A DNA stretch of 64,000 nt from IMG/VR virus record IMGVR_UViG_3300037483_001170, positions 1 through 64,000 of that record, one strand, 5' to 3'. The stretch comes from a virus. Of this stretch, positions 1 to 64,000 are shown piece by piece (the stretch's first letter is position 1; the number at the start of each line of letters is the position of its first letter). The position numbers were made by a program, and so were the translations under genes. Under the pieces are notes generated by a model that had not been told where the DNA came from, searched no databases, and saw nothing but the letters and a program-made list of their open reading frames with translations.

Positions 1-55
1 GGCTTGCCGACGTCGCCGAGGACGCGGTGAAGGTACTGCGCGGAGTCGATGAGCC

Positions 56-538
56 ATGAACACGCACGCCGACTACGCTCGATGGATGGCGGACTACGTG
101 ACCAGCGTCGGAGGCCACAAGAAGACGCACGGCAAGTGCGGCGCGGCGACTACCTCGATGGTCGAAGCGTTCCCCGAGCTGCGAGCGGTCTACGGGCACA
201 TCGAGACGTCCTGGGGTCGTCGAAGTCACTGGTGGTGCGTCACGCCCGACGGCGACGTCCTCGACCCGACCATCGGTCAGTTCGACGCGCTGTTCGGCGA
301 GTACGAGGAGCTGCTGGAAGGCGACGACGAGCGCCTCGGCAAGTGCATGAACTGCGGTGATGAGATCTGGGGCCCACGTGGCCAGGACATCTGTAACTGC
401 ATATGCTCCCGGCGCTGCGCCGAGGTGTTCAACCGCGAACAGATGGGCGAGGAACTTCCTGCGGATCACCCAGGCAAGTACATCAAGGACATGCGGCCGA
501 CGCCAGAGGAAGATGATGAAGAACAGGAGTGCGCATGA
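56..538 (+). CDS. Putative transglutaminase/papain-fold (Cys-His-Asp) protein with C-terminal Zn finger
   Basis: GKC...AVYGH...HWW...VLDPT pattern; CxxC..CxCxC tail. Confidence 0.5.
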   Translation: MNTHADYARWMADYVTSVGGHKKTHGKCGAATTSMVEAFPELRAVYGHIETSWGRRSHWWCVTPDGDVLDPTIGQFDALFGEYEELLEGDDERLGKCMNCGDEIWGPRGQDICNCICSRRCAEVFNREQMGEELPADHPGKYIKDMRPTPEEDDEEQECA

Positions 539-1107
539 CACGTGCTGACGCGCTTGCGCTGCTCACGCGGCTCGATCAGGCCCGCAACGGCGAAATCGAT
601 TGCGACGACGTTGATGTCGTCATGGTCCCCATCCTGGATCAGCTTCCAACGATCATCGCGGTCTTGTCCGCCACAAACAACGGCGGCGGCATCAGCGATC
701 TCGTCGACGATGCCCGTCAGGCGATGCAGGTCATCATCAGCGCAAGCGAGTACGTGTGCGATCCGCGAACACGCGAGCTTGACGTCTCAGGTAGCGTGTC
801 ATCGATCCAGCGCAACATCGAGCGGCTGGACAAGGCGCTGGTCGCACAGACCGCACAGGTGACCACGCTGCGGCGGCGCGCGGAATCCGCCGAGGCACTG
901 AACGTCACTCTCGATGCCGTGGGCGAAGCTGCCGTGGGCGAAGCTGCCCAGTTTCGTGTCGTCGCCGCAGAAGCTCATCGCCATCTTGGCCTGGTGATCG
1001 GCGAGGCCTTCGCAAAGGTGCCGTCTGAAATGCTAAGCGAAGCAGCGGGCGCCCATCTCGCGCTGGAAATCGCACTGAAGAGCGCGGCCGAGAGAGAAAC
1101 GCCATGA
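529..1107 (+). CDS. Hypothetical protein
   Basis: Coupled ORF chain; contains a 15-bp tandem duplication at about 915-944. Confidence 0.7.
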   Translation: MRMTRADALALLTRLDQARNGEIDCDDVDVVMVPILDQLPTIIAVLSATNNGGGISDLVDDARQAMQVIISASEYVCDPRTRELDVSGSVSSIQRNIERLDKALVAQTAQVTTLRRRAESAEALNVTLDAVGEAAVGEAAQFRVVAAEAHRHLGLVIGEAFAKVPSEMLSEAAGAHLALEIALKSAAERETP

Positions 1108-2036
1108 TGCCCAAAGAGCTGCCTCCGTGTCTGGTCTGCACGTGCAACAACTACAAGCCCGGTGGCGGACGCTTCGGTGGAGAAGTGTCGCAGCAGGGCT
1201 TCAGCTGCGGCACCTGCGGCGTCGACGTGATGCTCCTCTCGATGGACATGTGCCATGTGCTCCTTTACGCGCCGACCGACGCTCACACGGAGTACGTGAA
1301 CCGTTATCTGCTGTCGGCCTGGCGTGCCTGGAAAACCCAGGTCGAGCTACTGCGCTCCAAGATACGGATGGAGCACCTTCACGTCGTGAACGAAGCCATG
1401 GGCTTGCCGCAGGAGACGACTGGGTACACGGTCGGCGAAGAGCGGTACTCCGAATGGGCCCGGCGGCTCGATGAGATGGCGCGCGAGCACCGGCTCACGA
1501 TTCTGTTTCCGCCGGACTGCGAGCCGTGCCCGCTGCCGCCGCAGATGCCTGGCGACATGCTCGCGATGCACCGACCTACCCTCGGCGGCGGCTGGGTGCG
1601 CATCATGCCCGAGGAGACGCGGCTGCTGCGGATTCCTCCAGATCCGATCCGCGTCCACCACGAGGCCGTGTTCACCGAGATTCGCCACCGAGTCGAAGCC
1701 GTCACGAGTCAAGCCATCATCTTCGACCAGATTCCGAACGAGTACTTCGACGACAAGTACGCGCGGGAGCCGTGGTACACCTTCAGGATGCCCCGCGGCA
1801 CCATCGTCATCGGCCCTCGCAAGCGCGTGATCTCGATCCAGGCCCGCGACTGCGATCCGCCGATCAGCACCGAAGCGCTCTACGCGCTCGCAGAGCGAGA
1901 CAACGTCACGTGGGAAGCTGATGGCGGCTGGAAGTCGAAGATCAGCCCAGCGAAGAGCTGCGAGATCCACGCGTACGGCAAGGACAAGGCGGTCGAGTAC
2001 CTGACGGCTCTCGTCCTCACAATGGCCGGGCAGTGA
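1104..2036 (+). CDS. Hypothetical protein with N-terminal Zn finger
   Basis: ATGA overlap; CxxC pairs. Confidence 0.75.
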   Translation: MMPKELPPCLVCTCNNYKPGGGRFGGEVSQQGFSCGTCGVDVMLLSMDMCHVLLYAPTDAHTEYVNRYLLSAWRAWKTQVELLRSKIRMEHLHVVNEAMGLPQETTGYTVGEERYSEWARRLDEMAREHRLTILFPPDCEPCPLPPQMPGDMLAMHRPTLGGGWVRIMPEETRLLRIPPDPIRVHHEAVFTEIRHRVEAVTSQAIIFDQIPNEYFDDKYAREPWYTFRMPRGTIVIGPRKRVISIQARDCDPPISTEALYALAERDNVTWEADGGWKSKISPAKSCEIHAYGKDKAVEYLTALVLTMAGQ

Positions 2037-2323
2037 CGAGCGACGACGAGATCGCGCCGGACGTACAACGTGACGGTGTGCCCCTGTGCTCCGAGTCGTG
2101 TCCAAAACACGACGGGAAGCGGTGCCGTCTACTCGGGTTCCGGCCGGATCGGATCTGCGAGCCGGCCGTCGTGCGCCTTGTCAACCTCGCAGAGCGCCTG
2201 CGCAGTTCAATCGTACTGGTGAACGATGCCGCGTACCATGACCGCGACGACGGCCGGTACGGCGAGTTCAAGAGCAAACAGAACGCACTTCTTGATGAAG
2301 CGAAGAGGCTCCTCAAGCCATGA
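2033..2323 (+). CDS. Hypothetical Cys-rich protein
   Basis: GTGA/ATGA overlaps at both ends. Confidence 0.7.
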   Translation: MTSDDEIAPDVQRDGVPLCSESCPKHDGKRCRLLGFRPDRICEPAVVRLVNLAERLRSSIVLVNDAAYHDRDDGRYGEFKSKQNALLDEAKRLLKP

Positions 2324-3531
2324 GCGAAGATTACGCGACTCTCATCGCGGGCGCGCGCAAGGCGATCGCGGAAGCAAGTCTCGGCGATGCGATGGAACAC
2401 CTCGATGCCATGATCGAGGCGCTCGAAACGGCCATCAACCACAACGACTACCGTGACGGCCACTTCGCGCGCATGTACCTCGGCGCACGAGAGGGGGAGA
2501 CGCTGGCGGAGGCCTGCGAGCGTGTGACGAGCGAGCGTGACAGCGCGCGTGCCCAACTCGCCGGGGTTCGGTCACGGACGGCGCTGGTCGAGCGCAACGC
2601 ACAACGCGACGCGAACGAGCTGATCGAGCAGCGGGCACAAGCGGCCGAGTGGCACGACCTTTACAACGCTGCGCAGGACATCGCACAAGAAGCGGAGCGT
2701 GAGGTCGAGGCGCTGACCGTCGAGGCGTGCGCGTCGCGGCAGGTCGGCGGGAAGACGGCCGCGGAGTGGCGCGAGCGGTGCGACTCCGCAGAGGCCGGGC
2801 TGGCGGCGCTGAGGGACGTGGTGCTCCCGTGCTCGATTTGCATGGGACGCGGCGTGTACGTTCGGCGTTGCTCGCTCTGCGACGACTCGACAGGCGATCA
2901 CCAGTGCGACGAGACGCTCCGCGACTGCCCATCTCCGGCATGCGGCGACCTACGGCGCGCCCTCACCTCCACCGCCACCCTCGCCGCCGAGCGCGACGCA
3001 CGGGTGAGGCGGGAGGCGCTGCTGGAGGCTGCGGACAAGATCGACTGGAAAGCGGAGCCCGGTGAGCACCGCGATAACGTGTGGATGGAAGGTCGCGTGC
3101 AGCAAGCACAGGCAATCGCTGCACATCTCCGCGCGCTCGCGGACGAGGACGGGTCGGGAGGTGACAAGATCGGGCTGGCGTACTGGTGCTGCGCATGTGG
3201 TGACGAGATCCTCCCAGGAAGCCTGCACGCGTCCGAGATGTCACTCGACTCCAGCGGACTCCGCTGCGGGCTCTGCAACATCGGCCACACGCTGACCGAA
3301 CAGCTCGATGCCGCGGTCACGCGCGCGGACACCGCAGAGGCTGCGGTCGTGGCGCTGCGAGAAGCGGCCGTGTCAGTCGATCGTGCCGATGCGGGGATGG
3401 GCTCATGGTGGATCGATCGCGCGGAAGCGACGACTGCCGAACAGCGATGGATGGATGCCATCAAGACACTCCGCGCCGCCCTCGCCTCCACCGTCGACCT
3501 CGCCGCGAAGGTACGAACACGGGCGCCATGA
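2320..3531 (+). CDS. Hypothetical coiled-coil/Zn-finger protein
   Basis: 403-aa coupled ORF with heptad-like stretches and CxxC motifs. Confidence 0.75.
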   Translation: MSEDYATLIAGARKAIAEASLGDAMEHLDAMIEALETAINHNDYRDGHFARMYLGAREGETLAEACERVTSERDSARAQLAGVRSRTALVERNAQRDANELIEQRAQAAEWHDLYNAAQDIAQEAEREVEALTVEACASRQVGGKTAAEWRERCDSAEAGLAALRDVVLPCSICMGRGVYVRRCSLCDDSTGDHQCDETLRDCPSPACGDLRRALTSTATLAAERDARVRREALLEAADKIDWKAEPGEHRDNVWMEGRVQQAQAIAAHLRALADEDGSGGDKIGLAYWCCACGDEILPGSLHASEMSLDSSGLRCGLCNIGHTLTEQLDAAVTRADTAEAAVVALREAAVSVDRADAGMGSWWIDRAEATTAEQRWMDAIKTLRAALASTVDLAAKVRTRAP

Positions 3532-3974
3532 GCTTCAAGTCGGTCGAGTTCCGCAACGTGAGCGTGGCCGTCTGGTCTGGCGAGCCGACGCTACAAGACT
3601 GCGATCTCGCGCTTCACGCCGCGCAGCAGTGTTACGAGAACAACGGCAATCATCCGGTCATACTGGTCTGCGTTTTGAAGCCTGGCGTCAAGCTGCCGGC
3701 GGAAGAGGTCCGGCAGCGTATGGTGTCGCACTGGACGAAGATCGTGCCGTTGGCCTCGGCGGTCCAGTACATCAGCTTGCCCACCGGTCGACCCGCCGCG
3801 CGCCTCGTCTCGATGCTCGTGACGGTGTTCGCGCTGGCGCGGAACGGCAAACGGATCGTCGTGCACAGGTCGCTACGCACGGCGCTCGCCGAGGTGCAGA
3901 AGCTGGACCCTGGGCTCCCGATGGACGAGCTGGAGAAGGTTATCCGTACAGCCGCCGGGATGGAGGCGCCGTGA
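3528..3974 (+). CDS. Hypothetical protein, possibly STAS/SEC14-like
   Basis: ATGA overlap (MSFKSVEF); fold is only an impression. Confidence 0.55.
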   Translation: MSFKSVEFRNVSVAVWSGEPTLQDCDLALHAAQQCYENNGNHPVILVCVLKPGVKLPAEEVRQRMVSHWTKIVPLASAVQYISLPTGRPAARLVSMLVTVFALARNGKRIVVHRSLRTALAEVQKLDPGLPMDELEKVIRTAAGMEAP

Positions 3975-4435
3975 GCCGACGGCGTGTCAGCCCCACGCAG
4001 GGCATCACGGGCGCGGCTCGCGACTACCAGTGCGTCAGGGTCGAGGACGCGTGGCATGCGACGCAGGAACAGGCTTCGCCGCCGCCGATTCATGCTGGAG
4101 GCGCCTGGACCATCTGCTCGGCCTGGGCGCCATTCACGCGCGGCTACGAGCGTAGGCGCCCCGACTGCGCCTTCTGCCTGCGCGCGTGCGAGAAGGATGA
4201 GGGCATCTATGTCGAGCCCGTTGTGCCCCAGTCGCCGCCCGCGGTGACGGCCAAATACCTGAAGGCTCTACAACCCGCACCGGCCATCGTTGCCGCAGCT
4301 GCGGCCCCACGCACGACTGAGGCTCCGGCGGCGGCTGCCATCATCGAAAAGCGAGAGACGGTGGCAGCTGCGGAAGCCGACTTTGACGCACGCCTCCGTG
4401 CGCTCGTCGACACTACACGTCGAGGCCGCCGGTGA
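3971..4435 (+). CDS. Hypothetical protein
   Basis: GTGA overlaps at both ends. Confidence 0.6.
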   Translation: MSRRRVSPTQGITGAARDYQCVRVEDAWHATQEQASPPPIHAGGAWTICSAWAPFTRGYERRRPDCAFCLRACEKDEGIYVEPVVPQSPPAVTAKYLKALQPAPAIVAAAAAPRTTEAPAAAAIIEKRETVAAAEADFDARLRALVDTTRRGRR

Positions 4436-4725
4436 CCGAGCCGAAGAAGCATAGGCCGAAGGACGGCGATCTCGCAGACATCGCGGAGTTCGGGTACCAG
4501 GACGAGGACCCGGGCTCCAGCATCGCGAAGCTGATCCGCGCGCTGCCGGAAGATGCCCGAGCCGCATACCGCGAACAGTGCCGTGCGTTCATCGCAGACA
4601 TGTGTCAGAGACTTGATCTCGAACCCTGCACCTACGCCGAGTACATGAACGGCGAGACGCGCCGAAAGAACCGTGGCACGCCCGACAAAGCAGCCGACGA
4701 AGCGCGGGAACGGTCGATACCGTGA
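4432..4725 (+). CDS. Hypothetical protein
   Basis: GTGA overlap. Confidence 0.6.
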   Translation: MTEPKKHRPKDGDLADIAEFGYQDEDPGSSIAKLIRALPEDARAAYREQCRAFIADMCQRLDLEPCTYAEYMNGETRRKNRGTPDKAADEARERSIP

Positions 4726-5071
4726 GTGGCGGGAGTGCGAGCGCAAGAAGCGGTTCGATGACGAGCACGGCGCCAGTCGTCGTGCGAGTGAGCTTGGAAT
4801 CAACTTCTACGAGTGCCCGCATTGCAGCGGCTGGCACATCTCTCGATCGCCGTACATGACCTCGCGGCCCGCCCAGATGCCGAAGGCCAAGCCGGCGCAG
4901 CCAGCGGAACACGGAGCCCGCCTACGGCTGACCGAGGCCGAGCGGATTCTTGCCAAGCTCCACGAACGACGAAGGGCCGGCGTCGAGCTGCCGCCCGCCA
5001 TGATCGACCAGGCCCGCGAGCGCGTGACGTCGGCGCGTGAAGCGGTCGAAGCGCTGAGAGGGAAAACGTGA
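4673..5071 (+). CDS. Hypothetical Zn-finger protein
   Basis: CERKKRF...YECPHCSGWHIS motif. Confidence 0.6.
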   Translation: MARPTKQPTKRGNGRYREWRECERKKRFDDEHGASRRASELGINFYECPHCSGWHISRSPYMTSRPAQMPKAKPAQPAEHGARLRLTEAERILAKLHERRRAGVELPPAMIDQARERVTSAREAVEALRGKT

Positions 5072-5391
5072 TCGACCATGAAGCTCTTGGGCTGCTGCTC
5101 GCCGTCGAACAACGGTACGCGCTCTATTCGAGTCCAGCGCACGCCTGGGGCGATCCGGACATGAAGGCTGTCATCGAGCGCGGCGCAGCCGTCATCCCCA
5201 CGCTCATCTACGCGATCAGCGTGCGAGGTGAAGAAGGCTACGGTCTGGCGCCGTGGCTCTGCGCTCACGCGCTCCACCTGATCACCGGCGAGCAGCCGAT
5301 ACCCGACGAGCACTTCGGCTCGCTGTCAGCCGTGCTCCTCACGTGGCGTGAGTGGGCGTTCGAGCGCGGCATCACACCGGCAACGGACTGA
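5068..5391 (+). CDS. Hypothetical protein
   Basis: GTGA overlap; converges on the SNF2 gene. Confidence 0.65.
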   Translation: MIDHEALGLLLAVEQRYALYSSPAHAWGDPDMKAVIERGAAVIPTLIYAISVRGEEGYGLAPWLCAHALHLITGEQPIPDEHFGSLSAVLLTWREWAFERGITPATD

Positions 5392-8059
5392 ACCAGCTGT
5401 CGGCGATCTGATCGAGCGTGTCTTCAGGCTCGCCCGTGTTCTTCTTCAGACCACTCATGCTGAACAGCTCGCCGAAGACCATCTCGGAGGCCTGCTCGTC
5501 GTTCAGGTTCACGCCCTCGATGACCGCGCTCGCGCTGCCGATCTTGTCCTTGAGCAGCATCGCGATCTTGCCGTCGATCGTACCCTCTGCATCCAGATAC
5601 GTGATCATGCACTGGTTCTTCTGGCCCTTGCGGTAGATGCGCGCCTCGGCCTGCGACAGGTCGCCCGGACGCCACGCACGCTCGACGAAGAGCATGTCCT
5701 GTGCGCGCGTGAGCGTCGTGCCCGTCGCGAGCGAGATCGAATAGAACACCAAATCGATCTTGCCTGACTGGAAGTCGTCGATCGCAGCCTGTCGCGCCGT
5801 GTCCCCCATGCCGCCCACGACCTTGCTGTACCGAATCGGCGCCTGCATGTCCGGCGTCTCGCCATCCGCCAGCTGCTTCTCGTACGCAGCATTCAGCTCG
5901 TCGACGCCCTTCATCATGATGTCGAAGGCCGCGCGATGCGTTCCCATCACCACGAGCGGCCGTGCCGTGCTCGTCCAGTGGTTCTCGATCCACTCGACCG
6001 CTGCCGGCGCCTTTCCCTCGGCCGCGGTCTCACGCAGCTTGTTTAGCTGTACGAGCACTTCCGCGCGCATCGCGCGCATCACGGCCTCGGGGCCACCGTT
6101 GTCTTCGACCCACTTCAGGAACTCACGGACCTGCCGCTCGTACTTCGCGGCCGCCTTCGCATCGAGCGACACCGTCATGCTGCCGCGACGCTTCTCCGGG
6201 AGGTTCAGCACGTCGGCGGTACGACGCAGCATGTAGATGTTGTTCACCTTCTGGTGAAGCTCTTCGCTGTTCGTACGGCCCGTGCACATGAAGATTTGCT
6301 TGGGCCCGAAATTCTCGTAGTGGCCGCCGCAGTAGCGCACGCAGTACTTGTAGCCGCTGTCCCAGGTCTGCGGATCGATCATGTGCAGCAGCGGGAACAG
6401 CTCCTTCACACGGTTCAAGATCGGCGTACCAGTGAGCAAGATCAGCCGCGGCGCGTCACGCTGCACCTCGTAGAAGCTCGCCGTACGCTTCACCTTCGTC
6501 AGCGGCTCGAACAGTCGACTCTCCTTGTTGAACCTGACTTCGAGGTTCTTGAGGTAGTGCGCTTCGTCGGCCACGACCGTCACGCTGTTGCGCTTGACCA
6601 GCCAATCCTGATGCTTCGCGACGATGTCGTAGTTGATGATGACGACGTCGGCCTTCTTCTGCTCGGCTTCGGGCTCCTTGGTGCCGCTGATGATCGTCGT
6701 GGACAGGTCCGGACGCCAGCGCGCCAACTCGCGGAGCCAGTTCACCTTCAGCGACGCAGGGCACACGACGACGGCCGGAACGTCCATCGCGACGCACGCC
6801 ACGAGCGTCTTTCCGAGGCCCATTTCGTCGGCGATCAAAGCCCTTCCGTGATGCTCGTCTACGAACTGCACGCCCGTGACCTGGTGCTCCATCATGCCTT
6901 CAGGGAGCGCGCGCTTCGTTGCAACCGCTGGCAGTGGCTTCGGAGTCGGCGCCTTCACTTGATCGGCAAGACGGACCTTCTCCTTGTACAGCTCCTTGTC
7001 GACCTCTCGACCAGACAGCTTCTTCACCTGTTCGAACGAGAAGAACTCGTAGCCGCCGCGGCCGCTCTTGCCGACGCCGACGAAGCCGCGCTGCGGATCG
7101 ATGTATTGAATCGGAAGCTCGCGGCCATCCGGGAGCCGGAACGTGTCTCCGAGCTTGATCGTGTCCGGTACCGCGTACGTCTTGATCTCCTCGGTCGACG
7201 GCATCTCCTCGACTGTTGGCGTCGGCGCAGCTTTCGCCACCTTCTGTTCAGGCTCGACGTGCATCGAAGGGAGCGCGACGAAGCCGCCGTCCGGATCCAA
7301 GACCAGCGCGTCCCCGAAGATGCCAGCCAGCGCGTTCACGATGAAGCCGAGCTTCTCCTCGGCGAAGTATCGGAAGTAGAGGCGGGCCTTGCCCTCGTCC
7401 TTGTACTCCGCATGCTGAAACAGCGAGCGGTTCTCCGAGCACCACGCACGCCACTGCACACTGCCGATGAACGGCGTATGCACGCCTAGGATGCCGGGCC
7501 GCGACGATCGCCGGAAGACGATCATCTTCTCCAGCGCCTTGCCGCCTGACGATGCAGCCTCTTCGAGCTGAGCCATGTACTTATCGACCAGGCGCGTAGC
7601 ACACTTCGCGTAGCCAGCAGCGAGCGCGAACTGCTGCACGGCAGCGACGCACTGCTTCGCGCTGTCGACCTTTCGCCTGACGACGGACTGCTCAGATGCG
7701 CCGAAGCTCACCGCGAGCGCGCCGTAGTGCAGGCCGAGCGACAGCATCTGACGGCGTGTCTCTGCGCTCTCGCGCCAAGCGGCATCCGGATCGTCGACCT
7801 TGCCGCCCGTACGCTCCCAGGCTTCCAGGAGCACTTTGGGCGCCATCCGCATGGCCTTCTCGGCGATGGCCACGTCGAGGTAGTCCGGCACGCTGTCGGG
7901 CATCCAGTGCTTCTCTGCACACTCCGGTCCGTAGCCACGCTCGACGCTGATCGGATCACGCAGAGGGTGGTGACAGAACACGCAGTGACTCGCGAGCAGC
8001 TGCGTGCTGATCGCCGTCTCCCACCCACCACCCGACGAGGGCTCGCTCTCGTATGACAT
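5372..8059 (-). CDS. SNF2/SMARCAL1-like helicase with N-terminal DUF6011-like Zn finger
   Basis: ADEMGLGKT, DEAH, LLTGTPILN, SQAEARIYRKGQ; N-terminal CVFCHHPLRDPISVERGYGPECA. Confidence 0.92.
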   Translation of the reverse strand: MSYESEPSSGGGWETAISTQLLASHCVFCHHPLRDPISVERGYGPECAEKHWMPDSVPDYLDVAIAEKAMRMAPKVLLEAWERTGGKVDDPDAAWRESAETRRQMLSLGLHYGALAVSFGASEQSVVRRKVDSAKQCVAAVQQFALAAGYAKCATRLVDKYMAQLEEAASSGGKALEKMIVFRRSSRPGILGVHTPFIGSVQWRAWCSENRSLFQHAEYKDEGKARLYFRYFAEEKLGFIVNALAGIFGDALVLDPDGGFVALPSMHVEPEQKVAKAAPTPTVEEMPSTEEIKTYAVPDTIKLGDTFRLPDGRELPIQYIDPQRGFVGVGKSGRGGYEFFSFEQVKKLSGREVDKELYKEKVRLADQVKAPTPKPLPAVATKRALPEGMMEHQVTGVQFVDEHHGRALIADEMGLGKTLVACVAMDVPAVVVCPASLKVNWLRELARWRPDLSTTIISGTKEPEAEQKKADVVIINYDIVAKHQDWLVKRNSVTVVADEAHYLKNLEVRFNKESRLFEPLTKVKRTASFYEVQRDAPRLILLTGTPILNRVKELFPLLHMIDPQTWDSGYKYCVRYCGGHYENFGPKQIFMCTGRTNSEELHQKVNNIYMLRRTADVLNLPEKRRGSMTVSLDAKAAAKYERQVREFLKWVEDNGGPEAVMRAMRAEVLVQLNKLRETAAEGKAPAAVEWIENHWTSTARPLVVMGTHRAAFDIMMKGVDELNAAYEKQLADGETPDMQAPIRYSKVVGGMGDTARQAAIDDFQSGKIDLVFYSISLATGTTLTRAQDMLFVERAWRPGDLSQAEARIYRKGQKNQCMITYLDAEGTIDGKIAMLLKDKIGSASAVIEGVNLNDEQASEMVFGELFSMSGLKKNTGEPEDTLDQIADSWFSPLPV

Positions 8060-8119
8060 GGCCGAAGCCTACATCAACACACGGCCACGCCACACTGTCA
8101 GACAGCCCACTTTCCGCCC

Positions 8120-8330
8120 GATTCCAGTAGTAGACTGTAGGACAGCGCGAAACCATTGGCTTTTTCTGCCATCGCCAGTATCCGTGCCAGCCGGACAGGC
8201 CGAGCCGGAGCTGCTTCGGTGCTACCTCGGGTCGTCTGAAAACGCCGCCCCGCAGACGGGCGCTGGCGGTCAGCAACGCCGGTGGTCACGTATGGTCACA
8301 GCGAGCGGCTGCGGATACCTCTCTCTATGC
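8120..8330. repeat. 211-bp non-coding direct repeat, copy A
   Basis: Aligns without gaps to 51557-51767, about 84% identical by manual count. Confidence 0.95.
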
Positions 8331-8370
8331 GCGGGTGTCCGACGGTGTTGCGCTTTGTTGTCCGCGTTGC

Positions 8371-8440
8371 TTGACAGTCTACGCGGCGGCGCTAAGCTCC
8401 ATCCTGAGACCGGCCAACAAGCTGGTCCGAAGGAGACGGC
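8371..8440 (+). promoter_or_regulatory. Promoter + leader hairpin + SD (P1)
   Basis: TTGACA-16-TAAGCT; GACCGGC-CAACAA-GCTGGTC; AGGAG. Confidence 0.85.
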
Positions 8441-8983
8441 ATGGCGAGCGAAAACGTGGTGATCCGACAGGCGGAGCGGGTTGGCGAGCTTGATGCGGTG
8501 GAGCCCGCAAGCGCGCTCCGCTGCGGCCGCTGCGTTGGCGGTGTCACCGTGCACGACGACGACGACGATCGGCACGTGACGGACGTCTGCTACCACTGCG
8601 GTGGCACTGGCTTCGTCGACGAGGAGACCGCGTTCCACGACGAGCTGCGCCGCCTCGCTGGCTACTACGCCTTTCGCGCGGCTCACGAGTACCGGCGGGT
8701 CTGCGACGAGGACCCCGACGGCGAGGACTTCGCCTTCCACGCCGCCGAGAACATGATGACGGCACACGACGCCCTGACCGAGATCACACGGTCGTACGAG
8801 GACAAGTTCGTCGCACAGCTGCTCGCACTTCCGTACGAGATGCAGAAGGTACTCGTCGCGTGGGAGGCGGAGTTCACCGCGTGGGCGGCGGGCCAGCTTC
8901 GGGAGCAGCTGCACGCAAAGAAAGCCGCCGACAAGGCGACAGCGGTCGCGCTCGCCAACAAGGCGCCGCGAGAGGAGTGGTGA
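8441..8983 (+). CDS. Hypothetical protein (CxxCxGxG Zn finger)
   Basis: First gene after P1, with SD. Confidence 0.8.
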   Translation: MASENVVIRQAERVGELDAVEPASALRCGRCVGGVTVHDDDDDRHVTDVCYHCGGTGFVDEETAFHDELRRLAGYYAFRAAHEYRRVCDEDPDGEDFAFHAAENMMTAHDALTEITRSYEDKFVAQLLALPYEMQKVLVAWEAEFTAWAAGQLREQLHAKKAADKATAVALANKAPREEW

Positions 8984-8988
8984 GCGCC

Positions 8989-9327
8989 ATGGCACAGGCG
9001 AAGGTGTTCCACGCGCGTCTGACAGAGGGGGGGCGCGTGTACGACCCACGCACGGATGGCCCCTGGCCGCTCGACGACGAGCACTACACGCTTGTCGCCG
9101 AGGTCGAGATCCCGGACGACGCGACTGAAGCAGAAGCGTGCGAGTTCGCGTTCGATCGGACGAATACGGTCCACCAAGCCTGGTGGCACAACGAAGAGGT
9201 CCGGGCCGCGGAACACGACGCGTATGGGATCGCGCCGCGCTCCACGAGCGTCGGCGACATCGTCGTACTAGTCGGCGGCGGCTCGTTCCGAGTCGAAGGC
9301 ACTGGCTGGACGGAGGTGCCACGGTGA
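8989..9327 (+). CDS. YodL-like protein
   Basis: RSTSVGDIVVL...GW motif; SD GAGGAG. Confidence 0.5.
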   Translation: MAQAKVFHARLTEGGRVYDPRTDGPWPLDDEHYTLVAEVEIPDDATEAEACEFAFDRTNTVHQAWWHNEEVRAAEHDAYGIAPRSTSVGDIVVLVGGGSFRVEGTGWTEVPR

Positions 9328-9740
9328 AGTTCATCGTGCAGAGGAAGATCCTTCGTCGCGGCCGCAGGGGCGGCGGCTACGAGTGGGTCGCCGTGAGCGA
9401 GCACGCTTCACGGCAAGAGGCCATCGAGGCGCGAGCAGAGCAGCCAACCAACAGCGGTCTACGCATTGTTCCGTTCGGCCTCACGATCACGAAGCGTGTG
9501 GCGACCGTCGAAGGGCGCGGCATCTGGATCGATGCGAATGTGGCACTCGACGGGAAGCTCTACTCCGTGAAAGGCATCGTCTATCCGCCACACGGCGTGG
9601 TTGCGCATCACGTCACGTTGGTCACCAACGACCAAGACTCGTCGCGTCAGTCGTCGCAGACAACGAAGCGACAGATCGAAGCGCTGCTCGCCAAGGAGTT
9701 CGAGCTGAAGACGATGGCGGTTTCCGAGGACGACCTGTAA
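9324..9740 (+). CDS. Hypothetical protein
   Basis: GGAGG SD; GTGA overlap. Confidence 0.7.
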   Translation: MKFIVQRKILRRGRRGGGYEWVAVSEHASRQEAIEARAEQPTNSGLRIVPFGLTITKRVATVEGRGIWIDANVALDGKLYSVKGIVYPPHGVVAHHVTLVTNDQDSSRQSSQTTKRQIEALLAKEFELKTMAVSEDDL

Positions 9741-9742
9741 CC

Positions 9743-10027
9743 ATGAGGCCCGTCAAACGCCCGATGCCCAAGGTCAGGCGCCAAGCCAGCACGATGATCG
9801 ATGGCCGCACCGATGCGCGCCACCTCGATGGCGCTCGCATGGAGTACACGCATCGGCAGTGCGGCCGCACGTACGTCATCGATCACAGCAAGAAGCAGCC
9901 CGGCCAGAAGCGCCCGTGGACCGAGGCAGCGGCCAAGTTCTACGCGAAATACTGGTCAGGTTCTCCGCAGTCCGGCGGCTGTATCGCGGTGTGCCCGCTG
10001 TGCGTGAAAGACGGGCGGCGACGATGA
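9743..10027 (+). CDS. Hypothetical protein
   Basis: Coupled ORF. Confidence 0.65.
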   Translation: MRPVKRPMPKVRRQASTMIDGRTDARHLDGARMEYTHRQCGRTYVIDHSKKQPGQKRPWTEAAAKFYAKYWSGSPQSGGCIAVCPLCVKDGRRR

Positions 10028-10446
10028 CGGTGAGCAAGTTCCCGTCACCGAATGCCTGCCCGATTCGCGAGCGCACCGGCGACGGCCGCCCGGTCGGTCG
10101 CTGCTGGTACCACTGCCCAGGCGATGTCTGCCCGCGGCACGGCGACGTGAGCGGACCGCTGACCGAGTACCGGGCAACCGGGCGTCTCACCGACGAAAAC
10201 GATCTCCCGCAGCGCATGAAGGGTGAAACGATGACGATGACGCCCCGCAAGCTGGAACCGGCCGATCCGCACACGAAGCGGAACGTGCTCCGCTGGTTCA
10301 AGACCATCCCAGACCTGGAGAGGGTCGAAATCCTACGCACCCTGACGAAGGAGCTGGGCGGCCGGCTGCTCGAACCGGACGTGCTGGAAGAGCTGGGCCA
10401 CCTCGGCGACGACGTCGCAGACACGATCGAACGACGGCAGACGTGA
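10024..10446 (+). CDS. Hypothetical protein
   Basis: ATGA overlap. Confidence 0.65.
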   Translation: MTVSKFPSPNACPIRERTGDGRPVGRCWYHCPGDVCPRHGDVSGPLTEYRATGRLTDENDLPQRMKGETMTMTPRKLEPADPHTKRNVLRWFKTIPDLERVEILRTLTKELGGRLLEPDVLEELGHLGDDVADTIERRQT

Positions 10447-10483
10447 GTCGGACACCGCCGCGACCGGTCGCTACGTTCGCCGC

Positions 10484-10555
10484 TTGACAGCACGCGCAGC
10501 ATAGCTACTATCTACCCGTGAGCCGGCAAACACGCTGGCCCGAGGAGAGCTGACC
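10484..10555 (+). promoter_or_regulatory. Promoter + leader hairpin + SD (P2)
   Basis: TTGACA-16-TACTAT; GCCGGC-AAACAC-GCTGGC; GAGGAG. Confidence 0.85.
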
Positions 10556-11473
10556 ATGTTCGAGAAGACCGCCCCCGTGACTGGAAGCTGGACCAACATC
10601 ATCTCCGCCATCCAGGCGATGGTCGTCGCCGGCCTCTGTCGCGTCGAGACCTGCGACTACAGCGGCGAGCCGTCCGTGCAGATCGTACTCGGCGACGACT
10701 CCGAGGTCCGTGCGTACTACGCGCGGTGCCTGGTCGAGCGCGAGAAGTACCGCGCGCTCGGCGACTTCCGCGGCGCCGATCGCGTGCTCTGCGACTACCA
10801 GGTCCGCGGTGGCACCGTCGGCGAGCGCCCGTACACGCTCAGCACGAACATCTACGGCTGGGCCATGGGCAGTCACCTGCTCTCGAACCTCGGTGGCGGC
10901 AAGTTCGCGATCACCAACCGTGGCGCGACGCTGGAGCAGTGCATCGTCGAGGGCTGCGAGCTGGCGCGCGTCAAGGGCACGACGCTGACCTTCGGCGCGC
11001 TGGGCGACACGCTCGGTGACGCGGTGGCGCTCGTGCGGCTTGCTGGCGGAACCGAAGAGCAGGTCGCCATCGTACTCGCTGGCCCGGCTCGGAAGGCTGC
11101 GCGCGCCGCGGAGAACGCGGCACGCCAGGCCGAGTACGCCGCGCGCCAGAAGGAGCTGGAGGCGGCGCGCGTGACGTGCCTGACGGTCATGGAGGCCGTC
11201 CGCGCTCCGTACCTCACGGGATGGGCCAAGTCGTGTCGCGTGGAGAGCGCCATGATGGGTACCGCGGTGGGCTTCACGCTCCGGGGCAAGACCCACAACC
11301 CGAGCATCACGTGCCAGATTCACGCGGGCGGCTACGTCGTTCGCCGTACCGACTTCGACGGCGTCCGCAAGCACGTCACGATCGTCGGCGAGGGCACGGG
11401 GCTGACCGTCGAGGCCATCTCGAACGCGCTGCGCGAGGCGTGGCAGACGATGAGCGCGGAGCGGGCGTCGTGA
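10556..11473 (+). CDS. Hypothetical protein
   Basis: 305-aa ORF after P2. Confidence 0.8.
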   Translation: MFEKTAPVTGSWTNIISAIQAMVVAGLCRVETCDYSGEPSVQIVLGDDSEVRAYYARCLVEREKYRALGDFRGADRVLCDYQVRGGTVGERPYTLSTNIYGWAMGSHLLSNLGGGKFAITNRGATLEQCIVEGCELARVKGTTLTFGALGDTLGDAVALVRLAGGTEEQVAIVLAGPARKAARAAENAARQAEYAARQKELEAARVTCLTVMEAVRAPYLTGWAKSCRVESAMMGTAVGFTLRGKTHNPSITCQIHAGGYVVRRTDFDGVRKHVTIVGEGTGLTVEAISNALREAWQTMSAERAS

Positions 11474-11805
11474 GCGCGTTCATGGTGCCGTACTACACGC
11501 GCAAGGCGTTCCTCACGTGCGAGGACGAGCGCGGCGAAGGGCAGGCCATGCCGGCGGACGTCATGTCGCGCGAGGCGTTCGCCGCGGAGTGCGGCATCGT
11601 CGCAGACGACGTCGAGGTCATCGAGGGGAAGTGGTGGTCGCGCCTGAGCGCGCCGGGATACATGGACTGCACCAACTGGCATGGGCCGTTCGACACGGAG
11701 CAGAGCGCGAAGGATGCGCTCGCGAAGTGGTACGACGTCGATCCGGAGACAGGCGAAGACATCGAGGACGAGACGATCGACACCGCGCCGGAGGCAAACC
11801 GATGA
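11470..11805 (+). CDS. Hypothetical acidic phage protein
   Basis: GTGA overlap; WWSRLSAPGYMDCT.W.GP motif. Confidence 0.7.
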   Translation: MSAFMVPYYTRKAFLTCEDERGEGQAMPADVMSREAFAAECGIVADDVEVIEGKWWSRLSAPGYMDCTNWHGPFDTEQSAKDALAKWYDVDPETGEDIEDETIDTAPEANR

Positions 11806-12101
11806 AGTACGCAGAAAAGCAGATGCTCCACTCCGCGCTCCAGGCTCTGTATCGGCATGCAGAAATCGTTTCCGGAGCCTACAAACATCGCCGTACGCAG
11901 CGCGGCGTGGAACCGGAGAATTACGAGAAGTACGTGCAGCTCGGCCTGCTGACCGACGAGTCCGTCAGGGAAGCGCGTGAGCACGGCACCTTCCCGTTCC
12001 GCGATCTGAGCGACGACGAGAAGCTCGACGACGCCCTGGGCATCATGCAACGACACATCGCGACCGTCCGTGAGTGCATGGATCACGAGGACAAGCCGTG
12101 A
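11802..12101 (+). CDS. Hypothetical protein
   Basis: GGAGG SD; ATGA overlap. Confidence 0.7.
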   Translation: MKYAEKQMLHSALQALYRHAEIVSGAYKHRRTQRGVEPENYEKYVQLGLLTDESVREAREHGTFPFRDLSDDEKLDDALGIMQRHIATVRECMDHEDKP

Positions 12102-12574
12102 GCATCGAGATCATCCGCAAGCGAGAGCGTCGCGAGGAGACGATCTACCAGCTGGTGTTCGACGGTGTTGCCGACCGGGGACGCGGCTTCGCCTTCCCGT
12201 GCGACGCAGAGGGCAACGTCGATCTCAGCGTACTCCAACCTGCCGCCCGCAAGGCGTACGACGAGCTGACGGCAACCGGCGCCGCGAACGTCTTCGACGA
12301 CTCCAGGCGCTGCCTGGTGACCGTGCAGCACCACCCGCCGCGCGTGCACACGTTCACACGCGGATGGACGGAAGAGGCGATCGGTCGCTGCCAGTGCGGG
12401 CGCAAGATCGGCCTCGGGCGCTTCACGAACACGTGCGAGTGCGGTCGCGACTACAACGGCTCCGGCTCGCTGCTCGCCCCATGCGAATTCTGGGGGGAGG
12501 ATACGAACGAGACTGTCGACGACATCCTGTCGGTCGACAGCGCGAGCGTCGAAGACCTACTGGGCGGTGACTAG
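12098..12574 (+). CDS. Hypothetical Zn-finger protein
   Basis: CQCG...CECG; GTGA overlap. Confidence 0.7.
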   Translation: MSIEIIRKRERREETIYQLVFDGVADRGRGFAFPCDAEGNVDLSVLQPAARKAYDELTATGAANVFDDSRRCLVTVQHHPPRVHTFTRGWTEEAIGRCQCGRKIGLGRFTNTCECGRDYNGSGSLLAPCEFWGEDTNETVDDILSVDSASVEDLLGGD

Positions 12575-13127
12575 CATGGCGTTCGGCGGCGATGGCATCG
12601 GCATCCTCGACGAAGGCCTCTGCGGACCCATCACGTCGCTCGGCGAGCGCTGCGCTACGCTGCTGCGCCTGCTTGACCAGGACGAGGCGCTGGAAGCAGG
12701 CGCCTACGGGTCGGACGACGAACGCGGCTACGTCGAGGCAGCCCTACACGAGATCGCGCACGTGGTCGTTCTGCGACGGGGCATCCGCGCTGCTCTCCGG
12801 CGACCGCCCGTCAACCAGTCCGTCGGCGAGATCGTGCCGCAGTTTCCAGGATGGCGAACCCTGGCGGACGAGCCGCTCGTCCGCCGCGTCACAGGCATCG
12901 CCAACGAGCACGAGATCGAGACCATCGCGGTAGAGGTGATCGCCGCAGCGCGCGCCGGTACGCCGCTGATGGCACACGACATCGCCGTGTTCGCCGTCGA
13001 TGGCGAGAACGTCCGAGACCTGGGCAACGCGGACGCGGTCACCAAGCTCATCCACGCCGCCATGAAAGAACCGCGCGTCCGCCGCTGGGGCCGCGGCCTC
13101 GGCGACTACCTGACGCGCGGCGCTTGA
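12567..13127 (+). CDS. Putative HExxH metallopeptidase-like protein
   Basis: ALHEIAH plus downstream EHE. Confidence 0.5.
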   Translation: MTSMAFGGDGIGILDEGLCGPITSLGERCATLLRLLDQDEALEAGAYGSDDERGYVEAALHEIAHVVVLRRGIRAALRRPPVNQSVGEIVPQFPGWRTLADEPLVRRVTGIANEHEIETIAVEVIAAARAGTPLMAHDIAVFAVDGENVRDLGNADAVTKLIHAAMKEPRVRRWGRGLGDYLTRGA

Positions 13128-13194
13128 CAGTGCGCGGCCGATGGATACACTGCCAAGCAGAGCCTGCCGCACATGGCGGGCCGGGGAGATCGAG
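13124..13194 (+). promoter_or_regulatory. Promoter + leader hairpin + SD (P3)
   Basis: TTGACA-16-TACACT; GCCTGCC-GCACAT-GGCGGGC; GGGGAG. Confidence 0.8.
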
Positions 13195-13968
13195 ATGACC
13201 GAAACGCTCGCACAGCAGATCAGCCGTAAGCTCGCGGACAAGATCGTCGAAGAGAACGCCGCGCTCGGCGAGTTCTCGTTCCGCCTCGGGCCCGCGAAGC
13301 TGCCGGGTCAGGATGCGCACGTGATCGCGCAGGTCGCGTACATGCGTACCGGCAACCCGCTGCCGCACTTCTCGATCGTGGGCCGCGTCTATCGCACGAA
13401 TGATGTTGTCGCGGTTCGCGGCGTGCTGTCGTCGGACGCGTCGCCGATCAAGGTCGACGGTCGCACGTTCTGGCTCAGCGAGTGTGGTCAGTGTACCGAG
13501 GCTATCGTCGCCGCGTTCCCTGTGCTCGCACCGTTCATGCAGTGGCACCTGTGTGCGGCCGATGGTCCGCTGCACTACGTGTCGAACGCCGTCTACTGGG
13601 CGCAGGCCATCTACGGCGTCTCCGAGTACCCGCAGCGCGGCGGTTCCGCCAACGCGAACGACTGCTTCAACGGAACGGTCGTTCTCGGCGCGGCGACCAG
13701 CAAGGACCATCCGGACAAGATGCCGCACGTCGGCCTCGACTACCTAGAGACTGACGCGGGCGTTCAGCGTGCGCACATCCGGCGCCACATCACTGCGTGG
13801 TGCGAGGAGCGCCGCGGACGGCTGCTCTTCGCCTTCCAGCGCGCCATGGCCGCGGTCATGGAGCTGGATCCGAACCGCGAGGGGCTGCCCGGCGATCTGG
13901 ACTCCAACCCGCACGACGTCGCCGATGCGGCGACGCGACGCGCGATGCGGCTGGAGCGGAAGTCGTGA
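13195..13968 (+). CDS. Hypothetical protein
   Basis: Start set from the P3 SD (MTETLAQ). Confidence 0.75.
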   Translation: MTETLAQQISRKLADKIVEENAALGEFSFRLGPAKLPGQDAHVIAQVAYMRTGNPLPHFSIVGRVYRTNDVVAVRGVLSSDASPIKVDGRTFWLSECGQCTEAIVAAFPVLAPFMQWHLCAADGPLHYVSNAVYWAQAIYGVSEYPQRGGSANANDCFNGTVVLGAATSKDHPDKMPHVGLDYLETDAGVQRAHIRRHITAWCEERRGRLLFAFQRAMAAVMELDPNREGLPGDLDSNPHDVADAATRRAMRLERKS

Positions 13969-14576
13969 TCGTCATCGAGAAGCGCAATGGCTGGCGCGTC
14001 GTGGTCGCAAAGCTCCGCAAAGATGCGCACGACGGCAGTGTAACCGGCGGCTATCTCGCAACCGTCGAGAAGGGCGCAAGCAATCTCGTTGCGACTTTCC
14101 GGCTGGAGCACGACTCCAGTCCGGCCACGTATCGTGGTCAGTGGAAGGGCCAGAATCGCTGGTACGCGACGCAGGTCCAGGGCGACAAGATCGATGAAGA
14201 CCGGGCCAACGACTCCCGGAAAGACACGCTCCGCGCGCTCGCGGAAGCCGTACTCCGTGCCTGCATGCAGGTCGAGGTCGAGCGCGAGCACGAAGCGCAA
14301 CGCGTCGCGAAGGAAGCCGCAGAACGCGCCGCCGAGGAGGCTGCTGCGCGCGCGGCGGTCGAGGCGCTGCGCACTCGCTTCGGTGTCGACGGTCGCGAGA
14401 ACGCTTGGACTGAGCTGAAGCGGCTGACCGCCACGGCCAAGTCGTGGCAGAACGCGGCCGACCATCTGGCAGATCTCCTGTCGCTGGCAGACCCGAAGCG
14501 CTTCGAGCACTGGTCCATCGTGCAAGACTTCAGTCTGCCCACGCCACAGCAAGGGGAAGAGGGGACCGTCCGATGA
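13965..14576 (+). CDS. Hypothetical protein
   Basis: GTGA overlap. Confidence 0.7.
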   Translation: MIVIEKRNGWRVVVAKLRKDAHDGSVTGGYLATVEKGASNLVATFRLEHDSSPATYRGQWKGQNRWYATQVQGDKIDEDRANDSRKDTLRALAEAVLRACMQVEVEREHEAQRVAKEAAERAAEEAAARAAVEALRTRFGVDGRENAWTELKRLTATAKSWQNAADHLADLLSLADPKRFEHWSIVQDFSLPTPQQGEEGTVR

Positions 14577-14950
14577 CACGCTGGAAGGAAGGAAACGCGG
14601 TTCCGATTCGCATCACCGGTATCGTGCGCTCGGTGAGCCACGACGGTACGCGCATCGGCATCGAGTGGCCTGAGCCGCTTATGGGTCAGACGGTCCACGC
14701 TGCACACGGAAAGAGCCCGGGAGGCGCCACGCACGCAAGCATCGACTCGGCCGTCGATGTCGCGGAGCCGTCCATGGAGCTGCTCAAGCACGTGGTGAAC
14801 GTCGCGATCCGTGACCGAGAAGCGGTCGAGGCGGCCGCGCAAACGCGATCATCGGCGCCGCCGAGCACACAAGAGCGCGCGAAGGTCGCGCTCGATCGCC
14901 GGATCGTCATCGTCATCGGCGATGCGCTGGCCGAATGGAGCAGGCGATGA
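14573..14950 (+). CDS. Hypothetical protein
   Basis: ATGA overlaps at both ends. Confidence 0.65.
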   Translation: MTRWKEGNAVPIRITGIVRSVSHDGTRIGIEWPEPLMGQTVHAAHGKSPGGATHASIDSAVDVAEPSMELLKHVVNVAIRDREAVEAAAQTRSSAPPSTQERAKVALDRRIVIVIGDALAEWSRR

Positions 14951-16443
14951 AGCTGCGCGCGAGGTCGGCGGACGAGACCACGGAGATCGTCCACTTCAGC
15001 ATCACGGGCGACGCGTACACGACCATCGCGCGTGACTTCCTCCTGTCCGAGCGGCCCGCACAGGCGTACCGCCTGCTCGCTGACTATCTGAAGGGCGGCG
15101 CTCCAGGCGAGGCTCAGACGATCGCGCCTGAAGTTCTCGACGGCAAGCGCAAGCTCACCGGCGACTCTACGAAGGGCATCGGCCACGCCGTCGATCGCGG
15201 CTCGGCCGGATACCGCAAGACGCTGCGCTACATCTACGCGGGCCGCATTCGAATCGGCAACACGTGGTGGCGGCCGAGCGCACGCGTCGCCACGTTCGGG
15301 CCCGATGACGCGCGCTGGGCAAGTCGTGAATATGGCTGCAAGGGCTGCCCGGTAGACGCCGAAGGAAAGCGCGCGTGGGGCAAGCTCCGTGTCCAGTACT
15401 ACGTGGAGGGTACGCCCAACAAGCTGGTCGCTGTGCGAGCCGACCGTACCAAGAACGAGTCGCCGTTCATCATCTTCGAGCCCTGCGGGGAACCGCCGTT
15501 CTGGTGGCAGGAGCACCGCGACTCCGATGCCGCGCTCGCTGACTTCCTGGCCGCCGGTCGTCGACTGGGCGAGATCCGCGCGGAGCAGGCCGACAGCGAC
15601 GAGCGCGAGGGCATGCGCGGCCGAGAGGCGCCGTTCGCTTCCCTCCGTGCCCAGCGCATCGCGCGCGAGGAAGCAGAGGCTGAGCGAGAGTTCGAAGAAG
15701 AAGAGGATCGTGCCCGTGAGGCCGCGTACCGCGCGCGGCTCGTCGAGCTTCGCGAGCAGGTACTCGCCCAAGCCAACGGCGACATGGTTGAGCTGGAACT
15801 GACCGACGACGACCTCAGGTCATGGCGCGAGACGGAAGCGCTGTACGACGACGACGGCGACCCGAACGCCCCGAAGCGACCGAAGTTCAAGGCGGGCGAC
15901 AAGTTCCAAGTGCCACGTGCGCCCTTCATGAACTGGGCACTTCGCCGAACCTCTCTCGCTCATCTGGCGCCGAAGTGGGAGATGGTGTCCGACCCGGACA
16001 TGAAGATGTTCAACGACGACCGGTATCACACCGACTGGATGCTCGGAGCGGGCGTGGGCCTCACGTCGTCGTTCAGCTCTCCGATCATCCAAGCTGCACA
16101 CCGCAAGGGCAGCGAGATTCAAGAGGAAGTCGGTGGCTTCCAGGCCCACGTGCTCGTCGGTGGCCCGAGCTTCGACGGCACAGTCGGCACGGTCGATACC
16201 GCGGGCGCGATCATGGTGCTGAAAGATCTCCGCAACTCGCCAGCCAACAACAAGGCGATGGCCAACGCTCGCGCCATCATCACCGAGAACGGTGGCGAGC
16301 TGGCCCACCTCGCGATCGTCGGCCGCGAGACCGGCATCCCCGTCCTGCGCGTCCCCGATGCGCTCACGCGCTTCCCGGTTGGCTGCCGGCTGCGCGTGCA
16401 ACCCGACGTCGGCAAGATCGAAGTCGCCATCCGCTTGTGCTGA
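14947..16443 (+). CDS. Protein with C-terminal PEP-utilising swivelling phosphohistidine domain
   Basis: AIITENGGELAHLAIVGRETGIPV motif. Confidence 0.85.
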   Translation: MKLRARSADETTEIVHFSITGDAYTTIARDFLLSERPAQAYRLLADYLKGGAPGEAQTIAPEVLDGKRKLTGDSTKGIGHAVDRGSAGYRKTLRYIYAGRIRIGNTWWRPSARVATFGPDDARWASREYGCKGCPVDAEGKRAWGKLRVQYYVEGTPNKLVAVRADRTKNESPFIIFEPCGEPPFWWQEHRDSDAALADFLAAGRRLGEIRAEQADSDEREGMRGREAPFASLRAQRIAREEAEAEREFEEEEDRAREAAYRARLVELREQVLAQANGDMVELELTDDDLRSWRETEALYDDDGDPNAPKRPKFKAGDKFQVPRAPFMNWALRRTSLAHLAPKWEMVSDPDMKMFNDDRYHTDWMLGAGVGLTSSFSSPIIQAAHRKGSEIQEEVGGFQAHVLVGGPSFDGTVGTVDTAGAIMVLKDLRNSPANNKAMANARAIITENGGELAHLAIVGRETGIPVLRVPDALTRFPVGCRLRVQPDVGKIEVAIRLC

Positions 16444-16449
16444 CGCATC

Positions 16450-17283
16450 ATGACTGAACACGAAGCGGTACCACTGTGGATGGCCACGGATGCCAGCCGT
16501 TACGGCGGCAAGGCCGCCGCGCTCGCGCGCGCCATCGAACGCGGGCTGCCGGTGCCAGGCGGCTTCGCGCTCGACTACGAAACCGTCCGTCACGTGCGAG
16601 TGTTTGCGGACCTGGCGCCGCGCAAGGCGCTCGCCGCCACCATTGCGGCGCGCATGCCAGCCGAACTCGCCGTACGATCCTCCGCCGTGGGCGAAGATGG
16701 ACTCGATGCGAGCTTCGCCGGGCAGCACCACACGTGTCTGAACGTGAAGGGTGTTGAGCAGCTCCTTACGGCGTTCGCCGAGGTCGAGGCGTCCGGTCAC
16801 ATGCAGAGCGTTCAGGCGTATCGCAGACGGATGGGGCTGCCGAACGAGGTCCGCATGGGCATCGTCGTGCAACGCTTCGTGCCTGCCGACATCGCTGGCG
16901 TGATGTTCACCTGCAATCCCGCCACTGGCACAACGAACGGCACCTTCGTAATCGAAGCCGCTCGCGGCCTTGGGGATGCGATCGCTCAAGGACTGACGCT
17001 CGGGGACACAGCACACATCACGTCCGAAGGGCTCGCCATCTCGAACGAAGTCGGCAAGCAGACGACAGACGTGCGGCCAGACCCGCGTGGCGGCGTCACG
17101 GAGAGGACCGTGGTCGCACACGACGAGCCCCTGCTCAGCGCGATGAACCTCATCGACCTGGCTACCCTCGGTCGGAAGTGTCAGGCCCTCTTTGGAGAGG
17201 CGCTCGACATCGAATGGGCCATGCACGACTGCGCGCTACACCTGCTCCAGGTCCGATCCGCCAAACCCTTGTTTTCTCGCTGA
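16450..17283 (+). CDS. PEP synthase/PPDK N-terminal (ATP-grasp) domain protein
   Basis: GGKA, VPGGF, AVRSSAVGED...SFAGQH, AGVMFT.NP, DIEWA, LLQVR. Confidence 0.92.
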   Translation: MTEHEAVPLWMATDASRYGGKAAALARAIERGLPVPGGFALDYETVRHVRVFADLAPRKALAATIAARMPAELAVRSSAVGEDGLDASFAGQHHTCLNVKGVEQLLTAFAEVEASGHMQSVQAYRRRMGLPNEVRMGIVVQRFVPADIAGVMFTCNPATGTTNGTFVIEAARGLGDAIAQGLTLGDTAHITSEGLAISNEVGKQTTDVRPDPRGGVTERTVVAHDEPLLSAMNLIDLATLGRKCQALFGEALDIEWAMHDCALHLLQVRSAKPLFSR

Positions 17284-17307
17284 ATACGGCGATTTCACAC
17301 TAAGCGC

Positions 17308-17381
17308 TTGACAATGGTCGCGCAATGGCTAGAGTGCCGACTGAGCCGGCAAACACGCTGGCCGAGGATGGGCAGGACGCG
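17308..17381 (+). promoter_or_regulatory. Promoter + leader hairpin (P4)
   Basis: TTGACA-16-TAGAGT; GCCGGC-AAACAC-GCTGGC. Confidence 0.85.
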
Positions 17382-17717
17382 ATGATCAAGAGCACCAAGA
17401 ACGCCAAGGCCCCCTCGGAGAAGGGCGTGCGGCCCTCGCCGCTGTCCGCGGCGGAGGAAGAGGCATCCAGCCGCGCGATGCGCATCCGCAGCATCCAGAG
17501 CAGCCACCGTCGCGCGATCGAGGAGGTCACGAACCAGGTGCACTGGCTGCGTCAGCAGTGCGACGATGCCGAGCGGCACCTCGATACCGCCCACACTCCG
17601 GGCAACATCACCGCGACTGCGGGGCGGCTCGATGCTGCGCGCGAGAAGGCGCACGTCCTGCGTCAGACACTCGAAGTGCTCGGCGCGTACGTGGAGCCGG
17701 AGGGCAAGAGCCGATGA
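17382..17717 (+). CDS. Hypothetical protein
   Basis: Start set from P4. Confidence 0.7.
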   Translation: MIKSTKNAKAPSEKGVRPSPLSAAEEEASSRAMRIRSIQSSHRRAIEEVTNQVHWLRQQCDDAERHLDTAHTPGNITATAGRLDAAREKAHVLRQTLEVLGAYVEPEGKSR

Positions 17718-17914
17718 CCGGCGCGGCCGTATCGCAGCCAGTGGCATGCGGAGCTTGCGTTCATCGCGTGCTGGTCACCAGCATGCGTGTGGACCCGAAG
17801 TATCCGCTGCACCAGTGTGCGAGATTCACGAGGCTGCGGCTCGTGGGCGCGGGCGACTTGCCCGTGGACTGTCCGGGCGGCAAGCAGAAGACGCACAAGA
17901 AGGCCGGACGCTGA
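17714..17914 (+). CDS. Small hypothetical Cys-rich protein
   Basis: ATGA overlap. Confidence 0.55.
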   Translation: MTGAAVSQPVACGACVHRVLVTSMRVDPKYPLHQCARFTRLRLVGAGDLPVDCPGGKQKTHKKAGR

Positions 17915-17915
17915 G

Positions 17916-18260
17916 ATGGGACGCCAGATCGACATCGTGGACCACGAGTTCATCGCCAAGGACGGAACGCGCGCGATCATCGACCTGATCGTGTACGTCG
18001 ACGGTGTGTGGGACTACAGGGGCGCTGACTTCAATCCGTACTACACGGAGACCTACTGGGAGATCGAGCCATACGCCACCGAGGTGTTCCCGTGCGTCTG
18101 GAGCGCCTGGGGTCGGGCCTGTTACCCGGAGAAGCCGCTCGATGACGGGCCAGACAAGGTCGCGTGGCTCGCGCGGTACAACGACGAGCTGATCGAGATC
18201 GCCAGAGATCACGATCAGGCCGAGCACGAGCGCGCTGACGAGCGGAGGGCGGAGCGATGA
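17916..18260 (+). CDS. Hypothetical protein
   Basis: Coupled ORF. Confidence 0.7.
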   Translation: MGRQIDIVDHEFIAKDGTRAIIDLIVYVDGVWDYRGADFNPYYTETYWEIEPYATEVFPCVWSAWGRACYPEKPLDDGPDKVAWLARYNDELIEIARDHDQAEHERADERRAER

Positions 18261-18472
18261 ACGGTCAGGAACACGCGCACGCATGGCAGCCCATCGACGG
18301 CGCGCGAGGACGCTACGCGTGCCTGTGCGGTGCCACGGGCTTCCGGAAGGGCGCTGACATCCAGCCACACAAGACGCGGCTGCGCGCGAAGGTGGACCCG
18401 AGTCACGTCGGCGCGAGCAACCTGTCCAATGGCAACGCGCGGCGCGGGCGGCGCAGCCCAGGATCTTGGTGA
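18257..18472 (+). CDS. Small hypothetical protein
   Basis: ATGA overlap with SD. Confidence 0.6.
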   Translation: MNGQEHAHAWQPIDGARGRYACLCGATGFRKGADIQPHKTRLRAKVDPSHVGASNLSNGNARRGRRSPGSW

Positions 18473-18476
18473 GACG

Positions 18477-18752
18477 ATGAGCAGCTGGACCGATGAGACC
18501 GATGAGAGTGATCGCTGCCGATGCGACGTTCGCGGATGCGGCCGTGAAGCGGCCATGGACCATGATCACGATGGCAAGCTCGCTCCGCCCAGCGGCTGGA
18601 CTCGGTACGAACGCAACCGCGCCGCCCGACCTGCGCTCCGTGGCTTCATCATCGTGTGCGACAGGTGTACGGCGCTTGGTGCCGAGCGCCAGGATGGCAT
18701 GAAGCCCAGCCACTTCGTCTTCGAACTGGTTCTGCGAGAGGCTCCACGATGA
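18477..18752 (+). CDS. Hypothetical Zn-finger protein
   Basis: CD..GC...PSGW...CDRC. Confidence 0.6.
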   Translation: MSSWTDETDESDRCRCDVRGCGREAAMDHDHDGKLAPPSGWTRYERNRAARPALRGFIIVCDRCTALGAERQDGMKPSHFVFELVLREAPR

Positions 18753-19099
18753 GCACCCCTACGATCCAAATCGTGCTCGGCATCCTGCCTTCCTGGGGCT
18801 TCAAGCTCGTGGACTGGTCTACGGACAGCGGCGACGACTGCCAGGCCATCCAGGGCCGGCGCCATCTGCTGTTCTGCGACCACTACAGCGGCGGCTGCGA
18901 CTGGATCGTTCAGGGATTCACCGAGTACGACGACGCATCCGTCGGCATCTTCGGCGCCGTGGAACCTGGCCCCATCCTCCATCAGTACGGGGTGAGCGTC
19001 TACGACGCCATGAGTGCCTTCCTTCGGCACGAGGGCGAGATCGCTGCGCAGGAAGCTGCCGAGCGCCTCAGCGAAGCGCTCAGAGAAGAGGAGCCCTAG
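18749..19099 (+). CDS. Hypothetical protein
   Basis: ATGA overlap. Confidence 0.65.
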   Translation: MSTPTIQIVLGILPSWGFKLVDWSTDSGDDCQAIQGRRHLLFCDHYSGGCDWIVQGFTEYDDASVGIFGAVEPGPILHQYGVSVYDAMSAFLRHEGEIAAQEAAERLSEALREEEP

Positions 19100-19624
19100 A
19101 TGCTCGTCGACATCACACCAAATCCATCCTGGCTCGCGCTCCTGAAGCAGCACGGCTACGATGGGCCAGAACGCGTCGCGCCGGGACTCTGGAACTGGCC
19201 CGGGTTCAACGGGCCGAACGAATCGAGCGAGAACGTGGTCTGGTTGCACGAGCTGTGTCTGAACAGCTTCACGGCAGCCGACCTGTACGAGAGCAAGCGC
19301 ACCGTCGACGATCGCCTTCGTCTACTCTCATCCGCCATGCGTGATGGAGAGTGGGCGACGTCGTACGGCGTCTGCGACTCGCTCCCCGAGCTGGTCGCCA
19401 GCGCCCCATACGCACGCCTGCTTGCTCACCCGGAGCGCCGCTTCACCGTCCTCGGCCAGGAGATGCGCAAGGACCGTGAGCAAGACTGCGGATGGCGCTG
19501 GCACAAGCAAGGACCCTACGTGGGAGAGCACGAGCTGGAAGGACACGAGTACTTCCAGGATGAGCCCAAGATCGACGTCGTGTGGTTCTTCAAGATCTTC
19601 GAGCACGTCCGGAGCGCGCCGTGA
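19100..19624 (+). CDS. Hypothetical phage protein
   Basis: YGVCD...GWRWHKQGPYVG motif; GAGGAG SD. Confidence 0.75.
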   Translation: MLVDITPNPSWLALLKQHGYDGPERVAPGLWNWPGFNGPNESSENVVWLHELCLNSFTAADLYESKRTVDDRLRLLSSAMRDGEWATSYGVCDSLPELVASAPYARLLAHPERRFTVLGQEMRKDREQDCGWRWHKQGPYVGEHELEGHEYFQDEPKIDVVWFFKIFEHVRSAP

Positions 19625-19899
19625 CAACGAAGCTCCCGAAGGAAGTTCATCTGGTGCTCAAGGGCGGCCATCCGCTTCACGCTCGCATGGACCGCGAAGA
19701 AGCGCTGGCAGACGCCTACGCGCTCATCAAGAAGGACTACGACTGGATGGTGCGACACGACTGCACCAACGGAGTCGTGCTGCCCACGGACCACGAGCGG
19801 GCGATCGTCAAATGGGGCGGTATCGCGCCCGCGACTTCGCGCATCACGGTCCTGGCGGTGCGCCTGAAGGTCACCCGAAAGCGAGCGGTCAAGACGTGA
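19621..19899 (+). CDS. Hypothetical protein
   Basis: GTGA overlaps. Confidence 0.6.
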   Translation: MTTKLPKEVHLVLKGGHPLHARMDREEALADAYALIKKDYDWMVRHDCTNGVVLPTDHERAIVKWGGIAPATSRITVLAVRLKVTRKRAVKT

Positions 19900-20156
19900 G
19901 CTACCGCGATCCACAGCCGCGCCTCATGCGCCTCTGGTACGTCACCACGGTCGCAGCATCGCAGAGCCTGTCGTCGCTGAACTGGCGCTGGGTAACCGCG
20001 GTAGAAGGGCACCAAGCCATCGAGATCGCCGAAGCCGCGCTGAAGGCTACGACGAGCGGATTCACTCTGCAATCGACCGCGATATGCGGCGACGATTTCG
20101 CCGACGCAGAAGCTCAGATGCTACCCGCCAACACGGAAGCAAAGGCACCGGCGTGA
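19896..20156 (+). CDS. Hypothetical protein
   Basis: GTGA overlaps. Confidence 0.55.
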   Translation: MSYRDPQPRLMRLWYVTTVAASQSLSSLNWRWVTAVEGHQAIEIAEAALKATTSGFTLQSTAICGDDFADAEAQMLPANTEAKAPA

Positions 20157-20524
20157 CAATCAAGGCGCGTGAAGTGATCTCGTCCGCGATCGTGCTCATC
20201 GAGCGCGGATGGTCCCAGAAGGCCGTAGCGCGGCGCGCGGACGGTACGCCGTGCGGTCCTGCCGACACAGACGCTGCCGCCTGGTGTCTGACAGGGGCGC
20301 TCTACCGACGCGTCGACTACCGCGTTTTCCCTGCCGACGCATGCAATGCGGAAAGGCTCATACGCTCGGTCATCGGACTACGTTCAGGCGTGGATGAGCA
20401 CGGCAAGCCGATCCACGAGGGCACCACCCAGTGGAACGACGATCCGAAGCGGACGGTCGTCGACGTGCTCGCCGCCCTACACTCCGCGGAGCAGTGGATA
20501 TCCAGACTACAGGCGCCCTCGTGA
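20153..20524 (+). CDS. DUF6197-like phage protein
   Basis: GWSQ...WCLTGAL...WND pattern. Confidence 0.5.
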   Translation: MTIKAREVISSAIVLIERGWSQKAVARRADGTPCGPADTDAAAWCLTGALYRRVDYRVFPADACNAERLIRSVIGLRSGVDEHGKPIHEGTTQWNDDPKRTVVDVLAALHSAEQWISRLQAPS

Positions 20525-20611
20525 GGCGAGCCCTCTTGAAGACCTGGACGGCTTTCTGCTAGAGGTCGGAGCGTCGGACACTCCAGCGGTGCCCGTCGCG
20601 AGAACAAAAAC

Positions 20612-21292
20612 ATGAACAGCTCGCTCACCAACCTGGTCGGACATCGCTTTGGACCGTTCAAGGTCATCCGGGACACGCGCAAGGCCTTCCTGGAGCCGGT
20701 AGCCGTCGTCGCGACGTGCTGCGGACGCATCACCGAGAAGAAGACAGTCACCGCCCTCAACGTGGCGCGTTGGCGAAATGTCAAGCGCTGCCTCGAATGC
20801 CTCCGCGACGACTGGAAGCTGTTCACCAAGAACGAACGCGTCGCGGTCGCAGGCGCCGCGCGCCACGGCTGCATCGCGAAGTGGACCGGTCCAGCCGGCG
20901 CTCGACTGATGCTCGATCACGTCGGACCGAGACCGTCCGACCGCCACCGTCTCAGCGTCCGAGACGTCAGCAAGCCGCATGGCCCGACGAACAGCGCCTG
21001 GATGCTCGACTGGGAGATCCGCGTCGCCCGCGGCACCCTCAGCGAAGCGCACACGGCGGACGGCACGAGCACGACGCAAGCCGGCGCATCGCGGGCGCTG
21101 GGAATCACGCGTGAAGGTGTCCGTCAGCGCAGACTGCGCGGCTGGACACTCGATGAAGCGACCCAGACACCCAAGGACCAGGTTCCACCGCGGATACAAG
21201 CCCTTCGCAGTGCTGCGGCCAAAGCCAAGGCTGCCGCGCGCGATGTCGCGGCATCGACTCCGCAGAAGAAGAGGAAGACATGCCGACGCTGA
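20612..21292 (+). CDS. Degenerate HNH-homing-endonuclease-like DNA-binding protein
   Basis: GPRPSDRHRLSVRD...PTNSAW resembles GxRP..SIDRID..Y.P.NCRW; C-terminal HTH. Confidence 0.5.
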   Translation: MNSSLTNLVGHRFGPFKVIRDTRKAFLEPVAVVATCCGRITEKKTVTALNVARWRNVKRCLECLRDDWKLFTKNERVAVAGAARHGCIAKWTGPAGARLMLDHVGPRPSDRHRLSVRDVSKPHGPTNSAWMLDWEIRVARGTLSEAHTADGTSTTQAGASRALGITREGVRQRRLRGWTLDEATQTPKDQVPPRIQALRSAAAKAKAAARDVAASTPQKKRKTCRR

Positions 21293-21672
21293 AGCTCGCT
21301 GTACCGCTCGAAGTCCACGTACGCGTAGATTCCGACGGGGTCGTGCAACACGTATCGCTGCCCCACGATCGCACCGACCTCTGCGCGCTCGTCCAGAAGC
21401 AGTTCCCGGCGCCCGACCTCGCAAAGCGGATTGCACGCGCCACGCGATCGCGTCTCGACGAAGGGCTGGTGCGTGTCGAGCAGGATCGCGGGGAGTTTTC
21501 ATACTACCGGCTGCATCGCTGCACGAAGCTGCACATCATCCTGCGGTACAAGGACACGGAGGCCGACGTCAAGTTCAGGCGTACGGGCAGTCAGGTCAAC
21601 GGGCCAGTCTGGGGCGGCAGACACATCGAAGAGAACGACCTCGGCGCCATCAACAAGAAGTTCCCGGCATGA
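21280..21672 (+). CDS. Hypothetical protein
   Basis: SD GAGGA. Confidence 0.7.
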   Translation: MPTLKLAVPLEVHVRVDSDGVVQHVSLPHDRTDLCALVQKQFPAPDLAKRIARATRSRLDEGLVRVEQDRGEFSYYRLHRCTKLHIILRYKDTEADVKFRRTGSQVNGPVWGGRHIEENDLGAINKKFPA

Positions 21673-21830
21673 CCGCCGCGCGCGTCCTCTTCGTCTCCGG
21701 CCTCTTCTTTGGCATCGGCATCTGGGCCGTCGTCAGCCCGTTCGCAGATCTCAGTGCACGCGCCAGCGCCGGTCTCGGCACGCTAGCTCTCGTCGCGGGC
21801 CTCGGCCTCATCGGAGTCGCACGCTCATGA
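21669..21830 (+). CDS. Small two-TM membrane protein
   Basis: Two hydrophobic segments; ATGA overlaps. Confidence 0.55.
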   Translation: MTAARVLFVSGLFFGIGIWAVVSPFADLSARASAGLGTLALVAGLGLIGVARS

Positions 21831-22237
21831 ATCACGGTGACCCTGATCTCAGCCCGGAATCCGTCGCGGACGAGGCAGACGCGCACGAAGAGCTGGTGAA
21901 CCGTGATTGGCCCGAAGACGACTGGGATGACTACGATCCGGTGAAGGAGCTTCACGAGCGCTGGGAAGCCGAAGAAGCTGCGCGGAGCGAAGGGCGGGAT
22001 CGCGACCGACCGAGCTTCGGCGTCACGAATCCCCTCCAGGGCATCGTGCGCGTCCTCGGACGCGATGCGCTGCGCATCGGCATGACGCTCGACGTCGAGC
22101 ACGGCACGCGTCGCCAGGTCGTCGAGATCGAGATCGTCGACATCCACCCGAAGGACAACCGGCTGGCGACCGTCGAGCGCACGGACGGCAAGAAGTGGGA
22201 TCACGACAAGACCCACACGAGAATCGTCAGGCCATGA
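21827..22237 (+). CDS. Hypothetical protein
   Basis: ATGA overlap. Confidence 0.65.
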   Translation: MNHGDPDLSPESVADEADAHEELVNRDWPEDDWDDYDPVKELHERWEAEEAARSEGRDRDRPSFGVTNPLQGIVRVLGRDALRIGMTLDVEHGTRRQVVEIEIVDIHPKDNRLATVERTDGKKWDHDKTHTRIVRP

Positions 22238-22554
22238 AGAAGCGCAAGACAGGCTCGGCACGCTCGCTCATCACGGCCGCCGATCGGCCGCTGTTCTCCT
22301 GGGCCGAGCCCGAGTTCCGGCCCACGCCGCCGCCCGAGCGCGAGCGGCGAGGCGCACGAAAGGTCTGCATCGAGTGCCCTGGCACGAAGATGGTCATCGA
22401 GAACGGTGAGTACGTCCAGACGGCGCCGTCGCACACCATCGCGTACGACAACGACGACGTCACGATCGTTCGCAGCAAGTTCGCGGTCGAGCGCTGCGTC
22501 TACTGCCCTACGTGTCGCCACGACGTGGTGATCTCGCACACGCCGACGCGGTGA
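22234..22554 (+). CDS. Hypothetical Zn-finger protein
   Basis: CIEC..CPTC. Confidence 0.65.
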   Translation: MKKRKTGSARSLITAADRPLFSWAEPEFRPTPPPERERRGARKVCIECPGTKMVIENGEYVQTAPSHTIAYDNDDVTIVRSKFAVERCVYCPTCRHDVVISHTPTR

Positions 22555-22621
22555 TCCTGGCAGACGATGCTGCGTTTTGTTGTTGCGCTTCGCCGTGACA
22601 GTGCTACAAGGGAACCCAGCG

Positions 22622-23500
22622 ATGTCTACCACCAAGATCGTCTCCCAGAAACAGCCGTTTCTGCCCAGCACGAGGAGCGACGGGAACGTCTGCTTCTGCG
22701 CCGCATGCGGCTCCGTCAACGAGCCCCTCGGCAAGCCGCCGCGGGCCAGCGTCCAGCTTGCCGCGGGTAACGCGCCGTTCGGGTGGGTCGCGCGAATGGT
22801 CGTCGGCGAGAACCTTCCCGAGGGGCGGGCGCACGTCTTCACCTGCGACCGATGCCTCAAGGAGGGCGTCGACGGGCCCGCGGCTACTGCGTACTACGAC
22901 AGGTACGATATGCAGTGGTCGTCGTCCTCGAAGAGGTGGGATCCGATCCCGGCCAAGCATGTGCCACCTGCCGCTCAAGTTCCGGTTTCAGCAACACAAG
23001 AGGAGAAGACAGCGATGACGACGAACGGTGCGGTGGAAAAGGTCGGCTTCAAGGCGAAGGCGATCGGGCAGGCCAAGGATCTGGGCGGAGCCGCTGCGCT
23101 CGGCGTCAAGCTCGCGATGACCGACGAGGTCGGCGAGATGTTCATCGATCTCCTCATGGAGTTCGGCAAGGACAACCCGATGATCGCGGCGTTCCTGTCG
23201 GACGAGAGCGGCCGCGAGATCGCGAAGCTGCTGATGGCCGCCAGCACGCACACCATGTGCGAGCACACGAACATGATCCCGCAGTCGGCCTTCGTGAAGA
23301 AGGCTGCTGAGCTTCAGGTCACCGCGAGCTTCGAGACGCTCGCGAAGCCGCAGATGAAGAACGTGCGGAAGGCCATGGGCAAGCTGGCGCTGATCGGCCA
23401 GAAGATGGCAGAGCTGGAAGGCGCCCCGGCGTCGGCATCCGCCGAAGACGAGGACGAGACTCCGGCGGCCTCGTCGAAGGCCTCCGCGCGCGCGCGGTGA
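22622..23500 (+). CDS. Hypothetical protein (possible internal start at 23014)
   Basis: Long ORF; internal GAGGAG-ATG. Confidence 0.7.
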   Translation: MSTTKIVSQKQPFLPSTRSDGNVCFCAACGSVNEPLGKPPRASVQLAAGNAPFGWVARMVVGENLPEGRAHVFTCDRCLKEGVDGPAATAYYDRYDMQWSSSSKRWDPIPAKHVPPAAQVPVSATQEEKTAMTTNGAVEKVGFKAKAIGQAKDLGGAAALGVKLAMTDEVGEMFIDLLMEFGKDNPMIAAFLSDESGREIAKLLMAASTHTMCEHTNMIPQSAFVKKAAELQVTASFETLAKPQMKNVRKAMGKLALIGQKMAELEGAPASASAEDEDETPAASSKASARAR

Positions 23501-23763
23501 CCGCCATGACGAAGAAGTCGACGGCGAAGCGGGCTCGCAAGCCCACGGCGGCAGAGCGGGCGAAGCAGCAGGCCGGAGCACAGCTGGCGGATGCCGCGCG
23601 GTCCCTGACCGTGGTCGAGGCCGCGGCGAAAGGCGACGTGCACCCGGAGACCGTGAAGCGCTGGATCGCGAGCGGAAAGCTCCAGGCCTTCAAGTACGGC
23701 GGGCACTGGCGCATCCGTCCGCAGCAGATCGAAGAGTTCCTCAGGGCACAGGGAGCGGTCTGA
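23497..23763 (+). CDS. Excisionase-family (HTH_17) DNA-binding protein
   Basis: LTVVEAA...VHPETVKRWIASGKLQAFKYGGHWRI. Confidence 0.85.
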   Translation: MTAMTKKSTAKRARKPTAAERAKQQAGAQLADAARSLTVVEAAAKGDVHPETVKRWIASGKLQAFKYGGHWRIRPQQIEEFLRAQGAV

Positions 23764-23842
23764 CTCGATCGAGTATGTCGAAAGCTCTTGTCGGACACTT
23801 GCCGCTCGGCTAGGGTCGCCTCCCTACTACGGAGGTTTCTAC

Positions 23843-24157
23843 ATGGGCACCGAGAACGAAGCGAGCGGAACGAACGGGGCAGCGGTGGCAGAAGCGCCGA
23901 AGAAGACGCGGAAGGCCAGGCCGCTCTGGCTCCTGGTGCCGGTGAAGGGAGCGAAGACCTACGAGGTCTTCATCTGTCACGGCGCAAAGGCGGCCCGCAA
24001 GCTGCTCCAGGATCAAGGCATCGATGCCACGGACGAGCGTCTTGCAGGCCTGAAGATGCTGCGCGGTGACGAGATCGTCCTGACGGTCAGCAAGCAAGTG
24101 GTGTTCAAGTTCGGGAAGCTGGACGACGACGCTGGCGACGACGCTGGCGACGAGTAA
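23843..24157 (+). CDS. Hypothetical protein
   Basis: GGAGG SD; upstream TTGTCG-17-TAGGGT. Confidence 0.75.
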   Translation: MGTENEASGTNGAAVAEAPKKTRKARPLWLLVPVKGAKTYEVFICHGAKAARKLLQDQGIDATDERLAGLKMLRGDEIVLTVSKQVVFKFGKLDDDAGDDAGDE

Positions 24158-24187
24158 CGAAACAGTGCGCGCGGACATGCGCGCCGG

Positions 24188-25132
24188 ATGGAGGGTAGCG
24201 AAATGGGTGGACAGCTGTTCGAGGGTACGCGTCGTGATGTGTTCTATCTCCTGCCGGAGGAGGTCGTCATCATCGGCCTCGACACCAAGGACGGGCGAGA
24301 GCATCCGCTCTGGGATGCGCGCATCCATCTTCCGGTCACCGACGCGGACGTCGCGGACGTGCTGACTCACGGCATCCTGGAGCCGGGACTCATCCGCAAG
24401 GAGAACCTGGAGAAGGGCGTGTCGCGCGCGGTCGTCCTCAACGGCCGCCAGCGCGTGAAGTGGGCGCGCGCGGCGAACGCTCGTCTGCGCGAGCAGCTCG
24501 ACGGTGCGGAACTGGAGAAGAAGCTGATTCGGGTGCCGTTCCTGCCGAAGCAGGCCGTCGGCGATGCCGCGGCGCAGATGCGAATGGGCGTCGTCGCGAA
24601 CAGCTTCAAGCCCAGCGACTACATGATGAAGGCCGAGGAGGCCTCTCGCATGCACGAGCGCGGCATCTCGCTGAAGGACATCGCCGCCGACTTCCGTGTG
24701 TCCGAGCAGGCGGTGTCGCAGTGGCTTCAGGTGCTGAACCTCGGCACCAAGGCGCAGGAAGCCGTTCGCTCCGGTGTCTGGAAACCCAGCACCGCCATCC
24801 AGTACTCCGACCTGTCGGAGGAGAAGCAGAACGAGATCCTCGCCGAGATGGAGCGCCTCGGCGTCTCCATCTCGTCGACCGAGGCGAAGGCTCAGCGGGC
24901 GAAGCGCGCGCGCAACGGTGGAAACGGCAACGGCAACGGGCACGAGGTGCGCCGGCCGATGAGCGTCGGCATCGTCCGCAAGGTCGTCGCGCACGAGCGC
25001 TTCGACGAGCTGGAGCCCGAGGTCAAGGCGGTTCTGAAGTGCATCGCAGGTGAGCCGAACCAGGATCGGCGCGTGAAGCTGCTCCGCGGCATCCTGAAGG
25101 ACGTCGGCTGGATCGAGAAAGACGCGGACTGA
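24188..25132 (+). CDS. ParB/Srx-like protein with HTH
   Basis: GILEP...VLNGRQR box; IAADFRVSEQAVSQWL HTH. Confidence 0.75.
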   Translation: MEGSEMGGQLFEGTRRDVFYLLPEEVVIIGLDTKDGREHPLWDARIHLPVTDADVADVLTHGILEPGLIRKENLEKGVSRAVVLNGRQRVKWARAANARLREQLDGAELEKKLIRVPFLPKQAVGDAAAQMRMGVVANSFKPSDYMMKAEEASRMHERGISLKDIAADFRVSEQAVSQWLQVLNLGTKAQEAVRSGVWKPSTAIQYSDLSEEKQNEILAEMERLGVSISSTEAKAQRAKRARNGGNGNGNGHEVRRPMSVGIVRKVVAHERFDELEPEVKAVLKCIAGEPNQDRRVKLLRGILKDVGWIEKDAD

Positions 25133-25758
25133 TGGCCGTCGTGAGTGCCTGGTCGATCCGACGCCTTCAGAGCGCCATGCGGCTCAAGGGCTGGGATGTG
25201 GACCCGACGGGGTGGCCGGACATGGGCACGGTCAGCGCTATCAAGACATGGGCTTGTAAGGTTGCGCCGGGAGCACGCGTGCATGTCGTCGACGACGCGC
25301 GCGCTCTCGAAGTCGACGAGTCCCTTCTGCGACTGCTCTGCGGGCACCTCGGCGTCGACCCGCTTCACGTAGGGCTCGAACGGGCCGCCGAAGACGATCC
25401 GCCGAAGCCTAAAGCGGCCGGTCAGACGCCTGCTCAGCGCGAGGCGTTCACTGCGCTTTGGGACGGCTGGCTTCGACATGAAATGGCGCGGCTGAACCTG
25501 ATCGGTACACGATCTCCAAACGCGGAGCAGGTGCGCGAGATTCTCGTGCCTACGTGGCTGCACGCTGTACTCGTTGCGGTGCTCAATAGGCCCGCGCTAC
25601 TCGGACATTCGGTTCGAGCACACGCCGAGCCCGAGATCGTCGTGGTGTGGGCCCCAGATCCGTACGGGATGCGCGTCGCGCGCGCCGTGCTCGACGCGGC
25701 GGCCGGCGGCGAGCCGGACGTCGAAGCCGTCGTCCGCAGCGTTCCGAAGCTCCTATAA
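25132..25758 (+). CDS. Hypothetical protein
   Basis: TGATG overlap. Confidence 0.7.
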   Translation: MAVVSAWSIRRLQSAMRLKGWDVDPTGWPDMGTVSAIKTWACKVAPGARVHVVDDARALEVDESLLRLLCGHLGVDPLHVGLERAAEDDPPKPKAAGQTPAQREAFTALWDGWLRHEMARLNLIGTRSPNAEQVREILVPTWLHAVLVAVLNRPALLGHSVRAHAEPEIVVVWAPDPYGMRVARAVLDAAAGGEPDVEAVVRSVPKLL

Positions 25759-25772
25759 CGCCGGAGGTTCGC

Positions 25773-26261
25773 ATGCTGCTGCTCTGGTTTCCCAGCGTGC
25801 CGCCGCACCCGGTGGCCGCCCAGGTCTTCTTTGCCATTCTGCTGACAGGACTGCTTGTCTGGGCATGGCGACAGTGGAAGCTGATCGATCGTCAGCATCA
25901 GGAAAGAATGGCGACGATCGACCGGAATCACCAGGCGCGGCTCGCGGAACTTCAGCGGCATGGCGAGAAGCTGAACCAGCTCGACTACGAGCTTCAAGAG
26001 CATCTGGTGCGCGTTCGCCTTCACCAGTGGCATCGTCCAGCGACGCGAGAGCAGATTCAGGCGGCCGCAGATCTTGGCATCGGCGTGAACGCTACTAGCA
26101 AAGAGGTCCGCGCCGCCTTCCGCACGCTGGTCAAGACGTGCCATCCGGACCTCGTCGCGCCTGATGCTCAAGTGACGGCTACGGAAACATTCCGTCGCAT
26201 CACGACAGCACAGCGCATCATGCTCGCTCGCGCCACGACCACGGGCACGCGGCTGAACTGA
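25773..26261 (+). CDS. Membrane-anchored J-domain protein
   Basis: N-terminal TM; EVRAAFRTLVKTCHPD (HPD motif). Confidence 0.8.
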   Translation: MLLLWFPSVPPHPVAAQVFFAILLTGLLVWAWRQWKLIDRQHQERMATIDRNHQARLAELQRHGEKLNQLDYELQEHLVRVRLHQWHRPATREQIQAAADLGIGVNATSKEVRAAFRTLVKTCHPDLVAPDAQVTATETFRRITTAQRIMLARATTTGTRLN

Positions 26262-26263
26262 CC

Positions 26264-29200
26264 ATGGCTGCACCCAGGAAGAAGAAGGCTCCGAAGCCCG
26301 AGCCTCAGAAGCTCGTCGACATGCTCACGACCGCCCAGCGCGCGATCGTGCAGCATCGCGAAGGGCCGCTGCTCGCAGGCGCGGTCGCTGGGTCCGGCAA
26401 AAGTTCCTGCATGGTCGAGCGCGTCGCGCACCTCGTGCAACACGGAGTTCTACTCTCGCGCATCTGTATCGTCGCCTTCAACGTAAGCGCAGCAGAAGAC
26501 CTCAACCGGAAGCTCAAGAAGCGGCTGAAGGGCGTTCCCGGCGTTGACCTCAGCGCCCATCCCGCTCGCACGCTGCACAGTCTTGCGCTCATGGTCTTCA
26601 AGAGCGACGACGAGAACGAGGCCACGCGCGTCGGCAACGTCGAACCGTTCTGGACAAAGGCGATCCGCGAAGCACACGCGGCGCTCGGCATCACCGACGC
26701 AGACGTCGATCTTGTGAAGGAGTTCTCGTCGAAGGTCCGCAACGACTACTTGCCGTCGCCGGACTTCGTCGGAGACTTCGACATCCGAAAGCTCCACTCC
26801 GACCTTGTCGCAGCAGCGGACGCCACCATCGAAAGCAAGAAGGCGCCGAAGCTCAGCCTCGCGCAGCTGCTCGAAGTGTTCTGCAAGGCTGATCGCGCGC
26901 GCCGCGCGGGCCGCGTCACCGGCACCGACGGATTCGCGTTCGCGACCTTCGACGACATCCTGTGGGAAGCCGCTCGCATCATGGAGCACAACGCTGGCCT
27001 CCGGGACGTCTGGCAGCGACGCTACGACCACGTCATCGTCGACGAGGCGCAGGACTTGTGCGAGGCGCAGTGGCAGCTGATCGAGCTGATCGCGGCCGGC
27101 CATCGCAACCTCGTAGTGGTCGGCGACGTGGCGCAGTGTGTAGCTGCCGGAACCCTCGTCAGCACGCCAACTGATGCACGACGTATCGAAGACCTAGCCT
27201 CTGGCGACGTCATTCTTGCTTTCCGCAACGGCCACAACCGGCCGCAACGCGTTGACAAGAGCTGGTCTACGGGCCTCCGCAGGTGCGTCACGATAAACAC
27301 CAAAAGCGGCCACCGCCTGACCATGTCCGTCGATCATCGTCTCTGGACGACGACGCCAGATATCAGACGACCTGGCGAAATGCTCGTGTACATGATGTAT
27401 CGCTCCGGATTTGGATTCCGTATAGGCATAACCAATCGTGCCATGAACTCGGCGCAAAACCAATGGGGCAACAGACTCAACAGCGAGGGAGCAGAGCGAC
27501 TTTGGATCGTAGCGTACGGTCAGGATCGCGAAGACGCCCTGTTCCGCGAGACGTCTCTTAGTCTGACCTACGCCATACCGACCGCGCTCTTCAACGCCGC
27601 ACACCGTGGTCTTAACCAAGAACGCGTAGACGCTATTTTTGCCGCCTTTGGCGAGAATGGCCGACGACTTTTGGCCGACCTAGACCTCTCGTTCGATTAT
27701 CCGCACTGGATGTCTGGCTCAACAAGTGGTTTGCGTACTGCCAAGATTGTCAGTCGCTCCACGCGACGAGTCGTTCGCGTCACCTCTCATGGGCCCAAGG
27801 GCACTGGCGTTCGCCTGGAGTGGAGTGGCGGACGCGAGGTAGACATCAAAGGACTCGGCGTCAACATCCGCCCTGCAAAGAAGGGCGGCAACGTCATTCT
27901 GAAGCTATTCGCATCGCACCGTGCTGCCACTGCCTTTGCTGCCCAGCTAGCAGAGCGCGCCGGAGCTTCTGTTATCGATGTATTGTCGTGTTCCGATGCA
28001 CTAACCAGTGCAGGGCTCCATGGCGGCAGCGCCAAAACACGGAACCTGCGCCTCTGTACGGCCGGTAGCTTGTACGTCGGCATGGCAGTGCCGGTCCAAA
28101 CCAACGAAGGATACCGTATAGAGGAAATCGTCGATCTTGAACGTGTCACGGCTGAGTGTTTCGATCTTAGCGTAAACGATGCCGAAACCTTCTACGGTAA
28201 CGGCATTTTGACGCACAACTGTCTGTACAGCTTCCGCGGAGCACGGCCCGAACACGTCATCTCGTTCGCAGACCGCTGGGGCTCCACGGCGATCTACATG
28301 GAGGAGAACTTCCGCTCTGGCGGCGACATCCTCGCGTGCGGAAACCGCGTGCTCGATGCGATGGATGGCGATTCCAAGCTGCCGATGCACTTGAAGCCCA
28401 CGCGCGGCGTCCCTGGCTTCGTCGGTCGCATGGTGTCTGACACTCCGATAACTGAGGCCTCTGCGCTCGCACTCGCTTGCGCTGCACAGAAACAGCGCGG
28501 ACGCGAGTGGCGCGACATGGCCATCCTGATCCGGCTCAACGCGCAGTCGAAGGACATCGAGCTGGAGTTCTTCAGGAAGAAGGTGCCGCTGCGGATGATC
28601 TCCGGCACGAGCTTCTTCAGCCTCAAGGAGGCCAAGACGATGCTCGGGTACTTCCGGCTCATCCTTGGCAAGGCGAACGAGGACGATCTCTACATCGCGA
28701 TCACGAGCCCCGGCCGATACCTCGGCAAGGCCTTCGTCGAAAGCGTGGCTCGCGTCGACAACAGCGTCGGCGACTGGGTCGAGCGCATCCCTCGCTGCGA
28801 TGCGTACGCCGGCCGCGCGGCAGACACGGCGCGACAGTTCGTCGAGCAGATCAAGGAGTGGCGCTCTTCGATGCTCCGCGGCGCCACGCCGTCGCAGCTG
28901 CTGACTCGCATCATCGAGCAGACGCAGTACACGCAGTGGCACGTCAAGGAGCAGGCCGAGGGCAACGAGTCCAGTACCTTCGTGGACACGATGGCTCGCA
29001 TCCGCTCGTTTACTGAGGAGTTCGAGTCCGTCGAGTCCATGCTGACGATGGTCGACGAGATGCGAGCACAGCAGCGTGCGGCGGCGCAGAGCCGCAACGC
29101 CGTCGCGGTCATTACCGTACACGCATGCAAAGGGCTCGAATGGCCCGTCACGTTCATCCCGGGGCTCACGAGCCAGCACTGGCCGGTTCCGTGGGGCACT

Positions 29201-29407
29201 GAACGCGAAGAGCTTCGCTGCTTCTACGTCGCGGTGACGCGAGCGCGGGATGAGTGCTGGATCAGCACGTACGCCCGTAGCGGCAATGTCGACGACAAGC
29301 CGATCGGGCCGTCGTCCTATCTCGACTTCGTCCCCGCCAGCGAAGGTGTGCCGGCGCTGCCACCGCCGCCGCCGAGCGCTGACCCTGGCCAGCTGAGCCT
29401 GATCTAG
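26264..29407 (+). CDS. uvrD: UvrD/Rep SF1 helicase containing an intein
   Basis: AVAGSGKS, VDEAQD, VVGDVAQ|CLYSFRGA, ENFRS, TVHACKGLEW, YVAVTRAR. Confidence 0.92.
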   Translation: MAAPRKKKAPKPEPQKLVDMLTTAQRAIVQHREGPLLAGAVAGSGKSSCMVERVAHLVQHGVLLSRICIVAFNVSAAEDLNRKLKKRLKGVPGVDLSAHPARTLHSLALMVFKSDDENEATRVGNVEPFWTKAIREAHAALGITDADVDLVKEFSSKVRNDYLPSPDFVGDFDIRKLHSDLVAAADATIESKKAPKLSLAQLLEVFCKADRARRAGRVTGTDGFAFATFDDILWEAARIMEHNAGLRDVWQRRYDHVIVDEAQDLCEAQWQLIELIAAGHRNLVVVGDVAQCVAAGTLVSTPTDARRIEDLASGDVILAFRNGHNRPQRVDKSWSTGLRRCVTINTKSGHRLTMSVDHRLWTTTPDIRRPGEMLVYMMYRSGFGFRIGITNRAMNSAQNQWGNRLNSEGAERLWIVAYGQDREDALFRETSLSLTYAIPTALFNAAHRGLNQERVDAIFAAFGENGRRLLADLDLSFDYPHWMSGSTSGLRTAKIVSRSTRRVVRVTSHGPKGTGVRLEWSGGREVDIKGLGVNIRPAKKGGNVILKLFASHRAATAFAAQLAERAGASVIDVLSCSDALTSAGLHGGSAKTRNLRLCTAGSLYVGMAVPVQTNEGYRIEEIVDLERVTAECFDLSVNDAETFYGNGILTHNCLYSFRGARPEHVISFADRWGSTAIYMEENFRSGGDILACGNRVLDAMDGDSKLPMHLKPTRGVPGFVGRMVSDTPITEASALALACAAQKQRGREWRDMAILIRLNAQSKDIELEFFRKKVPLRMISGTSFFSLKEAKTMLGYFRLILGKANEDDLYIAITSPGRYLGKAFVESVARVDNSVGDWVERIPRCDAYAGRAADTARQFVEQIKEWRSSMLRGATPSQLLTRIIEQTQYTQWHVKEQAEGNESSTFVDTMARIRSFTEEFESVESMLTMVDEMRAQQRAAAQSRNAVAVITVHACKGLEWPVTFIPGLTSQHWPVPWGTEREELRCFYVAVTRARDECWISTYARSGNVDDKPIGPSSYLDFVPASEGVPALPPPPPSADPGQLSLI
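27137..28219 (+). mobile_element. Intein (361 aa) in UvrD motif III
   Basis: Starts CVAAGTLV, ends FYGNGILTHN with +1 Cys; removal restores GDxxQ-C-LYSFRGA; lower GC. Confidence 0.92.
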
Positions 29408-29414
29408 TCAACCT

Positions 29415-29702
29415 CTATTTCACCTTCAGCGGTCGTTCGGTTTTGCCGCCCTTGAAGCTCAACCCGGCCTGGCCTGAGACCGGGGCCAAGACCCAAGAGA
29501 GGCCCACCCGTTCCACTTCTGCTTGATCGTATCGCTGCGCGCACTCTTTCGAGCAGGTGTGGATCCGGACCCCATTCTTGTCCTTGCCAGCAGGGACCAG
29601 CCCATCGCGCCAGCGCCAGCCGCTCGGCATCACGGTGAACTGCTGGAGACTTGTCGGTGACTCACCGGTCTTCTGGCATACGTCACATTTCCACATCAAC
29701 AT
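29415..29702 (-). CDS. Hypothetical Zn-finger protein
   Basis: CDVC...PSGW...HTCSKEC. Confidence 0.65.
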   Translation of the reverse strand: MLMWKCDVCQKTGESPTSLQQFTVMPSGWRWRDGLVPAGKDKNGVRIHTCSKECAQRYDQAEVERVGLSWVLAPVSGQAGLSFKGGKTERPLKVK

Positions 29703-30478
29703 TTGCTTGCCTCCAGCTTCGCGATGTACTCGCGCGCCGACTCGACGGTGAAGTCCGGCGGCACCGACTCCGAACTGCGCTGCGGGATGCCCCAGCCGAC
29801 GTCCGTGATGCGCAAGATACCCTTCTCGTCCCTCATCATGTTGTCGGAGTGGAAATCGTTCCAATCGATGCCGCGCTGACGTAGCTCCGCTCCGCCGATC
29901 GAGAGGTCGTTCAGAATCATGAGCGCTCGCGCCGCGTTCTGACCCTGGTACTGACCGTCGATGAAATCCTTCCACTTCGCACGCATCGCTCGTCCCGAAG
30001 CGCCGAGCTTGGGCATCCAGAGGTCTTGGTCGTCGTCGAGGTACAGCTCGTAGAGGAACTCCAGGATGCGCGCGTCGCGCTTGTTCACCGGGTTCAGCAA
30101 TGCTCGGTGCACGACGAACCAGCCGAGGCCGTCCTCTGAACGCGGCTGCGATTTCGCGCACTGCCAGACGTGGTAGATCGGCACGACGCGCTGCGTCTTC
30201 TGTCCCTGTAGCGCGCAGCTGGAGATCGCCTCGTACGGGTCGCGCGTGACCTTCAACACCGAGCGCTTTCCGCCGATGTCGATGTCGTACGCGACGCCGA
30301 AGCGGCCGCGACCGAGCACCTGCGTGCGCAAGTTCGTCAGCCCCATCGCCCAGAAAGCGGCGCGGTACTTCAGCAGCACCTGTGCCAGCTTCTTGTGCGG
30401 CTTCGACAGCATCTCGACGAGATGCTCGTCCTCGCCGTCGTCGTCGAGAACTTCTTCTGGCCCAGCAGATGTGATCAT
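29696..30478 (-). CDS. Protein-kinase-fold enzyme
   Basis: LGRGRFGVAY, VLKVT, DFHSDNMM, ITDVG. Confidence 0.8.
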   Translation of the reverse strand: MITSAGPEEVLDDDGEDEHLVEMLSKPHKKLAQVLLKYRAAFWAMGLTNLRTQVLGRGRFGVAYDIDIGGKRSVLKVTRDPYEAISSCALQGQKTQRVVPIYHVWQCAKSQPRSEDGLGWFVVHRALLNPVNKRDARILEFLYELYLDDDQDLWMPKLGASGRAMRAKWKDFIDGQYQGQNAARALMILNDLSIGGAELRQRGIDWNDFHSDNMMRDEKGILRITDVGWGIPQRSSESVPPDFTVESAREYIAKLEASKC

Positions 30479-30519
30479 TGCATTGTTCCCCGGCGCTATC
30501 GGCTCACGTGTCGGACAGT

Positions 30520-30558
30520 GTGGCAACTCCATCGCCAGGCGGCGACGGCTTCTCGGAG
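30520..30558 (-). ncRNA. IS200/IS605-type right-end hairpin / 3' end of the TnpB omegaRNA scaffold
   Basis: Minus strand after the stop: GAAG-CCGTCGCC-GCCT-GGCGATGG-AGTTGCCAC. Confidence 0.65.
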
Positions 30559-31692
30559 CTACGCCGCCAAGCGGCGCGCCTCCCGAAGGCTCTGCCCGAG
30601 CCGGAGGATGTTCTTCGCAGCGTTCACGTCCCGATCTGCGGTGTACCCGCAGTCAGGACACGCGTGCACACGGACGCTCAGGTCCTTCGGCACGATGACG
30701 CCACACGCAGAGCAGGCCTGCGACGTCCCACGCGGATTCACCTTCACCAGCTCGCGACCGGCGCTTTCAGCCTTGTACACGAGGATGTCGATGAACTGGC
30801 CCCAGCCAGCGTCGTAAACCTGCTTCGAAAGGAAGCCTTGCGCGAGACCCTTGATGTTCAGATCTTCTACGCAGATGAAATCGTTCTCCTTCACGAGCTG
30901 GAGTGCCGTTACATGCTGGAAGTGCCGCCGTTGCCTAGCCACCTTCAGATGCAACCTCGCGACGCTGCGCTGCGCCTTCCGACGGCGCTTGCTCTTCTTC
31001 TTGCGACCCGAGACCTTTTGCTGGGCAACAGCGAGGCGGGCCTGCGCGGCCTCATGGTATCGCGGGTTCCTAATCGGATAGTCGCCATCTATCGATGTGA
31101 CCGCAAAGCTCTTGATGCCCACGTCGACGCCGACTTCGCGACCAGTCGTGGATAGCAGCTTCGCCGGCACGTCGGCGCAGACGAGCTGCGCATACCAGTG
31201 GCCATCTCCTCGACGCAGAATGCGAATCTGCTTGAGCTTGCCCTCGTGTTCGCGATGCAATTTGATCTTCACGTTGCCGATGCCGTGGATACGTAGGCGG
31301 CTGCCGCCTGCGCATAGGATGGCGCCCCTGCGGTTTGCGGCGTCAGTGAACGTGAAGCTCTCGTACTGCCCGCGACCCTTGAAGCGCGGGTACCCAGGCG
31401 TCTGGCCGGCTTTGCAACGACGGAAGAACCCTTTGAATGCCAGGTCGGCACGCGAGATGGCGTCCTTTAGTAGATGGAAGTGAACGGCTGCGTACTCTGG
31501 ATCATGAGCGCGAATTGCCTTGACCTGCGCGTCTTGCACGCGCTTCGTGACGCTCACGCGCTGCTTGGTCCAAGCCTCGCGGCGCTCTTGAATGCAACCG
31601 TTGTACAGCTGCCGGAGCAGCCAGCACGTACGAGCGAGCGCAGCGTTTTGCGAACGCGTCGTGTACAATCGAAAGTCGTAGACCCTGACCAC
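30559..31692 (-). CDS. tnpB: TnpB RNA-guided endonuclease (IS200/IS605 family, no TnpA)
   Basis: YDFRLY, GYPRFK, GVDVG, VEDL, TSQACSACG..CPDCG, DRDVNAAKNI; D-E-D triad intact; start GTG inferred. Confidence 0.93.
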   Translation of the reverse strand: MVRVYDFRLYTTRSQNAALARTCWLLRQLYNGCIQERREAWTKQRVSVTKRVQDAQVKAIRAHDPEYAAVHFHLLKDAISRADLAFKGFFRRCKAGQTPGYPRFKGRGQYESFTFTDAANRRGAILCAGGSRLRIHGIGNVKIKLHREHEGKLKQIRILRRGDGHWYAQLVCADVPAKLLSTTGREVGVDVGIKSFAVTSIDGDYPIRNPRYHEAAQARLAVAQQKVSGRKKKSKRRRKAQRSVARLHLKVARQRRHFQHVTALQLVKENDFICVEDLNIKGLAQGFLSKQVYDAGWGQFIDILVYKAESAGRELVKVNPRGTSQACSACGVIVPKDLSVRVHACPDCGYTADRDVNAAKNILRLGQSLREARRLAA

Positions 31693-31738
31693 GCCCCCGA
31701 CGCTACCACGGCGCTCGCCGCTGTTATACACTTCCGGC

Positions 31739-32581
31739 ATGTCGTACCGCGCGCCGATTCGTCGTCCTGGTCTCGGCCAGGCCAAGTGGGTTCCAGGGCA
31801 GCTCAGCTTCCAGGCGTTGCCGCCTGGTGTGACGGCGCCGCCCGACTTCCAGCGGCTTCGAGAGGCGGGTCTGCCGATCGCGCCGTACATCGAGCACGGC
31901 AGCTGGGAGACCGGCGAGCCTGATGTAATGAGGTACGGGTTCGATCCGTACAGGGGCATCATGGGGCTCGGCATGCTGCCGCCCGGGAACATTCCCGGGC
32001 TTCGTCGACGACTTCGGCGAGCACACGCTGGCCCCAGGGGTCTGGGAGAGAGCGGAGACGGCCTCGGCTGCTTTCTGGCCACGCTCTTCCGCGGCGCTGC
32101 CGGCCCCACCCCGCAGGAAGCAGCTGCGGCGGCAGTGGCAGCGGCCAGACCCGACCTCGTCCCGTCCAGGCTGATGCCTGGCGCACCAGGGCATCCGCCC
32201 GTGCCCCCGCGCACCGCTCCGGTCACCACAGGCAGCCCCGCTGACCTCGGAACCGGCACGGTCACCTGCAACGGTCAGGTCGTCCTCAGCAACGCCGACT
32301 ACTCGACCGCCATGGGCATCGCAGCGGTGACGGCACGACGGAACCAGTCCCCGTGCACCGTACGAGTCACCGGCGGCGTCATCGGCTCACGCACGATCAC
32401 GGTCGGCCCGAGCGGTCCCGCGGCCGTCTCCGGGCTCAGCGGCTGGGCGGACGGCATTCCGGTCATGGGCGCGCTCGTCGGAGCAGCCATCGGTGCAGGA
32501 GTTGCCCATGCGGCGCAGCAGAACCCGGTCGCCGGTGGCGTGATCGGGGCTGTGATCGGTTCGCTCACGCGACAGACGTAA
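31739..32581 (+). CDS. MSY/GLG-motif protein with C-terminal glycine-zipper membrane segments
   Basis: Several GLG motifs; GxxxGxxxG TM; leaderless TACACT-6-ATG. Confidence 0.7.
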   Translation: MSYRAPIRRPGLGQAKWVPGQLSFQALPPGVTAPPDFQRLREAGLPIAPYIEHGSWETGEPDVMRYGFDPYRGIMGLGMLPPGNIPGLRRRLRRAHAGPRGLGESGDGLGCFLATLFRGAAGPTPQEAAAAAVAAARPDLVPSRLMPGAPGHPPVPPRTAPVTTGSPADLGTGTVTCNGQVVLSNADYSTAMGIAAVTARRNQSPCTVRVTGGVIGSRTITVGPSGPAAVSGLSGWADGIPVMGALVGAAIGAGVAHAAQQNPVAGGVIGAVIGSLTRQT

Positions 32582-32584
32582 AGC

Positions 32585-33397
32585 TCATCGCCGTGACCTA
32601 TGGTGCCTACCCGAGCCGCCGCGTCCGAATGTCCGTGCCGGCGTCGGCGACGCCGTCAGCCTCGGTACCGCTTCGTCGAGCAGCTTTACGTCATATCCGG
32701 CGTCTGACATTTGCTTTCTTACTCGCAAAGCAAGTGCCATGTCCCCCTCTCTAAGCATCCCAATCTTCACGAGAGGCATGCCGCGGCTCAAGAGTCGGTC
32801 CGGCGCCCAATATGTCACGTTCAATCCGGCCATATTCAAATCATGAACTGACACGACGCACCCCGCCTTGAACCCAGCCGCACACATATGTGCCGTCAAG
32901 CCATGTTCGTAACGCTGGATGATTTGCTGCTTGTCCTGGAGCGGTACCGCGTTTTCCCAAAACTCCGTGAACGCGGAAGAGGCGCAAACGCGCTGCTTGT
33001 AAACAAGGAAATATCCTTGGAGATTCCAGCCCATTTCCGTGCCATCTGTCATACCCCAGAAATCGCACGGATCTTCGCTCATCCGGTTCATCAAAGCACC
33101 AAGATCGCCCACTGGACCCAGGGTGCTGGAGTTCACGATGACTAGCTCATCGTAGTCCGATGCTGGCGTTTCCTTTAGCGTACTACGGTACATCTCCACG
33201 TCGAAACCGTCGTTTGGGATCTGACGCACCTGATCAACGAGAGGCCTCACGCCGTTGACTTGGGCCTCGCCCAGGCCAGCGGTTGAGACGAAAATCAGCC
33301 GTTCAGCAAGCGGACGCAGTGCCTTGAGCATGAACCTGACGTAGCCTTTGACCGTAGGTTCGCGGTCATAGTGCGCGTAGATGATAAGTCGCCTCAC
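32585..33397 (-). CDS. RgpF (rhamnan synthesis F)-like protein
   Basis: YAHYD, NDGFD, YDELVIVNSS..GP, DFWGMT, LQGYFLV. Confidence 0.8.
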   Translation of the reverse strand: MRRLIIYAHYDREPTVKGYVRFMLKALRPLAERLIFVSTAGLGEAQVNGVRPLVDQVRQIPNDGFDVEMYRSTLKETPASDYDELVIVNSSTLGPVGDLGALMNRMSEDPCDFWGMTDGTEMGWNLQGYFLVYKQRVCASSAFTEFWENAVPLQDKQQIIQRYEHGLTAHMCAAGFKAGCVVSVHDLNMAGLNVTYWAPDRLLSRGMPLVKIGMLREGDMALALRVRKQMSDAGYDVKLLDEAVPRLTASPTPARTFGRGGSGRHHRSRR

Positions 33398-33404
33398 GAC
33401 GCTA

Positions 33405-34016
33405 TTACCTCCTGTAGACGACGATCATGCGACGTCGCACTTCGACGCGCAGCGCTGAGTCTGGCGGAAACTCGCCATCACAAAAGAACTCCCCGTCGTC
33501 TGGCCCGATTACTGTTTGCGAGAGCAGGCCACCGATCCTTCCCGGCTCGAACGCGGGGAGATGCCAGTCCTCGACCACATAGATGCCGCCCGCTCGAAGT
33601 AGTGGCCAGCATAGCGCGAAAGCCGCCTCGATCGACTCGTAACCGTGCGCGCCATCGTCAACGATCATGTCGAAGCTGCCAGGCGCAAAGTCGAGCTTCG
33701 TTGGCATTTTGCGATGAATGAACTCGATATCCAGTTCCGCCAATGCGGCCAGCGACCAGGCGCCTGGGGCGACGCAGTCAACGCCGACCACGCGCGCTTT
33801 CGGCCATAGCGAGCGCCACATTAGCAGGCTCCCGCCATCTGCAATGCCGATCTCAAGCACGGACTCTGGCGTTCGGCGGCCGAGCACCTCTTCGTAGGCC
33901 GCCAACGTCTGGCGGTCCTTCTGGTGCACAATGTCTTCGGCACATCGCTCTAGTGACCTAACGTACGACAACGAAGAGCCGCCGACGTTGATTCGCCCAC
34001 GAAATACATCCATCAC
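33405..34016 (-). CDS. Class I SAM-dependent methyltransferase
   Basis: VLEIGIADGGS, FDMIVDDGAH, LRAGGIYVVED. Confidence 0.85.
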   Translation of the reverse strand: MMDVFRGRINVGGSSLSYVRSLERCAEDIVHQKDRQTLAAYEEVLGRRTPESVLEIGIADGGSLLMWRSLWPKARVVGVDCVAPGAWSLAALAELDIEFIHRKMPTKLDFAPGSFDMIVDDGAHGYESIEAAFALCWPLLRAGGIYVVEDWHLPAFEPGRIGGLLSQTVIGPDDGEFFCDGEFPPDSALRVEVRRRMIVVYRR

Positions 34017-35193
34017 GGCTCGCGCCTCTCGTTCGAAGCTGCCTGGGTTGCCTGCAAGTTGAACGGATGAATCCGCTTGTACGTCACGAGTGCGTCGACA
34101 GGCCAGACAGGCCCGTATCCCGCAGAAATCAACTGCCGATAGAACACGCCATCAGCAGCGTACTCGATTTCTTTCGATGCTATTGGCCATTGCGGCACCT
34201 TCTCGAAGACGACGCGCCGGTGCGCCACCTGCGACTGATCGAGCTTGCCGTACACGTCTGTCACCGGGCCGCCCGGAAACAGCCCGCGTTCTGCGTCTTC
34301 GTCTTCGAGCATGTACCGGAGCCGCCCGTACCCCATCACCTTGTCTGGGTCCGCAAAGATCGTGTCGAAGTGTCGAAAGCGCTCGGAGGCAAAAAAGTCG
34401 TCATCCGGGATGTAGTGAATCACGTCTCCCTTCACGAAGGTCAACGCATCATTGATGCGCTGCACTCGCGCGCACCCGGCGGGGGCCTGTCGGCCGCGAT
34501 CAGCAGACGGAACCGCGGATCGACATCTGTGAACGAACGAATGACGGACAACGTCTCCTCGTTCGACGCGTCGTCGCTCACGACGCACTCCCAGTTCGGC
34601 CGTGACTGCGTAACGATCGCTCGCAGCGTCTGCGCCACGTACTTCGGCCGGTTGTAGCTACCGACAACCACTGAATGCGTGATGGCACCTGGCGCCGCGG
34701 AGGCCATGTGCACGACGTCGGACCCTGGCAGCACACCCAGCGTCTGAAAACCGCTCCGCTCATAGAGCCGACGGGCCCGCTCGTTTGTGCCCTTCACGTC
34801 CAGCGTGACGCGCTCGAAGCCCATGGCGAACGCCTGGTCGACCACGGCCCGTAGCGCTCTGCGACCGTAGCCGCGGCCCGTCAGATCCGCGCGGCCTACA
34901 TAGAACCGGCCGAACGTGACGGTTCCTGTGTCGCGGTCCGCCCCGTACAGCGACACGTGTCCGATGACGCCGCAGGCTTCATCTCCGAACACCCAGACCA
35001 CCTGCCCGTCCACGTCCGGCTCGTACTTGGTCTCGTACCACGACATGTGCTCGTCGTACGACAGTTCCCTGTCGGTATGAAACTGCTGCCGGATTCGCGG
35101 ATCGGCGCGCCATGCCCTCGTCAGATTCAGCCACTGTGGCCCGAGAAGATCGAACCAAAGCCCCTCAGCCGCGAACCGCTTACGCAGCGTCAT
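34013..35193 (-). pseudogene. GNAT acetyltransferase-GT2 glycosyltransferase fusion, frameshifted near 34470
   Basis: GRGYGR/NERARRLYERSGF then SYNRP..VSDDASN in one frame; INDA..HYIPDDDF in another; matches paralog 37024-37695. Confidence 0.75.
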
Positions 35194-36356
35194 ACGGCTC
35201 TCGCGTAGAACTCGCCCACCGCGCCCATCACACGCACGACATCTGCACGCGTCACAGCAAGCGACATGGGCAGCGACACCGCACCCCTGCTCTTCTCCCA
35301 GGCTACCGGACAACGCTCCGCCTCGCCAGGCGCGTACATGGCGTATGCGCGGTTGTCCTTGTAGTGAACACCCGGATAGATGTCGTTTGCGTTCATGAAC
35401 ACCATCAACGCGTCGCGATCGTGCGCGACGATCTGATACAAGTGCCGCGACGAGCCGACCGAATGAGGCACCGCCTCAACGGCGCGCGTCCCATCTGGAA
35501 GCAGCGCGCGCCACGGCAGCAAATCGTCGTACCACTCCGCCAGCTGTCGCCGGTACGCATTGTCGTGGTCCAGGTACTTCAGCGACACGAGGCCGATGGC
35601 AGCCATAATGCTGTTGCCGTTGTACTTGTGTCCGACGTGCTCGACGTCGTAGTCCCACCTGTAACTGCCCTGCTGCCCAGTGCGCTGAAAGGTGTTCTTG
35701 TTGATGCCGAGCCACGACCACTTGCGTGCCCAGGTGTCCAGCGCGGCGTCCGCAAAGCACACCATGCCGCTGTCGGCCGTGGGCAGGTTCTTCACGGCCT
35801 GAAAACTGAAACAGGTCGCGTCCGCTTCATGTCCAACATGACGGCCCTGTACTCGCGTGCCGGCCATGTGTGCCGCATCGAGGATCAGGCGTAGCCCGCG
35901 CTCACGACAGAAGCTGCTCACTTCGCGAAGGTGAGCAGGGTTCCCGCCCATTCCGACAAACATCACGGCGCGCGTACGCTCCGACAGCACGGCCTCGATG
36001 CTGGCTACCGTGATGTTCAGCGTCTCGTCGACATCCGCGAACACGGGCTTCATGCCGGCATACAAGATCGCGTGATTGGTCGACACGAAGGTCAGCGGCG
36101 TCGTGATGATCTCATCGCCTTCCTTCCAGTCGCCGGCCATCTTCAAGCCTTCAACTGCCATGTGCAACGCGGCCGTCGCAGAGTTCACGAAGTGCGCGTA
36201 CGGCAACTCCGTGTACTCGCGCCAGGCCGCCTCGAACGCATCGGTCTTGAATCCGAGGCCCGTCCAGCCGACCTCCAGGCACTCCCTGACCGCCGCCAAT
36301 GTCTCCTCAATCCGATAACTTGGCGTGAAGAGCGCAATCCTTTTACCCGCCATCAC
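35190..36356 (-). CDS. DegT/DnrJ/EryC1/StrS sugar aminotransferase
   Basis: NSATAALH, DAAH, FSFQAVKNL. Confidence 0.93.
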   Translation of the reverse strand: MMAGKRIALFTPSYRIEETLAAVRECLEVGWTGLGFKTDAFEAAWREYTELPYAHFVNSATAALHMAVEGLKMAGDWKEGDEIITTPLTFVSTNHAILYAGMKPVFADVDETLNITVASIEAVLSERTRAVMFVGMGGNPAHLREVSSFCRERGLRLILDAAHMAGTRVQGRHVGHEADATCFSFQAVKNLPTADSGMVCFADAALDTWARKWSWLGINKNTFQRTGQQGSYRWDYDVEHVGHKYNGNSIMAAIGLVSLKYLDHDNAYRRQLAEWYDDLLPWRALLPDGTRAVEAVPHSVGSSRHLYQIVAHDRDALMVFMNANDIYPGVHYKDNRAYAMYAPGEAERCPVAWEKSRGAVSLPMSLAVTRADVVRVMGAVGEFYARAV

Positions 36357-37027
36357 TCACTCCCGATTCCGTTGTATGGCACGATGAACGTTTCGCAATG
36401 CGGTAGGCCGCCCCACTTCGCGACATACCGGTCGCGGTTCGAATCGAATCGTCTATGGTGCTCCATCCTCTCGTCACGAGAGAAAGAGGCCACCGTCTGG
36501 CTACCGTTGTTCACGTGAACATACCGGCCAGGCGCCCGCGCCTCCGACGTGATGCCCGACAGGGTCATCCGACGGTGGAAATCGTTGTCCTCGTAGTATG
36601 CCGGCCAGAACTGCTCGTCGAACCAGCCGACCTTCTCGAAGAGACGCTTGCGCACGAGAAAGCACGAAAAGCCTCCGGGCTCTGGCGTGACGAAGTCGAA
36701 GTCGCCGTCTTCCATCACGCGCAGCGCGCTCCCGATCGTGTCCGGCTCGAACAGCACGTCGTCGGCAGCGATGAGCAGCGCGTCATCGTCGGTGAGCAGT
36801 ACATGTCGAGCCATCAGATTCCAAGATCTGGCACAGCCCAGATTCTCTCCGGGTACGTGAATGTCCAGCGCGAGACAGCGTAGGGCTTCGCCCGGCGCCA
36901 GCGAACCGCCGTTATCGACGACCATGAAGCGCTCCGGCGCGCGCGTACCTGTCTGCGCCGAGATGATCATCTTCTCCAGCAGGTCATAGCGACGCAGCGT
37001 CGGGCATCCGAGGGTCAGTCGCATCAT
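36353..37027 (-). CDS. GT2 glycosyltransferase
   Basis: VVDNGG, NLGCARSWN, GWFDEQFWPAYYEDND. Confidence 0.85.
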   Translation of the reverse strand: MMRLTLGCPTLRRYDLLEKMIISAQTGTRAPERFMVVDNGGSLAPGEALRCLALDIHVPGENLGCARSWNLMARHVLLTDDDALLIAADDVLFEPDTIGSALRVMEDGDFDFVTPEPGGFSCFLVRKRLFEKVGWFDEQFWPAYYEDNDFHRRMTLSGITSEARAPGRYVHVNNGSQTVASFSRDERMEHHRRFDSNRDRYVAKWGGLPHCETFIVPYNGIGSE

Positions 37028-37695
37028 TCGCGCTCGTCGATGCTGGAAGTGCCAGTGTTCTGAAGATTCTTCTCGTGACGGCGTTTGTAGCTCACGAGCG
37101 TGTCGATCGGATAGAACGAGTACCCGGCCGCAATCAGCTTCCGAAAGTACGCCGCGTCGAACGCGTAATCGCCTGCGGTCGCCGGCCACTCGGGGGCCTG
37201 CTGAAAGCACGAGAAGCGATGGCAGAACTGTCCGTGGTCCACGCGACAGACCGGATCTGTCAGCACGCGCCCGTGGTACAGCTCGCCGGCTGGCTCGTCG
37301 TTCTCGATGTACTTCAGGCGTCCATAGGCCACATCGCACAGGGGGTTGGCTTCAAAGAAGCGCTCGAACGCCGGGAAACGACCGGGCGCATACCAGTCGT
37401 CGTCCGGCAGATAGTGCACAAGATCGGCATCGATCAGTCGAATCGCGTCGTTGATGCACATCACGGCGCGGACGGCCGGGTCGGCAAGCTCACCCTCGCG
37501 CGGCCGATCCGAGTAGATGACACGGCAACGCGGATCTCCCGCAAACGCGAGGCTGATCGCCTGGCGCGTCTCCTCGTTCGAACCGTCGTCAGCGACGATT
37601 AGCTGGAACGAGCTGGCCTGCGTTCGCACCGACCGGATGGCCTTCGTGACCATGGTCGGACGGTTGTAGCTTGACAGTACGACCGCGTGACGCAC
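37024..37695 (-). CDS. GT2 glycosyltransferase
   Basis: SYNRP, VADDGS, YLPDDD. Confidence 0.88.
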   Translation of the reverse strand: MRHAVVLSSYNRPTMVTKAIRSVRTQASSFQLIVADDGSNEETRQAISLAFAGDPRCRVIYSDRPREGELADPAVRAVMCINDAIRLIDADLVHYLPDDDWYAPGRFPAFERFFEANPLCDVAYGRLKYIENDEPAGELYHGRVLTDPVCRVDHGQFCHRFSCFQQAPEWPATAGDYAFDAAYFRKLIAAGYSFYPIDTLVSYKRRHEKNLQNTGTSSIDERE

Positions 37696-37698
37696 GGA

Positions 37699-38280
37699 TC
37701 ACTCCGACTTCGACGGCTCGACCTCGACCGGCGTCGAAGCCGCTGGCGGCGTCATGACGCTGGCGGCGGCCTGCACGGCCTTCTCGATGAACACGTCCGC
37801 GTTGACTTCGGCCTGCTCACGCAGCTCGCGCATCTTGGCGCGCTTGGCGACCTGCTCGCCCGGGGTGAACTCGCCCGCGCCCATGTTGCGCTTCGGCAAC
37901 AGCGTCAGCTGACCACAGGGTACGGGAATCCTGTTCCCCTGCGCATCGAGCACGAACTCACCCGTCTCGTCCTTCTCGTGCACGACCTGGCCCTTGTCGT
38001 CCTTCGCGACTCCGGAGCATGGGCCGGCGTAGTTCTCGACCTCGTCGCCCATCGCGGCAAGCTCTTCGGCATCGAAGCGGATCGTGCCCTCCCAGCCGCA
38101 CATGATGCAGCAGAACAAGCACTCGTTCGGGACCTGATCGCCACGCAGGCGCACGAGCGCCGAGCGCGCCTCTTCCTTGCCGCGAACAACCATCGCGGTA
38201 CGCGGCACATCGTCGTAGATCTTGACGGTCTGCGCCGAGTTGTCGACAGCCGGCTCCGGCTTGTTCTCTGTGTCGCTCAT
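37699..38280 (-). CDS. Hypothetical protein
   Basis: ATGA overlap; SD. Confidence 0.7.
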   Translation of the reverse strand: MSDTENKPEPAVDNSAQTVKIYDDVPRTAMVVRGKEEARSALVRLRGDQVPNECLFCCIMCGWEGTIRFDAEELAAMGDEVENYAGPCSGVAKDDKGQVVHEKDETGEFVLDAQGNRIPVPCGQLTLLPKRNMGAGEFTPGEQVAKRAKMRELREQAEVNADVFIEKAVQAAASVMTPPAASTPVEVEPSKSE

Positions 38281-38486
38281 GACTTTTTCCTCTTCACGGC
38301 CTTCTTCTTCTTCTTCGGCCGCTCATCACGGTAGTGATCGACGACGTGATTGATCGCGGCGCCAACGCTGTAACGTGCGCCGACCTTCAGTTCGTGGACC
38401 TCGGCCACCCGCTTCAGCTTTTCGACGCGAGACTTGTGCGTTCTGAACGTGATACGCACGTCCGTCGCCTTGTCATCTTCGATCAC
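38277..38486 (-). CDS. Ribbon-helix-helix-like DNA-binding protein
   Basis: VRITFR-helix-helix pattern; basic tail. Confidence 0.55.
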   Translation of the reverse strand: MIEDDKATDVRITFRTHKSRVEKLKRVAEVHELKVGARYSVGAAINHVVDHYRDERPKKKKKAVKRKKS

Positions 38487-38788
38487 GGCTTCACCGCCCG
38501 TTCAGTGCGCACCATTGCGATGTCAGAGCCCAGTAGCGCAAACCGAAGGCTGCGCATCCGAGACTTCCCCTTCTCGGTTACCTGTTCGTTCACGTCGAAC
38601 TCCCAGATGTCGTCACCGTTGCCGACCTCGCGGAAGTCGACTGCGGCGAACGCAATCAGGTCCTGACCTGTCGCGATGCCCGCTCCGGCATCCGTGGTCA
38701 CGAGCCGGTGCCCTGGCTCTGTCTGTCTCATCAAGATCTCGACCGGACCGCTGCCGATCTGTCGAAGATAGGGTCCCATGCTACTCAT
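38483..38788 (-). CDS. Hypothetical protein
   Basis: ATGA overlap with the upstream GT. Confidence 0.65.
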   Translation of the reverse strand: MSSMGPYLRQIGSGPVEILMRQTEPGHRLVTTDAGAGIATGQDLIAFAAVDFREVGNGDDIWEFDVNEQVTEKGKSRMRSLRFALLGSDIAMVRTERAVKP

Positions 38789-39876
38789 GTTGTCGTTCTC
38801 CGCCATCGTTCCAGGCCATCGAGCCAGTCGCCCATCGCGAACTCCCAGCACCACGTGGCCGCTACCTCTTGATTGCGCTCGGCCTTCTCGCGCATATAGT
38901 CGAGTACCGGTGAACACGCCGAAGCCAATAGCACCGGCGCCAACACGTCTGCCTCGACTACCGGAGAGCTTCCCTCTTCGCCAAGAAGCGGCCCAAGGCG
39001 GTCGCTGGTGGCGACCCCAAGCCAGCCGCCCATCTCCGACAGAAAGTCCGTCTGTCCAGTTGAGTACGTCGTGATGAGCGGCGTTTGCGACACGCACGCG
39101 GCTAGCATCATCATCCCAAAACCTTCACACCGTGACGGCTGCACGACCACGTCAGCCGCCTCGTAGAGCACCGCCAGATCGTCCTCGGTACTTCCGCGGT
39201 CCTCGCCGATCACGATGTCGACGTCACGGAGGTTCAGGTCAGCGACTGTGTAGTGCACGTTCTCGTAGACATCCATCGGCACGTGCACGAGAAGCTCCGC
39301 GCGGCCGGCAAGGGCATCCTGCACATGGCTCCAGGCCAGAAGCAGCTGTTCGGTCCCCTTCCGGCCAGGCCAGCAGAAGTCAGTCGCGAGATGCAGGAAA
39401 CGCACGCGCTCGGACTTGCGGCGATTCTGCGGGACCGTCATGAATCGCGGCGAGACACCAAGCGGGACACGGCAGATCCAGGTTGGTTCGGCGCTCGCAT
39501 ACGACGCGACAGACCGACGTACCGTCTGCTCGCACCACGTCGATGGCACAAGCACGAGCCCCGCGCGGGCTGCGACGGCCGAACGCTCCCTGTCGAGCCG
39601 ATCGGTGTTCGGCGAGGAGAAGATCGCGATGCACTTCGGATCGTACTGAGACGCGTAGGCGCTGAAGAGCCAGTCCTGCGCATCTGCAATCATCACGACG
39701 TGCTGACCGCGAGCCCGCGGACCCGTGGGCCTGAAGTCGGCGTAGTCGTCGAGCCAGCGCTCCTCGATGTTCGTCACCGAGCCGAGGCGGCCTGCTCGGG
39801 CAAGCGCTCGGCAAAGCTGCGCGCCGATGGTCGCGTAGCTGAGCCTGGACCCGAAATGCCCGACGACGTCGATCAT
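38785..39876 (-). CDS. GT4 (GT-B) glycosyltransferase
   Basis: RKG, YEAADVVVQPSRCEGFGM. Confidence 0.85.
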   Translation of the reverse strand: MIDVVGHFGSRLSYATIGAQLCRALARAGRLGSVTNIEERWLDDYADFRPTGPRARGQHVVMIADAQDWLFSAYASQYDPKCIAIFSSPNTDRLDRERSAVAARAGLVLVPSTWCEQTVRRSVASYASAEPTWICRVPLGVSPRFMTVPQNRRKSERVRFLHLATDFCWPGRKGTEQLLLAWSHVQDALAGRAELLVHVPMDVYENVHYTVADLNLRDVDIVIGEDRGSTEDDLAVLYEAADVVVQPSRCEGFGMMMLAACVSQTPLITTYSTGQTDFLSEMGGWLGVATSDRLGPLLGEEGSSPVVEADVLAPVLLASACSPVLDYMREKAERNQEVAATWCWEFAMGDWLDGLERWRRTTT

Positions 39877-41276
39877 GTGCCGCTCCAGCTGCGCAGCGTC
39901 TCCTCGTCAACGAACTCTCGAAGCGCTGCGACAAGCGTCGCGCGCGTCGCGTCGAACGAGAAGCGGCGCGTGACGTCCTGCGCCGTCTCGACGCTGCGGA
40001 CGCGGCCGGCGTCGTATGCTGCCCGCATCTGCGCCGCGAGCGCGTCGACCTCGTAATCGCCCCAGCACGACTTCGTGCTGAGAAGCGTGCTGTGCTTCAA
40101 CATGGCACGCGGCACAGGCGTCAGCTTGCTGGGGAACACGCGGAAGGCTGAAGAAGCGTCGGGCATCGAGCTGACCTCGCGCGCCAGATCGCCCACCGCG
40201 CCGAAGTCGCTTGTGACGACCGGCACACCCTGCGCCGCCGCCCAGATGAGCGGAATCCCGAGGCCCTCTCCGAAGCTCGGGTTCACGTAGCAGTCGAGAC
40301 CGCCGAGCCACTCGATCAGCTCCGCGTCAGTCACGCCGGTGCCGCCGAGCAGCTTGAACCGTGGCGATTCCCAGCCCGGCTTCTGGTAGTCGAGCTTGAT
40401 GGTGCCGATCTCGCCGAGCACCTGCCGCTCGAAGTCCATGAGCAAGGGCTGGTCACGTCCGCTGCCGAAGTAGCTCGTGCGGAGCGCCAAGATCACGTTG
40501 TCGCTTCGGCTGAACGCGGAGAGGTATGCACGCACGAGCTTGTGAAAGCCCTTGCGCTCATGCCAGCTGCCGTTCACGCCGAAGACGAAGGGCCCATCCG
40601 TGCGCGCTGGCCTCTGGTGCAGCATCGGGGTCCAGGGACCATCGCAGAGCGCAGGGCGGACGACGCAGATCTTGTTTGGATCGATACCAGACTCGATGTA
40701 GCAGCGGCGGGTGAACTCGCTGACGCACCAGATCCATGTCAGCTCCGGCGCTGCGCAGAGGCGTCGCGCGTACTCGCTCATCGGAGACGCCTCGAAAGCG
40801 ACGTACGAGACGAACGCGGGTGCACCGCGGTCAAGTCCGCGCAAGTCTGGCGGAAAGCTCGCGATGAATGCCTTCGGAATTCCGACTGACGTCTTAAGCC
40901 ATCTCATCAACATCGGCTCCCGATCTTCCGGGAATTTGCTGATGTCGATGTCCATCCCAGGGAACGGCGCGAGCATCGTCGGAGCGCCCAGGCGTTCCAG
41001 CATCGAGTGCAGCGCGACCGCGTGCGCGGCGTACCCAGAGCGCGTTCCGCATGGGAACGTGTGCCAGAGGCCGACGACGTCGTGACCCTCCGCTGGCTCC
41101 GCAACGTAGTGGTAGCCGAGGCGATCGCGGACGTCGCCCTCCATCTGCCTGTTGATCTGTTCGTGCTTCGACTTGAACTCCGCCGACGCGGGCGCGTAGC
41201 GGTTCTTTGCCTCAGCGATCTCTGCGGACGCTTCGTCCTCAGAGATCGGGAGCGATACAGGGGTAGTGTCAGACAT
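39873..41276 (-). CDS. GT4 (GT-B) glycosyltransferase
   Basis: ERKG, DCYVNPSFGEGLGIP. Confidence 0.88.
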   Translation of the reverse strand: MSDTTPVSLPISEDEASAEIAEAKNRYAPASAEFKSKHEQINRQMEGDVRDRLGYHYVAEPAEGHDVVGLWHTFPCGTRSGYAAHAVALHSMLERLGAPTMLAPFPGMDIDISKFPEDREPMLMRWLKTSVGIPKAFIASFPPDLRGLDRGAPAFVSYVAFEASPMSEYARRLCAAPELTWIWCVSEFTRRCYIESGIDPNKICVVRPALCDGPWTPMLHQRPARTDGPFVFGVNGSWHERKGFHKLVRAYLSAFSRSDNVILALRTSYFGSGRDQPLLMDFERQVLGEIGTIKLDYQKPGWESPRFKLLGGTGVTDAELIEWLGGLDCYVNPSFGEGLGIPLIWAAAQGVPVVTSDFGAVGDLAREVSSMPDASSAFRVFPSKLTPVPRAMLKHSTLLSTKSCWGDYEVDALAAQMRAAYDAGRVRSVETAQDVTRRFSFDATRATLVAALREFVDEETLRSWSGT

Positions 41277-41307
41277 TGGAGTGGGACCCTACAGCAGTTG
41301 TCAGACA
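41267..41307 (-). promoter_or_regulatory. Paired TGTCnGACA palindromes flanking a -10 box at a near-leaderless start
   Basis: Sites at 41267-75 and 41299-307 (32 bp apart); TAGGGT between them on the minus strand. Confidence 0.6.
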
Positions 41308-41894
41308 TGCACAAGAGGCTCGTGCGCCTGAGTGGGCCACAGCCGGCTGGAAGCCAGCGCGTGGCCCACTTCGCCACTCTGGCCTCCCCAGAGCACGATG
41401 CAGCCGGCGTCGTACGCGTCTGGCGCGAGGCCGTCCGGAAGCCCAGGGAAGCGAGACCGTGTGACGAGCTTTGCAGCTGCTTTCAGCTCGGCTGACGTCC
41501 GCGCTCCCAGCCCCTTCAACATCGCGCCCTGCCACGTCTTCACGTTCACGCGCAGCAGTCGCTTCCTCGGGACTCGGTAGTGCCGAAGCACGCGCTCCCA
41601 GTCCCGCCAGGCGGCCCCCAGGCCGAGCAATGTCGACGCGTGCATCTTGCCGTCGCGCACGGCGCCGCCCGCCGTCCACTTCTCGCCCAGTACGATCAGA
41701 CCCAGGCCATGGGCGCGCGCTTCGGCAATCGCGGCCTCCACGACCTGGCACCGCTCGGCTTCGGCGCCGACGCGATCCCGAATCACGCCGACGCGCAACG
41801 AACCCGGTCGCCAGATGCCCCAGCCGCTTTGTGCGGCCGAGTCGATGCCGAGGATGACGACCTGGTGCGGCCTCCAGACGGGAGGAAGTGCCAC
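41301..41894 (-). CDS. RuvC-like Holliday junction resolvase
   Basis: VILGIDSAAQSGWGI, E, TWQ...K, DAYDA. Confidence 0.7.
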   Translation of the reverse strand: MALPPVWRPHQVVILGIDSAAQSGWGIWRPGSLRVGVIRDRVGAEAERCQVVEAAIAEARAHGLGLIVLGEKWTAGGAVRDGKMHASTLLGLGAAWRDWERVLRHYRVPRKRLLRVNVKTWQGAMLKGLGARTSAELKAAAKLVTRSRFPGLPDGLAPDAYDAGCIVLWGGQSGEVGHALASSRLWPTQAHEPLVHV

Positions 41895-43378
41895 TAGCAG
41901 TGCGACCAGAGAGCCCGCTCACCGCAGACGCAGACCTGGAGCGCACGACGGCGGTCTTCGTCGTCAGTCCAGTCGTAGGCGAGGATCACGTCGTCATCCC
42001 CAACGTTCACGCCAGTGAGCGTTGCGTTTTGCGCGATCCGAACGAAACCGCCGACCTTGGACGGGATGCCCTTGCGCACCAGCGCGTCTGCAGCGCGAGC
42101 CCGCTCAGCCGCGCCCGGCTCCAGATCATCGAGCGAGAACAGCGCCTGCGTGGAACCTGAAACGCCGTACAGAGCGTGTCCCTGCACTTCCAGAACGGGA
42201 ACGATCCGTTCGTCGCCGATCGCCCACGGGCCATCTGCTGGATCGTCGTCGGGCAGGATGAACCCTGAAAAACCAGCAGCCTGTTCCATGGCGTCCAGTA
42301 CATCGATCGGCGCAGACCGTTTGCTGCCCACGGAGACGCTGGAGCCGCTGGCTGCCGAAGTGGTTCGCGCAAACGCGGGCTTCGAGTCCCGGAAGCGCTG
42401 GCTAAAGGCGTTGATGCTCTGCTCACTCTTCGTTGCCGGACCAAGAGCCGGAGGCGCGTAGGGCTCAGGCACGTCCGTGTCAGCGATAGCGTTGAAATCA
42501 GCAAAAACCTTGGCTTGGCGCTTTGCGCGCATCAAGCTCTCGCGGGGACGGGTCTCGCTGCCGTCTCGACGGATTTCGCCACGGAGCAGCCGGCGTCCAT
42601 ACTGGTACACCTCCGTACGCAAGAGCGCGACATCGCCGTCTGCCCGACCGAGACCCGACTCATACCCACAAAGAGCGAGCCGAAAACGCTCTGGATATTC
42701 GTTGATCGCAATCTCAAGCCGGCGATCTGCGCGCTGACCTTCCGGCAGTTCGCGAAAGTCTGACAGCCGTAGACCCGCGGCCACGTCAACGTTCCGTTCA
42801 TCGCTTGAACGCGTGTCCGGTTCGTACTCGCCCATCAAACGTACCGCGATTCCCAGCGCCAACTCGGCATACGGGACTGGAAGTGCCTGTCGAAACGTCA
42901 ACGCCTCTTGCGATTCACTGACCGCTTCCCACGCTTCCGTTGCTGCGGTCCTAACCGAAATCGCCTTGCAGAGTGCCAAATACAAGGCGAACGACATGGC
43001 ACGAGCGCGCTCGCTGTTGATGAACGCATATCTGGCGGCCTGATCGCGACGGAGATCGTCAATCTCCGCATGGCCATTGCGCTCCGGCGTCACTTCGCGC
43101 GCCAACGCGTCAGTCAGCATGAGCATGGTTTCGTTGCACGATCGATGGTGCAAAAACGCCGCCCACGTTCGCGGATCTCTCGCTACAAGCACACCAGCAA
43201 CGTCAGCTGGCGTTGCTGTGCCAGCTAGAAAGTCGAGAAGAGTCGTGCGCAGCACGGCGCGCCACTGGTGCTCCTCGGTTCTGAAGAATTCAACACACAC
43301 CCACGGGCCCGGGTCTCCGTCTTCGGCCGCGTCCAGTCGTGCCTGGAGCATCGCGCCATCCATTGCCTGAATGTCCAT
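41894..43378 (-). CDS. Hypothetical protein
   Basis: 494-aa coupled ORF; atypical codon usage. Confidence 0.75.
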   Translation of the reverse strand: MDIQAMDGAMLQARLDAAEDGDPGPWVCVEFFRTEEHQWRAVLRTTLLDFLAGTATPADVAGVLVARDPRTWAAFLHHRSCNETMLMLTDALAREVTPERNGHAEIDDLRRDQAARYAFINSERARAMSFALYLALCKAISVRTAATEAWEAVSESQEALTFRQALPVPYAELALGIAVRLMGEYEPDTRSSDERNVDVAAGLRLSDFRELPEGQRADRRLEIAINEYPERFRLALCGYESGLGRADGDVALLRTEVYQYGRRLLRGEIRRDGSETRPRESLMRAKRQAKVFADFNAIADTDVPEPYAPPALGPATKSEQSINAFSQRFRDSKPAFARTTSAASGSSVSVGSKRSAPIDVLDAMEQAAGFSGFILPDDDPADGPWAIGDERIVPVLEVQGHALYGVSGSTQALFSLDDLEPGAAERARAADALVRKGIPSKVGGFVRIAQNATLTGVNVGDDDVILAYDWTDDEDRRRALQVCVCGERALWSHC

Positions 43379-43764
43379 CAGTCCTCCAGCGTCTGCTCAC
43401 GCGTCCGACGCGTGAACTCGGCGAGCACTGCACTCGCTTCGCTCAGGTCCTTCGCCACGCCTTCGTAGCCGTCGGACTCCATCAGCTTCGCGTGCTGCTC
43501 CAGTCGCTTCCGAGTCCGGTCGATTCCACGAAGAGGCCCATCGGTCGTGAAGAAGAGCCGCTCGTTCGGCGCGACCCGCTTCTTCTTGCCGAAGAACTTC
43601 TGCCAGAGCCAGAAGCCAACGGCCGCCGCCGCCAGAAGCAGGAGCAGCGTCCGAAGATCGAAGCCGCCTTCGCGCGCCAGTGGAACCGGCGCCTGCGCGA
43701 GCGACAGCGGATAGAGCTGTTGCTGCGCGCGGCCCGGCGGCAAGACCGGCGCGTGATAGCTCAC
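43378..43764 (-). CDS. Small membrane protein (MSY family)
   Basis: GTG-SYH start; TM followed by KKKRVAPN. Confidence 0.65.
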   Translation of the reverse strand: MSYHAPVLPPGRAQQQLYPLSLAQAPVPLAREGGFDLRTLLLLLAAAAVGFWLWQKFFGKKKRVAPNERLFFTTDGPLRGIDRTRKRLEQHAKLMESDGYEGVAKDLSEASAVLAEFTRRTREQTLED

Positions 43765-44348
43765 CGGGACGTGGCCTTCATGTCGATGGTCATCATCGTC
43801 GCGCCAGACATGTCCGTCATCGCGATCGAATCCGTGACCTTCACGCACCACGAGTGGCAGTAGTCGCAGATCCATCGCTCAGGGCTCGACACGATCGCGA
43901 TCTTGTCGTCCGACGCGGGCGCTCGACCGAGCTTGTTCTTGCAGTGCCAAGCCCAGTTAATCGCGAGGTGATTGCTGGGCGGCAGCTTGCCGTACTTCAC
44001 CCAGTCGAGAGACATCGCCTTGTTGCCCTCCTGGACGTGGAAGAAATTCTGCTGACCGTGCTCGGTCCAGCAGACGGGGCACTGTCCGACCAGCATGCAC
44101 TCGGCACGACCGTCGCTGCCCTGGGTCATCTGAATCTCACACTCGATCGTGCAGATCTCCTCGCCCTTGTTGGTGGCCTTCCACAAGATCCACGTCTTCG
44201 GCGCGAGGTCTTCCGAGTCCACCGATGTGCCGGCGAAGCGGCCATCGCCGGGGCGACCCGCGCGATCCATCAGCGCGCGGCCCGCTGCCCACTCGCGCTC
44301 GCCCATCTTGCCGCCGAAAATGCCGCCGTCCTTCGAGATCTTTCTCAT
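43761..44348 (-). CDS. Hypothetical Zn-finger protein
   Basis: CPVC...CDYC; SD GAGG. Confidence 0.7.
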   Translation of the reverse strand: MRKISKDGGIFGGKMGEREWAAGRALMDRAGRPGDGRFAGTSVDSEDLAPKTWILWKATNKGEEICTIECEIQMTQGSDGRAECMLVGQCPVCWTEHGQQNFFHVQEGNKAMSLDWVKYGKLPPSNHLAINWAWHCKNKLGRAPASDDKIAIVSSPERWICDYCHSWCVKVTDSIAMTDMSGATMMTIDMKATSR

Positions 44349-44354
44349 GCCCAG

Positions 44355-44735
44355 CTACCTCTTTCGCCGCCGCCGACGGCCATTCGCTTTGAGCTTCCCA
44401 GCTCGGAACTCCTGCAACACGCGATACGAAGCCCACATGCTCATCCCACTGAGCACGTAGAGCACGATCATCGGCGGCCCGAAGTAGGGGACGACGTACC
44501 GGCGGATCGTGGTGCGGATCGCCGGACCGACGATGTGCGTGTCGAGCGCCGCAACAATCCGCGGTCCCGCAGCAGCCAACGTTCTATCCGGATTCGAGAT
44601 CAGGCCGGCGGCAAGCGACGCGATGTTCGCCACGTCCTGGCCAGTGACCTGGCCCATGCCGTCGCCGCTGTCGTAGTTGCCGAGAGCGCGCGGACGACGA
44701 CGCGGGCGCATCGCGAGCATGGTTGCCGCGCTCAT
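44355..44735 (-). CDS. Small membrane protein with ANGRRRRRKR tail
   Basis: ALG/GMG motifs, TM, basic tail. Confidence 0.7.
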   Translation of the reverse strand: MSAATMLAMRPRRRPRALGNYDSGDGMGQVTGQDVANIASLAAGLISNPDRTLAAAGPRIVAALDTHIVGPAIRTTIRRYVVPYFGPPMIVLYVLSGMSMWASYRVLQEFRAGKLKANGRRRRRKR

Positions 44736-45040
44736 CGGTGGCTCCACCACCAGTAGCCACCAGCCGCGAGCGCCACTGCGCCGACAGCCCAGAGAGCGGT
44801 CGACGACGAGCCTGCGCTGCCGACCTGACTCGGCACGGTACTCTGCGTGGTCGTGATCGCGACCTCACTTCCCGTCGGCACGCACTCGGGGGTCATGCCC
44901 ACGCGGGCCGAGATCGACATGCCAGGAGGGCACATGTAGCAGCTCGAATCGGGAGGAATGTTACGACACTCCATCCGCGCGAGGTTGAGCCCAGGACGCA
45001 CGGGAGTCGCCGTTCCGAGGCCAGACAGCGAATAGCTCAT
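44732..45040 (-). CDS. Small membrane protein (MSYSLSGLG)
   Basis: GLG motif; C-terminal TM. Confidence 0.7.
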   Translation of the reverse strand: MSYSLSGLGTATPVRPGLNLARMECRNIPPDSSCYMCPPGMSISARVGMTPECVPTGSEVAITTTQSTVPSQVGSAGSSSTALWAVGAVALAAGGYWWWSHR

Positions 45041-45492
45041 CGCCGCCTCCGGCGCGCACCGTTCGAGGTCACGCGCTTCTTCTTGCCTGCGAAGTAGCCG
45101 GCCGCCAGGGCGAGCGGGATCCCGACGAACGTGCCGACCGCGGTGATCTTCGCGTACTCCACGAGCTGGGCGTACGCGACAGGCGCTGCCGCTGGACCGC
45201 CCCAGATGCTCGCAGCGGTCTGCGCGAATCGCGAGAGCACGGTGCCCTCCACGGCCTGCCCGAGCCCGAGAAGCGGCACGCCGCCGTTCCTGACGTAGTT
45301 CCCGTACACGTAGCGCGACCCGGGTCGAGCGCCGTCCAGGTTGATCTCCTGCTCCCCCCAGCGAAGCCGCGCCGGACTGTAGCCGGCGCCAGGAATCGGC
45401 GTGGTCGTGTCGTACGGATACGACCGGTACCGGCCGTAGTGACCCGGCAGGTACAACGCAGGCGTGTACGCCGGGAGCTGGAGCTTCGCCAT
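45037..45492 (-). CDS. Small membrane protein with GLG and SNGARRRRR tail
   Basis: LLGLGQA, TM, basic tail. Confidence 0.7.
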   Translation of the reverse strand: MAKLQLPAYTPALYLPGHYGRYRSYPYDTTTPIPGAGYSPARLRWGEQEINLDGARPGSRYVYGNYVRNGGVPLLGLGQAVEGTVLSRFAQTAASIWGGPAAAPVAYAQLVEYAKITAVGTFVGIPLALAAGYFAGKKKRVTSNGARRRRR

Positions 45493-45545
45493 GCCGAAAG
45501 TCTCGCGCACTCGGAGCCCAAGGGCAAGACCGAGGCGAACGACGA

Positions 45546-45842
45546 CTAGACCAGCTCGCCGACGATGTCCGACTCGTGCACGACCAGGTGCTCGACCCCG
45601 TCGAGAACGATCTCGATGCCCGAGTACTGGCCGATCACCACACGGTCGCCGGCCTTGACGCTCGGCTCGATGCGCTTGCCCTCGACGAGCGCGCCTGGGC
45701 CACACGCGATGACCGTCGCCTCCAGCGGCTTCGCCTTCGCGGTGTCGGGGAAGATGATGCCACCTGCGCTCTTCTCTGGCGGCTTCTCTCGGCGTACGAC
45801 GATGCGGTCGCCCAGCGGACGGATTTCGGTCTTCTTTTCCAT
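45546..45842 (-). CDS. groES: Co-chaperonin GroES
   Basis: IRPLGDRIVV, SAGGIIFPDTAK.KP, VKAGDRV, ESDI. Confidence 0.95.
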   Translation of the reverse strand: MEKKTEIRPLGDRIVVRREKPPEKSAGGIIFPDTAKAKPLEATVIACGPGALVEGKRIEPSVKAGDRVVIGQYSGIEIVLDGVEHLVVHESDIVGELV

Positions 45843-45854
45843 GCTCACTCCTTC

Positions 45855-46451
45855 TTACGGGTTCCAGATGCCTGACGAGACAGCCGGCGCCGACGCCGGC
45901 TTCGGCTTCTTCCTGCGACTCCCGCGCTTGCTCGTGCGCTTCGCTGGCTTTCCGGGCTCGACCGCAGCTGCCGGTCCGCGCTTCTTTCGTGACGTCCGCT
46001 TGGGCCCTGGAGCCTTCGGCTTCCGGCTCGTGCGCTTCGGCGACGCCTCAGCCGCCTGCTCTTCGGCCTCGCGTCCGCCGTCGGCGGCGAGCTTCGCGAT
46101 CACGAGCTTCTTCAGGTCGGCGCTGGCGAACCGTCCGGTCTTTCCTGCGAGCAGGTAGACGAGCTTGCCCTCCTCGTCGATGACGCCAACCGCCTGCGAG
46201 TCGAGCAGTTTCTTCGCCTCAGCAGAAAGGAAGCGGAACGTCGTCGACCGGTCGTAGACCGCGCGGCTCAGGTACTCCCTGAGCTGGATCCGGAAAGCAC
46301 CGCCAGCGTCGAGATGACATTCGATGGTTCGGTACCATCGTCCGGTACTGGGCGGGCCGGCTGTGCCGGAGGTTGGGGCGGCGGCGAGAGCTGCTGGGGC
46401 ACTGCGCTTGGCGCCGAACGCGCGACTGCCGTTGGAGCTGTTGTCGGACAT
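45855..46451 (-). CDS. Basic protein with histone-like KRTS-repeat tail
   Basis: Three KRTS repeats; TTGCCA-18-TATGCT upstream. Confidence 0.7.
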   Translation of the reverse strand: MSDNSSNGSRAFGAKRSAPAALAAAPTSGTAGPPSTGRWYRTIECHLDAGGAFRIQLREYLSRAVYDRSTTFRFLSAEAKKLLDSQAVGVIDEEGKLVYLLAGKTGRFASADLKKLVIAKLAADGGREAEEQAAEASPKRTSRKPKAPGPKRTSRKKRGPAAAVEPGKPAKRTSKRGSRRKKPKPASAPAVSSGIWNP

Positions 46452-46987
46452 CGGCCGGGAGCATACGCACGACTGTCGGACACTGGCAAGACCGCAATGC
46501 GAGATCTGCGAGCCCAGATCGGCCACGCTCGGCTCAGGTCCGGCTCGACGTACCAACGCGCCGTCAGCTTGTCGGGACGCCAGAGCGCTGGGACGACGAC
46601 GACGACGTAGTCCGCGACGCGCTGCCACTCGGCGAGGGCAACGTCTGGATGTTCCAGATGTTCGAGCACGTCGCACGCGAACAGCGCGCCAAAGTAGCGG
46701 TCTGACCACGGCATCGTGTAGTAGTTGCTGTAGCTGACGACGTTCGGCCCCGGCACGCACACGGGCGCGCACTCGTCGAGGTTCACGTCGCCGTAGAGAC
46801 GCGAGCCTAGGATCGATGCGCGTACGCTACGACCGCTCACGCCAGCGCCAAGGTTCACGAGCGGCTTCTGGCGCATCCGGGCGATCTTTCGCGCGATGCC
46901 TGCCATCTCGTACGGACGGGTGACGGCATCCCGCAGGTACGCCGCGCTGGCGATGCCGAGCCCCACCTTGATCAGTGCGTCGCGCAC
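46268..46987 (-). CDS. Methyltransferase-type-11-like protein with N-terminal hydrophobic segment
   Basis: VNLGAG, DVLEHL, ALAEWQRV. Confidence 0.7.
   Translation of the reverse strand: MRDALIKVGLGIASAAYLRDAVTRPYEMAGIARKIARMRQKPLVNLGAGVSGRSVRASILGSRLYGDVNLDECAPVCVPGPNVVSYSNYYTMPWSDRYFGALFACDVLEHLEHPDVALAEWQRVADYVVVVVPALWRPDKLTARWYVEPDLSRAWPIWARRSRIAVLPVSDSRAYAPGRCPTTAPTAVARSAPSAVPQQLSPPPQPPAQPARPVPDDGTEPSNVISTLAVLSGSSSGST
46442..46482 (-). promoter_or_regulatory. Paired TGTCnGACA palindromes flanking a -10 box
   Basis: Sites at 46442-50 and 46474-82 (32 bp apart). Confidence 0.6.
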
Positions 46988-47020
46988 GCTTTAGGCTACC
47001 AGTTGCAGCACGTGGCGGCC

Positions 47021-47347
47021 ATGAGCTACCATTTCCCCATGAGCTACCAGCGGATCGCCGGGATGAGATCGAACCGTTTCCCTCTCATGGGCCTCGGCTG
47101 CGCGGGCTGCAACGGGCGCTGCGCGGGCACGGCCCCTGGCACGTCCGGCCTCGGCTGCGGAGGTGGCTGTGCGCCGCCGATCATGTCCGTCGCTGGCCTC
47201 GGGCACGCGCTCGGGCTCGACGTCGAAAGCGCTGCCTTCGGGCTCGGCATCGCGGCCGCAGGCTTCATCGGCCTCGGCGCCGGCTGGTTCGCACACGGCG
47301 CGCTCGCACCACGTCGTAACCGTGGGCGTCGTCGGCGCACGAACTGA
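47021..47347 (+). CDS. Small membrane protein (MSY, multiple GLG, RRNRGRRRR tail)
   Basis: Motifs seen directly. Confidence 0.7.
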   Translation: MSYHFPMSYQRIAGMRSNRFPLMGLGCAGCNGRCAGTAPGTSGLGCGGGCAPPIMSVAGLGHALGLDVESAAFGLGIAAAGFIGLGAGWFAHGALAPRRNRGRRRRTN

Positions 47348-47355
47348 ACGCCCTC

Positions 47356-47655
47356 ATGAGCTACAAGCACGGCTTCGGACAGGCGGTCGCCGAGGGCACC
47401 GTCTTCAGCCTCACCGATCCGGATGTTGCTGCTCAGCAGCCGCCGACGCCCGTGCCCTCCAGCAAGCCGAGCGGTGGCTCTCCAGCTCCGTACTACGGAC
47501 CGCCCGCCACCGTCGGCAAGACCTCGGGCACGCCGATCACGAGCGCGAGCTTGCCGACGTACGCGGCTGGCGCGCCGAACTGGATGCCGTGGGCGATCGG
47601 TGGAACGATCACCGTGGTCGGCATCGGGCTCGTACTGGCAGCGCTACGTCGCTGA
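47356..47655 (+). CDS. Small membrane protein (MSYKHGFGQA)
   Basis: Pro-rich linker; C-terminal TM plus RR. Confidence 0.7.
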   Translation: MSYKHGFGQAVAEGTVFSLTDPDVAAQQPPTPVPSSKPSGGSPAPYYGPPATVGKTSGTPITSASLPTYAAGAPNWMPWAIGGTITVVGIGLVLAALRR

Positions 47656-47940
47656 TCAGGTAGGCGCCGCGGGCGTTCGACGCTCTGCACACAGCAGGCA
47701 GCAGGCGAAGCCCACCACGCGTAGCGCCGTCCCCGTCTCGTACAGCCACGTCCAGCGTGTAGCGAGGCCACACCGTGCGCACTGGCCGACGTCGACGACT
47801 GCGACGCGGTACAGCGTCGATCCGTCAGCGTAGGTCGCCATAGGCTCGGGCGTCGTCACGCACGCCTCCGCCGTCGCGACGAGCGCACGGGCACCGCGAC
47901 GACGAGCGTCACCATCAGACCGCTGATCTCGACACGCGCT

Positions 47941-48243
47941 TCACCGTGGACATGCAGACGGCAGCCGAGGATGCCGCCAGCCCCGAAGTACGTCGGCTGG
48001 CATCTGCGCATGTGCAGCCATCTGGGCCCGATAGTCGTACCGACGTAGGGCACGAACCTCTTCCTCGATCTGCGCAGCTGGCCAGCGATGACGCAGGCCT
48101 CGCTCTCGTACGAGCTTCTCCATCTCAGCCTTTGCCTGCTCGACCGCCGACGCGGGCGACAGCGCATCGAGAACGAGTACCGAGATCTCGTCGTACCACG
48201 TGATACAAACGGAGTACTCGACCGATGCGCCGTCTGCTTGCAT
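47941..48243 (-). CDS. Hypothetical protein
   Basis: TGATG coupling. Confidence 0.55.
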   Translation of the reverse strand: MQADGASVEYSVCITWYDEISVLVLDALSPASAVEQAKAEMEKLVRERGLRHRWPAAQIEEEVRALRRYDYRAQMAAHAQMPADVLRGWRHPRLPSACPR

Positions 48244-49385
48244 CAGACCGTCTCGTACACGTACGTGCCGCGCTCGCCGGTACGCGTCAGCTTGCCGGCC
48301 TTCACCAGGTTGTAGACCGTCTGCATGACGACGTCCTGATCGATGTGCGAGAGCTTCGCGATGAGAGCGCCCATCTTCATCGGCGATCGGCACGCGTCGA
48401 GCACGGCGCCGACGCGAGAGCCAGGCGGCGCGATCTTCTTGGCCTTCTTGGTACCGGACTTCAGCGACACACCCTCGCGGGACGCTTCGGACTCGATCGC
48501 GCGATCCAGCTGCGCGCGCGCTGCCACGGCCGCCGCCTTCGCCTTGACCGGCTTGGCCGACGCCTTCGGAAGCGTGTAGAGGTACTGGTAGCGCGCACCC
48601 GTGCGCACCAGCCTGCCCGTGCGCACCAGTTCGCTGACCGCTGCGTTCACCGTGCTCTCCGTCGCCGCCGCGCCGACGCGTGCGCGAACGGCACCCATGT
48701 TCATCGGAACGTCGCCACACGCAGCCAGTATGGCGTCGCGCGCGGTCATCGGCGCCGGCAGCACGTTCACGACGGCTGACGCCGTCGACTCGCTCGGCAG
48801 CGCGTAGAGGTACTTGCCAGACGAGCCGGTGCGCACCAGCAGCTTGGCCTTCACGAGCGCCAAGATCGCCGGTCGCACCGAGTTGTCGTCAGCGTCGATG
48901 CGCATGCGCTGACGAAGCTCGGTCGTCCCGATACCGACTGCGCGCCCGGCTGCGCGCACCGCCAGCAACACCTTCTCGCGCATGGTGCCCGGCGCAGCGA
49001 TCACGCGCTCACGCACAGCGTTCGGCGCCTTCGTGGTCTCGGCCCCCTTGACGCTCTTCGTTACCAGCATCTTCGCGGCCGTGGCCGTGAGCTGAGCCTC
49101 GGGCGTGCCGATCTGCATCGAGCCGAAGTGGCTGGTCAGCACACTGATCGCGTCGTCGAGGATCGCGATGCCATCCACGAGCCGCTGCCGCTCCTCTTCC
49201 GTCGACACCACCGACGCTCGCAGCTCGTACAGACGCGCATCGCGTTCGCCGAGTAGCGCAGCTCGCTTCGAGCGCTCGCCCTGCATCTCGCCCAGAGCCT
49301 TCCGCGCCTGCGCGATGTGCTCGCCCATGGTGTGAGCGAGCTGTTGCGCCATCTTCGTCACGTCCACCGTCTTCGCTGTCGTCAT
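48243..49385 (-). CDS. Coiled-coil protein with three tandem winged-helix repeats
   Basis: LVKAKLLVRTG..YLY / LVRTGRLVRTG..YLY / LVKAGKLTRTG..YVY. Confidence 0.7.
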   Translation of the reverse strand: MTTAKTVDVTKMAQQLAHTMGEHIAQARKALGEMQGERSKRAALLGERDARLYELRASVVSTEEERQRLVDGIAILDDAISVLTSHFGSMQIGTPEAQLTATAAKMLVTKSVKGAETTKAPNAVRERVIAAPGTMREKVLLAVRAAGRAVGIGTTELRQRMRIDADDNSVRPAILALVKAKLLVRTGSSGKYLYALPSESTASAVVNVLPAPMTARDAILAACGDVPMNMGAVRARVGAAATESTVNAAVSELVRTGRLVRTGARYQYLYTLPKASAKPVKAKAAAVAARAQLDRAIESEASREGVSLKSGTKKAKKIAPPGSRVGAVLDACRSPMKMGALIAKLSHIDQDVVMQTVYNLVKAGKLTRTGERGTYVYETV

Positions 49386-49450
49386 CTTCCCAGTCTTTCT
49401 TTTCTTCTGCCCAGATCTGCCCAGAAGCGCGCCGTTCGGACGCGCCTCGC

Positions 49451-49744
49451 TTACCTGCCGTCCATCACACGGCGCCACTTGTCGAGTACGCGCTCGATCG
49501 CGTCTGGATCAGGCGTTGCCTGCTGGTCTGCCCAGGCCTCCAGCGCCTCCTGGAACACGTCCTGAAGCGCGAGCAGCGTATCGATACGCTCGCCGTTGAC
49601 CTTAGAGATCACGCGATCGATCGCTTCCAGCGCCCACTCTGCGTTGGCCGAACGATCCGCCTTACGAACGGTTTCCGCCGCCTCATCGTCGAGAAGAGCC
49701 GCACGCACACGCGCCCTGTACTGCCCCCGAGTCGCTGCGCTCAC
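49451..49744 (-). CDS. Hypothetical protein
   Basis: GTGA overlap. Confidence 0.6.
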   Translation of the reverse strand: MSAATRGQYRARVRAALLDDEAAETVRKADRSANAEWALEAIDRVISKVNGERIDTLLALQDVFQEALEAWADQQATPDPDAIERVLDKWRRVMDGR

Positions 49745-50037
49745 GAAAGCCCCCACGTCGCCTCACGCGCCGAGACCGCCGAGTCGTGGATCACCTGCTG
49801 CGAGAGGCCATCGAGACCCGCCTCGAACATCGCGCGCAGCTCCGGATGATCACGCAACGCATCGGCCCGCGCGTGGCTCGGCCCTTCGAACAAAAGGGCG
49901 CAGATCTCACGCGCGACCTCCGCACGACGCTGATCGTCGCTGAGTCGGCGAAAACCGACGCCCCATCGCGTCGCCGCGCGAATCGCGCACTTGCGGCCAA
50001 CCGTTCGAAGCAGGTCGTGCGTATGTTCGGTGAGCAT
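49741..50037 (-). CDS. Hypothetical protein
   Basis: Start set from the P5 SD. Confidence 0.65.
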   Translation of the reverse strand: MLTEHTHDLLRTVGRKCAIRAATRWGVGFRRLSDDQRRAEVAREICALLFEGPSHARADALRDHPELRAMFEAGLDGLSQQVIHDSAVSAREATWGLS

Positions 50038-50111
50038 CTGAACGTTCCTTCCGGCCGGCATGGTCGCCAGCTCAACGAGCGTGATTCTAGTCAGCCATCG
50101 GTCGCTGTCAA
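50038..50111 (-). promoter_or_regulatory. Promoter + leader hairpin + SD (P5)
   Basis: TTGACA-16-TAGAAT; GCTGGC-GACCAT-GCCGGC; AAGGA. Confidence 0.8.
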
Positions 50112-50145
50112 GCGCCTAGCGCAACAAAGCGCAGCAACGTCCGAC

Positions 50146-50481
50146 CTAGCGCCAGAAATAGATCGTCGAGTAGTTGCCCCCGGTCTTGCTCGCGAAGTTC
50201 GCCGCCGCCAGGATCTCCGCCGCGTCGCAGCACTTTCCGACGTCGCGCGTGGCGATGATGTCAAGCAGCACGCGCTTGGCCGAGTCGTGCAGCCAGCCCC
50301 CGTCGTCGAAGAGCAGGCTGGCAGCGGGTGACCGCGGAACATCGCGGTACGGGTCGCCGAGCGTTGGGCAGTTGCCTCGCGCGTCGAACAGCTCCGCCAA
50401 CCTCTTCGCGTCGTCCACGGCCTTCTCCTCAGCTTCGTGCTCGGCCCACTCGCGATGATGCCGCTTCTCTCGGCGGCTCAC
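50146..50481 (-). CDS. Hypothetical protein
   Basis: GTGA overlap. Confidence 0.6.
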   Translation of the reverse strand: MSRREKRHHREWAEHEAEEKAVDDAKRLAELFDARGNCPTLGDPYRDVPRSPAASLLFDDGGWLHDSAKRVLLDIIATRDVGKCCDAAEILAAANFASKTGGNYSTIYFWR

Positions 50482-50777
50482 GACTTCGCCGCCCGCTCGC
50501 CCATCAGCGGCATCACCGCCGCAGCGAAGCCCGCGTCCGTGTGCGTCTCGCGCTTCCGGATGCAGTCGGCTTCCGCTTGCTCCAGCGTGTCGCCGCCGCC
50601 GAACGTCTCGTCGCGGCGTCCGTGGGGACCGCGCGCCTTCGGCCTCAGCGTACGAACGCTGACCGTCCACGACGAACCGTCGCGCATGACGCCGAAGCGA
50701 ACCTCTACGTCCTCCGCGTTGCAGCCGAACGCAGCGGCCACGCGCTTGACGGTGGCGATGAACTTCTGATCCTTCAT
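50478..50777 (-). CDS. Hypothetical protein
   Basis: First gene after P6. Confidence 0.7.
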   Translation of the reverse strand: MKDQKFIATVKRVAAAFGCNAEDVEVRFGVMRDGSSWTVSVRTLRPKARGPHGRRDETFGGGDTLEQAEADCIRKRETHTDAGFAAAVMPLMGERAAKS

Positions 50778-50846
50778 GACGCTCTCCCGAGCCAGCTTGT
50801 TGGCCGGCTTCCCAGCTCACACTAGCCATCGCCAGAACGGTGTCAA
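50778..50846 (-). promoter_or_regulatory. Promoter + leader hairpin + SD (P6)
   Basis: TTGACA-16-TAGTGT; GCCGGC-CAACAA-GCTGGC; GGGAG. Confidence 0.85.
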
Positions 50847-50847
50847 G

Positions 50848-51372
50848 CTACTTACGCTCTTCTGGTTTTCCGCAGAACAGGCAGTAGTCGTGACACGTGT
50901 CTTCGTCATCGTCGTAGACGCACTTCGGAAGGGGGTTCTCCGCAGCCGGGCACTCGTGATAGCCCACGAAAGGGTTCTCGATCGATGCAGTCAGCTTCTC
51001 GACCGCCCGTGCGCCCAGGAGTGCGTACTGCTTGCTGCGCGCCTCACGGAGCCTCTCGATCTGAGCATCGAGCTTCGCGATGCGCGCGAGAAGCGCCGCA
51101 GCCTCTGCCGACGGGACACGACGAACAGCCGGCTCGCCGCGTCGCACACGCCGACCCGACAGCATCTTGCCGATCTTCTTGGCCAGCTCAGCGTGCAGAT
51201 CCCGATCGAGCACATCGCCAAGGCTGAGGCCGCCCCGCCCAAACGTGCCACTCGTGCGCGTCGTCCACCGACCGTCCGACCTCACCTGCACCTTGACGAG
51301 CGCGGCGTCGTCATCGCAGCGCGACACGAGAGCCCGGTACTTCACACCATCGTGCTGAACCTGCGAAATCAT
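50848..51372 (-). CDS. Hypothetical protein with C-terminal Cys-rich domain
   Basis: Start set from the P7 SD; CLFCGKPEERK end. Confidence 0.7.
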   Translation of the reverse strand: MISQVQHDGVKYRALVSRCDDDAALVKVQVRSDGRWTTRTSGTFGRGGLSLGDVLDRDLHAELAKKIGKMLSGRRVRRGEPAVRRVPSAEAAALLARIAKLDAQIERLREARSKQYALLGARAVEKLTASIENPFVGYHECPAAENPLPKCVYDDDEDTCHDYCLFCGKPEERK

Positions 51373-51447
51373 GGTTTCCGCTCTCCTCTGAGCCAGCTTG
51401 TTGGCCGGCTTCAGCCAAGACAATAACACCTCCTCTCCGCGCGTCAA
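51373..51447 (-). promoter_or_regulatory. Promoter + leader hairpin + SD (P7)
   Basis: TTGACG-16-TATTGT; GCCGGC-CAACAA-GCTGGC; GAGGAG. Confidence 0.85.
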
Positions 51448-51556
51448 GCGTCAGACCACAACAGATCGCAGCACAGCCAAGACAGTATCCATGCCAGCGG
51501 CCGTCCACCTCATCGCCAATTTCATTACTAGCGGACGAGGCCGGCGCCTGGAGGGA

Positions 51557-51767
51557 GATTCCAGTAGTAGCCTGTAGGACAACGCGAAACCATTGGTTTT
51601 TTCTGCCATCGCCAGTTTCCGTGCCAGCCGGACAGGCCGAGCCCCAGCCCCTTCGGTGCTACCCGTGGTCGTCTGAAAACGGCGGGGCGTAGACGGGCGC
51701 TGGCGGGCGGCAATCCACGTGGTCACGTATGGTTATTCCAGAAGGCTCGATATACCTCTCTCTATGC
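51557..51767. repeat. 211-bp non-coding direct repeat, copy B
   Basis: Colinear with 8120-8330. Confidence 0.95.
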
Positions 51768-51796
51768 ACGAAACAGCATCTTGTTGGACCCCGCGC

Positions 51797-51869
51797 TTGA
51801 CACCGGTCTAACCATCGCTAGAGTCGTGGGGTGAGCCAGCAAACACGCTGGCCGGACGGAAAGAGATAG
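51797..51869 (+). promoter_or_regulatory. Promoter + leader hairpin (P8)
   Basis: TTGACA-16-TAGAGT; GCCAGC-AAACAC-GCTGGC. Confidence 0.85.
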
Positions 51870-52295
51870 ATGGCACAGTTCACCACGATCCAGTTCCGCA
51901 ACCGCTTGGGCGGCATCGAGTATCCGGGCTCGCGCGAGGAAGCGACCTTCCGCGGACCGGACCAGCACCGTGATGCCAGCGACGTGCTCGACCGGCTCGT
52001 TGCGTCTGACCCCGAGACGTGGGCAGATGCTGGTCTGACGCTCGTGACGCACGAGATCGACGATGCGGCGATCGCGACCGGCGCCGACGCACCGCTGCAT
52101 CCCGGGCACGCGGTCCTTCGCGTTCTGATCCCCGACACCGCCGCGAGACGCGCCTTCGTACAGAAGGCGTGTTCGGTTGCCGAGTGGTACCCGCCGCACC
52201 TCATCGCTGCCGTGGCCGAAGCGAACGGCCGCAAGCCGGTGAACGTGAGCCCCGAAGACGCGCGATCGGTGCGCGCCTTCATCGAAAGCATCTGA
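51870..52295 (+). CDS. Hypothetical protein
   Basis: First gene after P8. Confidence 0.75.
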   Translation: MAQFTTIQFRNRLGGIEYPGSREEATFRGPDQHRDASDVLDRLVASDPETWADAGLTLVTHEIDDAAIATGADAPLHPGHAVLRVLIPDTAARRAFVQKACSVAEWYPPHLIAAVAEANGRKPVNVSPEDARSVRAFIESI

Positions 52296-52305
52296 GGAGA
52301 GTCTC

Positions 52306-52629
52306 ATGCACAACAACACGGACGAAGACAAGATCGCGTACCTCATCGTGAGCGAACCCGGCGGTGTGGACGGCCGCGATTCCGCGGACAAGGGCGGGCA
52401 CATCCACACGGCGACGTTCGACAAGACCACGGCCGAAGCGCTGCACAAGAAGCTCGGACCGGGCTGGTACCGCATCGACACGAAGATCGTCGTCGGCGTG
52501 GCCAAGTCGCGCGAGACCGCGATCAAGAAGCTCAGCGCGCTCGACCGGCTGCTCATCCTCGGCGAGAAGATCACCACGACCCGTCGCGCGGTTCGGGAGC
52601 GGGACCATTCGGAAGGGAACCGCGGCTGA
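52306..52629 (+). CDS. Hypothetical protein
   Basis: GAGGAG SD. Confidence 0.75.
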   Translation: MHNNTDEDKIAYLIVSEPGGVDGRDSADKGGHIHTATFDKTTAEALHKKLGPGWYRIDTKIVVGVAKSRETAIKKLSALDRLLILGEKITTTRRAVRERDHSEGNRG

Positions 52630-52634
52630 CGCCC

Positions 52635-52838
52635 ATGGCACACAACGAAGCGGACGACTACCGTCGAGCCGCCGCGCACTACCGGGCGTGGACGCGTGTC
52701 GACGGTCTGCACAGCGACGAGCACTACAGCCTGGTCATGACCATCGAGGAGATGGTGAAGATGGCCAAGCAGTGCGAGCGTCGCGATACTGCAACGGAAC
52801 GGTTTCTTGCCGGCGAAGACGAAAGCGAGGCTCCATGA
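52635..52838 (+). CDS. Small hypothetical protein
   Basis: Coupled ORF. Confidence 0.6.
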   Translation: MAHNEADDYRRAAAHYRAWTRVDGLHSDEHYSLVMTIEEMVKMAKQCERRDTATERFLAGEDESEAP

Positions 52839-53254
52839 ACAAGACCGCAGAAACGACCGTCCCCGACTCCGACGACCTTGCGTGCTGGGCACGCCCTGGC
52901 GTTGGCGCGTCGCCGTTCATCATGCTCATCAAGCGTCTGCGAGAGACGCGTGGACTCGGACTGCTCGACGCGAAAGTCCTGGTCGAAGCCTGGCAGCAGT
53001 CGGGGGCATTGCCGTTCCGAACGGACGTGCCCGCCGTACCGACGCACGTCCAGCTTCTGACCGGTCACCAAGTGCTCTGCAAGCTGGTGTCAAACACGGC
53101 CAAGCGCCGAGACGTCATCCGCATCGGCTGCGACGACCTGCTCTCCGGCGTGTGGAGCGCTTACCATCTGAAGTGTGCGTCGAAAGCGTGCATCGGCCGA
53201 GAGCCGACCGTCGGTGAGATCGCCGCCGTACGCGCGTTCTTCGAATCGCTCTGA
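52835..53254 (+). CDS. Protein with ribosomal L7/L12 CTD-like motif
   Basis: IKRLRETRGLGLLDAKVLVE. Confidence 0.6.
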   Translation: MNKTAETTVPDSDDLACWARPGVGASPFIMLIKRLRETRGLGLLDAKVLVEAWQQSGALPFRTDVPAVPTHVQLLTGHQVLCKLVSNTAKRRDVIRIGCDDLLSGVWSAYHLKCASKACIGREPTVGEIAAVRAFFESL

Positions 53255-53264
53255 CGGGAACCGC

Positions 53265-53335
53265 TTGACAGCGCTTCGGTCGTAGCTAGAGTGTTCTTCG
53301 TGAGTCGCCCAACACGGCGGCCGGAGGGTGAGCGG
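53265..53335 (+). promoter_or_regulatory. Promoter + leader hairpin + SD (P9)
   Basis: TTGACA-16-TAGAGT; GTCGCC-CAACAC-GGCGGC; GGAGG. Confidence 0.85.
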
Positions 53336-53626
53336 ATGGCGAAGACGACGCACGAACAGGACATCGCGTGGCTCTGCGTCCAGGATGCCATGAAAGTGCT
53401 CGGAACGGGCTGGAACCACGTCAGCGACGACGTTCGCTGGGGTCTGGTCGCGTCGGAGATTCTCAGCGTCGTCGTCGGACAGTCGGCGCTGACCGACGAC
53501 GAGTACGCCACTGACAAGCGCCTCGGCGGCGTCGCGCTCTACACGCGAGAGCTGTGGCGCGTCGGCATGGCCATCAAGGACAACGGCTGGAAGCGTCCGT
53601 GGGCGGTCAAGGCGGTGAAGTCGTGA
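53336..53626 (+). CDS. Hypothetical protein
   Basis: Start set from P9. Confidence 0.7.
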   Translation: MAKTTHEQDIAWLCVQDAMKVLGTGWNHVSDDVRWGLVASEILSVVVGQSALTDDEYATDKRLGGVALYTRELWRVGMAIKDNGWKRPWAVKAVKS

Positions 53627-54573
53627 CGCTGCGTGGAACGTGCCCGGCGTGCTTCCGGGACATGCCGGTCGGTCAGGTCGTCGCAGGCCCCGTGATGACG
53701 CGCCACGGCTGGCAGGAACAGGGCGGTCGCCAGGTCGGCGTGTACGGCCAGGCGTGGCATGCGGGTCAGTGCTTCGGCGTCGGCTGGACGCCGTTCGAAC
53801 TCAGCACAGCGGGCACCGTCGCGTTCATCACGCAGGTTCTCTTCCCGCGTGCTCTCACACAGGAGAACGCACTCGCGCATCTCGCGACGCGGCCCCCGCT
53901 CATCATCGACTTCGAGAACGAGGGCTATCTCCCGGGCTCGTCGCTGGTCGGAAAGTCGCGGGAGAAGTACAAGGCGCCGTACCAGGCCCGACTCGTGGAC
54001 GGCTTCCCGGGCGCACCGCGCACGACCCTCTACGTCGGCAACGAGAGCATCTACCTCGTCGGCCTTTCGTCGTACCAGGATGCGCTTCAGAGCGAGATCG
54101 ACCAGCATCGGGCTCTGCTCGGCTCGTTACGGCGCGAAGCGCTCGACTGCTTCGCCGCCATCTCCACGTGGAAGCTCGGGGAGCTTCGCGACGAAGAGCG
54201 CGTTCCGACGCGGCACTACAAGAACGAGGGCGCGCGGGTGCCGTTCTGCGGCTCACGGAGCCACGGCATCTTCTCGACCGACGACGAGTCCATCGTGACG
54301 TGTTCACGGTGCAAGAAGGCGCTCGATGCGGACAAGGCCCTAGCCGCCAAGAACGCGCAGGTGCGAGCGGACAGCGCCGCGCTCACCGAGTGGCTCACGA
54401 AGCTCGGCAAGCACGCCAAGATCGCCGAGATCAAGAAGGGACTCGGATGGGACACCAAGCGCATCAACGCGGCGTTCGACGTGGCGCGGCGCGCGAAGAA
54501 GGCGGATCACACCTTCTGGCTCGGCAACGCAACGGGGACGTGGTACTTCGCGCCGCCGCTGGTGCGAACGTGA
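53623..54573 (+). CDS. Hypothetical protein (Zn-binding, C-terminal wHTH-like)
   Basis: GTCPAC..HGW...CFG. Confidence 0.7.
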   Translation: MTLRGTCPACFRDMPVGQVVAGPVMTRHGWQEQGGRQVGVYGQAWHAGQCFGVGWTPFELSTAGTVAFITQVLFPRALTQENALAHLATRPPLIIDFENEGYLPGSSLVGKSREKYKAPYQARLVDGFPGAPRTTLYVGNESIYLVGLSSYQDALQSEIDQHRALLGSLRREALDCFAAISTWKLGELRDEERVPTRHYKNEGARVPFCGSRSHGIFSTDDESIVTCSRCKKALDADKALAAKNAQVRADSAALTEWLTKLGKHAKIAEIKKGLGWDTKRINAAFDVARRAKKADHTFWLGNATGTWYFAPPLVRT

Positions 54574-54583
54574 GGAGCGCGCG

Positions 54584-54796
54584 ATGAAGATCACGTCCGC
54601 AGACGAGAAGTACGTGCACATCATGCTCACCCAGTCGCCTGGGAAGCGGCGCGATCGCGCGATCGCAGAGCTGCTACGTCAGTCGGCCATCGCCATCGGC
54701 GAGGCGTGCGAATGCGGCTCGACGGACGTCGAGGAAGGCGCGCCGGGCCAGTACCGGTGCTGCGACTGCGACACGCGATGGGGACGGCACGAATGA
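54584..54796 (+). CDS. Small Zn-ribbon protein
   Basis: CECGS...CCDC; GAGGAG SD. Confidence 0.65.
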   Translation: MKITSADEKYVHIMLTQSPGKRRDRAIAELLRQSAIAIGEACECGSTDVEEGAPGQYRCCDCDTRWGRHE

Positions 54797-54999
54797 CCCA
54801 GAGCGCGAACAAGGCGCACCCCAAGCGCGTCGTCCTGACCGCGGCCGCGCTCGGCGCGATGAACTCCGCAGTCTCCGCTGCGCTTTCCGGCGAAGAGGGC
54901 GAAGGCGACTGCGCCGACGTCACGTTTGCCGACCTCGAACGTGCGCAGGACTGGATTCACGCCGAATACGCCAGGCGCGCGAAGAGGCGGCGCGTCTGA
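54793..54999 (+). CDS. Small hypothetical protein
   Basis: ATGA overlap. Confidence 0.6.
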   Translation: MTQSANKAHPKRVVLTAAALGAMNSAVSAALSGEEGEGDCADVTFADLERAQDWIHAEYARRAKRRRV

Positions 55000-55027
55000 C
55001 AGCGCTGCGCTTTGTTGCGTCCGCTGC

Positions 55028-55096
55028 TTGACAGCGTACTGGCACATCGCTAGGATGGATCGAGTGAGCCGGCAAACACGCTGGCCGAGGAGACGG
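55028..55096 (+). promoter_or_regulatory. Promoter + leader hairpin + SD (P10)
   Basis: TTGACA-17-TAGGAT; GCCGGC-AAACAC-GCTGGC; GAGGAG. Confidence 0.85.
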
Positions 55097-55444
55097 ATGA
55101 TGAGCAAGAACCGACGCGTGGTGGTCTACGACTTCTCCTGGGACGACCAGGGTGATCTGGGCCTGTGGGTCTTCGACGGGCGCGAGGAAGTGCTCGTGGA
55201 GGCCATGGAGCGCATCTCGACGGAGGTCGAAACGCGCTACAACCGTCTCGGAGAGCCCAGCGGCGAGTACACGCTCGTCTCGGGCAAGCTACCGGAGGGC
55301 GCTGGCGTGCTGCTCCCGGGCGCGGCGAAGCCCGTCTTCGGCGTGGCCGCGGAGAGCGCGTGGGATCGCCTCGTGCGCGCTTCGCATGAGGGCGCGATGG
55401 TCGATAACGGTCGCGGCGTCGGCGGCATCGAGAGGGCGTCGTGA
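55097..55444 (+). CDS. Hypothetical protein
   Basis: Start set from P10. Confidence 0.7.
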   Translation: MMSKNRRVVVYDFSWDDQGDLGLWVFDGREEVLVEAMERISTEVETRYNRLGEPSGEYTLVSGKLPEGAGVLLPGAAKPVFGVAAESAWDRLVRASHEGAMVDNGRGVGGIERAS

Positions 55445-55788
55445 GCAGCAACCTGGAAGACGTCGCCTGCTTCGTCGCCGTGCTCGCGCGCTACGCGCCG
55501 GCCGCGAAGCCTGCACAACTGATCGCGCGTGAGGCGCTCGCGATTCGCGATGATGCGGCTCGCCTGCACGCGCTCGCGGAGCACGAGTGCAACCGTGGGC
55601 TCACGGCGCAAGAGACCGCGCGCGAGCAGCGCATCCAGCAGCGTGTCGTCGCGGTGCTCGCCGAGTACGGGGTCACGCCCGACAACATCCGCTTCAACGG
55701 CGACCCGCGTGGGGCGGCGCTCAAGATTCGCTTCAAGAACGGCGAGACCCACGGCGACTTCGGCGGCGAAGGGCTCTGGTGCGTCTGA
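55441..55788 (+). CDS. Hypothetical phage protein
   Basis: E..CN...FNGDPRGA.LKI motif. Confidence 0.7.
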   Translation: MSSNLEDVACFVAVLARYAPAAKPAQLIAREALAIRDDAARLHALAEHECNRGLTAQETAREQRIQQRVVAVLAEYGVTPDNIRFNGDPRGAALKIRFKNGETHGDFGGEGLWCV

Positions 55789-56045
55789 TGAGCGACACAA
55801 CCCCCATCGCGCTCATCGAGCGCCTCGCGGCTCGCATGGGCGTCTCCAAGCACCGCATCAACCTGGACTTCCGCATCTACTCGGAAGAGGACGGCGGCCC
55901 CTCCTGGAGCATCTACGCGTCGATCCCGCAGAAGGACAAGCGCAAGGTCGACAGGACGCTGCACGCGGGCGGGCCGACGCTCGACGAAGCCGAGATCGAG
56001 ATGCTGGAGACGTTCAGGCGCATGCAAGAGCGCGGAGAAGCCTGA
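55788..56045 (+). CDS. Hypothetical protein
   Basis: TGATG coupling. Confidence 0.65.
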   Translation: MSDTTPIALIERLAARMGVSKHRINLDFRIYSEEDGGPSWSIYASIPQKDKRKVDRTLHAGGPTLDEAEIEMLETFRRMQERGEA

Positions 56046-56410
56046 TGGACAAGACGCCGAAGCCGATCGCGGCCGATCCGTATCTCAGCACCGATCGGAC
56101 CGTACGCCGCGCGCTCATCCTCGACCAGGCGCGCGGCACGACGCTGGATCTGATCTCGGGGACCGCGAAGTGGGTCCGCAGCAGATTTCGAGATCTGGAA
56201 CAGGATCTCCGCGAGATAGCCACCAGCGGCGCCGTCGATGCGAGCGATCTCATCCGCCAGCTGGCCTGCCTGCAAGGGCTGACGCATCAGCTCCACGCAC
56301 AGAACACGGCGATGCTCGTGCTCTACGATCTGGCCACCGAGTGGCCGGCGGACGTCGAAGTCACGGTGCCTGCGTACACGGACTTCGTCCCCACGGAGAA
56401 GTCCACTTGA
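56045..56410 (+). CDS. Hypothetical protein
   Basis: TGATG coupling. Confidence 0.65.
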   Translation: MDKTPKPIAADPYLSTDRTVRRALILDQARGTTLDLISGTAKWVRSRFRDLEQDLREIATSGAVDASDLIRQLACLQGLTHQLHAQNTAMLVLYDLATEWPADVEVTVPAYTDFVPTEKST

Positions 56411-56820
56411 GCGACTTCTACGAGAAGCGGGCCGCCGAGTACGAGAAGCGGTGGCAGGACGAGATCGCCGCCGGCAAGATCGTGCGCGCGGAGCGCGACG
56501 AGGCTCGACGCCTGCTGCGGCTCGCCGAGGCGACGCGCATGGAGGTCGACCGTGTTCACGCCGAGGCCGGCGCGCCGTACGGAACGCCAGCCGACACGCG
56601 CGAGCTGGTGAAGCGTGTCATCGCATCGTGCGACGGCGACGGGCACACTTCGGTTCCGCAGACGTTCTGGGTGCTCAAGCACCAGAGCGGCCTGTACATG
56701 AGGGACGGGCAAGGAGGCCCCGTCAGCAAGCCGCTCGATGCTGCGGCGTTTCACGTCAAGCCCGTCGCTCCCAGCGACTACAAGGTCATGCGCGTCTGCG
56801 TCTACGAAGAGGAGGACTGA
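56407..56820 (+). CDS. Hypothetical protein
   Basis: TTGA overlap; SD. Confidence 0.6.
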   Translation: MSDFYEKRAAEYEKRWQDEIAAGKIVRAERDEARRLLRLAEATRMEVDRVHAEAGAPYGTPADTRELVKRVIASCDGDGHTSVPQTFWVLKHQSGLYMRDGQGGPVSKPLDAAAFHVKPVAPSDYKVMRVCVYEEED

Positions 56821-56967
56821 CGTGCACTTCTGCACCGACGAAGCGCTCGCGCTCGCTGCGGCCGTGCCGATCATCGGCTTCGCGCTCCGTATGGGGCTCA
56901 CGAGCCTGATCGGGCTCTACCGCCAGGCACGCACGCGGGTCACGCAGTTCCTAAACGGGAGAGACTG

Positions 56968-57642
56968 ATGAGCTACACCATCAATCACTGGATCCTCATC
57001 AACGGCGGCATCGAGGAGGTTGCCTGGGCACACACCCTGGCCACGCAGATCTTCCCGCCCGAGCAGGTCTCGGCCGTCCTACGCGCGGCCATCAACTACG
57101 GAGGCTACCTCAGCGTCGCACCAGACGGCAGCAAGGAGGGCTGGGACGTCTCGGACGATTTCGATCGGCGCCGAGCCGAGTTCATGGCCTCACTGCTCGT
57201 CGGCCGGCTGCTACATGACCATGTCATGTCGTGGACCGTCTTCGGGCTCGGTGAAGACGGCGAGGGGCCATCGATCATGGAGTACCACGACCCCCTGTTC
57301 TACGCGCTGCTCGAAGGCGAGCCCGTTCACGAGTACCACAACCTGACGCTCGCCCACGCGCTCACGCCTCTCGACATCCTCGTACCCGGACGGGAAAACG
57401 AGCGATGGCGCGGGTGCGTCAAGGCGCGGGTGGCCGCGATGTCAGACGCGGCCACAGGTCTAGTCGAGATCGTCTCGGCCGAAACAATGGTGCTAGCCAA
57501 GCTGCTCGATGCTCCCGACAAGTACGGAGCCATCGGCACGCCCGACAAGCTCAGCACGGGTGCGCGCGCGTTCTACGACGAACTCCTCGCCGATGCGCAT
57601 CACGCCTTTCCCGGCGCTCACGCGAGCGTCCGATTCCGATGA
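56968..57642 (+). CDS. Hypothetical protein
   Basis: APDGSKEGW..SD motif; TGATG coupling. Confidence 0.75.
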   Translation: MSYTINHWILINGGIEEVAWAHTLATQIFPPEQVSAVLRAAINYGGYLSVAPDGSKEGWDVSDDFDRRRAEFMASLLVGRLLHDHVMSWTVFGLGEDGEGPSIMEYHDPLFYALLEGEPVHEYHNLTLAHALTPLDILVPGRENERWRGCVKARVAAMSDAATGLVEIVSAETMVLAKLLDAPDKYGAIGTPDKLSTGARAFYDELLADAHHAFPGAHASVRFR

Positions 57643-57872
57643 CCGCACGCTCCACCACCGTCGTCCACGCCGGCCGGACGTGGCTCGTAGAGCTTCCGCC
57701 GGTCACGAGCCGGCACGAGTGCCCCCGCGTCGACGGGACGCCGGCTGACGACCCCGAGGACGTCCGGATGTTCGCGTACAAGCTCGGCGACCGCTGGCAC
57801 TCGCCGGGCTACACGCACCCGGGGCTCGCTGCGGCGTTCAACACCGCGATCGGCGCGCTCGAAAGCAGCTGA
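57639..57872 (+). CDS. Small hypothetical protein
   Basis: ATGA overlap. Confidence 0.6.
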   Translation: MTARSTTVVHAGRTWLVELPPVTSRHECPRVDGTPADDPEDVRMFAYKLGDRWHSPGYTHPGLAAAFNTAIGALESS

Positions 57873-57899
57873 CTGTCAGACAATCTTGCGCCCTGCCAC

Positions 57900-57973
57900 T
57901 TGCACTCGGTCGGTGGCGTGCTACATTGATTTCCGTTGAGCCCGCCGACAAGCGGGACGAGGAGCGAGAGACC
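57900..57973 (+). promoter_or_regulatory. Promoter + leader hairpin + SD (P11)
   Basis: TTGCAC-16-TACATT; CCCGC-CGACAA-GCGGG; GAGGAG; TGTCAGACA upstream at 57874. Confidence 0.7.
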
Positions 57974-58270
57974 ATGGAGCGGACAAGCGACGACCTGGAG
58001 GCGGATGCGATCTTCGAGGAAGAAGATCGCGAAGACGAAGAGCGCCAGATGGAGCGGTACCTGCCGTTCGAGCGGCTCGTCGAAGAAGAGAAGTCCATGC
58101 GGGCGGAGATCATCGCGCTCCGGCGCCATGTGAGGCGGCTGGAGCGCGAGAAGGCCGCGCTCATGGGCAGCTGGCTCGCGGCTACCGAGCGCGCCAGTAG
58201 TAATATGCTGCTGGCAGCGCTCGCCGGTGCCTTCGACCAGAAGCCAGAAGCCGGAAAGGAGGGCGCATGA
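57974..58270 (+). CDS. Hypothetical coiled-coil protein
   Basis: Start set from P11. Confidence 0.65.
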   Translation: MERTSDDLEADAIFEEEDREDEERQMERYLPFERLVEEEKSMRAEIIALRRHVRRLEREKAALMGSWLAATERASSNMLLAALAGAFDQKPEAGKEGA

Positions 58271-58470
58271 CGACGTACGCCGCGCGCGACCTGTTCCTCT
58301 ACGTGAAGGGCAGGCTCATCACCGCCCAGTCGTTCTCGCTCGTCCTCTCAGACAACGGCATCACCATCAAGCTGCCGAGCGGTACCGAGGTCACCGACTA
58401 CGACCTGGACACTGCCATCAAGGTGGCCAACCACGTCCTCACGGAAGCCGGAAAGGTGGAAGCGCCATGA
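58267..58470 (+). CDS. Small hypothetical protein
   Basis: SD; ATGA overlap. Confidence 0.65.
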   Translation: MTTYAARDLFLYVKGRLITAQSFSLVLSDNGITIKLPSGTEVTDYDLDTAIKVANHVLTEAGKVEAP

Positions 58471-58769
58471 GCACGTCGAAGACCCTCGGTAACGCCGAGC
58501 CAACCGATGCCGAGCGCCAGCGGATGATCGTCGTTCTCGACGGTCTCCGGGAGCGGTTGTTCAACGCTCGTGGCAGCAGGTTCCATCCCGCAGCCTTCAA
58601 CGAGGACGACGGCACGGTCGAGCTTCGCCATGTCGATGGTGGCCGAGCCTTGATCTCGGCCTGGATCCACGGCGAGGGCAGCAGCCGTGCGCTGCTCGTG
58701 TGGCGTCATCCGACGTACCGCTACGAACAGGATGACGCGTACCTGCACGCGGCGAAGGTGACGAAGTGA
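58467..58769 (+). CDS. Hypothetical protein
   Basis: ATGA overlap. Confidence 0.6.
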   Translation: MSTSKTLGNAEPTDAERQRMIVVLDGLRERLFNARGSRFHPAAFNEDDGTVELRHVDGGRALISAWIHGEGSSRALLVWRHPTYRYEQDDAYLHAAKVTK

Positions 58770-60226
58770 CCGCCCCGCACTTCGAGGTCGACCGCGTCGG
58801 CCTCCGCAAGCTGCTCGCCCGGCGCGGCATCGAGTTCGCGGCGCTGGAGCTGCTTCAGAACGCGCTCGACGAGAAGTCGACGTGCGTGCACGTGAAGCTC
58901 GAACCGCACGCGACGCGCGGCTCGTACGTGCTCACGGTCGCGGACGACAACCCCGATGGCTTCGCCGACCTGCGTCACGCCTACACGCTCTTCGCGGAGT
59001 CGGCCAAGAAGGGCAACCCCGAGCAGCGCGGCCGCTTCAACCTCGGCGAGAAGCTGGTCATCGCGGCGGCCACGCATGCGGAGATCGTGACCACGACGGG
59101 TCACATCGTCTTCGATGAAGACGGCCGTCGCAGCCAGCGCAGTCGCACGGAGTCCGGCAGCGTCGTCACCGCGCGCCTGCGCATGACGAAGGATGACGTC
59201 GAACGCACCGAGCGCGCGCTTCGCACCGTGCTCGTGCCGCCGGATGTCGTCGTGACGCTGAACGGGGGGCGCCTGCCGTCGCGCATCATGCAGGCCTCGT
59301 TCGAAGCGCGACTGGCCACTGAGATCGCCGACGACGATGGCTACCTCAGGCCGACCGAGCGCCTCACGCGCGTGAACCTCTACCCCGTCGAAGGTGGCGA
59401 GACGCCCACGCTCTACGAGATGGGCATCCCGGTCGTCACGCTCGACGGTGCATGGCACGTCGACGTCTGCCAGAAGGTTCCGCTCAACACCGACCGCGAC
59501 AACGTCACGCCCGCATACGCGCGGCGCATCCGGGCGCTGGTCGTCAACGAGATGCACGGTCAGCTCGGCGAGCACGCGAAGGCTGCGTGGGTCGACGACG
59601 CCATCGAGAGCAAGCTCGTAAGCGACGAGGCGGTCACGGCCGTGCTCACCGAACGCTACGGCGAGCGGCGCGTCATCCGCGACCTGAACGACCCCGAGGG
59701 CACCAAGCTCGCGATGAGCAAGGGGTACTCGATCATCGAGCCCGGCAGCTTCTCGGGGCCAGCCTGGGAATCCATCCGCCGAGCAGGAGCTGCGCTACCC
59801 GCCGGCAAGGTCACCCCGAGCCCGAAGGTCGTGTTCTCCGCTGGTGGCGAGGACGTCAGCGTGGATCCGAGCACGTGGAGCGCGGGCATGCGCCGCGTCG
59901 TCGACTTCACCGATGCACTCGGCCCGAAGCTGCTCAACGGCGTGCGAATCCGCGTCGACATCGTCAACGACCCGAGGGGCTACGCCGCGTGCTTCGGTGA
60001 CGGCACGCTGCTCTTCAACCTGCGCCGTCTCGGTCGCGTGTGGTTCGAGAAGGGGCCCCTCGACGAGGAAGTGCTCCAGCTCATCATTCATGAGGTCGGA
60101 CATTTCTACGTTTCAGATCACCTCAGCGAGGGCTACCACGACGCGCTGTGCAAGCTCGGAGCGCGCCTCAGCCGCCTTGCACTCGACGAGCCCGCGTTCT
60201 TCTCGCGCTGGCGGTGGGCGTCGTGA
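58766..60226 (+). CDS. GHKL ATPase with C-terminal HExxH motif
   Basis: ELLQNALD, VADDNPDGF, GRFNLGEK; IIHEVGH..DH. Confidence 0.8.
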   Translation: MTAPHFEVDRVGLRKLLARRGIEFAALELLQNALDEKSTCVHVKLEPHATRGSYVLTVADDNPDGFADLRHAYTLFAESAKKGNPEQRGRFNLGEKLVIAAATHAEIVTTTGHIVFDEDGRRSQRSRTESGSVVTARLRMTKDDVERTERALRTVLVPPDVVVTLNGGRLPSRIMQASFEARLATEIADDDGYLRPTERLTRVNLYPVEGGETPTLYEMGIPVVTLDGAWHVDVCQKVPLNTDRDNVTPAYARRIRALVVNEMHGQLGEHAKAAWVDDAIESKLVSDEAVTAVLTERYGERRVIRDLNDPEGTKLAMSKGYSIIEPGSFSGPAWESIRRAGAALPAGKVTPSPKVVFSAGGEDVSVDPSTWSAGMRRVVDFTDALGPKLLNGVRIRVDIVNDPRGYAACFGDGTLLFNLRRLGRVWFEKGPLDEEVLQLIIHEVGHFYVSDHLSEGYHDALCKLGARLSRLALDEPAFFSRWRWAS

Positions 60227-60483
60227 CCCGGGGACGTCTATACGTCGACCGAGTCGATGACCTGCCGGATGATAACGCGCCGAAGGCCCGCTCGCCGATG
60301 AGCGACAAGACCGCCCTCGCGACGGAAGAGCGGATGACCGCGGAGTGCATCGCCCTGAAGAAGCAGATCGAGAAGCTCCAAAGGAAGTACTCGCTGCTCT
60401 CCAGCAAGCGCCTGAAGTTCATCTACAAACACGACATGTTCAACGTCCGTGCACGGGCGCTCGGACTCCCGGAGAAGCCGTGA
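60223..60483 (+). CDS. Hypothetical protein
   Basis: GTGA overlap. Confidence 0.55.
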   Translation: MTRGRLYVDRVDDLPDDNAPKARSPMSDKTALATEERMTAECIALKKQIEKLQRKYSLLSSKRLKFIYKHDMFNVRARALGLPEKP

Positions 60484-60749
60484 GCCACTACCACTACAAC
60501 GCGATCGCGGCGCTGGTCGGCGTCTATCCGGCGGAGGACCTTCGCGCGCTCGAAGTCTTCTTCGAGGAGCAAGAAGAGACCGGCGACTACGACAACATGG
60601 ACAACGTCCGCGTCGCGCGCAGCGCCGACGTCGTGCAATGCGGAGTGTACTGGGCTGCCGAAAACGACGGCTGCTGCGGCAGCTTCGACGACGTGTTCAC
60701 GGCTCCATCGGGTGCCAAGTACCTCGTCGGCTTCAACTACGGACACTGA
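60480..60749 (+). CDS. Hypothetical phage protein
   Basis: DN.R.A...GCCGSFD...GFNYGH motif. Confidence 0.7.
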   Translation: MSHYHYNAIAALVGVYPAEDLRALEVFFEEQEETGDYDNMDNVRVARSADVVQCGVYWAAENDGCCGSFDDVFTAPSGAKYLVGFNYGH

Positions 60750-60751
60750 CC

Positions 60752-61012
60752 ATGCGCATTCATCACAAGCATCCGGACGTCCGATGGCTTCCGAACGGGC
60801 GCTGGATACTCAGCGTCCGTGAAGCCGGTCGCATCACACACTGGGGCGGCTACACGTCCGCGAGCGGCGAGCACCTGGCAGACGGCGTCTGCGCGTCCTG
60901 GCCCGTCGCGCACCGCAAGCAGGGCCGAGGTCTCGGCGCGCGCAAGCGCCGCATGCGCGAGGCTCGCGCACAGCGCGCGGCATGCACGCGCCAGCAACAG
61001 GGATGGCGCTAG
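60752..61012 (+). CDS. Small basic hypothetical protein
   Basis: Coupled ORF. Confidence 0.55.
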   Translation: MRIHHKHPDVRWLPNGRWILSVREAGRITHWGGYTSASGEHLADGVCASWPVAHRKQGRGLGARKRRMREARAQRAACTRQQQGWR

Positions 61013-61061
61013 CAGCGCAAGGCGTGCGGTCTGACACCGCTGTGCTTTGTTGCGCGCGCGC

Positions 61062-61090
61062 TTGACAGCGCGCTCGTGTGAACTCAGAAT
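61062..61090 (+). promoter_or_regulatory. Promoter (P12)
   Basis: TTGACA-17-CAGAAT with upstream GTCTGAC and GCTTTGTTG; hairpin degenerate. Confidence 0.7.
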
Positions 61091-61131
61091 CCGGCAACTC
61101 GTTGATCCTTCTGCGAATGGATGAGGCCACA

Positions 61132-62922
61132 GTGAAGAAGAAGGCAGCGCACGTTCGGCGCCCGGTGACCAAGGCGGCTTCGAAGAAGCTGCCCGCCATG
61201 ATCTCCGGCAAGGGCTGGAAGATCGCCAACATCCACGCGCACGCAGAGTGCGTGCTGGTGATCACGAGCGAGGCGTTCTTCAACAAGATCAACTCGTGGG
61301 ACAGCGACGTGCTCCCGTACCAGCAGCGCTGGCAGCTCAAGGAGTGCGGACAGGCCGCGATTTCGCTGAGCGCCGTCCTGGGAAGTCACCGCTACGCGGA
61401 CCTGAAAGAGGCCGAGCCCGCGTTCGCGGTCGCCATCGGCCGCGTTGCCGGGCTGCGTCGCGCGGTGATCGACAAGCTGGTCGCGACTGACGCGCCGGTC
61501 CCGTTCGCACTCCTCGCCGAAACACTCGCGCGTTACAAGGGGCAACCGATTGTCCTGCACGTCCACGGCGCAGAGCTTGCCGTGACGATGGTCCATGCGA
61601 CGGACGTCTACGAGTTCGGCAGCAGAAGCGTCGTCGTCGAGTACAATGTGCTGCATTGGATGCCGGGCTGCAATCAGCTCGCATGGGGCATCGGCCGTCG
61701 CAGCTTCCACGAATACACTGAGCCGCAGACGATCTCCCGACTGGGCATCGACACGTCGCTGTCGACCGCAACGCGAGAACGGCTGATCGCACGCGGGCGA
61801 CGTGCATGCGACCTCAACGCCACCACGGCGTACGTCCACCTGGACTCGACCATGCAGCAGAAGCTCTCCTGGGCGTGGCACGACGTGGCAATGGCCCGTG
61901 GCCGCGTCGTCGTCGATCCGACGGGTCACGCGATGATCGATGCACACGACAGCATGAGCGACCTGGAGGGCCTGCCAGAACGGGACCGCACGGACGCCAT
62001 GCTCGACCACACGACGCTCACGGCCGCTCAGGCGCTGTGCGTGGAGCCCTGGCTGACGGTGTTCTCGTTCTCCGCGAAGAAGTGGGGTCGCACCTCGGTC
62101 GACAGGGTCTCGCTGATCAAGTTCCGGGACGATGCATTCGAGAAGCTCGTGCTGCCCGCGGCCGACAAGCGGCTGGTCATGGCCCTCGTGCAGCACACGC
62201 AGGCTGCGGACGTGTCGGACATCATCGACGGCAAGGGCGGCGGATGCTCGCTGCTGTTTCACGGTGAGCCGGGCAGGGGCAAGACGCTCACCGCTGAGGC
62301 GGTCGCAGAAGACCTGCGCAGGCCGCTCTACGCCTTCGGCGTCGGCGAGCTGGGGACCGACCCGCAGGGCCTCGAACGGAAGCTGCACTCCGTGCTCCAG
62401 ATCGCCGAACGCTGGAACGCGGTGCTGCTCCTCGATGAGGCCGACGTCTTCCTCGAAGCGCGTGCGGATGGCGACGTCGATCGCAACGCGATGGTCACGA
62501 CGTTCCTGCGCCTCATCGAGTACTACAACGGCGTACTGGTCTTGACGACGAACCGCGTTCGCAACATCGACAAGGCGTTCTACTCGCGCCTGAGCCTCGC
62601 CATCCAGTTCGAGGACTTCACGCTGGAGTCGCGGCAGCAGGTCATCCGGAACCTGCTGAGCGCGAACGGCGTGACGCTCAGCGACGACGAGATCTACGCG
62701 CTCGGCGAGATGGGCGTGAACGGGCGGCAGATCAAGAAGGCCATCATCGGCGCGCGCAGCCTCGCCCGGTCCGAAGGGCGTCCCGGCGTCATCAGTAACG
62801 CGGACGTCACCGAGCTGCTGAATCGGCTTCGCGACTTCGGGGCCGACAAGGACGGCGCAGAGCGCGGCGGGCCGAGCTGCAACTGGCGCGGGCACGTCAC
62901 CGACGCGAACGGCGTCCAGTAG
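61132..62922 (+). CDS. AAA+ ATPase
   Basis: GEPGRGKT, LLLDEAD, LTTNR...IDKAFYSR, NGRQIK; start GTG after GAGG inferred. Confidence 0.9.
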   Translation: MKKKAAHVRRPVTKAASKKLPAMISGKGWKIANIHAHAECVLVITSEAFFNKINSWDSDVLPYQQRWQLKECGQAAISLSAVLGSHRYADLKEAEPAFAVAIGRVAGLRRAVIDKLVATDAPVPFALLAETLARYKGQPIVLHVHGAELAVTMVHATDVYEFGSRSVVVEYNVLHWMPGCNQLAWGIGRRSFHEYTEPQTISRLGIDTSLSTATRERLIARGRRACDLNATTAYVHLDSTMQQKLSWAWHDVAMARGRVVVDPTGHAMIDAHDSMSDLEGLPERDRTDAMLDHTTLTAAQALCVEPWLTVFSFSAKKWGRTSVDRVSLIKFRDDAFEKLVLPAADKRLVMALVQHTQAADVSDIIDGKGGGCSLLFHGEPGRGKTLTAEAVAEDLRRPLYAFGVGELGTDPQGLERKLHSVLQIAERWNAVLLLDEADVFLEARADGDVDRNAMVTTFLRLIEYYNGVLVLTTNRVRNIDKAFYSRLSLAIQFEDFTLESRQQVIRNLLSANGVTLSDDEIYALGEMGVNGRQIKKAIIGARSLARSEGRPGVISNADVTELLNRLRDFGADKDGAERGGPSCNWRGHVTDANGVQ

Positions 62923-62924
62923 TC

Positions 62925-63203
62925 ATGGGCGCTACGCCGCTCCACTGGAAGTGCGGTAAGTGCAAACGCCGCACGATCAACACCACGGGTCCAAACGGGC
63001 CTGACTTCTACCACGCGTCAGGGCGACCCGTGCCGACCGGGCGCGTATGGCACCCAGAGGCCTACCGGCCAGTCATCGAGTACCGCTGCGAGGAGTGCGG
63101 GCACGTCGGGCGCACACGGCATCCGCACGCCGTCTCCCGGGCGCGCGGCGCAGGGTTCTGCCCCGCGTACAGCCCGCGCAGCGGGAAGGCCAAAACGTCA
63201 TGA
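62925..63203 (+). CDS. Small Zn-finger protein
   Basis: CGKC...CEECGH. Confidence 0.6.
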   Translation: MGATPLHWKCGKCKRRTINTTGPNGPDFYHASGRPVPTGRVWHPEAYRPVIEYRCEECGHVGRTRHPHAVSRARGAGFCPAYSPRSGKAKTS

Positions 63204-63385
63204 GCAAGCTCGACACGCGCGCACTGAGACTTCGTGCGGTTGCGCGCGATCTTGTCAGCGCCGCAGGCCGCGGCCAATCGGTGGGCGCGTCCCTCCGTAG
63301 GCTCACCCCAGGCGAGATCCTTGCCTACCGCCGCGCCGCTCGCGTACTACACGCCGAAGCGCGTCGAGTTATGCGAGACCTATGA
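63200..63385 (+). CDS. Small hypothetical protein
   Basis: ATGA overlaps. Confidence 0.5.
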   Translation: MSKLDTRALRLRAVARDLVSAAGRGQSVGASLRRLTPGEILAYRRAARVLHAEARRVMRDL

Positions 63386-64000
63386 CTACTCACGTCATCA
63401 AGAGTCCGGTGAAGACCCGCGTCTCGATGCCCGGCTACGCCAAGCTCGTGGGCATCCCGCTCGACAGGTGGGAGGGCAACTGCTTCGCGGTCGCCAGCAA
63501 GCTCGCGCCGCACTTCGGCGGCACCGCAGTGTACGGCCACTGGCTCGGCGAGATCAGCCCAGACGCGAAGTTCTGGGCTAGCAAACGTGGAACGGGCTTC
63601 GCGCAGCACGGATGGATCGTGCTCCCGGACAAGCACGGCAAGTACTCGCTCGACGGAGAGATCGTCGACCCCACGCGCTGGTCGTTCGAGGCCAAGAAGC
63701 CGTATCTCTGGAAGGGCAAGAACGACGGCGCGTACGACGAAGGTGGAAACGGGTTTCGCATGGCGATGCGCGGCTCTAGGCCGCCGGACGTCGATGATGG
63801 CCGTGAGCCCGTCACGATCGAGCTGGGCTGCGAAGAGCTATACGAGAAGGTCCGCCACATCTGTCGCATGGGACCGCTCACGGAGTTCTCCGATGAGTAC
63901 CCGTTCCTCTACCACGCAGACGTCGCGTGGCTTGCGAACACGTCGCCAGAGAAGATCGGATGGTTCGTGGTCGCCGAAGTCTATGAGGCCATCGCGAAAG
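63382..64000 (+). CDS. Partial transglutaminase/papain-fold protein (runs off the window)
   Basis: Manual translation: GNCFAVA...AVYGHW...QHGWI...IVDPTRW. Confidence 0.6.
   Translation, partial: MTTHVIKSPVKTRVSMPGYAKLVGIPLDRWEGNCFAVASKLAPHFGGTAVYGHWLGEISPDAKFWASKRGTGFAQHGWIVLPDKHGKYSLDGEIVDPTRWSFEAKKPYLWKGKNDGAYDEGGNGFRMAMRGSRPPDVDDGREPVTIELGCEELYEKVRHICRMGPLTEFSDEYPFLYHADVAWLANTSPEKIGWFVVAEVYEAIAK

Follow-up and report, generated by a model that had tools for sequence, protein, structure and literature searches.

Our analyses reveal a long, strongly constrained non-coding module in a giant uncultivated phage, occurring twice in the 64,000-nt stretch of DNA examined here (hereafter the window, positions 1 to 64,000 of IMG/VR record IMGVR_UViG_3300037483_001170). 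Judging by its sequence features, we tentatively read this module, at clearly less than an even chance, as the gene for a structured non-coding RNA (ncRNA) of roughly 210 nt, encoded on the + strand in the direction of the early operon that follows. The two copies, A and B, align without gaps over 214 nt with 84% identity (about 34 mismatches; BLAST E-value between the copies 2.6e-62), and they are the only ones in the whole 106,780-bp record.

Three further copies are borne by the nearest relative, a 298-kb, 90%-complete IMG/VR phage (G001) whose SNF2 helicase is 81% identical; they lie near 65, 101 and 254 kb, the third being inverted. Across the five copies about 80 positions are invariant, grouped into some 11 differing, non-repeated blocks, and the few indels, of 1-3 nt, all fall inside predicted loops. 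Conservation begins and ends sharply, and neither inverted terminal repeats nor target duplications were detected at the boundaries. The element has a GC content of 58-64% and contains two short direct repeats (TGGTCA x2 and GCCAG x2) at a spacing of 10-12 bp, while no 10-11-bp (10.5-bp) periodicity of conservation was found across it. The core AGTAGTAG of the 5' terminal block (B1) is confined to the element within the record, and its candidacy as a general phage promoter motif was consequently rejected. As a genome-wide operator, TGCCAGC was likewise discarded (28 copies vs roughly 24 estimated by hand from base composition).

The element is non-coding, since variable columns are spread evenly over the codon phases (40/39/36, without a period-3 pattern), every reading frame is interrupted in at least one of the five copies, and the copies of the relative carry 1-nt indels. 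In these respects the first-pass annotation of the window stands: it had described a gap-free, non-coding repeat with rigid spacing, and we recovered all six of the invariant blocks that it quoted together with both of its inverted repeats (GCCAGC/GCTGGC and CGTCTG/(C/T)AGACG), almost without indels across the five copies. The genome-wide count that it had proposed gave two copies in the record and three in the related contig; as to absence from related genomes or decay there by indels, which would have counted against it, the repeat persists in the related genome with hardly any indels, and no match to an IS end or a MITE appeared.

The distribution of the element is narrow. Pattern scans of IMG/VR, JGI metagenomes and GTDB genomes, with hits screened by nhmmer or model R1, returned as further homologues only the relative's own copies, and an exact-match scan of IMG/VR returned none. 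Eight phage records encoding helicases 37-51% identical all lack the element, and it was unmatched among 50,697 GenBank phage records, in which the best helicase relatives reach only about 33% identity; closer helicases (P0003-P0007, 60-75% identity) are encoded on Logan and ENA contigs. The source run contributed two additional partial variants among its DNA contigs, and a soil run a diverged piece of 151 nt.

Synteny with the relative was established for copy A and is probable for copy B, on the grounds that a leftward promoter occupies a matching position relative to the element in both genomes (-143 vs -144). In this DNA the two genomes have diverged by roughly 30%, and within-genome copies differ by 27 mismatches vs 61-68 between orthologues, which implies gene conversion between copies. 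No paralogy was detected among the genes flanking the copies, and after copy A the window has an extra inserted promoter-plus-genes cassette relative to G001.

All five copies occupy intergenic regions between divergent transcription units: at 60-200 bp on one side is a leftward gene or promoter, and on the other the 3' end is followed after 29-50 bp by a co-oriented sigma70-like promoter. Copy A is flanked by the leftward start of the SNF2 helicase gene (8059) and by a rightward promoter (8371) with a leader hairpin, and copy B by promoters on either side (51447, leftward; 51797, rightward), in agreement with the context of leftward gene start and rightward hairpin-promoter first annotated at both copies. 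Since the distance to the promoters varies on both sides, the module is self-contained rather than promoter-phased. The flanks hold further motifs: sites resembling TGGCATGGATACTGTCTT occur beside the three copies of the relative at variable distance and orientation, and the palindromes TGTCAGACA and TGTCCGAC next to copy A are conserved at the relative's syntenic copy and were not found at the other copies.

Table 1. Features of the two copies of the module and of their flanks, in window coordinates.
Feature	Position	Strand	Remarks
Copy A of the module	8120..8333	+	Syntenic with G001:C1:101032-101248 of the relative; upstream of SNF2/DUF6011 helicase gene
Copy B of the module	51557..51770	+	Counterpart in the relative probably G001:C1:64834-65050
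5' terminal block TTCCAGTAGTAG	8122..8133 (copy B 51559-51570)	+	Abrupt onset of conservation
Blocks GCCAG and CGTGCCA	8172..8189 (copy B 51609-51626)	-	Minus strand reads TGGCACGGATACTGGCGA; sigma54 -24/-12-like with G for the -12 C
Candidate hairpin GCCGAG...UUCGGU	8199..8220	+	Formable in all five copies; not significant alone
Candidate 3' hairpin	8266..8312 (copy B 51704-51749)	+	Outer arms 8266-8271 / 8307-8312 differ between copies
3' terminal block TACCTCTCTCTA	8316..8327 (copy B 51753-51764)	+	Conservation stops abruptly a few bases beyond
Palindrome TGTCAGACA	8096..8104		15 bp left of copy A
Palindrome TGTCCGAC	8336-8343		Directly right of copy A
Sigma70-like promoter TTGACA-N16-TAAGCT after copy A	8371..8398	+	Followed by leader hairpin, Shine-Dalgarno site and ATG 8441; outside the repeat
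Sigma70-like promoter, far side of copy B	51420..51447	-	Leftward
Partial second GCCAG/CGTGCCA block set	51479..51496	-	Left flank of copy B; minus strand reads TGGCATGGATACTGTCTT
Sigma70-like promoter TTGACA-N16-TAGAGT after copy B	51797..51824	+	

The many invariant positions, the diversity of blocks, the sharp ends and the confinement of indels to loops make the element look like a typical RNA family, where an explanation at the DNA level needs many binding proteins. The capacity to form the 3' hairpin is conserved along with the sequence. Its outer arms differ from copy to copy and are complementary in each (GCGGUC/GGCUGC, CGGGC/GCUCG, AGCCG/CGGCU, CGUCGCGC/GCGCGACG and AGCGC/GCGCU); native arm pairs bind better than between-copy swaps, with only 3 of 120 permutations scoring as well as the native arrangement, and none of 52 chimeric alignments kept the helix. 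The inner stem, GUGGUCA-CGUA-UGGUCAC (8282-8299), corresponds at the DNA level to the TGGTCA direct repeat, 10 bp apart, and forms on the + strand only, because two G-U pairs are needed in every copy; its substitutions (G-C to G-U to A-U, and U-G to C-G) also preserve pairing on that strand only. Both the copy-specific yet complementary arms and the strand-specific inner stem count in favour of an RNA. In the two source-run variants the arm CAGACG is altered by C>T and A>G, both wobble-compatible on the + strand alone, and the candidate hairpin at 8199..8220 has the counterparts UCGAC/GUCGA, CCGGA/UUCGG and GUUCGA/UCGGAC in the relative. Stem clusters common to the five copies numbered eight (225 bp), and six (149 bp) on the opposite strand. 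Column shuffles gave 3.2 +/- 1.9, with eight reached in 5 of 200, although this null is lenient because shuffling destroys GC-rich palindromic words.

Several results count against an RNA, namely folding z-scores of about zero, covariation no better than in shuffles, and the lack of a promoter or terminator of its own. Compared with dinucleotide shuffles, the folding energy of the whole element yielded z-scores from -1.3 to +1.2 in all copies and on both strands, and that of the 3' domain from -2.6 to +1.4, the two window copies giving no signal. On both strands the RNAalifold covariation term was positive, i.e. a penalty, and over fixed alignment columns of the five sequences neither pairing nor covariation exceeded shuffles. 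In whole-structure models, none of the combinations of long-range helices tried approached the minimum free energy across the copies as a whole, swapping halves between copies supported no helix apart from the 3' hairpin, and averaged base-pair probabilities retained only the UGGUCA hairpin. No match to Rfam 15 reached gathering score anywhere in the window; at E up to 10, both loci gave only chance-level matches, with no credible family for the element. On neither strand did a sigma70-type promoter or an intrinsic terminator (hairpin plus T-run) fit the element, although promoters of the phage itself are close to consensus; a gene for a phage RNA polymerase or sigma factor was not found.

Under the ncRNA reading, the phage would maintain the gene as several dispersed copies, and we infer that these are transcribed, where the RNA ends lie and that the product has a binding partner. 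The RNA would begin with about 145 nt of conserved blocks that make up its 5' and central portion, continue with the 3' hairpin, with a copy-specific outer stem, a GCAA-bearing internal loop and the conserved inner stem UGGUCA/UGGUCA with its G-U pairs, and end in a single-stranded pyrimidine tail, ACCUCUCUCUA. This tail, which we take to resemble the ACCUCC anti-Shine-Dalgarno tail of 16S rRNA, might by virtue of that likeness pair with purine-rich Shine-Dalgarno-like tracts. A further proposal, which we regard as unlikely, is an undescribed class of structured phage RNA, with at least three copies per genome heading early transcription units in a lineage of about 300 kb, that would be made without a canonical promoter and would titrate a factor or mRNA sites, thereby controlling early expression via the tail ACCUCUCUCUA and the GCAA-loop hairpin. 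As a separate observation, this hairpin recalls the leader hairpins of the phage's own early mRNAs.

Known multi-copy RNAs provide a partial parallel. Bacteria and phages carry multi-copy small-RNA paralogues, for instance of the Qrr1-5 or GlmY/GlmZ type, and such paralogues resemble the element in being dispersed, diverged, intergenic non-coding copies of 100-250 nt, with conserved blocks parted by variable stems; the element differs from them in that no promoter or terminator was found, in lacking sequence or Rfam similarity, and in its weak thermodynamic and covariation support. Among T4-type phages, PeSL (promoter-early stem-loop) repeats, reportedly described by Arbiol, Comeau and Krisch in 2010, are likewise non-coding modules that recur at the early promoters of large phages. 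The promoter and leader-hairpin cassettes that follow the element look PeSL-like, whereas the 214-nt element itself is separate from the promoter cassette at a variable distance, far longer, and present at only two or three of many early promoters. The annotation of jumbo phage PA5oct includes four ncRNAs (PMC7318152).

Different scenarios at the DNA level might also explain the module. The first-pass annotation had offered a multi-protein DNA site or a structured ncRNA of no known family; both broad readings are still live, while its specific suggestions for a DNA site fared badly. The main rival, which we rank only slightly below the RNA reading, is a control region in which protein-binding sites are set out in a fixed pattern between divergent promoters; its most specific version is an enhancer-dependent, leftward sigma54 (RpoN)-type promoter. 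In the sigma54 version, TGGCACG-N4-YTGGC on the minus strand would serve as the -24/-12 element. Activators would bind the TGGTCA-N4-TGGTCA repeat and the CCTCTCTCTA block, located 95-165 bp upstream, and the GAAAA, CAATGGTTTCG and CTACTACTGGAA blocks would make up a conserved leader. The constant position of the element between divergent units, its direct repeats at 10-12 bp spacing and its near-zero folding z-scores all suit a DNA site, which moreover can do without its own promoter and terminator; the missing helical periodicity and the many factors demanded by some 11 differing blocks speak against one, and the complementary, copy-specific arms and the G-U strand bias of the 3' hairpin are left unexplained.

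The element resembles sigma54 promoters that have upstream activator sites in its invariant heptamer TGGCACG, which is followed 4 nt on by TG at the correct -14/-13 spacing in 5/5 copies, in its rigid spacing, and in its conserved repeats about 100-165 bp upstream. Partial extra copies of the motif in the flanks of four copies, which represent only about three independent events, and two canonical TGGCAC-N5-TTGC sites elsewhere in the record point the same way. Measured against the pattern TGGCACG-N4-TTGCW, in which GG (-24) and GC (-12) stand exactly 10 bp apart, however, the -24 part is perfect and the -12 region reads TGG in every copy, so that the near-invariant -12 C is replaced by G and a GC reading needs a forbidden +1 spacing, although genuine sigma54 sites of Salmonella tolerate T or A at -12 (PMC3844500). 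The window copies score below 8 bits on an approximate matrix, a level that about 40 random positions of the record reach or exceed, and no enhancer-binding AAA+ activator (PF00158) is encoded in either phage, though a host activator is possible. The complementary arms would furthermore sit in the supposedly untranscribed upstream part of such a promoter.

It is improbable that the copies are replication origins, several per genome, as had been suggested at first. They are intergenic with divergent transcription on both sides, copy A adjoins the helicase gene in both genomes, and copy B lies at the cumulative GC skew minimum of the window; yet this skew turn is due to the gene strand switch, and in the 90%-complete relative the single maximum lies at 139 kb and the minimum at the contig ends, away from the copies. 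The element also has no match to a DnaA box, no AT-rich stretch for unwinding and, apart from two hexamers, no iterons.

We judge still less probable a non-autonomous mobile element or relic, such as a palindrome-associated element moved by an IS200/IS605 Y1 transposase or a stand-alone TnpB guide-RNA (omega-RNA) scaffold. IS200/IS605 ends are sharp, without terminal inverted repeats or target duplication, and bear a strand-specific sub-terminal hairpin, features shared by the element, whose hairpin would have G-T pairs and whose length, about 200 nt, is comparable. TnpA/TnpB genes do occur in these phages: six TnpB-like proteins besides a Y1 transposase are encoded by the relative, and one TnpB-like protein by the window (30559-32271). 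Nevertheless, there are just two and three copies, syntenic and stable in genomes roughly 30% diverged in this DNA, which indicates no recent movement; none is adjacent to tnpB or similar to any tnpA or tnpB flank, resident IS flanks included, and Rfam, with its IS605/TnpB RNA motifs, gave no match.

Scarcely credible, finally, are recombination or resolution sites at which a crossover excises or inverts the intervening 43-kb segment, the excised circle of the first-pass annotation: the window copies are direct repeats and within-genome copies are the closer ones, but at 84% identity they have no long identical core past short blocks, both positions are conserved in the relative, where the third copy is inverted, no hybrid A/B junction was present in the source-run contigs examined, and no recombinase gene was noticed beside the copies. 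A single packaging signal does not suit three or more dispersed copies.

The reach of these results is limited for now to two assembled genomes and traces in three metagenomes, with no cultured host. Gene regulation in giant phages of soil and sediment is almost unstudied, and in one such lineage the element marks the main regions of divergent early promoters. Should it act as RNA, it would found a new family of phage RNAs, synthesised in an unusual way; should it act as DNA, it would constitute a control region of unusual size and rigidity, perhaps recruiting the host sigma54 polymerase, for which we know of no description in phages. On either reading, the element provides a concrete handle on the organisation of early transcription in these phages.

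The two copies of the non-coding element in the window align over 214 nt with 84% identity and zero gaps, and a BLAST comparison of copy A with copy B gave E = 2.6e-62, bearing out the gap-free 211-bp repeat of the first-pass annotation, whose blocks and inverted repeats are likewise every one present in the window sequence. A genome-wide copy count, also proposed there, was run and returned only these two in the whole IMG/VR record that holds the window (106,780 bp, GC ~65%, CheckV completeness 47%). The SNF2/DUF6011 helicase gene left of copy A led to a relative, G001 (IMGVR_UViG_3300033233_000001; 297,749 bp, 90% complete; helicase identity 81%), which contains three copies. Same-genome copies differ by 27 and 54 mismatches and orthologues by 61-68, which implies sequence exchange between copies, those within a genome being the more alike. 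No further members were found in IMG/VR, JGI metagenomes, GTDB genomes, GenBank phages or eight more distant relatives; two extra partial variants in contigs of the sequencing run from which the window came, together with one diverged piece in a soil run, indicate that additional copies exist.

Across the five copies, ~80 positions are invariant and are grouped into some 11 distinct blocks (TTCCAGTAGTAG, CGAAACCATTG, TTTTC, GCCAG, CGTGCCA, CTTCGG, AAAAC, GGC, GCAA, TGGTCA-N4-TGGTCA and TACCTCTCTCTA), with nearly constant spacing and abrupt edges of conservation at both ends. The element does not code for protein, in line with the argument made from the window alone, since variable columns are spread flatly over the codon phases (40/39/36), no open reading frame common to all five copies was found, and the G001 copies contain 1-nt indels.

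The genomic setting of the copies is also recurrent. In all five, 29-50 bp separate the CCTCTCTCTA end of the element from a downstream promoter in the same orientation, a variable distance. Beyond this promoter (near-consensus TTGACA-N16/17-TAnnnT) come a leader hairpin and then a gene; a leftward gene or promoter lies 60-200 bp away on the opposite side. Copies sit where the gene map has major divergent junctions, some of which are without one, and genes flanking different copies show no paralogy. Neither strand of the element contains a sigma70-like promoter or intrinsic terminator, and among the genes of either phage no RNA polymerase, sigma70-family factor or sigma54 activator could be recognised. 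In both genomes, TGTCnGACA-type palindromes ~240 bp apart lie on both sides of the helicase-adjacent copy, and are absent beside the remaining copies. Relative to G001, the window carries an extra cassette beyond copy A, which suggests module shuffling at repeated promoter/hairpin cassettes.

Coordinates of the element copies and of other features in the window and in G001
Feature	Location	Strand	Remarks
Copy A	window 8120-8333	+	
Copy B	window 51557-51770	+	leftward promoter at -143
G001 copy	64834-65050	-	leftward promoter at -144, same relative position as beside copy B
G001 copy	101032-101248	-	upstream of helicase; syntenic with copy A
G001 copy	253802-254017	+	
TGTCnGACA-type palindromes	window 8096-8104 and 8336-8343; around 7290 and 7040 of L183 (G001:C1:94000-108000)		
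Leader hairpins of early mRNAs compared	window 10515-10545, 17338-17368, 55061-55091		
Extra cassette	window 8371-10480 (compared with L183)		promoter, leader hairpin, genes 8441-8983 and about 9859-10446
Gene beyond extra cassette	window 10556-11473		62% identity to first gene beyond syntenic copy in G001
Canonical sigma54-type motifs	window 32739; G000:C1:104960 (same record, beyond window)	-; +	
TnpB-like gene	window 30559-32271	-	
TnpB-like genes	G001:C1 10354-11742, 33190-34494, 48626-50299, 127215-127916, 170288-171967, 176960-178213		
IS200/IS605 Y1 transposase	G001:C1 48593-48955	-	beside a TnpB
UvrD-type helicase	window 26264-29407	+	1047 aa, split by intein

Judged from sequence, the element may tentatively be read as a structured RNA of the + strand, the interpretation we prefer while holding it short of probable. 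A 3' hairpin can form in 5/5 copies, its outer arms being copy-specific in sequence yet complementary, and its inner stem, (G/A)UGGUCA-loop-UGGUCA(C/U), in which substitutions preserve pairing, is restricted to the + strand because two G-U pairs are required. Outer-arm pairing was better in native than in exchanged combinations, a result equalled by 3/120 permutations, and the helix was retained in 0/52 chimeras. Stems common to all copies numbered 8 on the + strand, versus 3.2 +/- 1.9 in column shuffles and 6 on the opposite strand; the many distinct blocks, the abrupt edges and the restriction of indels to predicted loops also resemble an RNA family. The chimera test favoured the 3' hairpin only, leaving every other helix unsupported; folding energy equalled that of shuffled sequence in every copy on both strands, the RNAalifold covariation term was a penalty, the fixed-column pair count did not exceed its shuffles, and no global structure model near-optimal in every copy was found. 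Against a + strand RNA also stand the failure to find a promoter for the element and the lack of a match in Rfam.

In the G001 copy at 64834-65050, the 3' hairpin has a 5' arm and loop start (GAGCCGGCAA...GCUGGU) that repeat the stem and the beginning of the loop in the early-mRNA leader hairpins (GAGCCGGCAAACACGCUGGCC), and both might be recognised by one RNA-binding factor. In window 8300-8330 and the G001 65-kb copy, the stretch GCGGCUG(C)GGAUACCUCUCUCU resembles the 3' end of 16S rRNA (GCGGCUGGAUCACCUCCUU); all copies share no more of it than an ACCUC core and the pyrimidine run.

Almost as likely is a multi-site DNA control region, sigma54-like when stated most specifically. On the minus strand, blocks CGTGCCA and GCCAG read TGGCACG-N4-YTGGC, which matches a sigma54 promoter exactly in its -24 part and has the TG at -14/-13, but carries G in place of the -12 C; natural sites with T or A at -12 sometimes occur (PMC3844500). 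The window copies score <8 bits on an approximate sigma54 matrix, a level reached at ~40 random places in the record. This arrangement would put both the CCTCTCTCTA block and the TGGTCA repeat 95-165 bp upstream, in the usual region of activator sites. The TGGCA(C/T) motif recurs in partial form in the flanks of four copies, about three independent events. A DNA site needs no promoter; however, conservation lacks a 10.5-bp periodicity, and the complementary arms, strand bias and many different blocks are left without explanation. Canonical sigma54-type motifs, TGGCACTTGCTTTGC and TGGCACGCGGCTTGCT, occur elsewhere in the record, both in AT-richer, intergenic-looking stretches (chance expectation about 0.24, hand estimate from base composition), and sigma54 from the host may serve some of the phage's genes.

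The cumulative GC skew of G001 climbs steadily as far as 139 kb and then declines up to the contig end, whatever the many gene-strand switches. Such a pattern is replication-like, its two extremes lying in mid-genome and at the contig ends. The first-pass suggestion that the copies are replication origins is improbable, given that iterons and an AT-rich stretch are both absent and that these skew extremes lie away from the copies. Even less likely is a mobile relic: between them the two phages have one Y1 transposase gene and seven for TnpB-like proteins, but the element neither resembles tnpA/tnpB flanks nor adjoins any such gene. With one TnpB-like protein encoded in the window and six in G001, all with the Pfam Cas12f1-like_TNB zinc ribbon, the RNA-guided nuclease gene load is unusually high for phage. 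In the UvrD-type helicase, the N- and C-terminal helicase domains are separated by Hint and intein-splicing domains at about residues 292-652. Finally, a recombination site pair excising a 43-kb circle, as first proposed, is scarcely credible, as the copies are diverged and syntenic, the third G001 copy is inverted, and no hybrid A/B junction was seen in the source-run contigs.

The element is a real, strongly constrained, non-coding module, not catalogued before, from a narrow lineage of ~300-kb uncultivated phages.

Follow-up and report, generated by a model that had tools for sequence, protein, structure and literature searches.

A repeated promoter and hairpin module

The window analysed here, 64,000 nucleotides long, belongs to a 106,780-bp contig of an uncultured giant phage from sediment. 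Along it, eleven sites share one layout: a CTTGACA −35 box, 16-17 nt, a TAnnnT −10 box, 9-13 nt, a hairpin, 1-5 nt, a Shine-Dalgarno (SD) sequence, 6-14 nt and an ATG. The −35 box departs from CTTGACA in two copies (one TTGCAC, one TTGACG), and the spacer between the boxes is 16 nt in all but one, where it is 17. The stem has 5-7 bp, the loop exactly 6 nt in all eleven, and the SD sequence follows the stem at 1-2 nt in ten of them. All eleven sites are real, with the positions, strands and stems given in the original prediction, and its loop tally is reproduced (AAACAC four times, CAACAA three times, and CAACAC, CGACAA, GCACAT and GACCAT once each). The modules, with coordinates running from the −35 box to the ATG, and the related sites are as follows.

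Module 1, 8370..8443, + strand: hairpin 8408-8427, GACCGGC/caacaa/GCTGGTC; drives gene 8441-8983
Module 2, 10483..10558, + strand: hairpin 10522-10539, GCCGGC/aaacac/GCTGGC; drives gene 10556-11473; orthologues at G001 100996 (−) and L116 1092 (−)
Module 3, 13123..13197, + strand: hairpin 13162-13181, GCCTGCC/gcacat/GGCGGGC; drives gene 13195-13968; orthologue at G001 98601 (−), stem bulged
Module 4, 17307..17384, + strand: hairpin 17345-17362; long rightward operon from 17382
Module 5, 50035..50112, − strand: hairpin 50054-50071, GCTGGC/gaccat/GCCGGC; drives gene 49741-50037; orthologue at G001 66106 (+)
Module 6, 50775..50847, − strand: hairpin 50790-50809, AGCCGGC/caacaa/GCTGGCT; drives gene 50478-50777
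Module 7, 51370..51448, − strand: hairpin 51391-51410; drives gene 50848-51372
Module 8, 51796..51872, + strand: hairpin 51835-51852, GCCAGC/aaacac/GCTGGC; drives gene 51870-52295
Module 9, 53264..53338, + strand: hairpin 53304-53321, GTCGCC/caacac/GGCGGC; drives gene 53336-53626
Module 10, 55027..55099, + strand: upstream element at 54987-55018 ahead of it; hairpin 55068-55085; drives gene 55097-55444
Module 11, 57899..57976, + strand: −35 variant TTGCAC; hairpin 57941-57956, CCCGC/cgacaa/GCGGG; drives gene 57974-58270; orthologue at G001 60902 (−) with TTGCGC and CCGCC/GGCGG, two compensatory pair swaps from module 11
Promoter-less look-alike, 24167..24205, + strand: GCGCGC/ggacat/GCGCGC, SD sequence and ATG of the ParB-like gene 24203-25132
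Promoter of the same class with a decayed hairpin, 61061..61134, + strand: upstream element and TTGACA-17-CAGAAT; precedes an AAA ATPase gene
Upstream conserved element (example), 54987..55018, + strand: hairpin containing GTCYGAC, then GCTGCG-CTTTGTTGCG; about 10 nt before the −35 box

The combined promoter and hairpin pattern has seven matches, against 0.00 in 100 shuffles. Markov shuffles give about 1.5 instances of the promoter pattern TTGACN-N15-18-TAnnnT where the contig has eleven, and the hairpin is present at ten of the eleven strict sigma70-type sites of the whole contig; promoter and hairpin are thus coupled. A covariance model recovers exactly the eleven copies (E 8.5e-6 to 3e-3), the best score beyond them being only E 5.5. 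The element had been called genome-wide, which it is not: all copies lie within 8.3-58 kb, with none in 64-107 kb, and what they mark is a single class of host-type promoters, grouped in a few clusters. Tandem cassettes lie on one strand, 1.5-4 kb apart. The look-alike before the ParB-like gene reaches only E 5.5 in the model and is a single locus; its hairpin is identical at the orthologous G001 site, where the flanks have diverged. At 61062 (+), the hairpin has decayed to CCGGC AACTCG TTGAT, which is unable to pair. The terminator-like upstream element accompanies about a third of the module copies, in both this phage and its relative.

Little can be read from the genes themselves. A homologue in the collinear relative exists for 3 of the 11 module-driven genes, against 66 of 127 genes overall. 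Searches of Pfam and PHROG assigned none of the module-driven genes to a family and gave no candidate loop-binding protein among them; a weak Q-like match in PHROG (E 4.5e-4) was obtained for the first gene that module 1 drives. For the one conserved module-driven protein, solved structures and the protein atlas gave no lead. That the transcripts are early is suggested only by the host type of the promoters and by the orphan genes that follow. The proposal that the modules help to shuffle gene cassettes would fit the low conservation of the genes they drive, and cassette shuffling has a published precedent in the PeSLs (PMC2839356). An Rfam search, as had been advised, found no match at gathering thresholds in the whole window, and nothing at E ≤ 1 in 49.7-58.3 kb. 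Prokaryote genomes searched for the element gave matches at chance level only, and no cultured-phage relative was found; the element is apparently undescribed.

The stem is selected for RNA pairing

The module also occurs in a collinear 298-kb relative (12 copies) and on four metagenome contigs, partly before orthologous genes, giving at least 29 copies in total; the set used below comprises 29 copies of one layout from six contigs. In the relative, sigma70-like promoters lacking the hairpin are present too. Already among the eleven window copies the stem varies while pairing is kept, as predicted: 89.6% of cells are paired, both sides have changed in four of seven pairs, and the covariation score is matched by none of 500 shuffles. 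In the larger set, six of seven pairs have changed on both sides (20 cells), a score again reached by none of 500 shuffles. The inner five base pairs are paired in 29/29 copies, and sliding the partner by 1-3 columns lowers pairing from 85% to 11-42%. Orthologous modules hold their positions while their stems swap pairs (57900 against G001 60902; 50111 against 66106; 10484 against G001 100996 and L116 1092), and 20 distinct stem variants occur in all.

The strand on which this pairing matters can be told from the wobbles. Across the core six base pairs of the 29 copies, we counted 148 Watson-Crick pairs, 21 G.U, 0 A.C and 5 others, the last at the outermost position every time. The G.U wobbles occur in both orientations, and one stem, GCUGGC/GCUGGC, closes via two wobble pairs only. 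The excess of G.U over A.C points to a structure in the sense-strand RNA and not to a DNA palindrome. The element is real and kept by selection for RNA pairing, as the original prediction of a structure-selected element had it. Its further statement that no U-tract follows also holds (at most 2 T, mean 0.34 T, in the 10 nt past the stem), so that the hairpin is not an intrinsic terminator. Of the interpretation as a whole, then, an RNA stem-loop under selection that is not a terminator stands, the genome-wide scope falls, and the boxB/nut reading finds little or no support.

The loop holds constant as the stems drift. It is always 6 nt long in the 29 copies, with the consensus NNACAY; C4 and A5 are present in 29/29, position 3 is A in 27/29, and the pair closing the loop is C-G in 28/29. 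A flanking A and a flanking C are each found in 27/29 copies, and the gap between hairpin and SD sequence is 1-3 nt in 26/29. Common descent of the cassettes could be a partial source of the loop conservation. A loop-complementary partner nearby was found for one of the 29 copies, against 1.8 expected. The hairpin keeps an equally steady distance from the −10 box (sd 1.08) and from the SD sequence (sd 1.26), so the spacing does not favour a role in translation over one at the promoter. Promoter geometry alone would place the transcript start at a conserved purine 7-8 nt past the −10 box, and hence the stem behind about 1-5 predicted unpaired nucleotides; in the ten copies with a 9-nt gap, about 2 nt (G-A) would precede it. 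To this extent the proposed location at the very 5' end would agree with the layout.

Relation to known phage and bacterial elements

The closest described kind of element is the promoter-early stem-loop (PeSL) cassette of the T4-type phages RB49, phi1, PST and nt-1 (Arbiol et al. 2010, PMC2839356; Comeau et al. 2014, PMC4122927). PeSL stem-loops occupy five different positions relative to the promoter boxes, are typically of the form GGGG...CCCC and were shown to be terminators or attenuators, with no conserved loop reported (PMC2839356, PMC4122927). Common to both is a large phage in which cassettes of about 75-100 bp recur between genes, composed of a strong sigma70-type promoter (predicted here), a stem-loop, an SD sequence and the ATG of a small orphan gene (11/11 copies here), clustered in variable regions with orphan genes and in some copies joined by a terminator-like element. 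In contrast to the PeSLs, the hairpin described here has one fixed place, 9-14 nt past the −10 box and inside the predicted transcript; its stems are of the GCCGGC/GCUGGC type with at most 2 T in the 10 nt behind them, its NNACAY hexaloop is conserved, and its covarying stems show a G.U bias pointing to RNA.

Three further groups of RNA hairpins invite comparison. Phage translational operators include the T4 gp43 operator hairpin beside the SD sequence, the T4 RegA sites, where a single factor acts on many early messages, and the MS2 and PP7 coat-protein hairpins. They share with our element a small hairpin with a sequence-specific loop beside or overlapping the ribosome-binding site; however, there is no sequence similarity, and here a promoter stands before the hairpin, which would lie at the very start of the transcript and includes neither the SD sequence nor the AUG. 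The leaders of E. coli ompA and T7 gene 10 carry 5'-terminal stem-loops that stabilise the mRNA, and the known stabilisers of this kind act regardless of loop sequence. Here, too, a stable hairpin lies a few nucleotides from the predicted 5' end and is followed by an accessible SD sequence, but loop and flanks are conserved, many copies would have 4-5 unpaired nucleotides, and one conserved copy sits inside an operon. In the nut sites of lambda and P22, finally, which are bound by the arginine-rich protein N, boxA lies upstream of boxB, where a GNRA-like pentaloop closes a stem of about 5 bp. The resemblance is that early transcripts (predicted to be early in our case) carry, close to the promoter, an RNA hairpin whose loop is rich in purines or in A and C; here, by contrast, the loop is a hexaloop, boxA is absent, the SD sequence follows at once, and many copies occur, one per short cassette. 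No family match to an N-like protein was found among the module-driven genes.

A candidate operator read through its loop

What could such a hairpin do? We favour, tentatively and at a little under an even chance, a leader operator whose loop is read by a putative trans-acting factor, which would control how the orphan genes behind the hairpin are translated or how stable their messages are. The 29 copies show what would be expected of an operator, a hairpin that adjoins the ribosome-binding site and has a sequence-specific loop. The promoter-less hairpin and SD sequence conserved in both phages before the ParB-like gene also argue that the hairpin's role is linked to the ribosome site, not to the 5' end only. 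The main rival is a plain 5'-terminal stabiliser or insulator with no specific reader, which we consider unlikely, though deserving of serious attention. Like the hairpins of ompA and T7 gene 10, its precedents, such an element would hinder pyrophosphate removal by an RppH-type enzyme and 5'-end-dependent attack by RNase E or RNase J and keep the SD context uniform, the loop being conserved by descent or for folding. The uniform stability of the hairpins (−10.4 ± 1.2 kcal/mol) and the short predicted 5' overhang (about 1-5 nt; about 2 nt in ten copies) agree with this. RppH and RNase E require at least two unpaired 5' nucleotides, prefer three or more, and RppH is blocked by a 5'-terminal stem-loop (PMC8833179). 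However, the 4-5 unpaired nucleotides of many copies would be enough for both enzymes. A stabiliser also has no need of a fixed loop, yet across 20 stem variants and six contigs the loop is always 6 nt long and never departs from C4 and A5, and the internal copy is conserved despite lacking a promoter.

The remaining alternatives carry far less weight. Improbable, if slightly less so than the others, is a processing site for a hairpin-specific endoribonuclease, like Cas6/Csy4 or T4 RegB at GGAG, whose cuts would either trim the RNAs that read through tandem cassettes or disable early messages: the tandem arrangement means that read-through RNAs would hold internal hairpins, conservation extends to the A and C at the flanks and to the neighbouring SD sequence of GGAG type, and one internal copy is promoter-less, but no candidate nuclease was identified, and with its own promoter each cassette can be expressed unprocessed. 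We give little credence to the nut/boxB-like antitermination that had been proposed, in which an N-like protein on the nascent hairpin would let RNA polymerase pass the terminators of the operons. The small size of the hairpin, its A/C-rich loop and its place just past early-type promoters, the likeness of the CGACAA loops to the P22 boxB loop GACAA, the terminator-like elements between cassettes and the weak Q-like match behind module 1 speak for it; yet the NNACAY loop has six nucleotides, unlike a GNRA-like pentaloop, and the roughly 1-5 nt predicted before the stem and the SD sequence immediately after leave no room for boxA. Terminator-like sites are not in excess either (11 against 7.6 ± 3.4 in shuffles), read-through is not required since every cassette has a promoter, and Q targets DNA and sigma, not such a hairpin. 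Just as improbable is an element acting as DNA, be it a repressor operator palindrome at +3 to +20 or a PeSL-type stem-loop serving both as a terminator and as recombination homology. The site does overlap the start region, where repressors work, few of the module-driven genes are conserved between the two phages, and PeSL cassettes share the parts list of the modules and recombine (PMC2839356). Against this, the half-sites change sequence yet stay complementary, the G.U/A.C asymmetry is unexpected for double-stranded DNA, one stem pairs only via two wobbles, the loop is asymmetric, and no U-tract follows; recombination at the modules may be a side effect. Least credible of all, and disfavoured, is a functionless passenger, carried along by recent duplication of a promoter cassette. 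That the cassettes are paralogous is clear, and they are clustered, but pairing and the loop core persist while divergence has been free in the stems, in the flanks and between the boxes, the proteins of the phages are only 50-80% identical, the contigs are not near-identical strains, and the copy at 61062, its pairing lost, shows what decay looks like.

Returning to the leader operator, we propose that a cis-acting RNA hairpin opens the 5' leader of transcripts that host RNA polymerase would make from one class of consensus sigma70-type promoters, and that, in a clade of uncultured phages with genomes of about 300 kb, these promoters head small cassettes of orphan genes that probably act early or in host takeover. 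The hairpin alone may also slow decay initiated at the 5' end. Its loop would serve as an address read in trans, most likely by an RNA-binding protein encoded by phage or host. Bound so near the ribosome site, in a logic that may be likened to the translational operators of T4 RegA, gp43 or the MS2 coat protein, such a factor would switch the translation, and hence the stability, of the whole gene set together.

Promoter modules in an uncultured phage lineage

The eleven promoters of the original prediction (8371, 10484, 13124, 17308, 51797, 53265, 55028 and 57900 on the plus strand; 50111, 50846 and 51447 on the minus strand) all share one layout, and their stems and loops are as first described. 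Each module opens with a -35 box of the form C-TTGACA (TTGCAC in one copy, TTGACG in another), a spacer of 16 nt (17 in one) and a TAnnnT -10 box; 9–13 nt later follows a stem of 5–7 bp closing a loop of exactly 6 nt, then 1–5 nt (1–2 nt in 10 copies), a GGAG-type Shine–Dalgarno sequence (SD), 6–14 nt and an ATG. This arrangement lies far beyond chance: the combined pattern has 7 matches in the real sequence and 0.00 in 100 shuffles. The promoter pattern by itself, TTGACN-N15-18-TAnnnT, has 11 sites on the full contig where about 1.5 would be expected, and a hairpin stands behind 10 of them. A covariance model of the 26-nt hairpin, searched against the contig, returns the 11 copies and next a match with an E-value of only 5.5. 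Since all copies lie at 8.3–58 kb and none at 64–107 kb, the element is not genome-wide, contrary to the original prediction.

The window is the first 64 kb of its source contig, which is 106,780 bp long, has 65% GC, is classed as 'linear' and has a CheckV completeness estimate of 47%; the sequencing runs containing it are DNA runs only, from sediment and soil metagenomes. No cultured phage is close to it: megablast against cultured phages gave no match to the window, and tblastn with a structural protein and the SNF2 helicase gave only distant matches (30–34% identity). The module-driven protein at 10556–11473 has homologues on other contigs, including G001 (IMG/VR contig 3300033233_000001; 297,749 bp, ~90% complete, 65% GC). 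Our contig is collinear, in inverted orientation, with G001 at ~12–105 kb of the latter, and 66 of the 127 genes called on our contig have homologues in G001, at ~30–85% amino-acid identity, mostly 50–80%. The collinearity makes the window part of a fragment of a related ~300-kb phage.

G001 carries 12 modules in four clusters, and a degenerate module pattern uncovered genuine modules on a further four metagenome contigs: L054, L055, L116 (four copies) and L139. Ten of the 120 metagenome matches to this pattern are fully paired, namely 4 in G001, 4 new genuine modules and 2 low-GC chance matches. Across 185,579 prokaryote genomes, 2 of 47 matches are fully paired, which is about the chance rate; one of them, on a Caulobacter contig, was taken as chance. 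The element is thus private to a rare phage lineage rather than taken from a host. Exact-core scans of IMG/VR gave only chance matches within coding sequence, and single-protein searches for relatives returned nothing, or G001 again.

Selection on the leader hairpin

Stem and loop statistics were drawn from a loop-centred alignment of 29 copies from two large genomes and four fragments. Covariation, as originally predicted, is borne out: six of the seven pairs vary on both sides (20 cells), and the score is matched in 0 of 500 shuffles, a statistic that overstates independence because the copies share descent. The five inner pairs are formed in all 29 copies, and shifting the partner by 1–3 columns lowers pairing from 85% to 11–42%. 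The core 6 bp comprise 148 Watson–Crick pairs, 21 G.U, 0 A.C and 5 others, all five outermost. In double-stranded DNA, G.T on one strand is A.C on the other, so a protein-binding palindrome or cruciform should show both kinds; the asymmetry speaks against a DNA palindrome and for base pairing in RNA of the sense strand. Wobbles occupy several pair positions in both orientations, and in G001 a GCUGGC/GCUGGC stem depends on two of them to close. Between orthologous modules the position is preserved and the stems differ by compensatory changes: 57900 (CCCGC/GCGGG) and G001 60902 (CCGCC/GGCGG) differ by two pair swaps and have an odd -35 box in common (TTGCAC/TTGCGC), and such changes also separate 50111 from G001 66106, and 10484 from G001 100996 and L116 1092. 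The hairpin structure is thus under selection, and at the RNA level.

The loop behaves differently from the stem. Across 20 distinct stem variants it is always 6 nt long, with the consensus NNACAY: C4 and A5 are present in 29/29 copies and A3 in 27/29; G is never seen at position 6, nor U at position 1. A C-G pair closes the loop in 28/29, and the helix is flanked by a 5' A and by a 3' C in 27/29 copies each. An exposed loop that is conserved although its stem drifts is as expected for an element read in trans. The loop has no pseudoknot partner within ~80 nt downstream, complements lying there in 1 of 29 copies against 1.8 expected; an upstream TTGTTG, considered as a pairing partner of the CAACAA loops, was dropped because it does not follow the loop sequence from copy to copy.

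Where does the transcript begin, and which polymerase makes it? In nearly all copies a purine, usually G and often preceded by a pyrimidine, lies 7–8 nt after the -10 box, which by the usual sigma70 geometry we take to be the start. Where the gap is 9 nt, as in ten copies, the predicted 5' overhang is then about 2 unpaired nt (G-A); the remaining copies would have up to 4–5 nt. No phage homologues of the sigma70 family or of the beta subunit were detected in our contig or G001, so the module promoters are presumably read by unmodified host polymerase. A search of both for a T7-type RNA polymerase was likewise negative and carries little weight, its control being blank in every control genome. 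Promoters read by the host polymerase are consistent with an early class, without proving one. In published work on transcription in jumbo phages (PA5oct, 201phi2-1), no counterpart of the module was found.

Gene setting and variant loci

The modules drive small genes, for which Pfam and PHROG gave no family. Three of the 11 have a G001 homologue, compared with 66 of 127 genes overall, a low conservation characteristic of variable regions rich in orphans. Solved-structure and protein-atlas look-ups with the conserved module-driven protein gave no lead. Further phage-type genes of the window encode an SNF2 helicase, an intein-split UvrD helicase, TnpB, an AAA ATPase, a ParB-like protein and sugar-modifying enzymes; searches of the window for tRNAs and Rfam families were negative. 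Past the window, the contig carries NAMPT, NadM-Nudix, RNA ligase, integrase and virion structural protein genes. Several of these loci merit individual mention:

5372–8059, minus strand: SNF2-family helicase with an N-terminal DUF6011, 82% identical in G001 and the best-conserved gene adjoining modules
14947–16443, plus strand: protein of 498 aa from the operon that follows module 3, with a PEP-utilising-enzyme mobile domain (E 6e-10), unusual in a phage
26264–29407, plus strand: UvrD/REP-type helicase of 1047 aa, with an intein (Intein_splicing and Hint_2 matches) between its N- and C-terminal helicase domains
30559–32271, minus strand: TnpB of 570 aa (OrfB_IS605 and Cas12f1-like TNB domain), which looks like an independent insertion, as its best G001 match is 31% identical and in a non-syntenic place
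70160–71560, 73247–74161 and 75327–76190, within 64–84 kb of the contig: NAD salvage set (NAMPT, NadM-Nudix-like) and RNA ligase, all kept in G001

About one third of copies in both phages have a further element ~10 nt 5' of the -35 box, in which a hairpin with GTCYGAC precedes GCTGCG-CTTTGTTGCG; the scanner called this element terminator-like. The full cassette thus runs terminator-like element, promoter, leader hairpin, SD. At 61062, the upstream element and both boxes are present and the hairpin has lost its pairing. Other sigma70-like promoters of G001 lack the hairpin, and several of them have a TGTCSGACA palindrome within or close to the spacer; the hairpin is therefore the mark of one promoter class. 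The reverse case also exists: a GCGCGC/ggacat/GCGCGC hairpin with an SD after it but no promoter lies 5' of the ParB-like gene and is identical at the orthologous G001 site, the flanks having diverged.

Three further observations concern this setting. GTCYGAC/TGTCnGACA palindromes (54987–55018, 61024–61055 and others in the window; 157891, 169654 and 297245 in G001) form the tip of the terminator-like element at many window modules, and in G001 also lie in or beside the spacer of sigma70-like promoters lacking the leader hairpin, which suggests a second class of promoters under operator control. Non-coding sequence of ~214 bp is repeated directly and without gaps at 8120–8333 and 51557–51770 (~85% identity, 43,437 bp apart), and each copy stops ~40 nt short of a module (8371 and 51797), where transcription diverges; both copies contain a ACCTCTCTCTA stretch also present 5' of several G001 modules, and the repeat could be a regulatory region, a small RNA or a small-protein gene. 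The best non-member match of the hairpin model, at G001 197794–197819 on the minus strand (21 bits, GCCGCC/gagccc/GGCGGC), lies 34 nt past a promoter, TTGACA-18-TATCAT, lacks a following SD and is possibly a diverged relative of the leader hairpin.

Readings of the hairpin and likeness to PeSL cassettes

What does the hairpin do? An intrinsic terminator was rejected, since at most 2 T lie behind the stem; the lack of a U-tract had been correctly predicted. The proposed boxB/nut-like antitermination site is unlikely as well: the loop is a hexaloop, there is no space for boxA, the SD follows directly, every cassette has its own promoter, and terminator-like sites are not in excess (11 vs 7.6 +/- 3.4). 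A serious possibility, at somewhat under even chances, is an operator read through its loop by a putative factor. The invariant loop core and flanks argue for it, as do the position of the stem 1–3 nt from the SD in 26/29 copies and the existence of an internal, promoter-less copy; against it, neither the module-driven genes nor the structure and atlas look-ups yielded a candidate protein. A factor bound 1–3 nt from the SD would control translation and stability of the whole gene set together.

A plain 5' stabiliser, the other main reading, is less likely. RppH and RNase E require at least 2 unpaired 5' nt, and a stem-loop at the 5' terminus keeps RppH from acting (PMC8833179), which speaks for such a role; however, a stabiliser makes the loop conservation superfluous, and 4–5 free nt are predicted in many copies. 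Loop-read operator and stabiliser are not exclusive and can both hold. The standard deviation of the promoter-linked spacing (1.08) against that of the SD-linked spacing (1.26) does not tell a promoter-linked from an SD-linked role. A site for a hairpin-specific nuclease is a minor third option. Taking the loop-read operator further, we tentatively consider the NNACAY hairpin a private RNA address tag, whose loop a dedicated phage protein may read on each message of this promoter class to switch the whole orphan-gene set together. Such a reader would stop translation of the set at the early-to-middle transition, or spare its messages from phage-induced destruction.

The closest described kind is the PeSL (promoter/stem-loop) cassette of T4-type phages, in which a strong sigma70-type early promoter, a stem-loop and an SD precede the ATG of an orphan gene; the cassettes are repeated in hyperplastic regions, where recombination between copies shuffles genes (PMC2839356, PMC4122927). 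The likeness lies in the parts list and the genomic setting, whereas the stem-loop differs. PeSL stem-loops occupy five positions relative to the boxes, are rich in G- and C-tracts and were shown to terminate, and a conserved loop was not reported (PMC2839356, PMC4122927); here the hairpin has one fixed place, a conserved loop and no U-tract. The present element is best called a PeSL-like cassette whose stem-loop became a fixed RNA leader element.

Expression control in large uncultured phages is almost unknown, and here a short, selected RNA element marks a whole promoter class, its leader hairpin adjoining the ribosome site of unrelated orphan genes. For high-GC hosts, the compact cassette would naturally lend itself to use as an insulated expression unit. 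If the hairpin is a stabiliser only, it would be a clean natural case of standardised 5' leaders and extend the PeSL idea past T4-type phages. If the loop is read by a factor, the two would form a new RNA–protein regulatory pair and give access to the early-gene programme of giant phages from a lineage without a cultured member.
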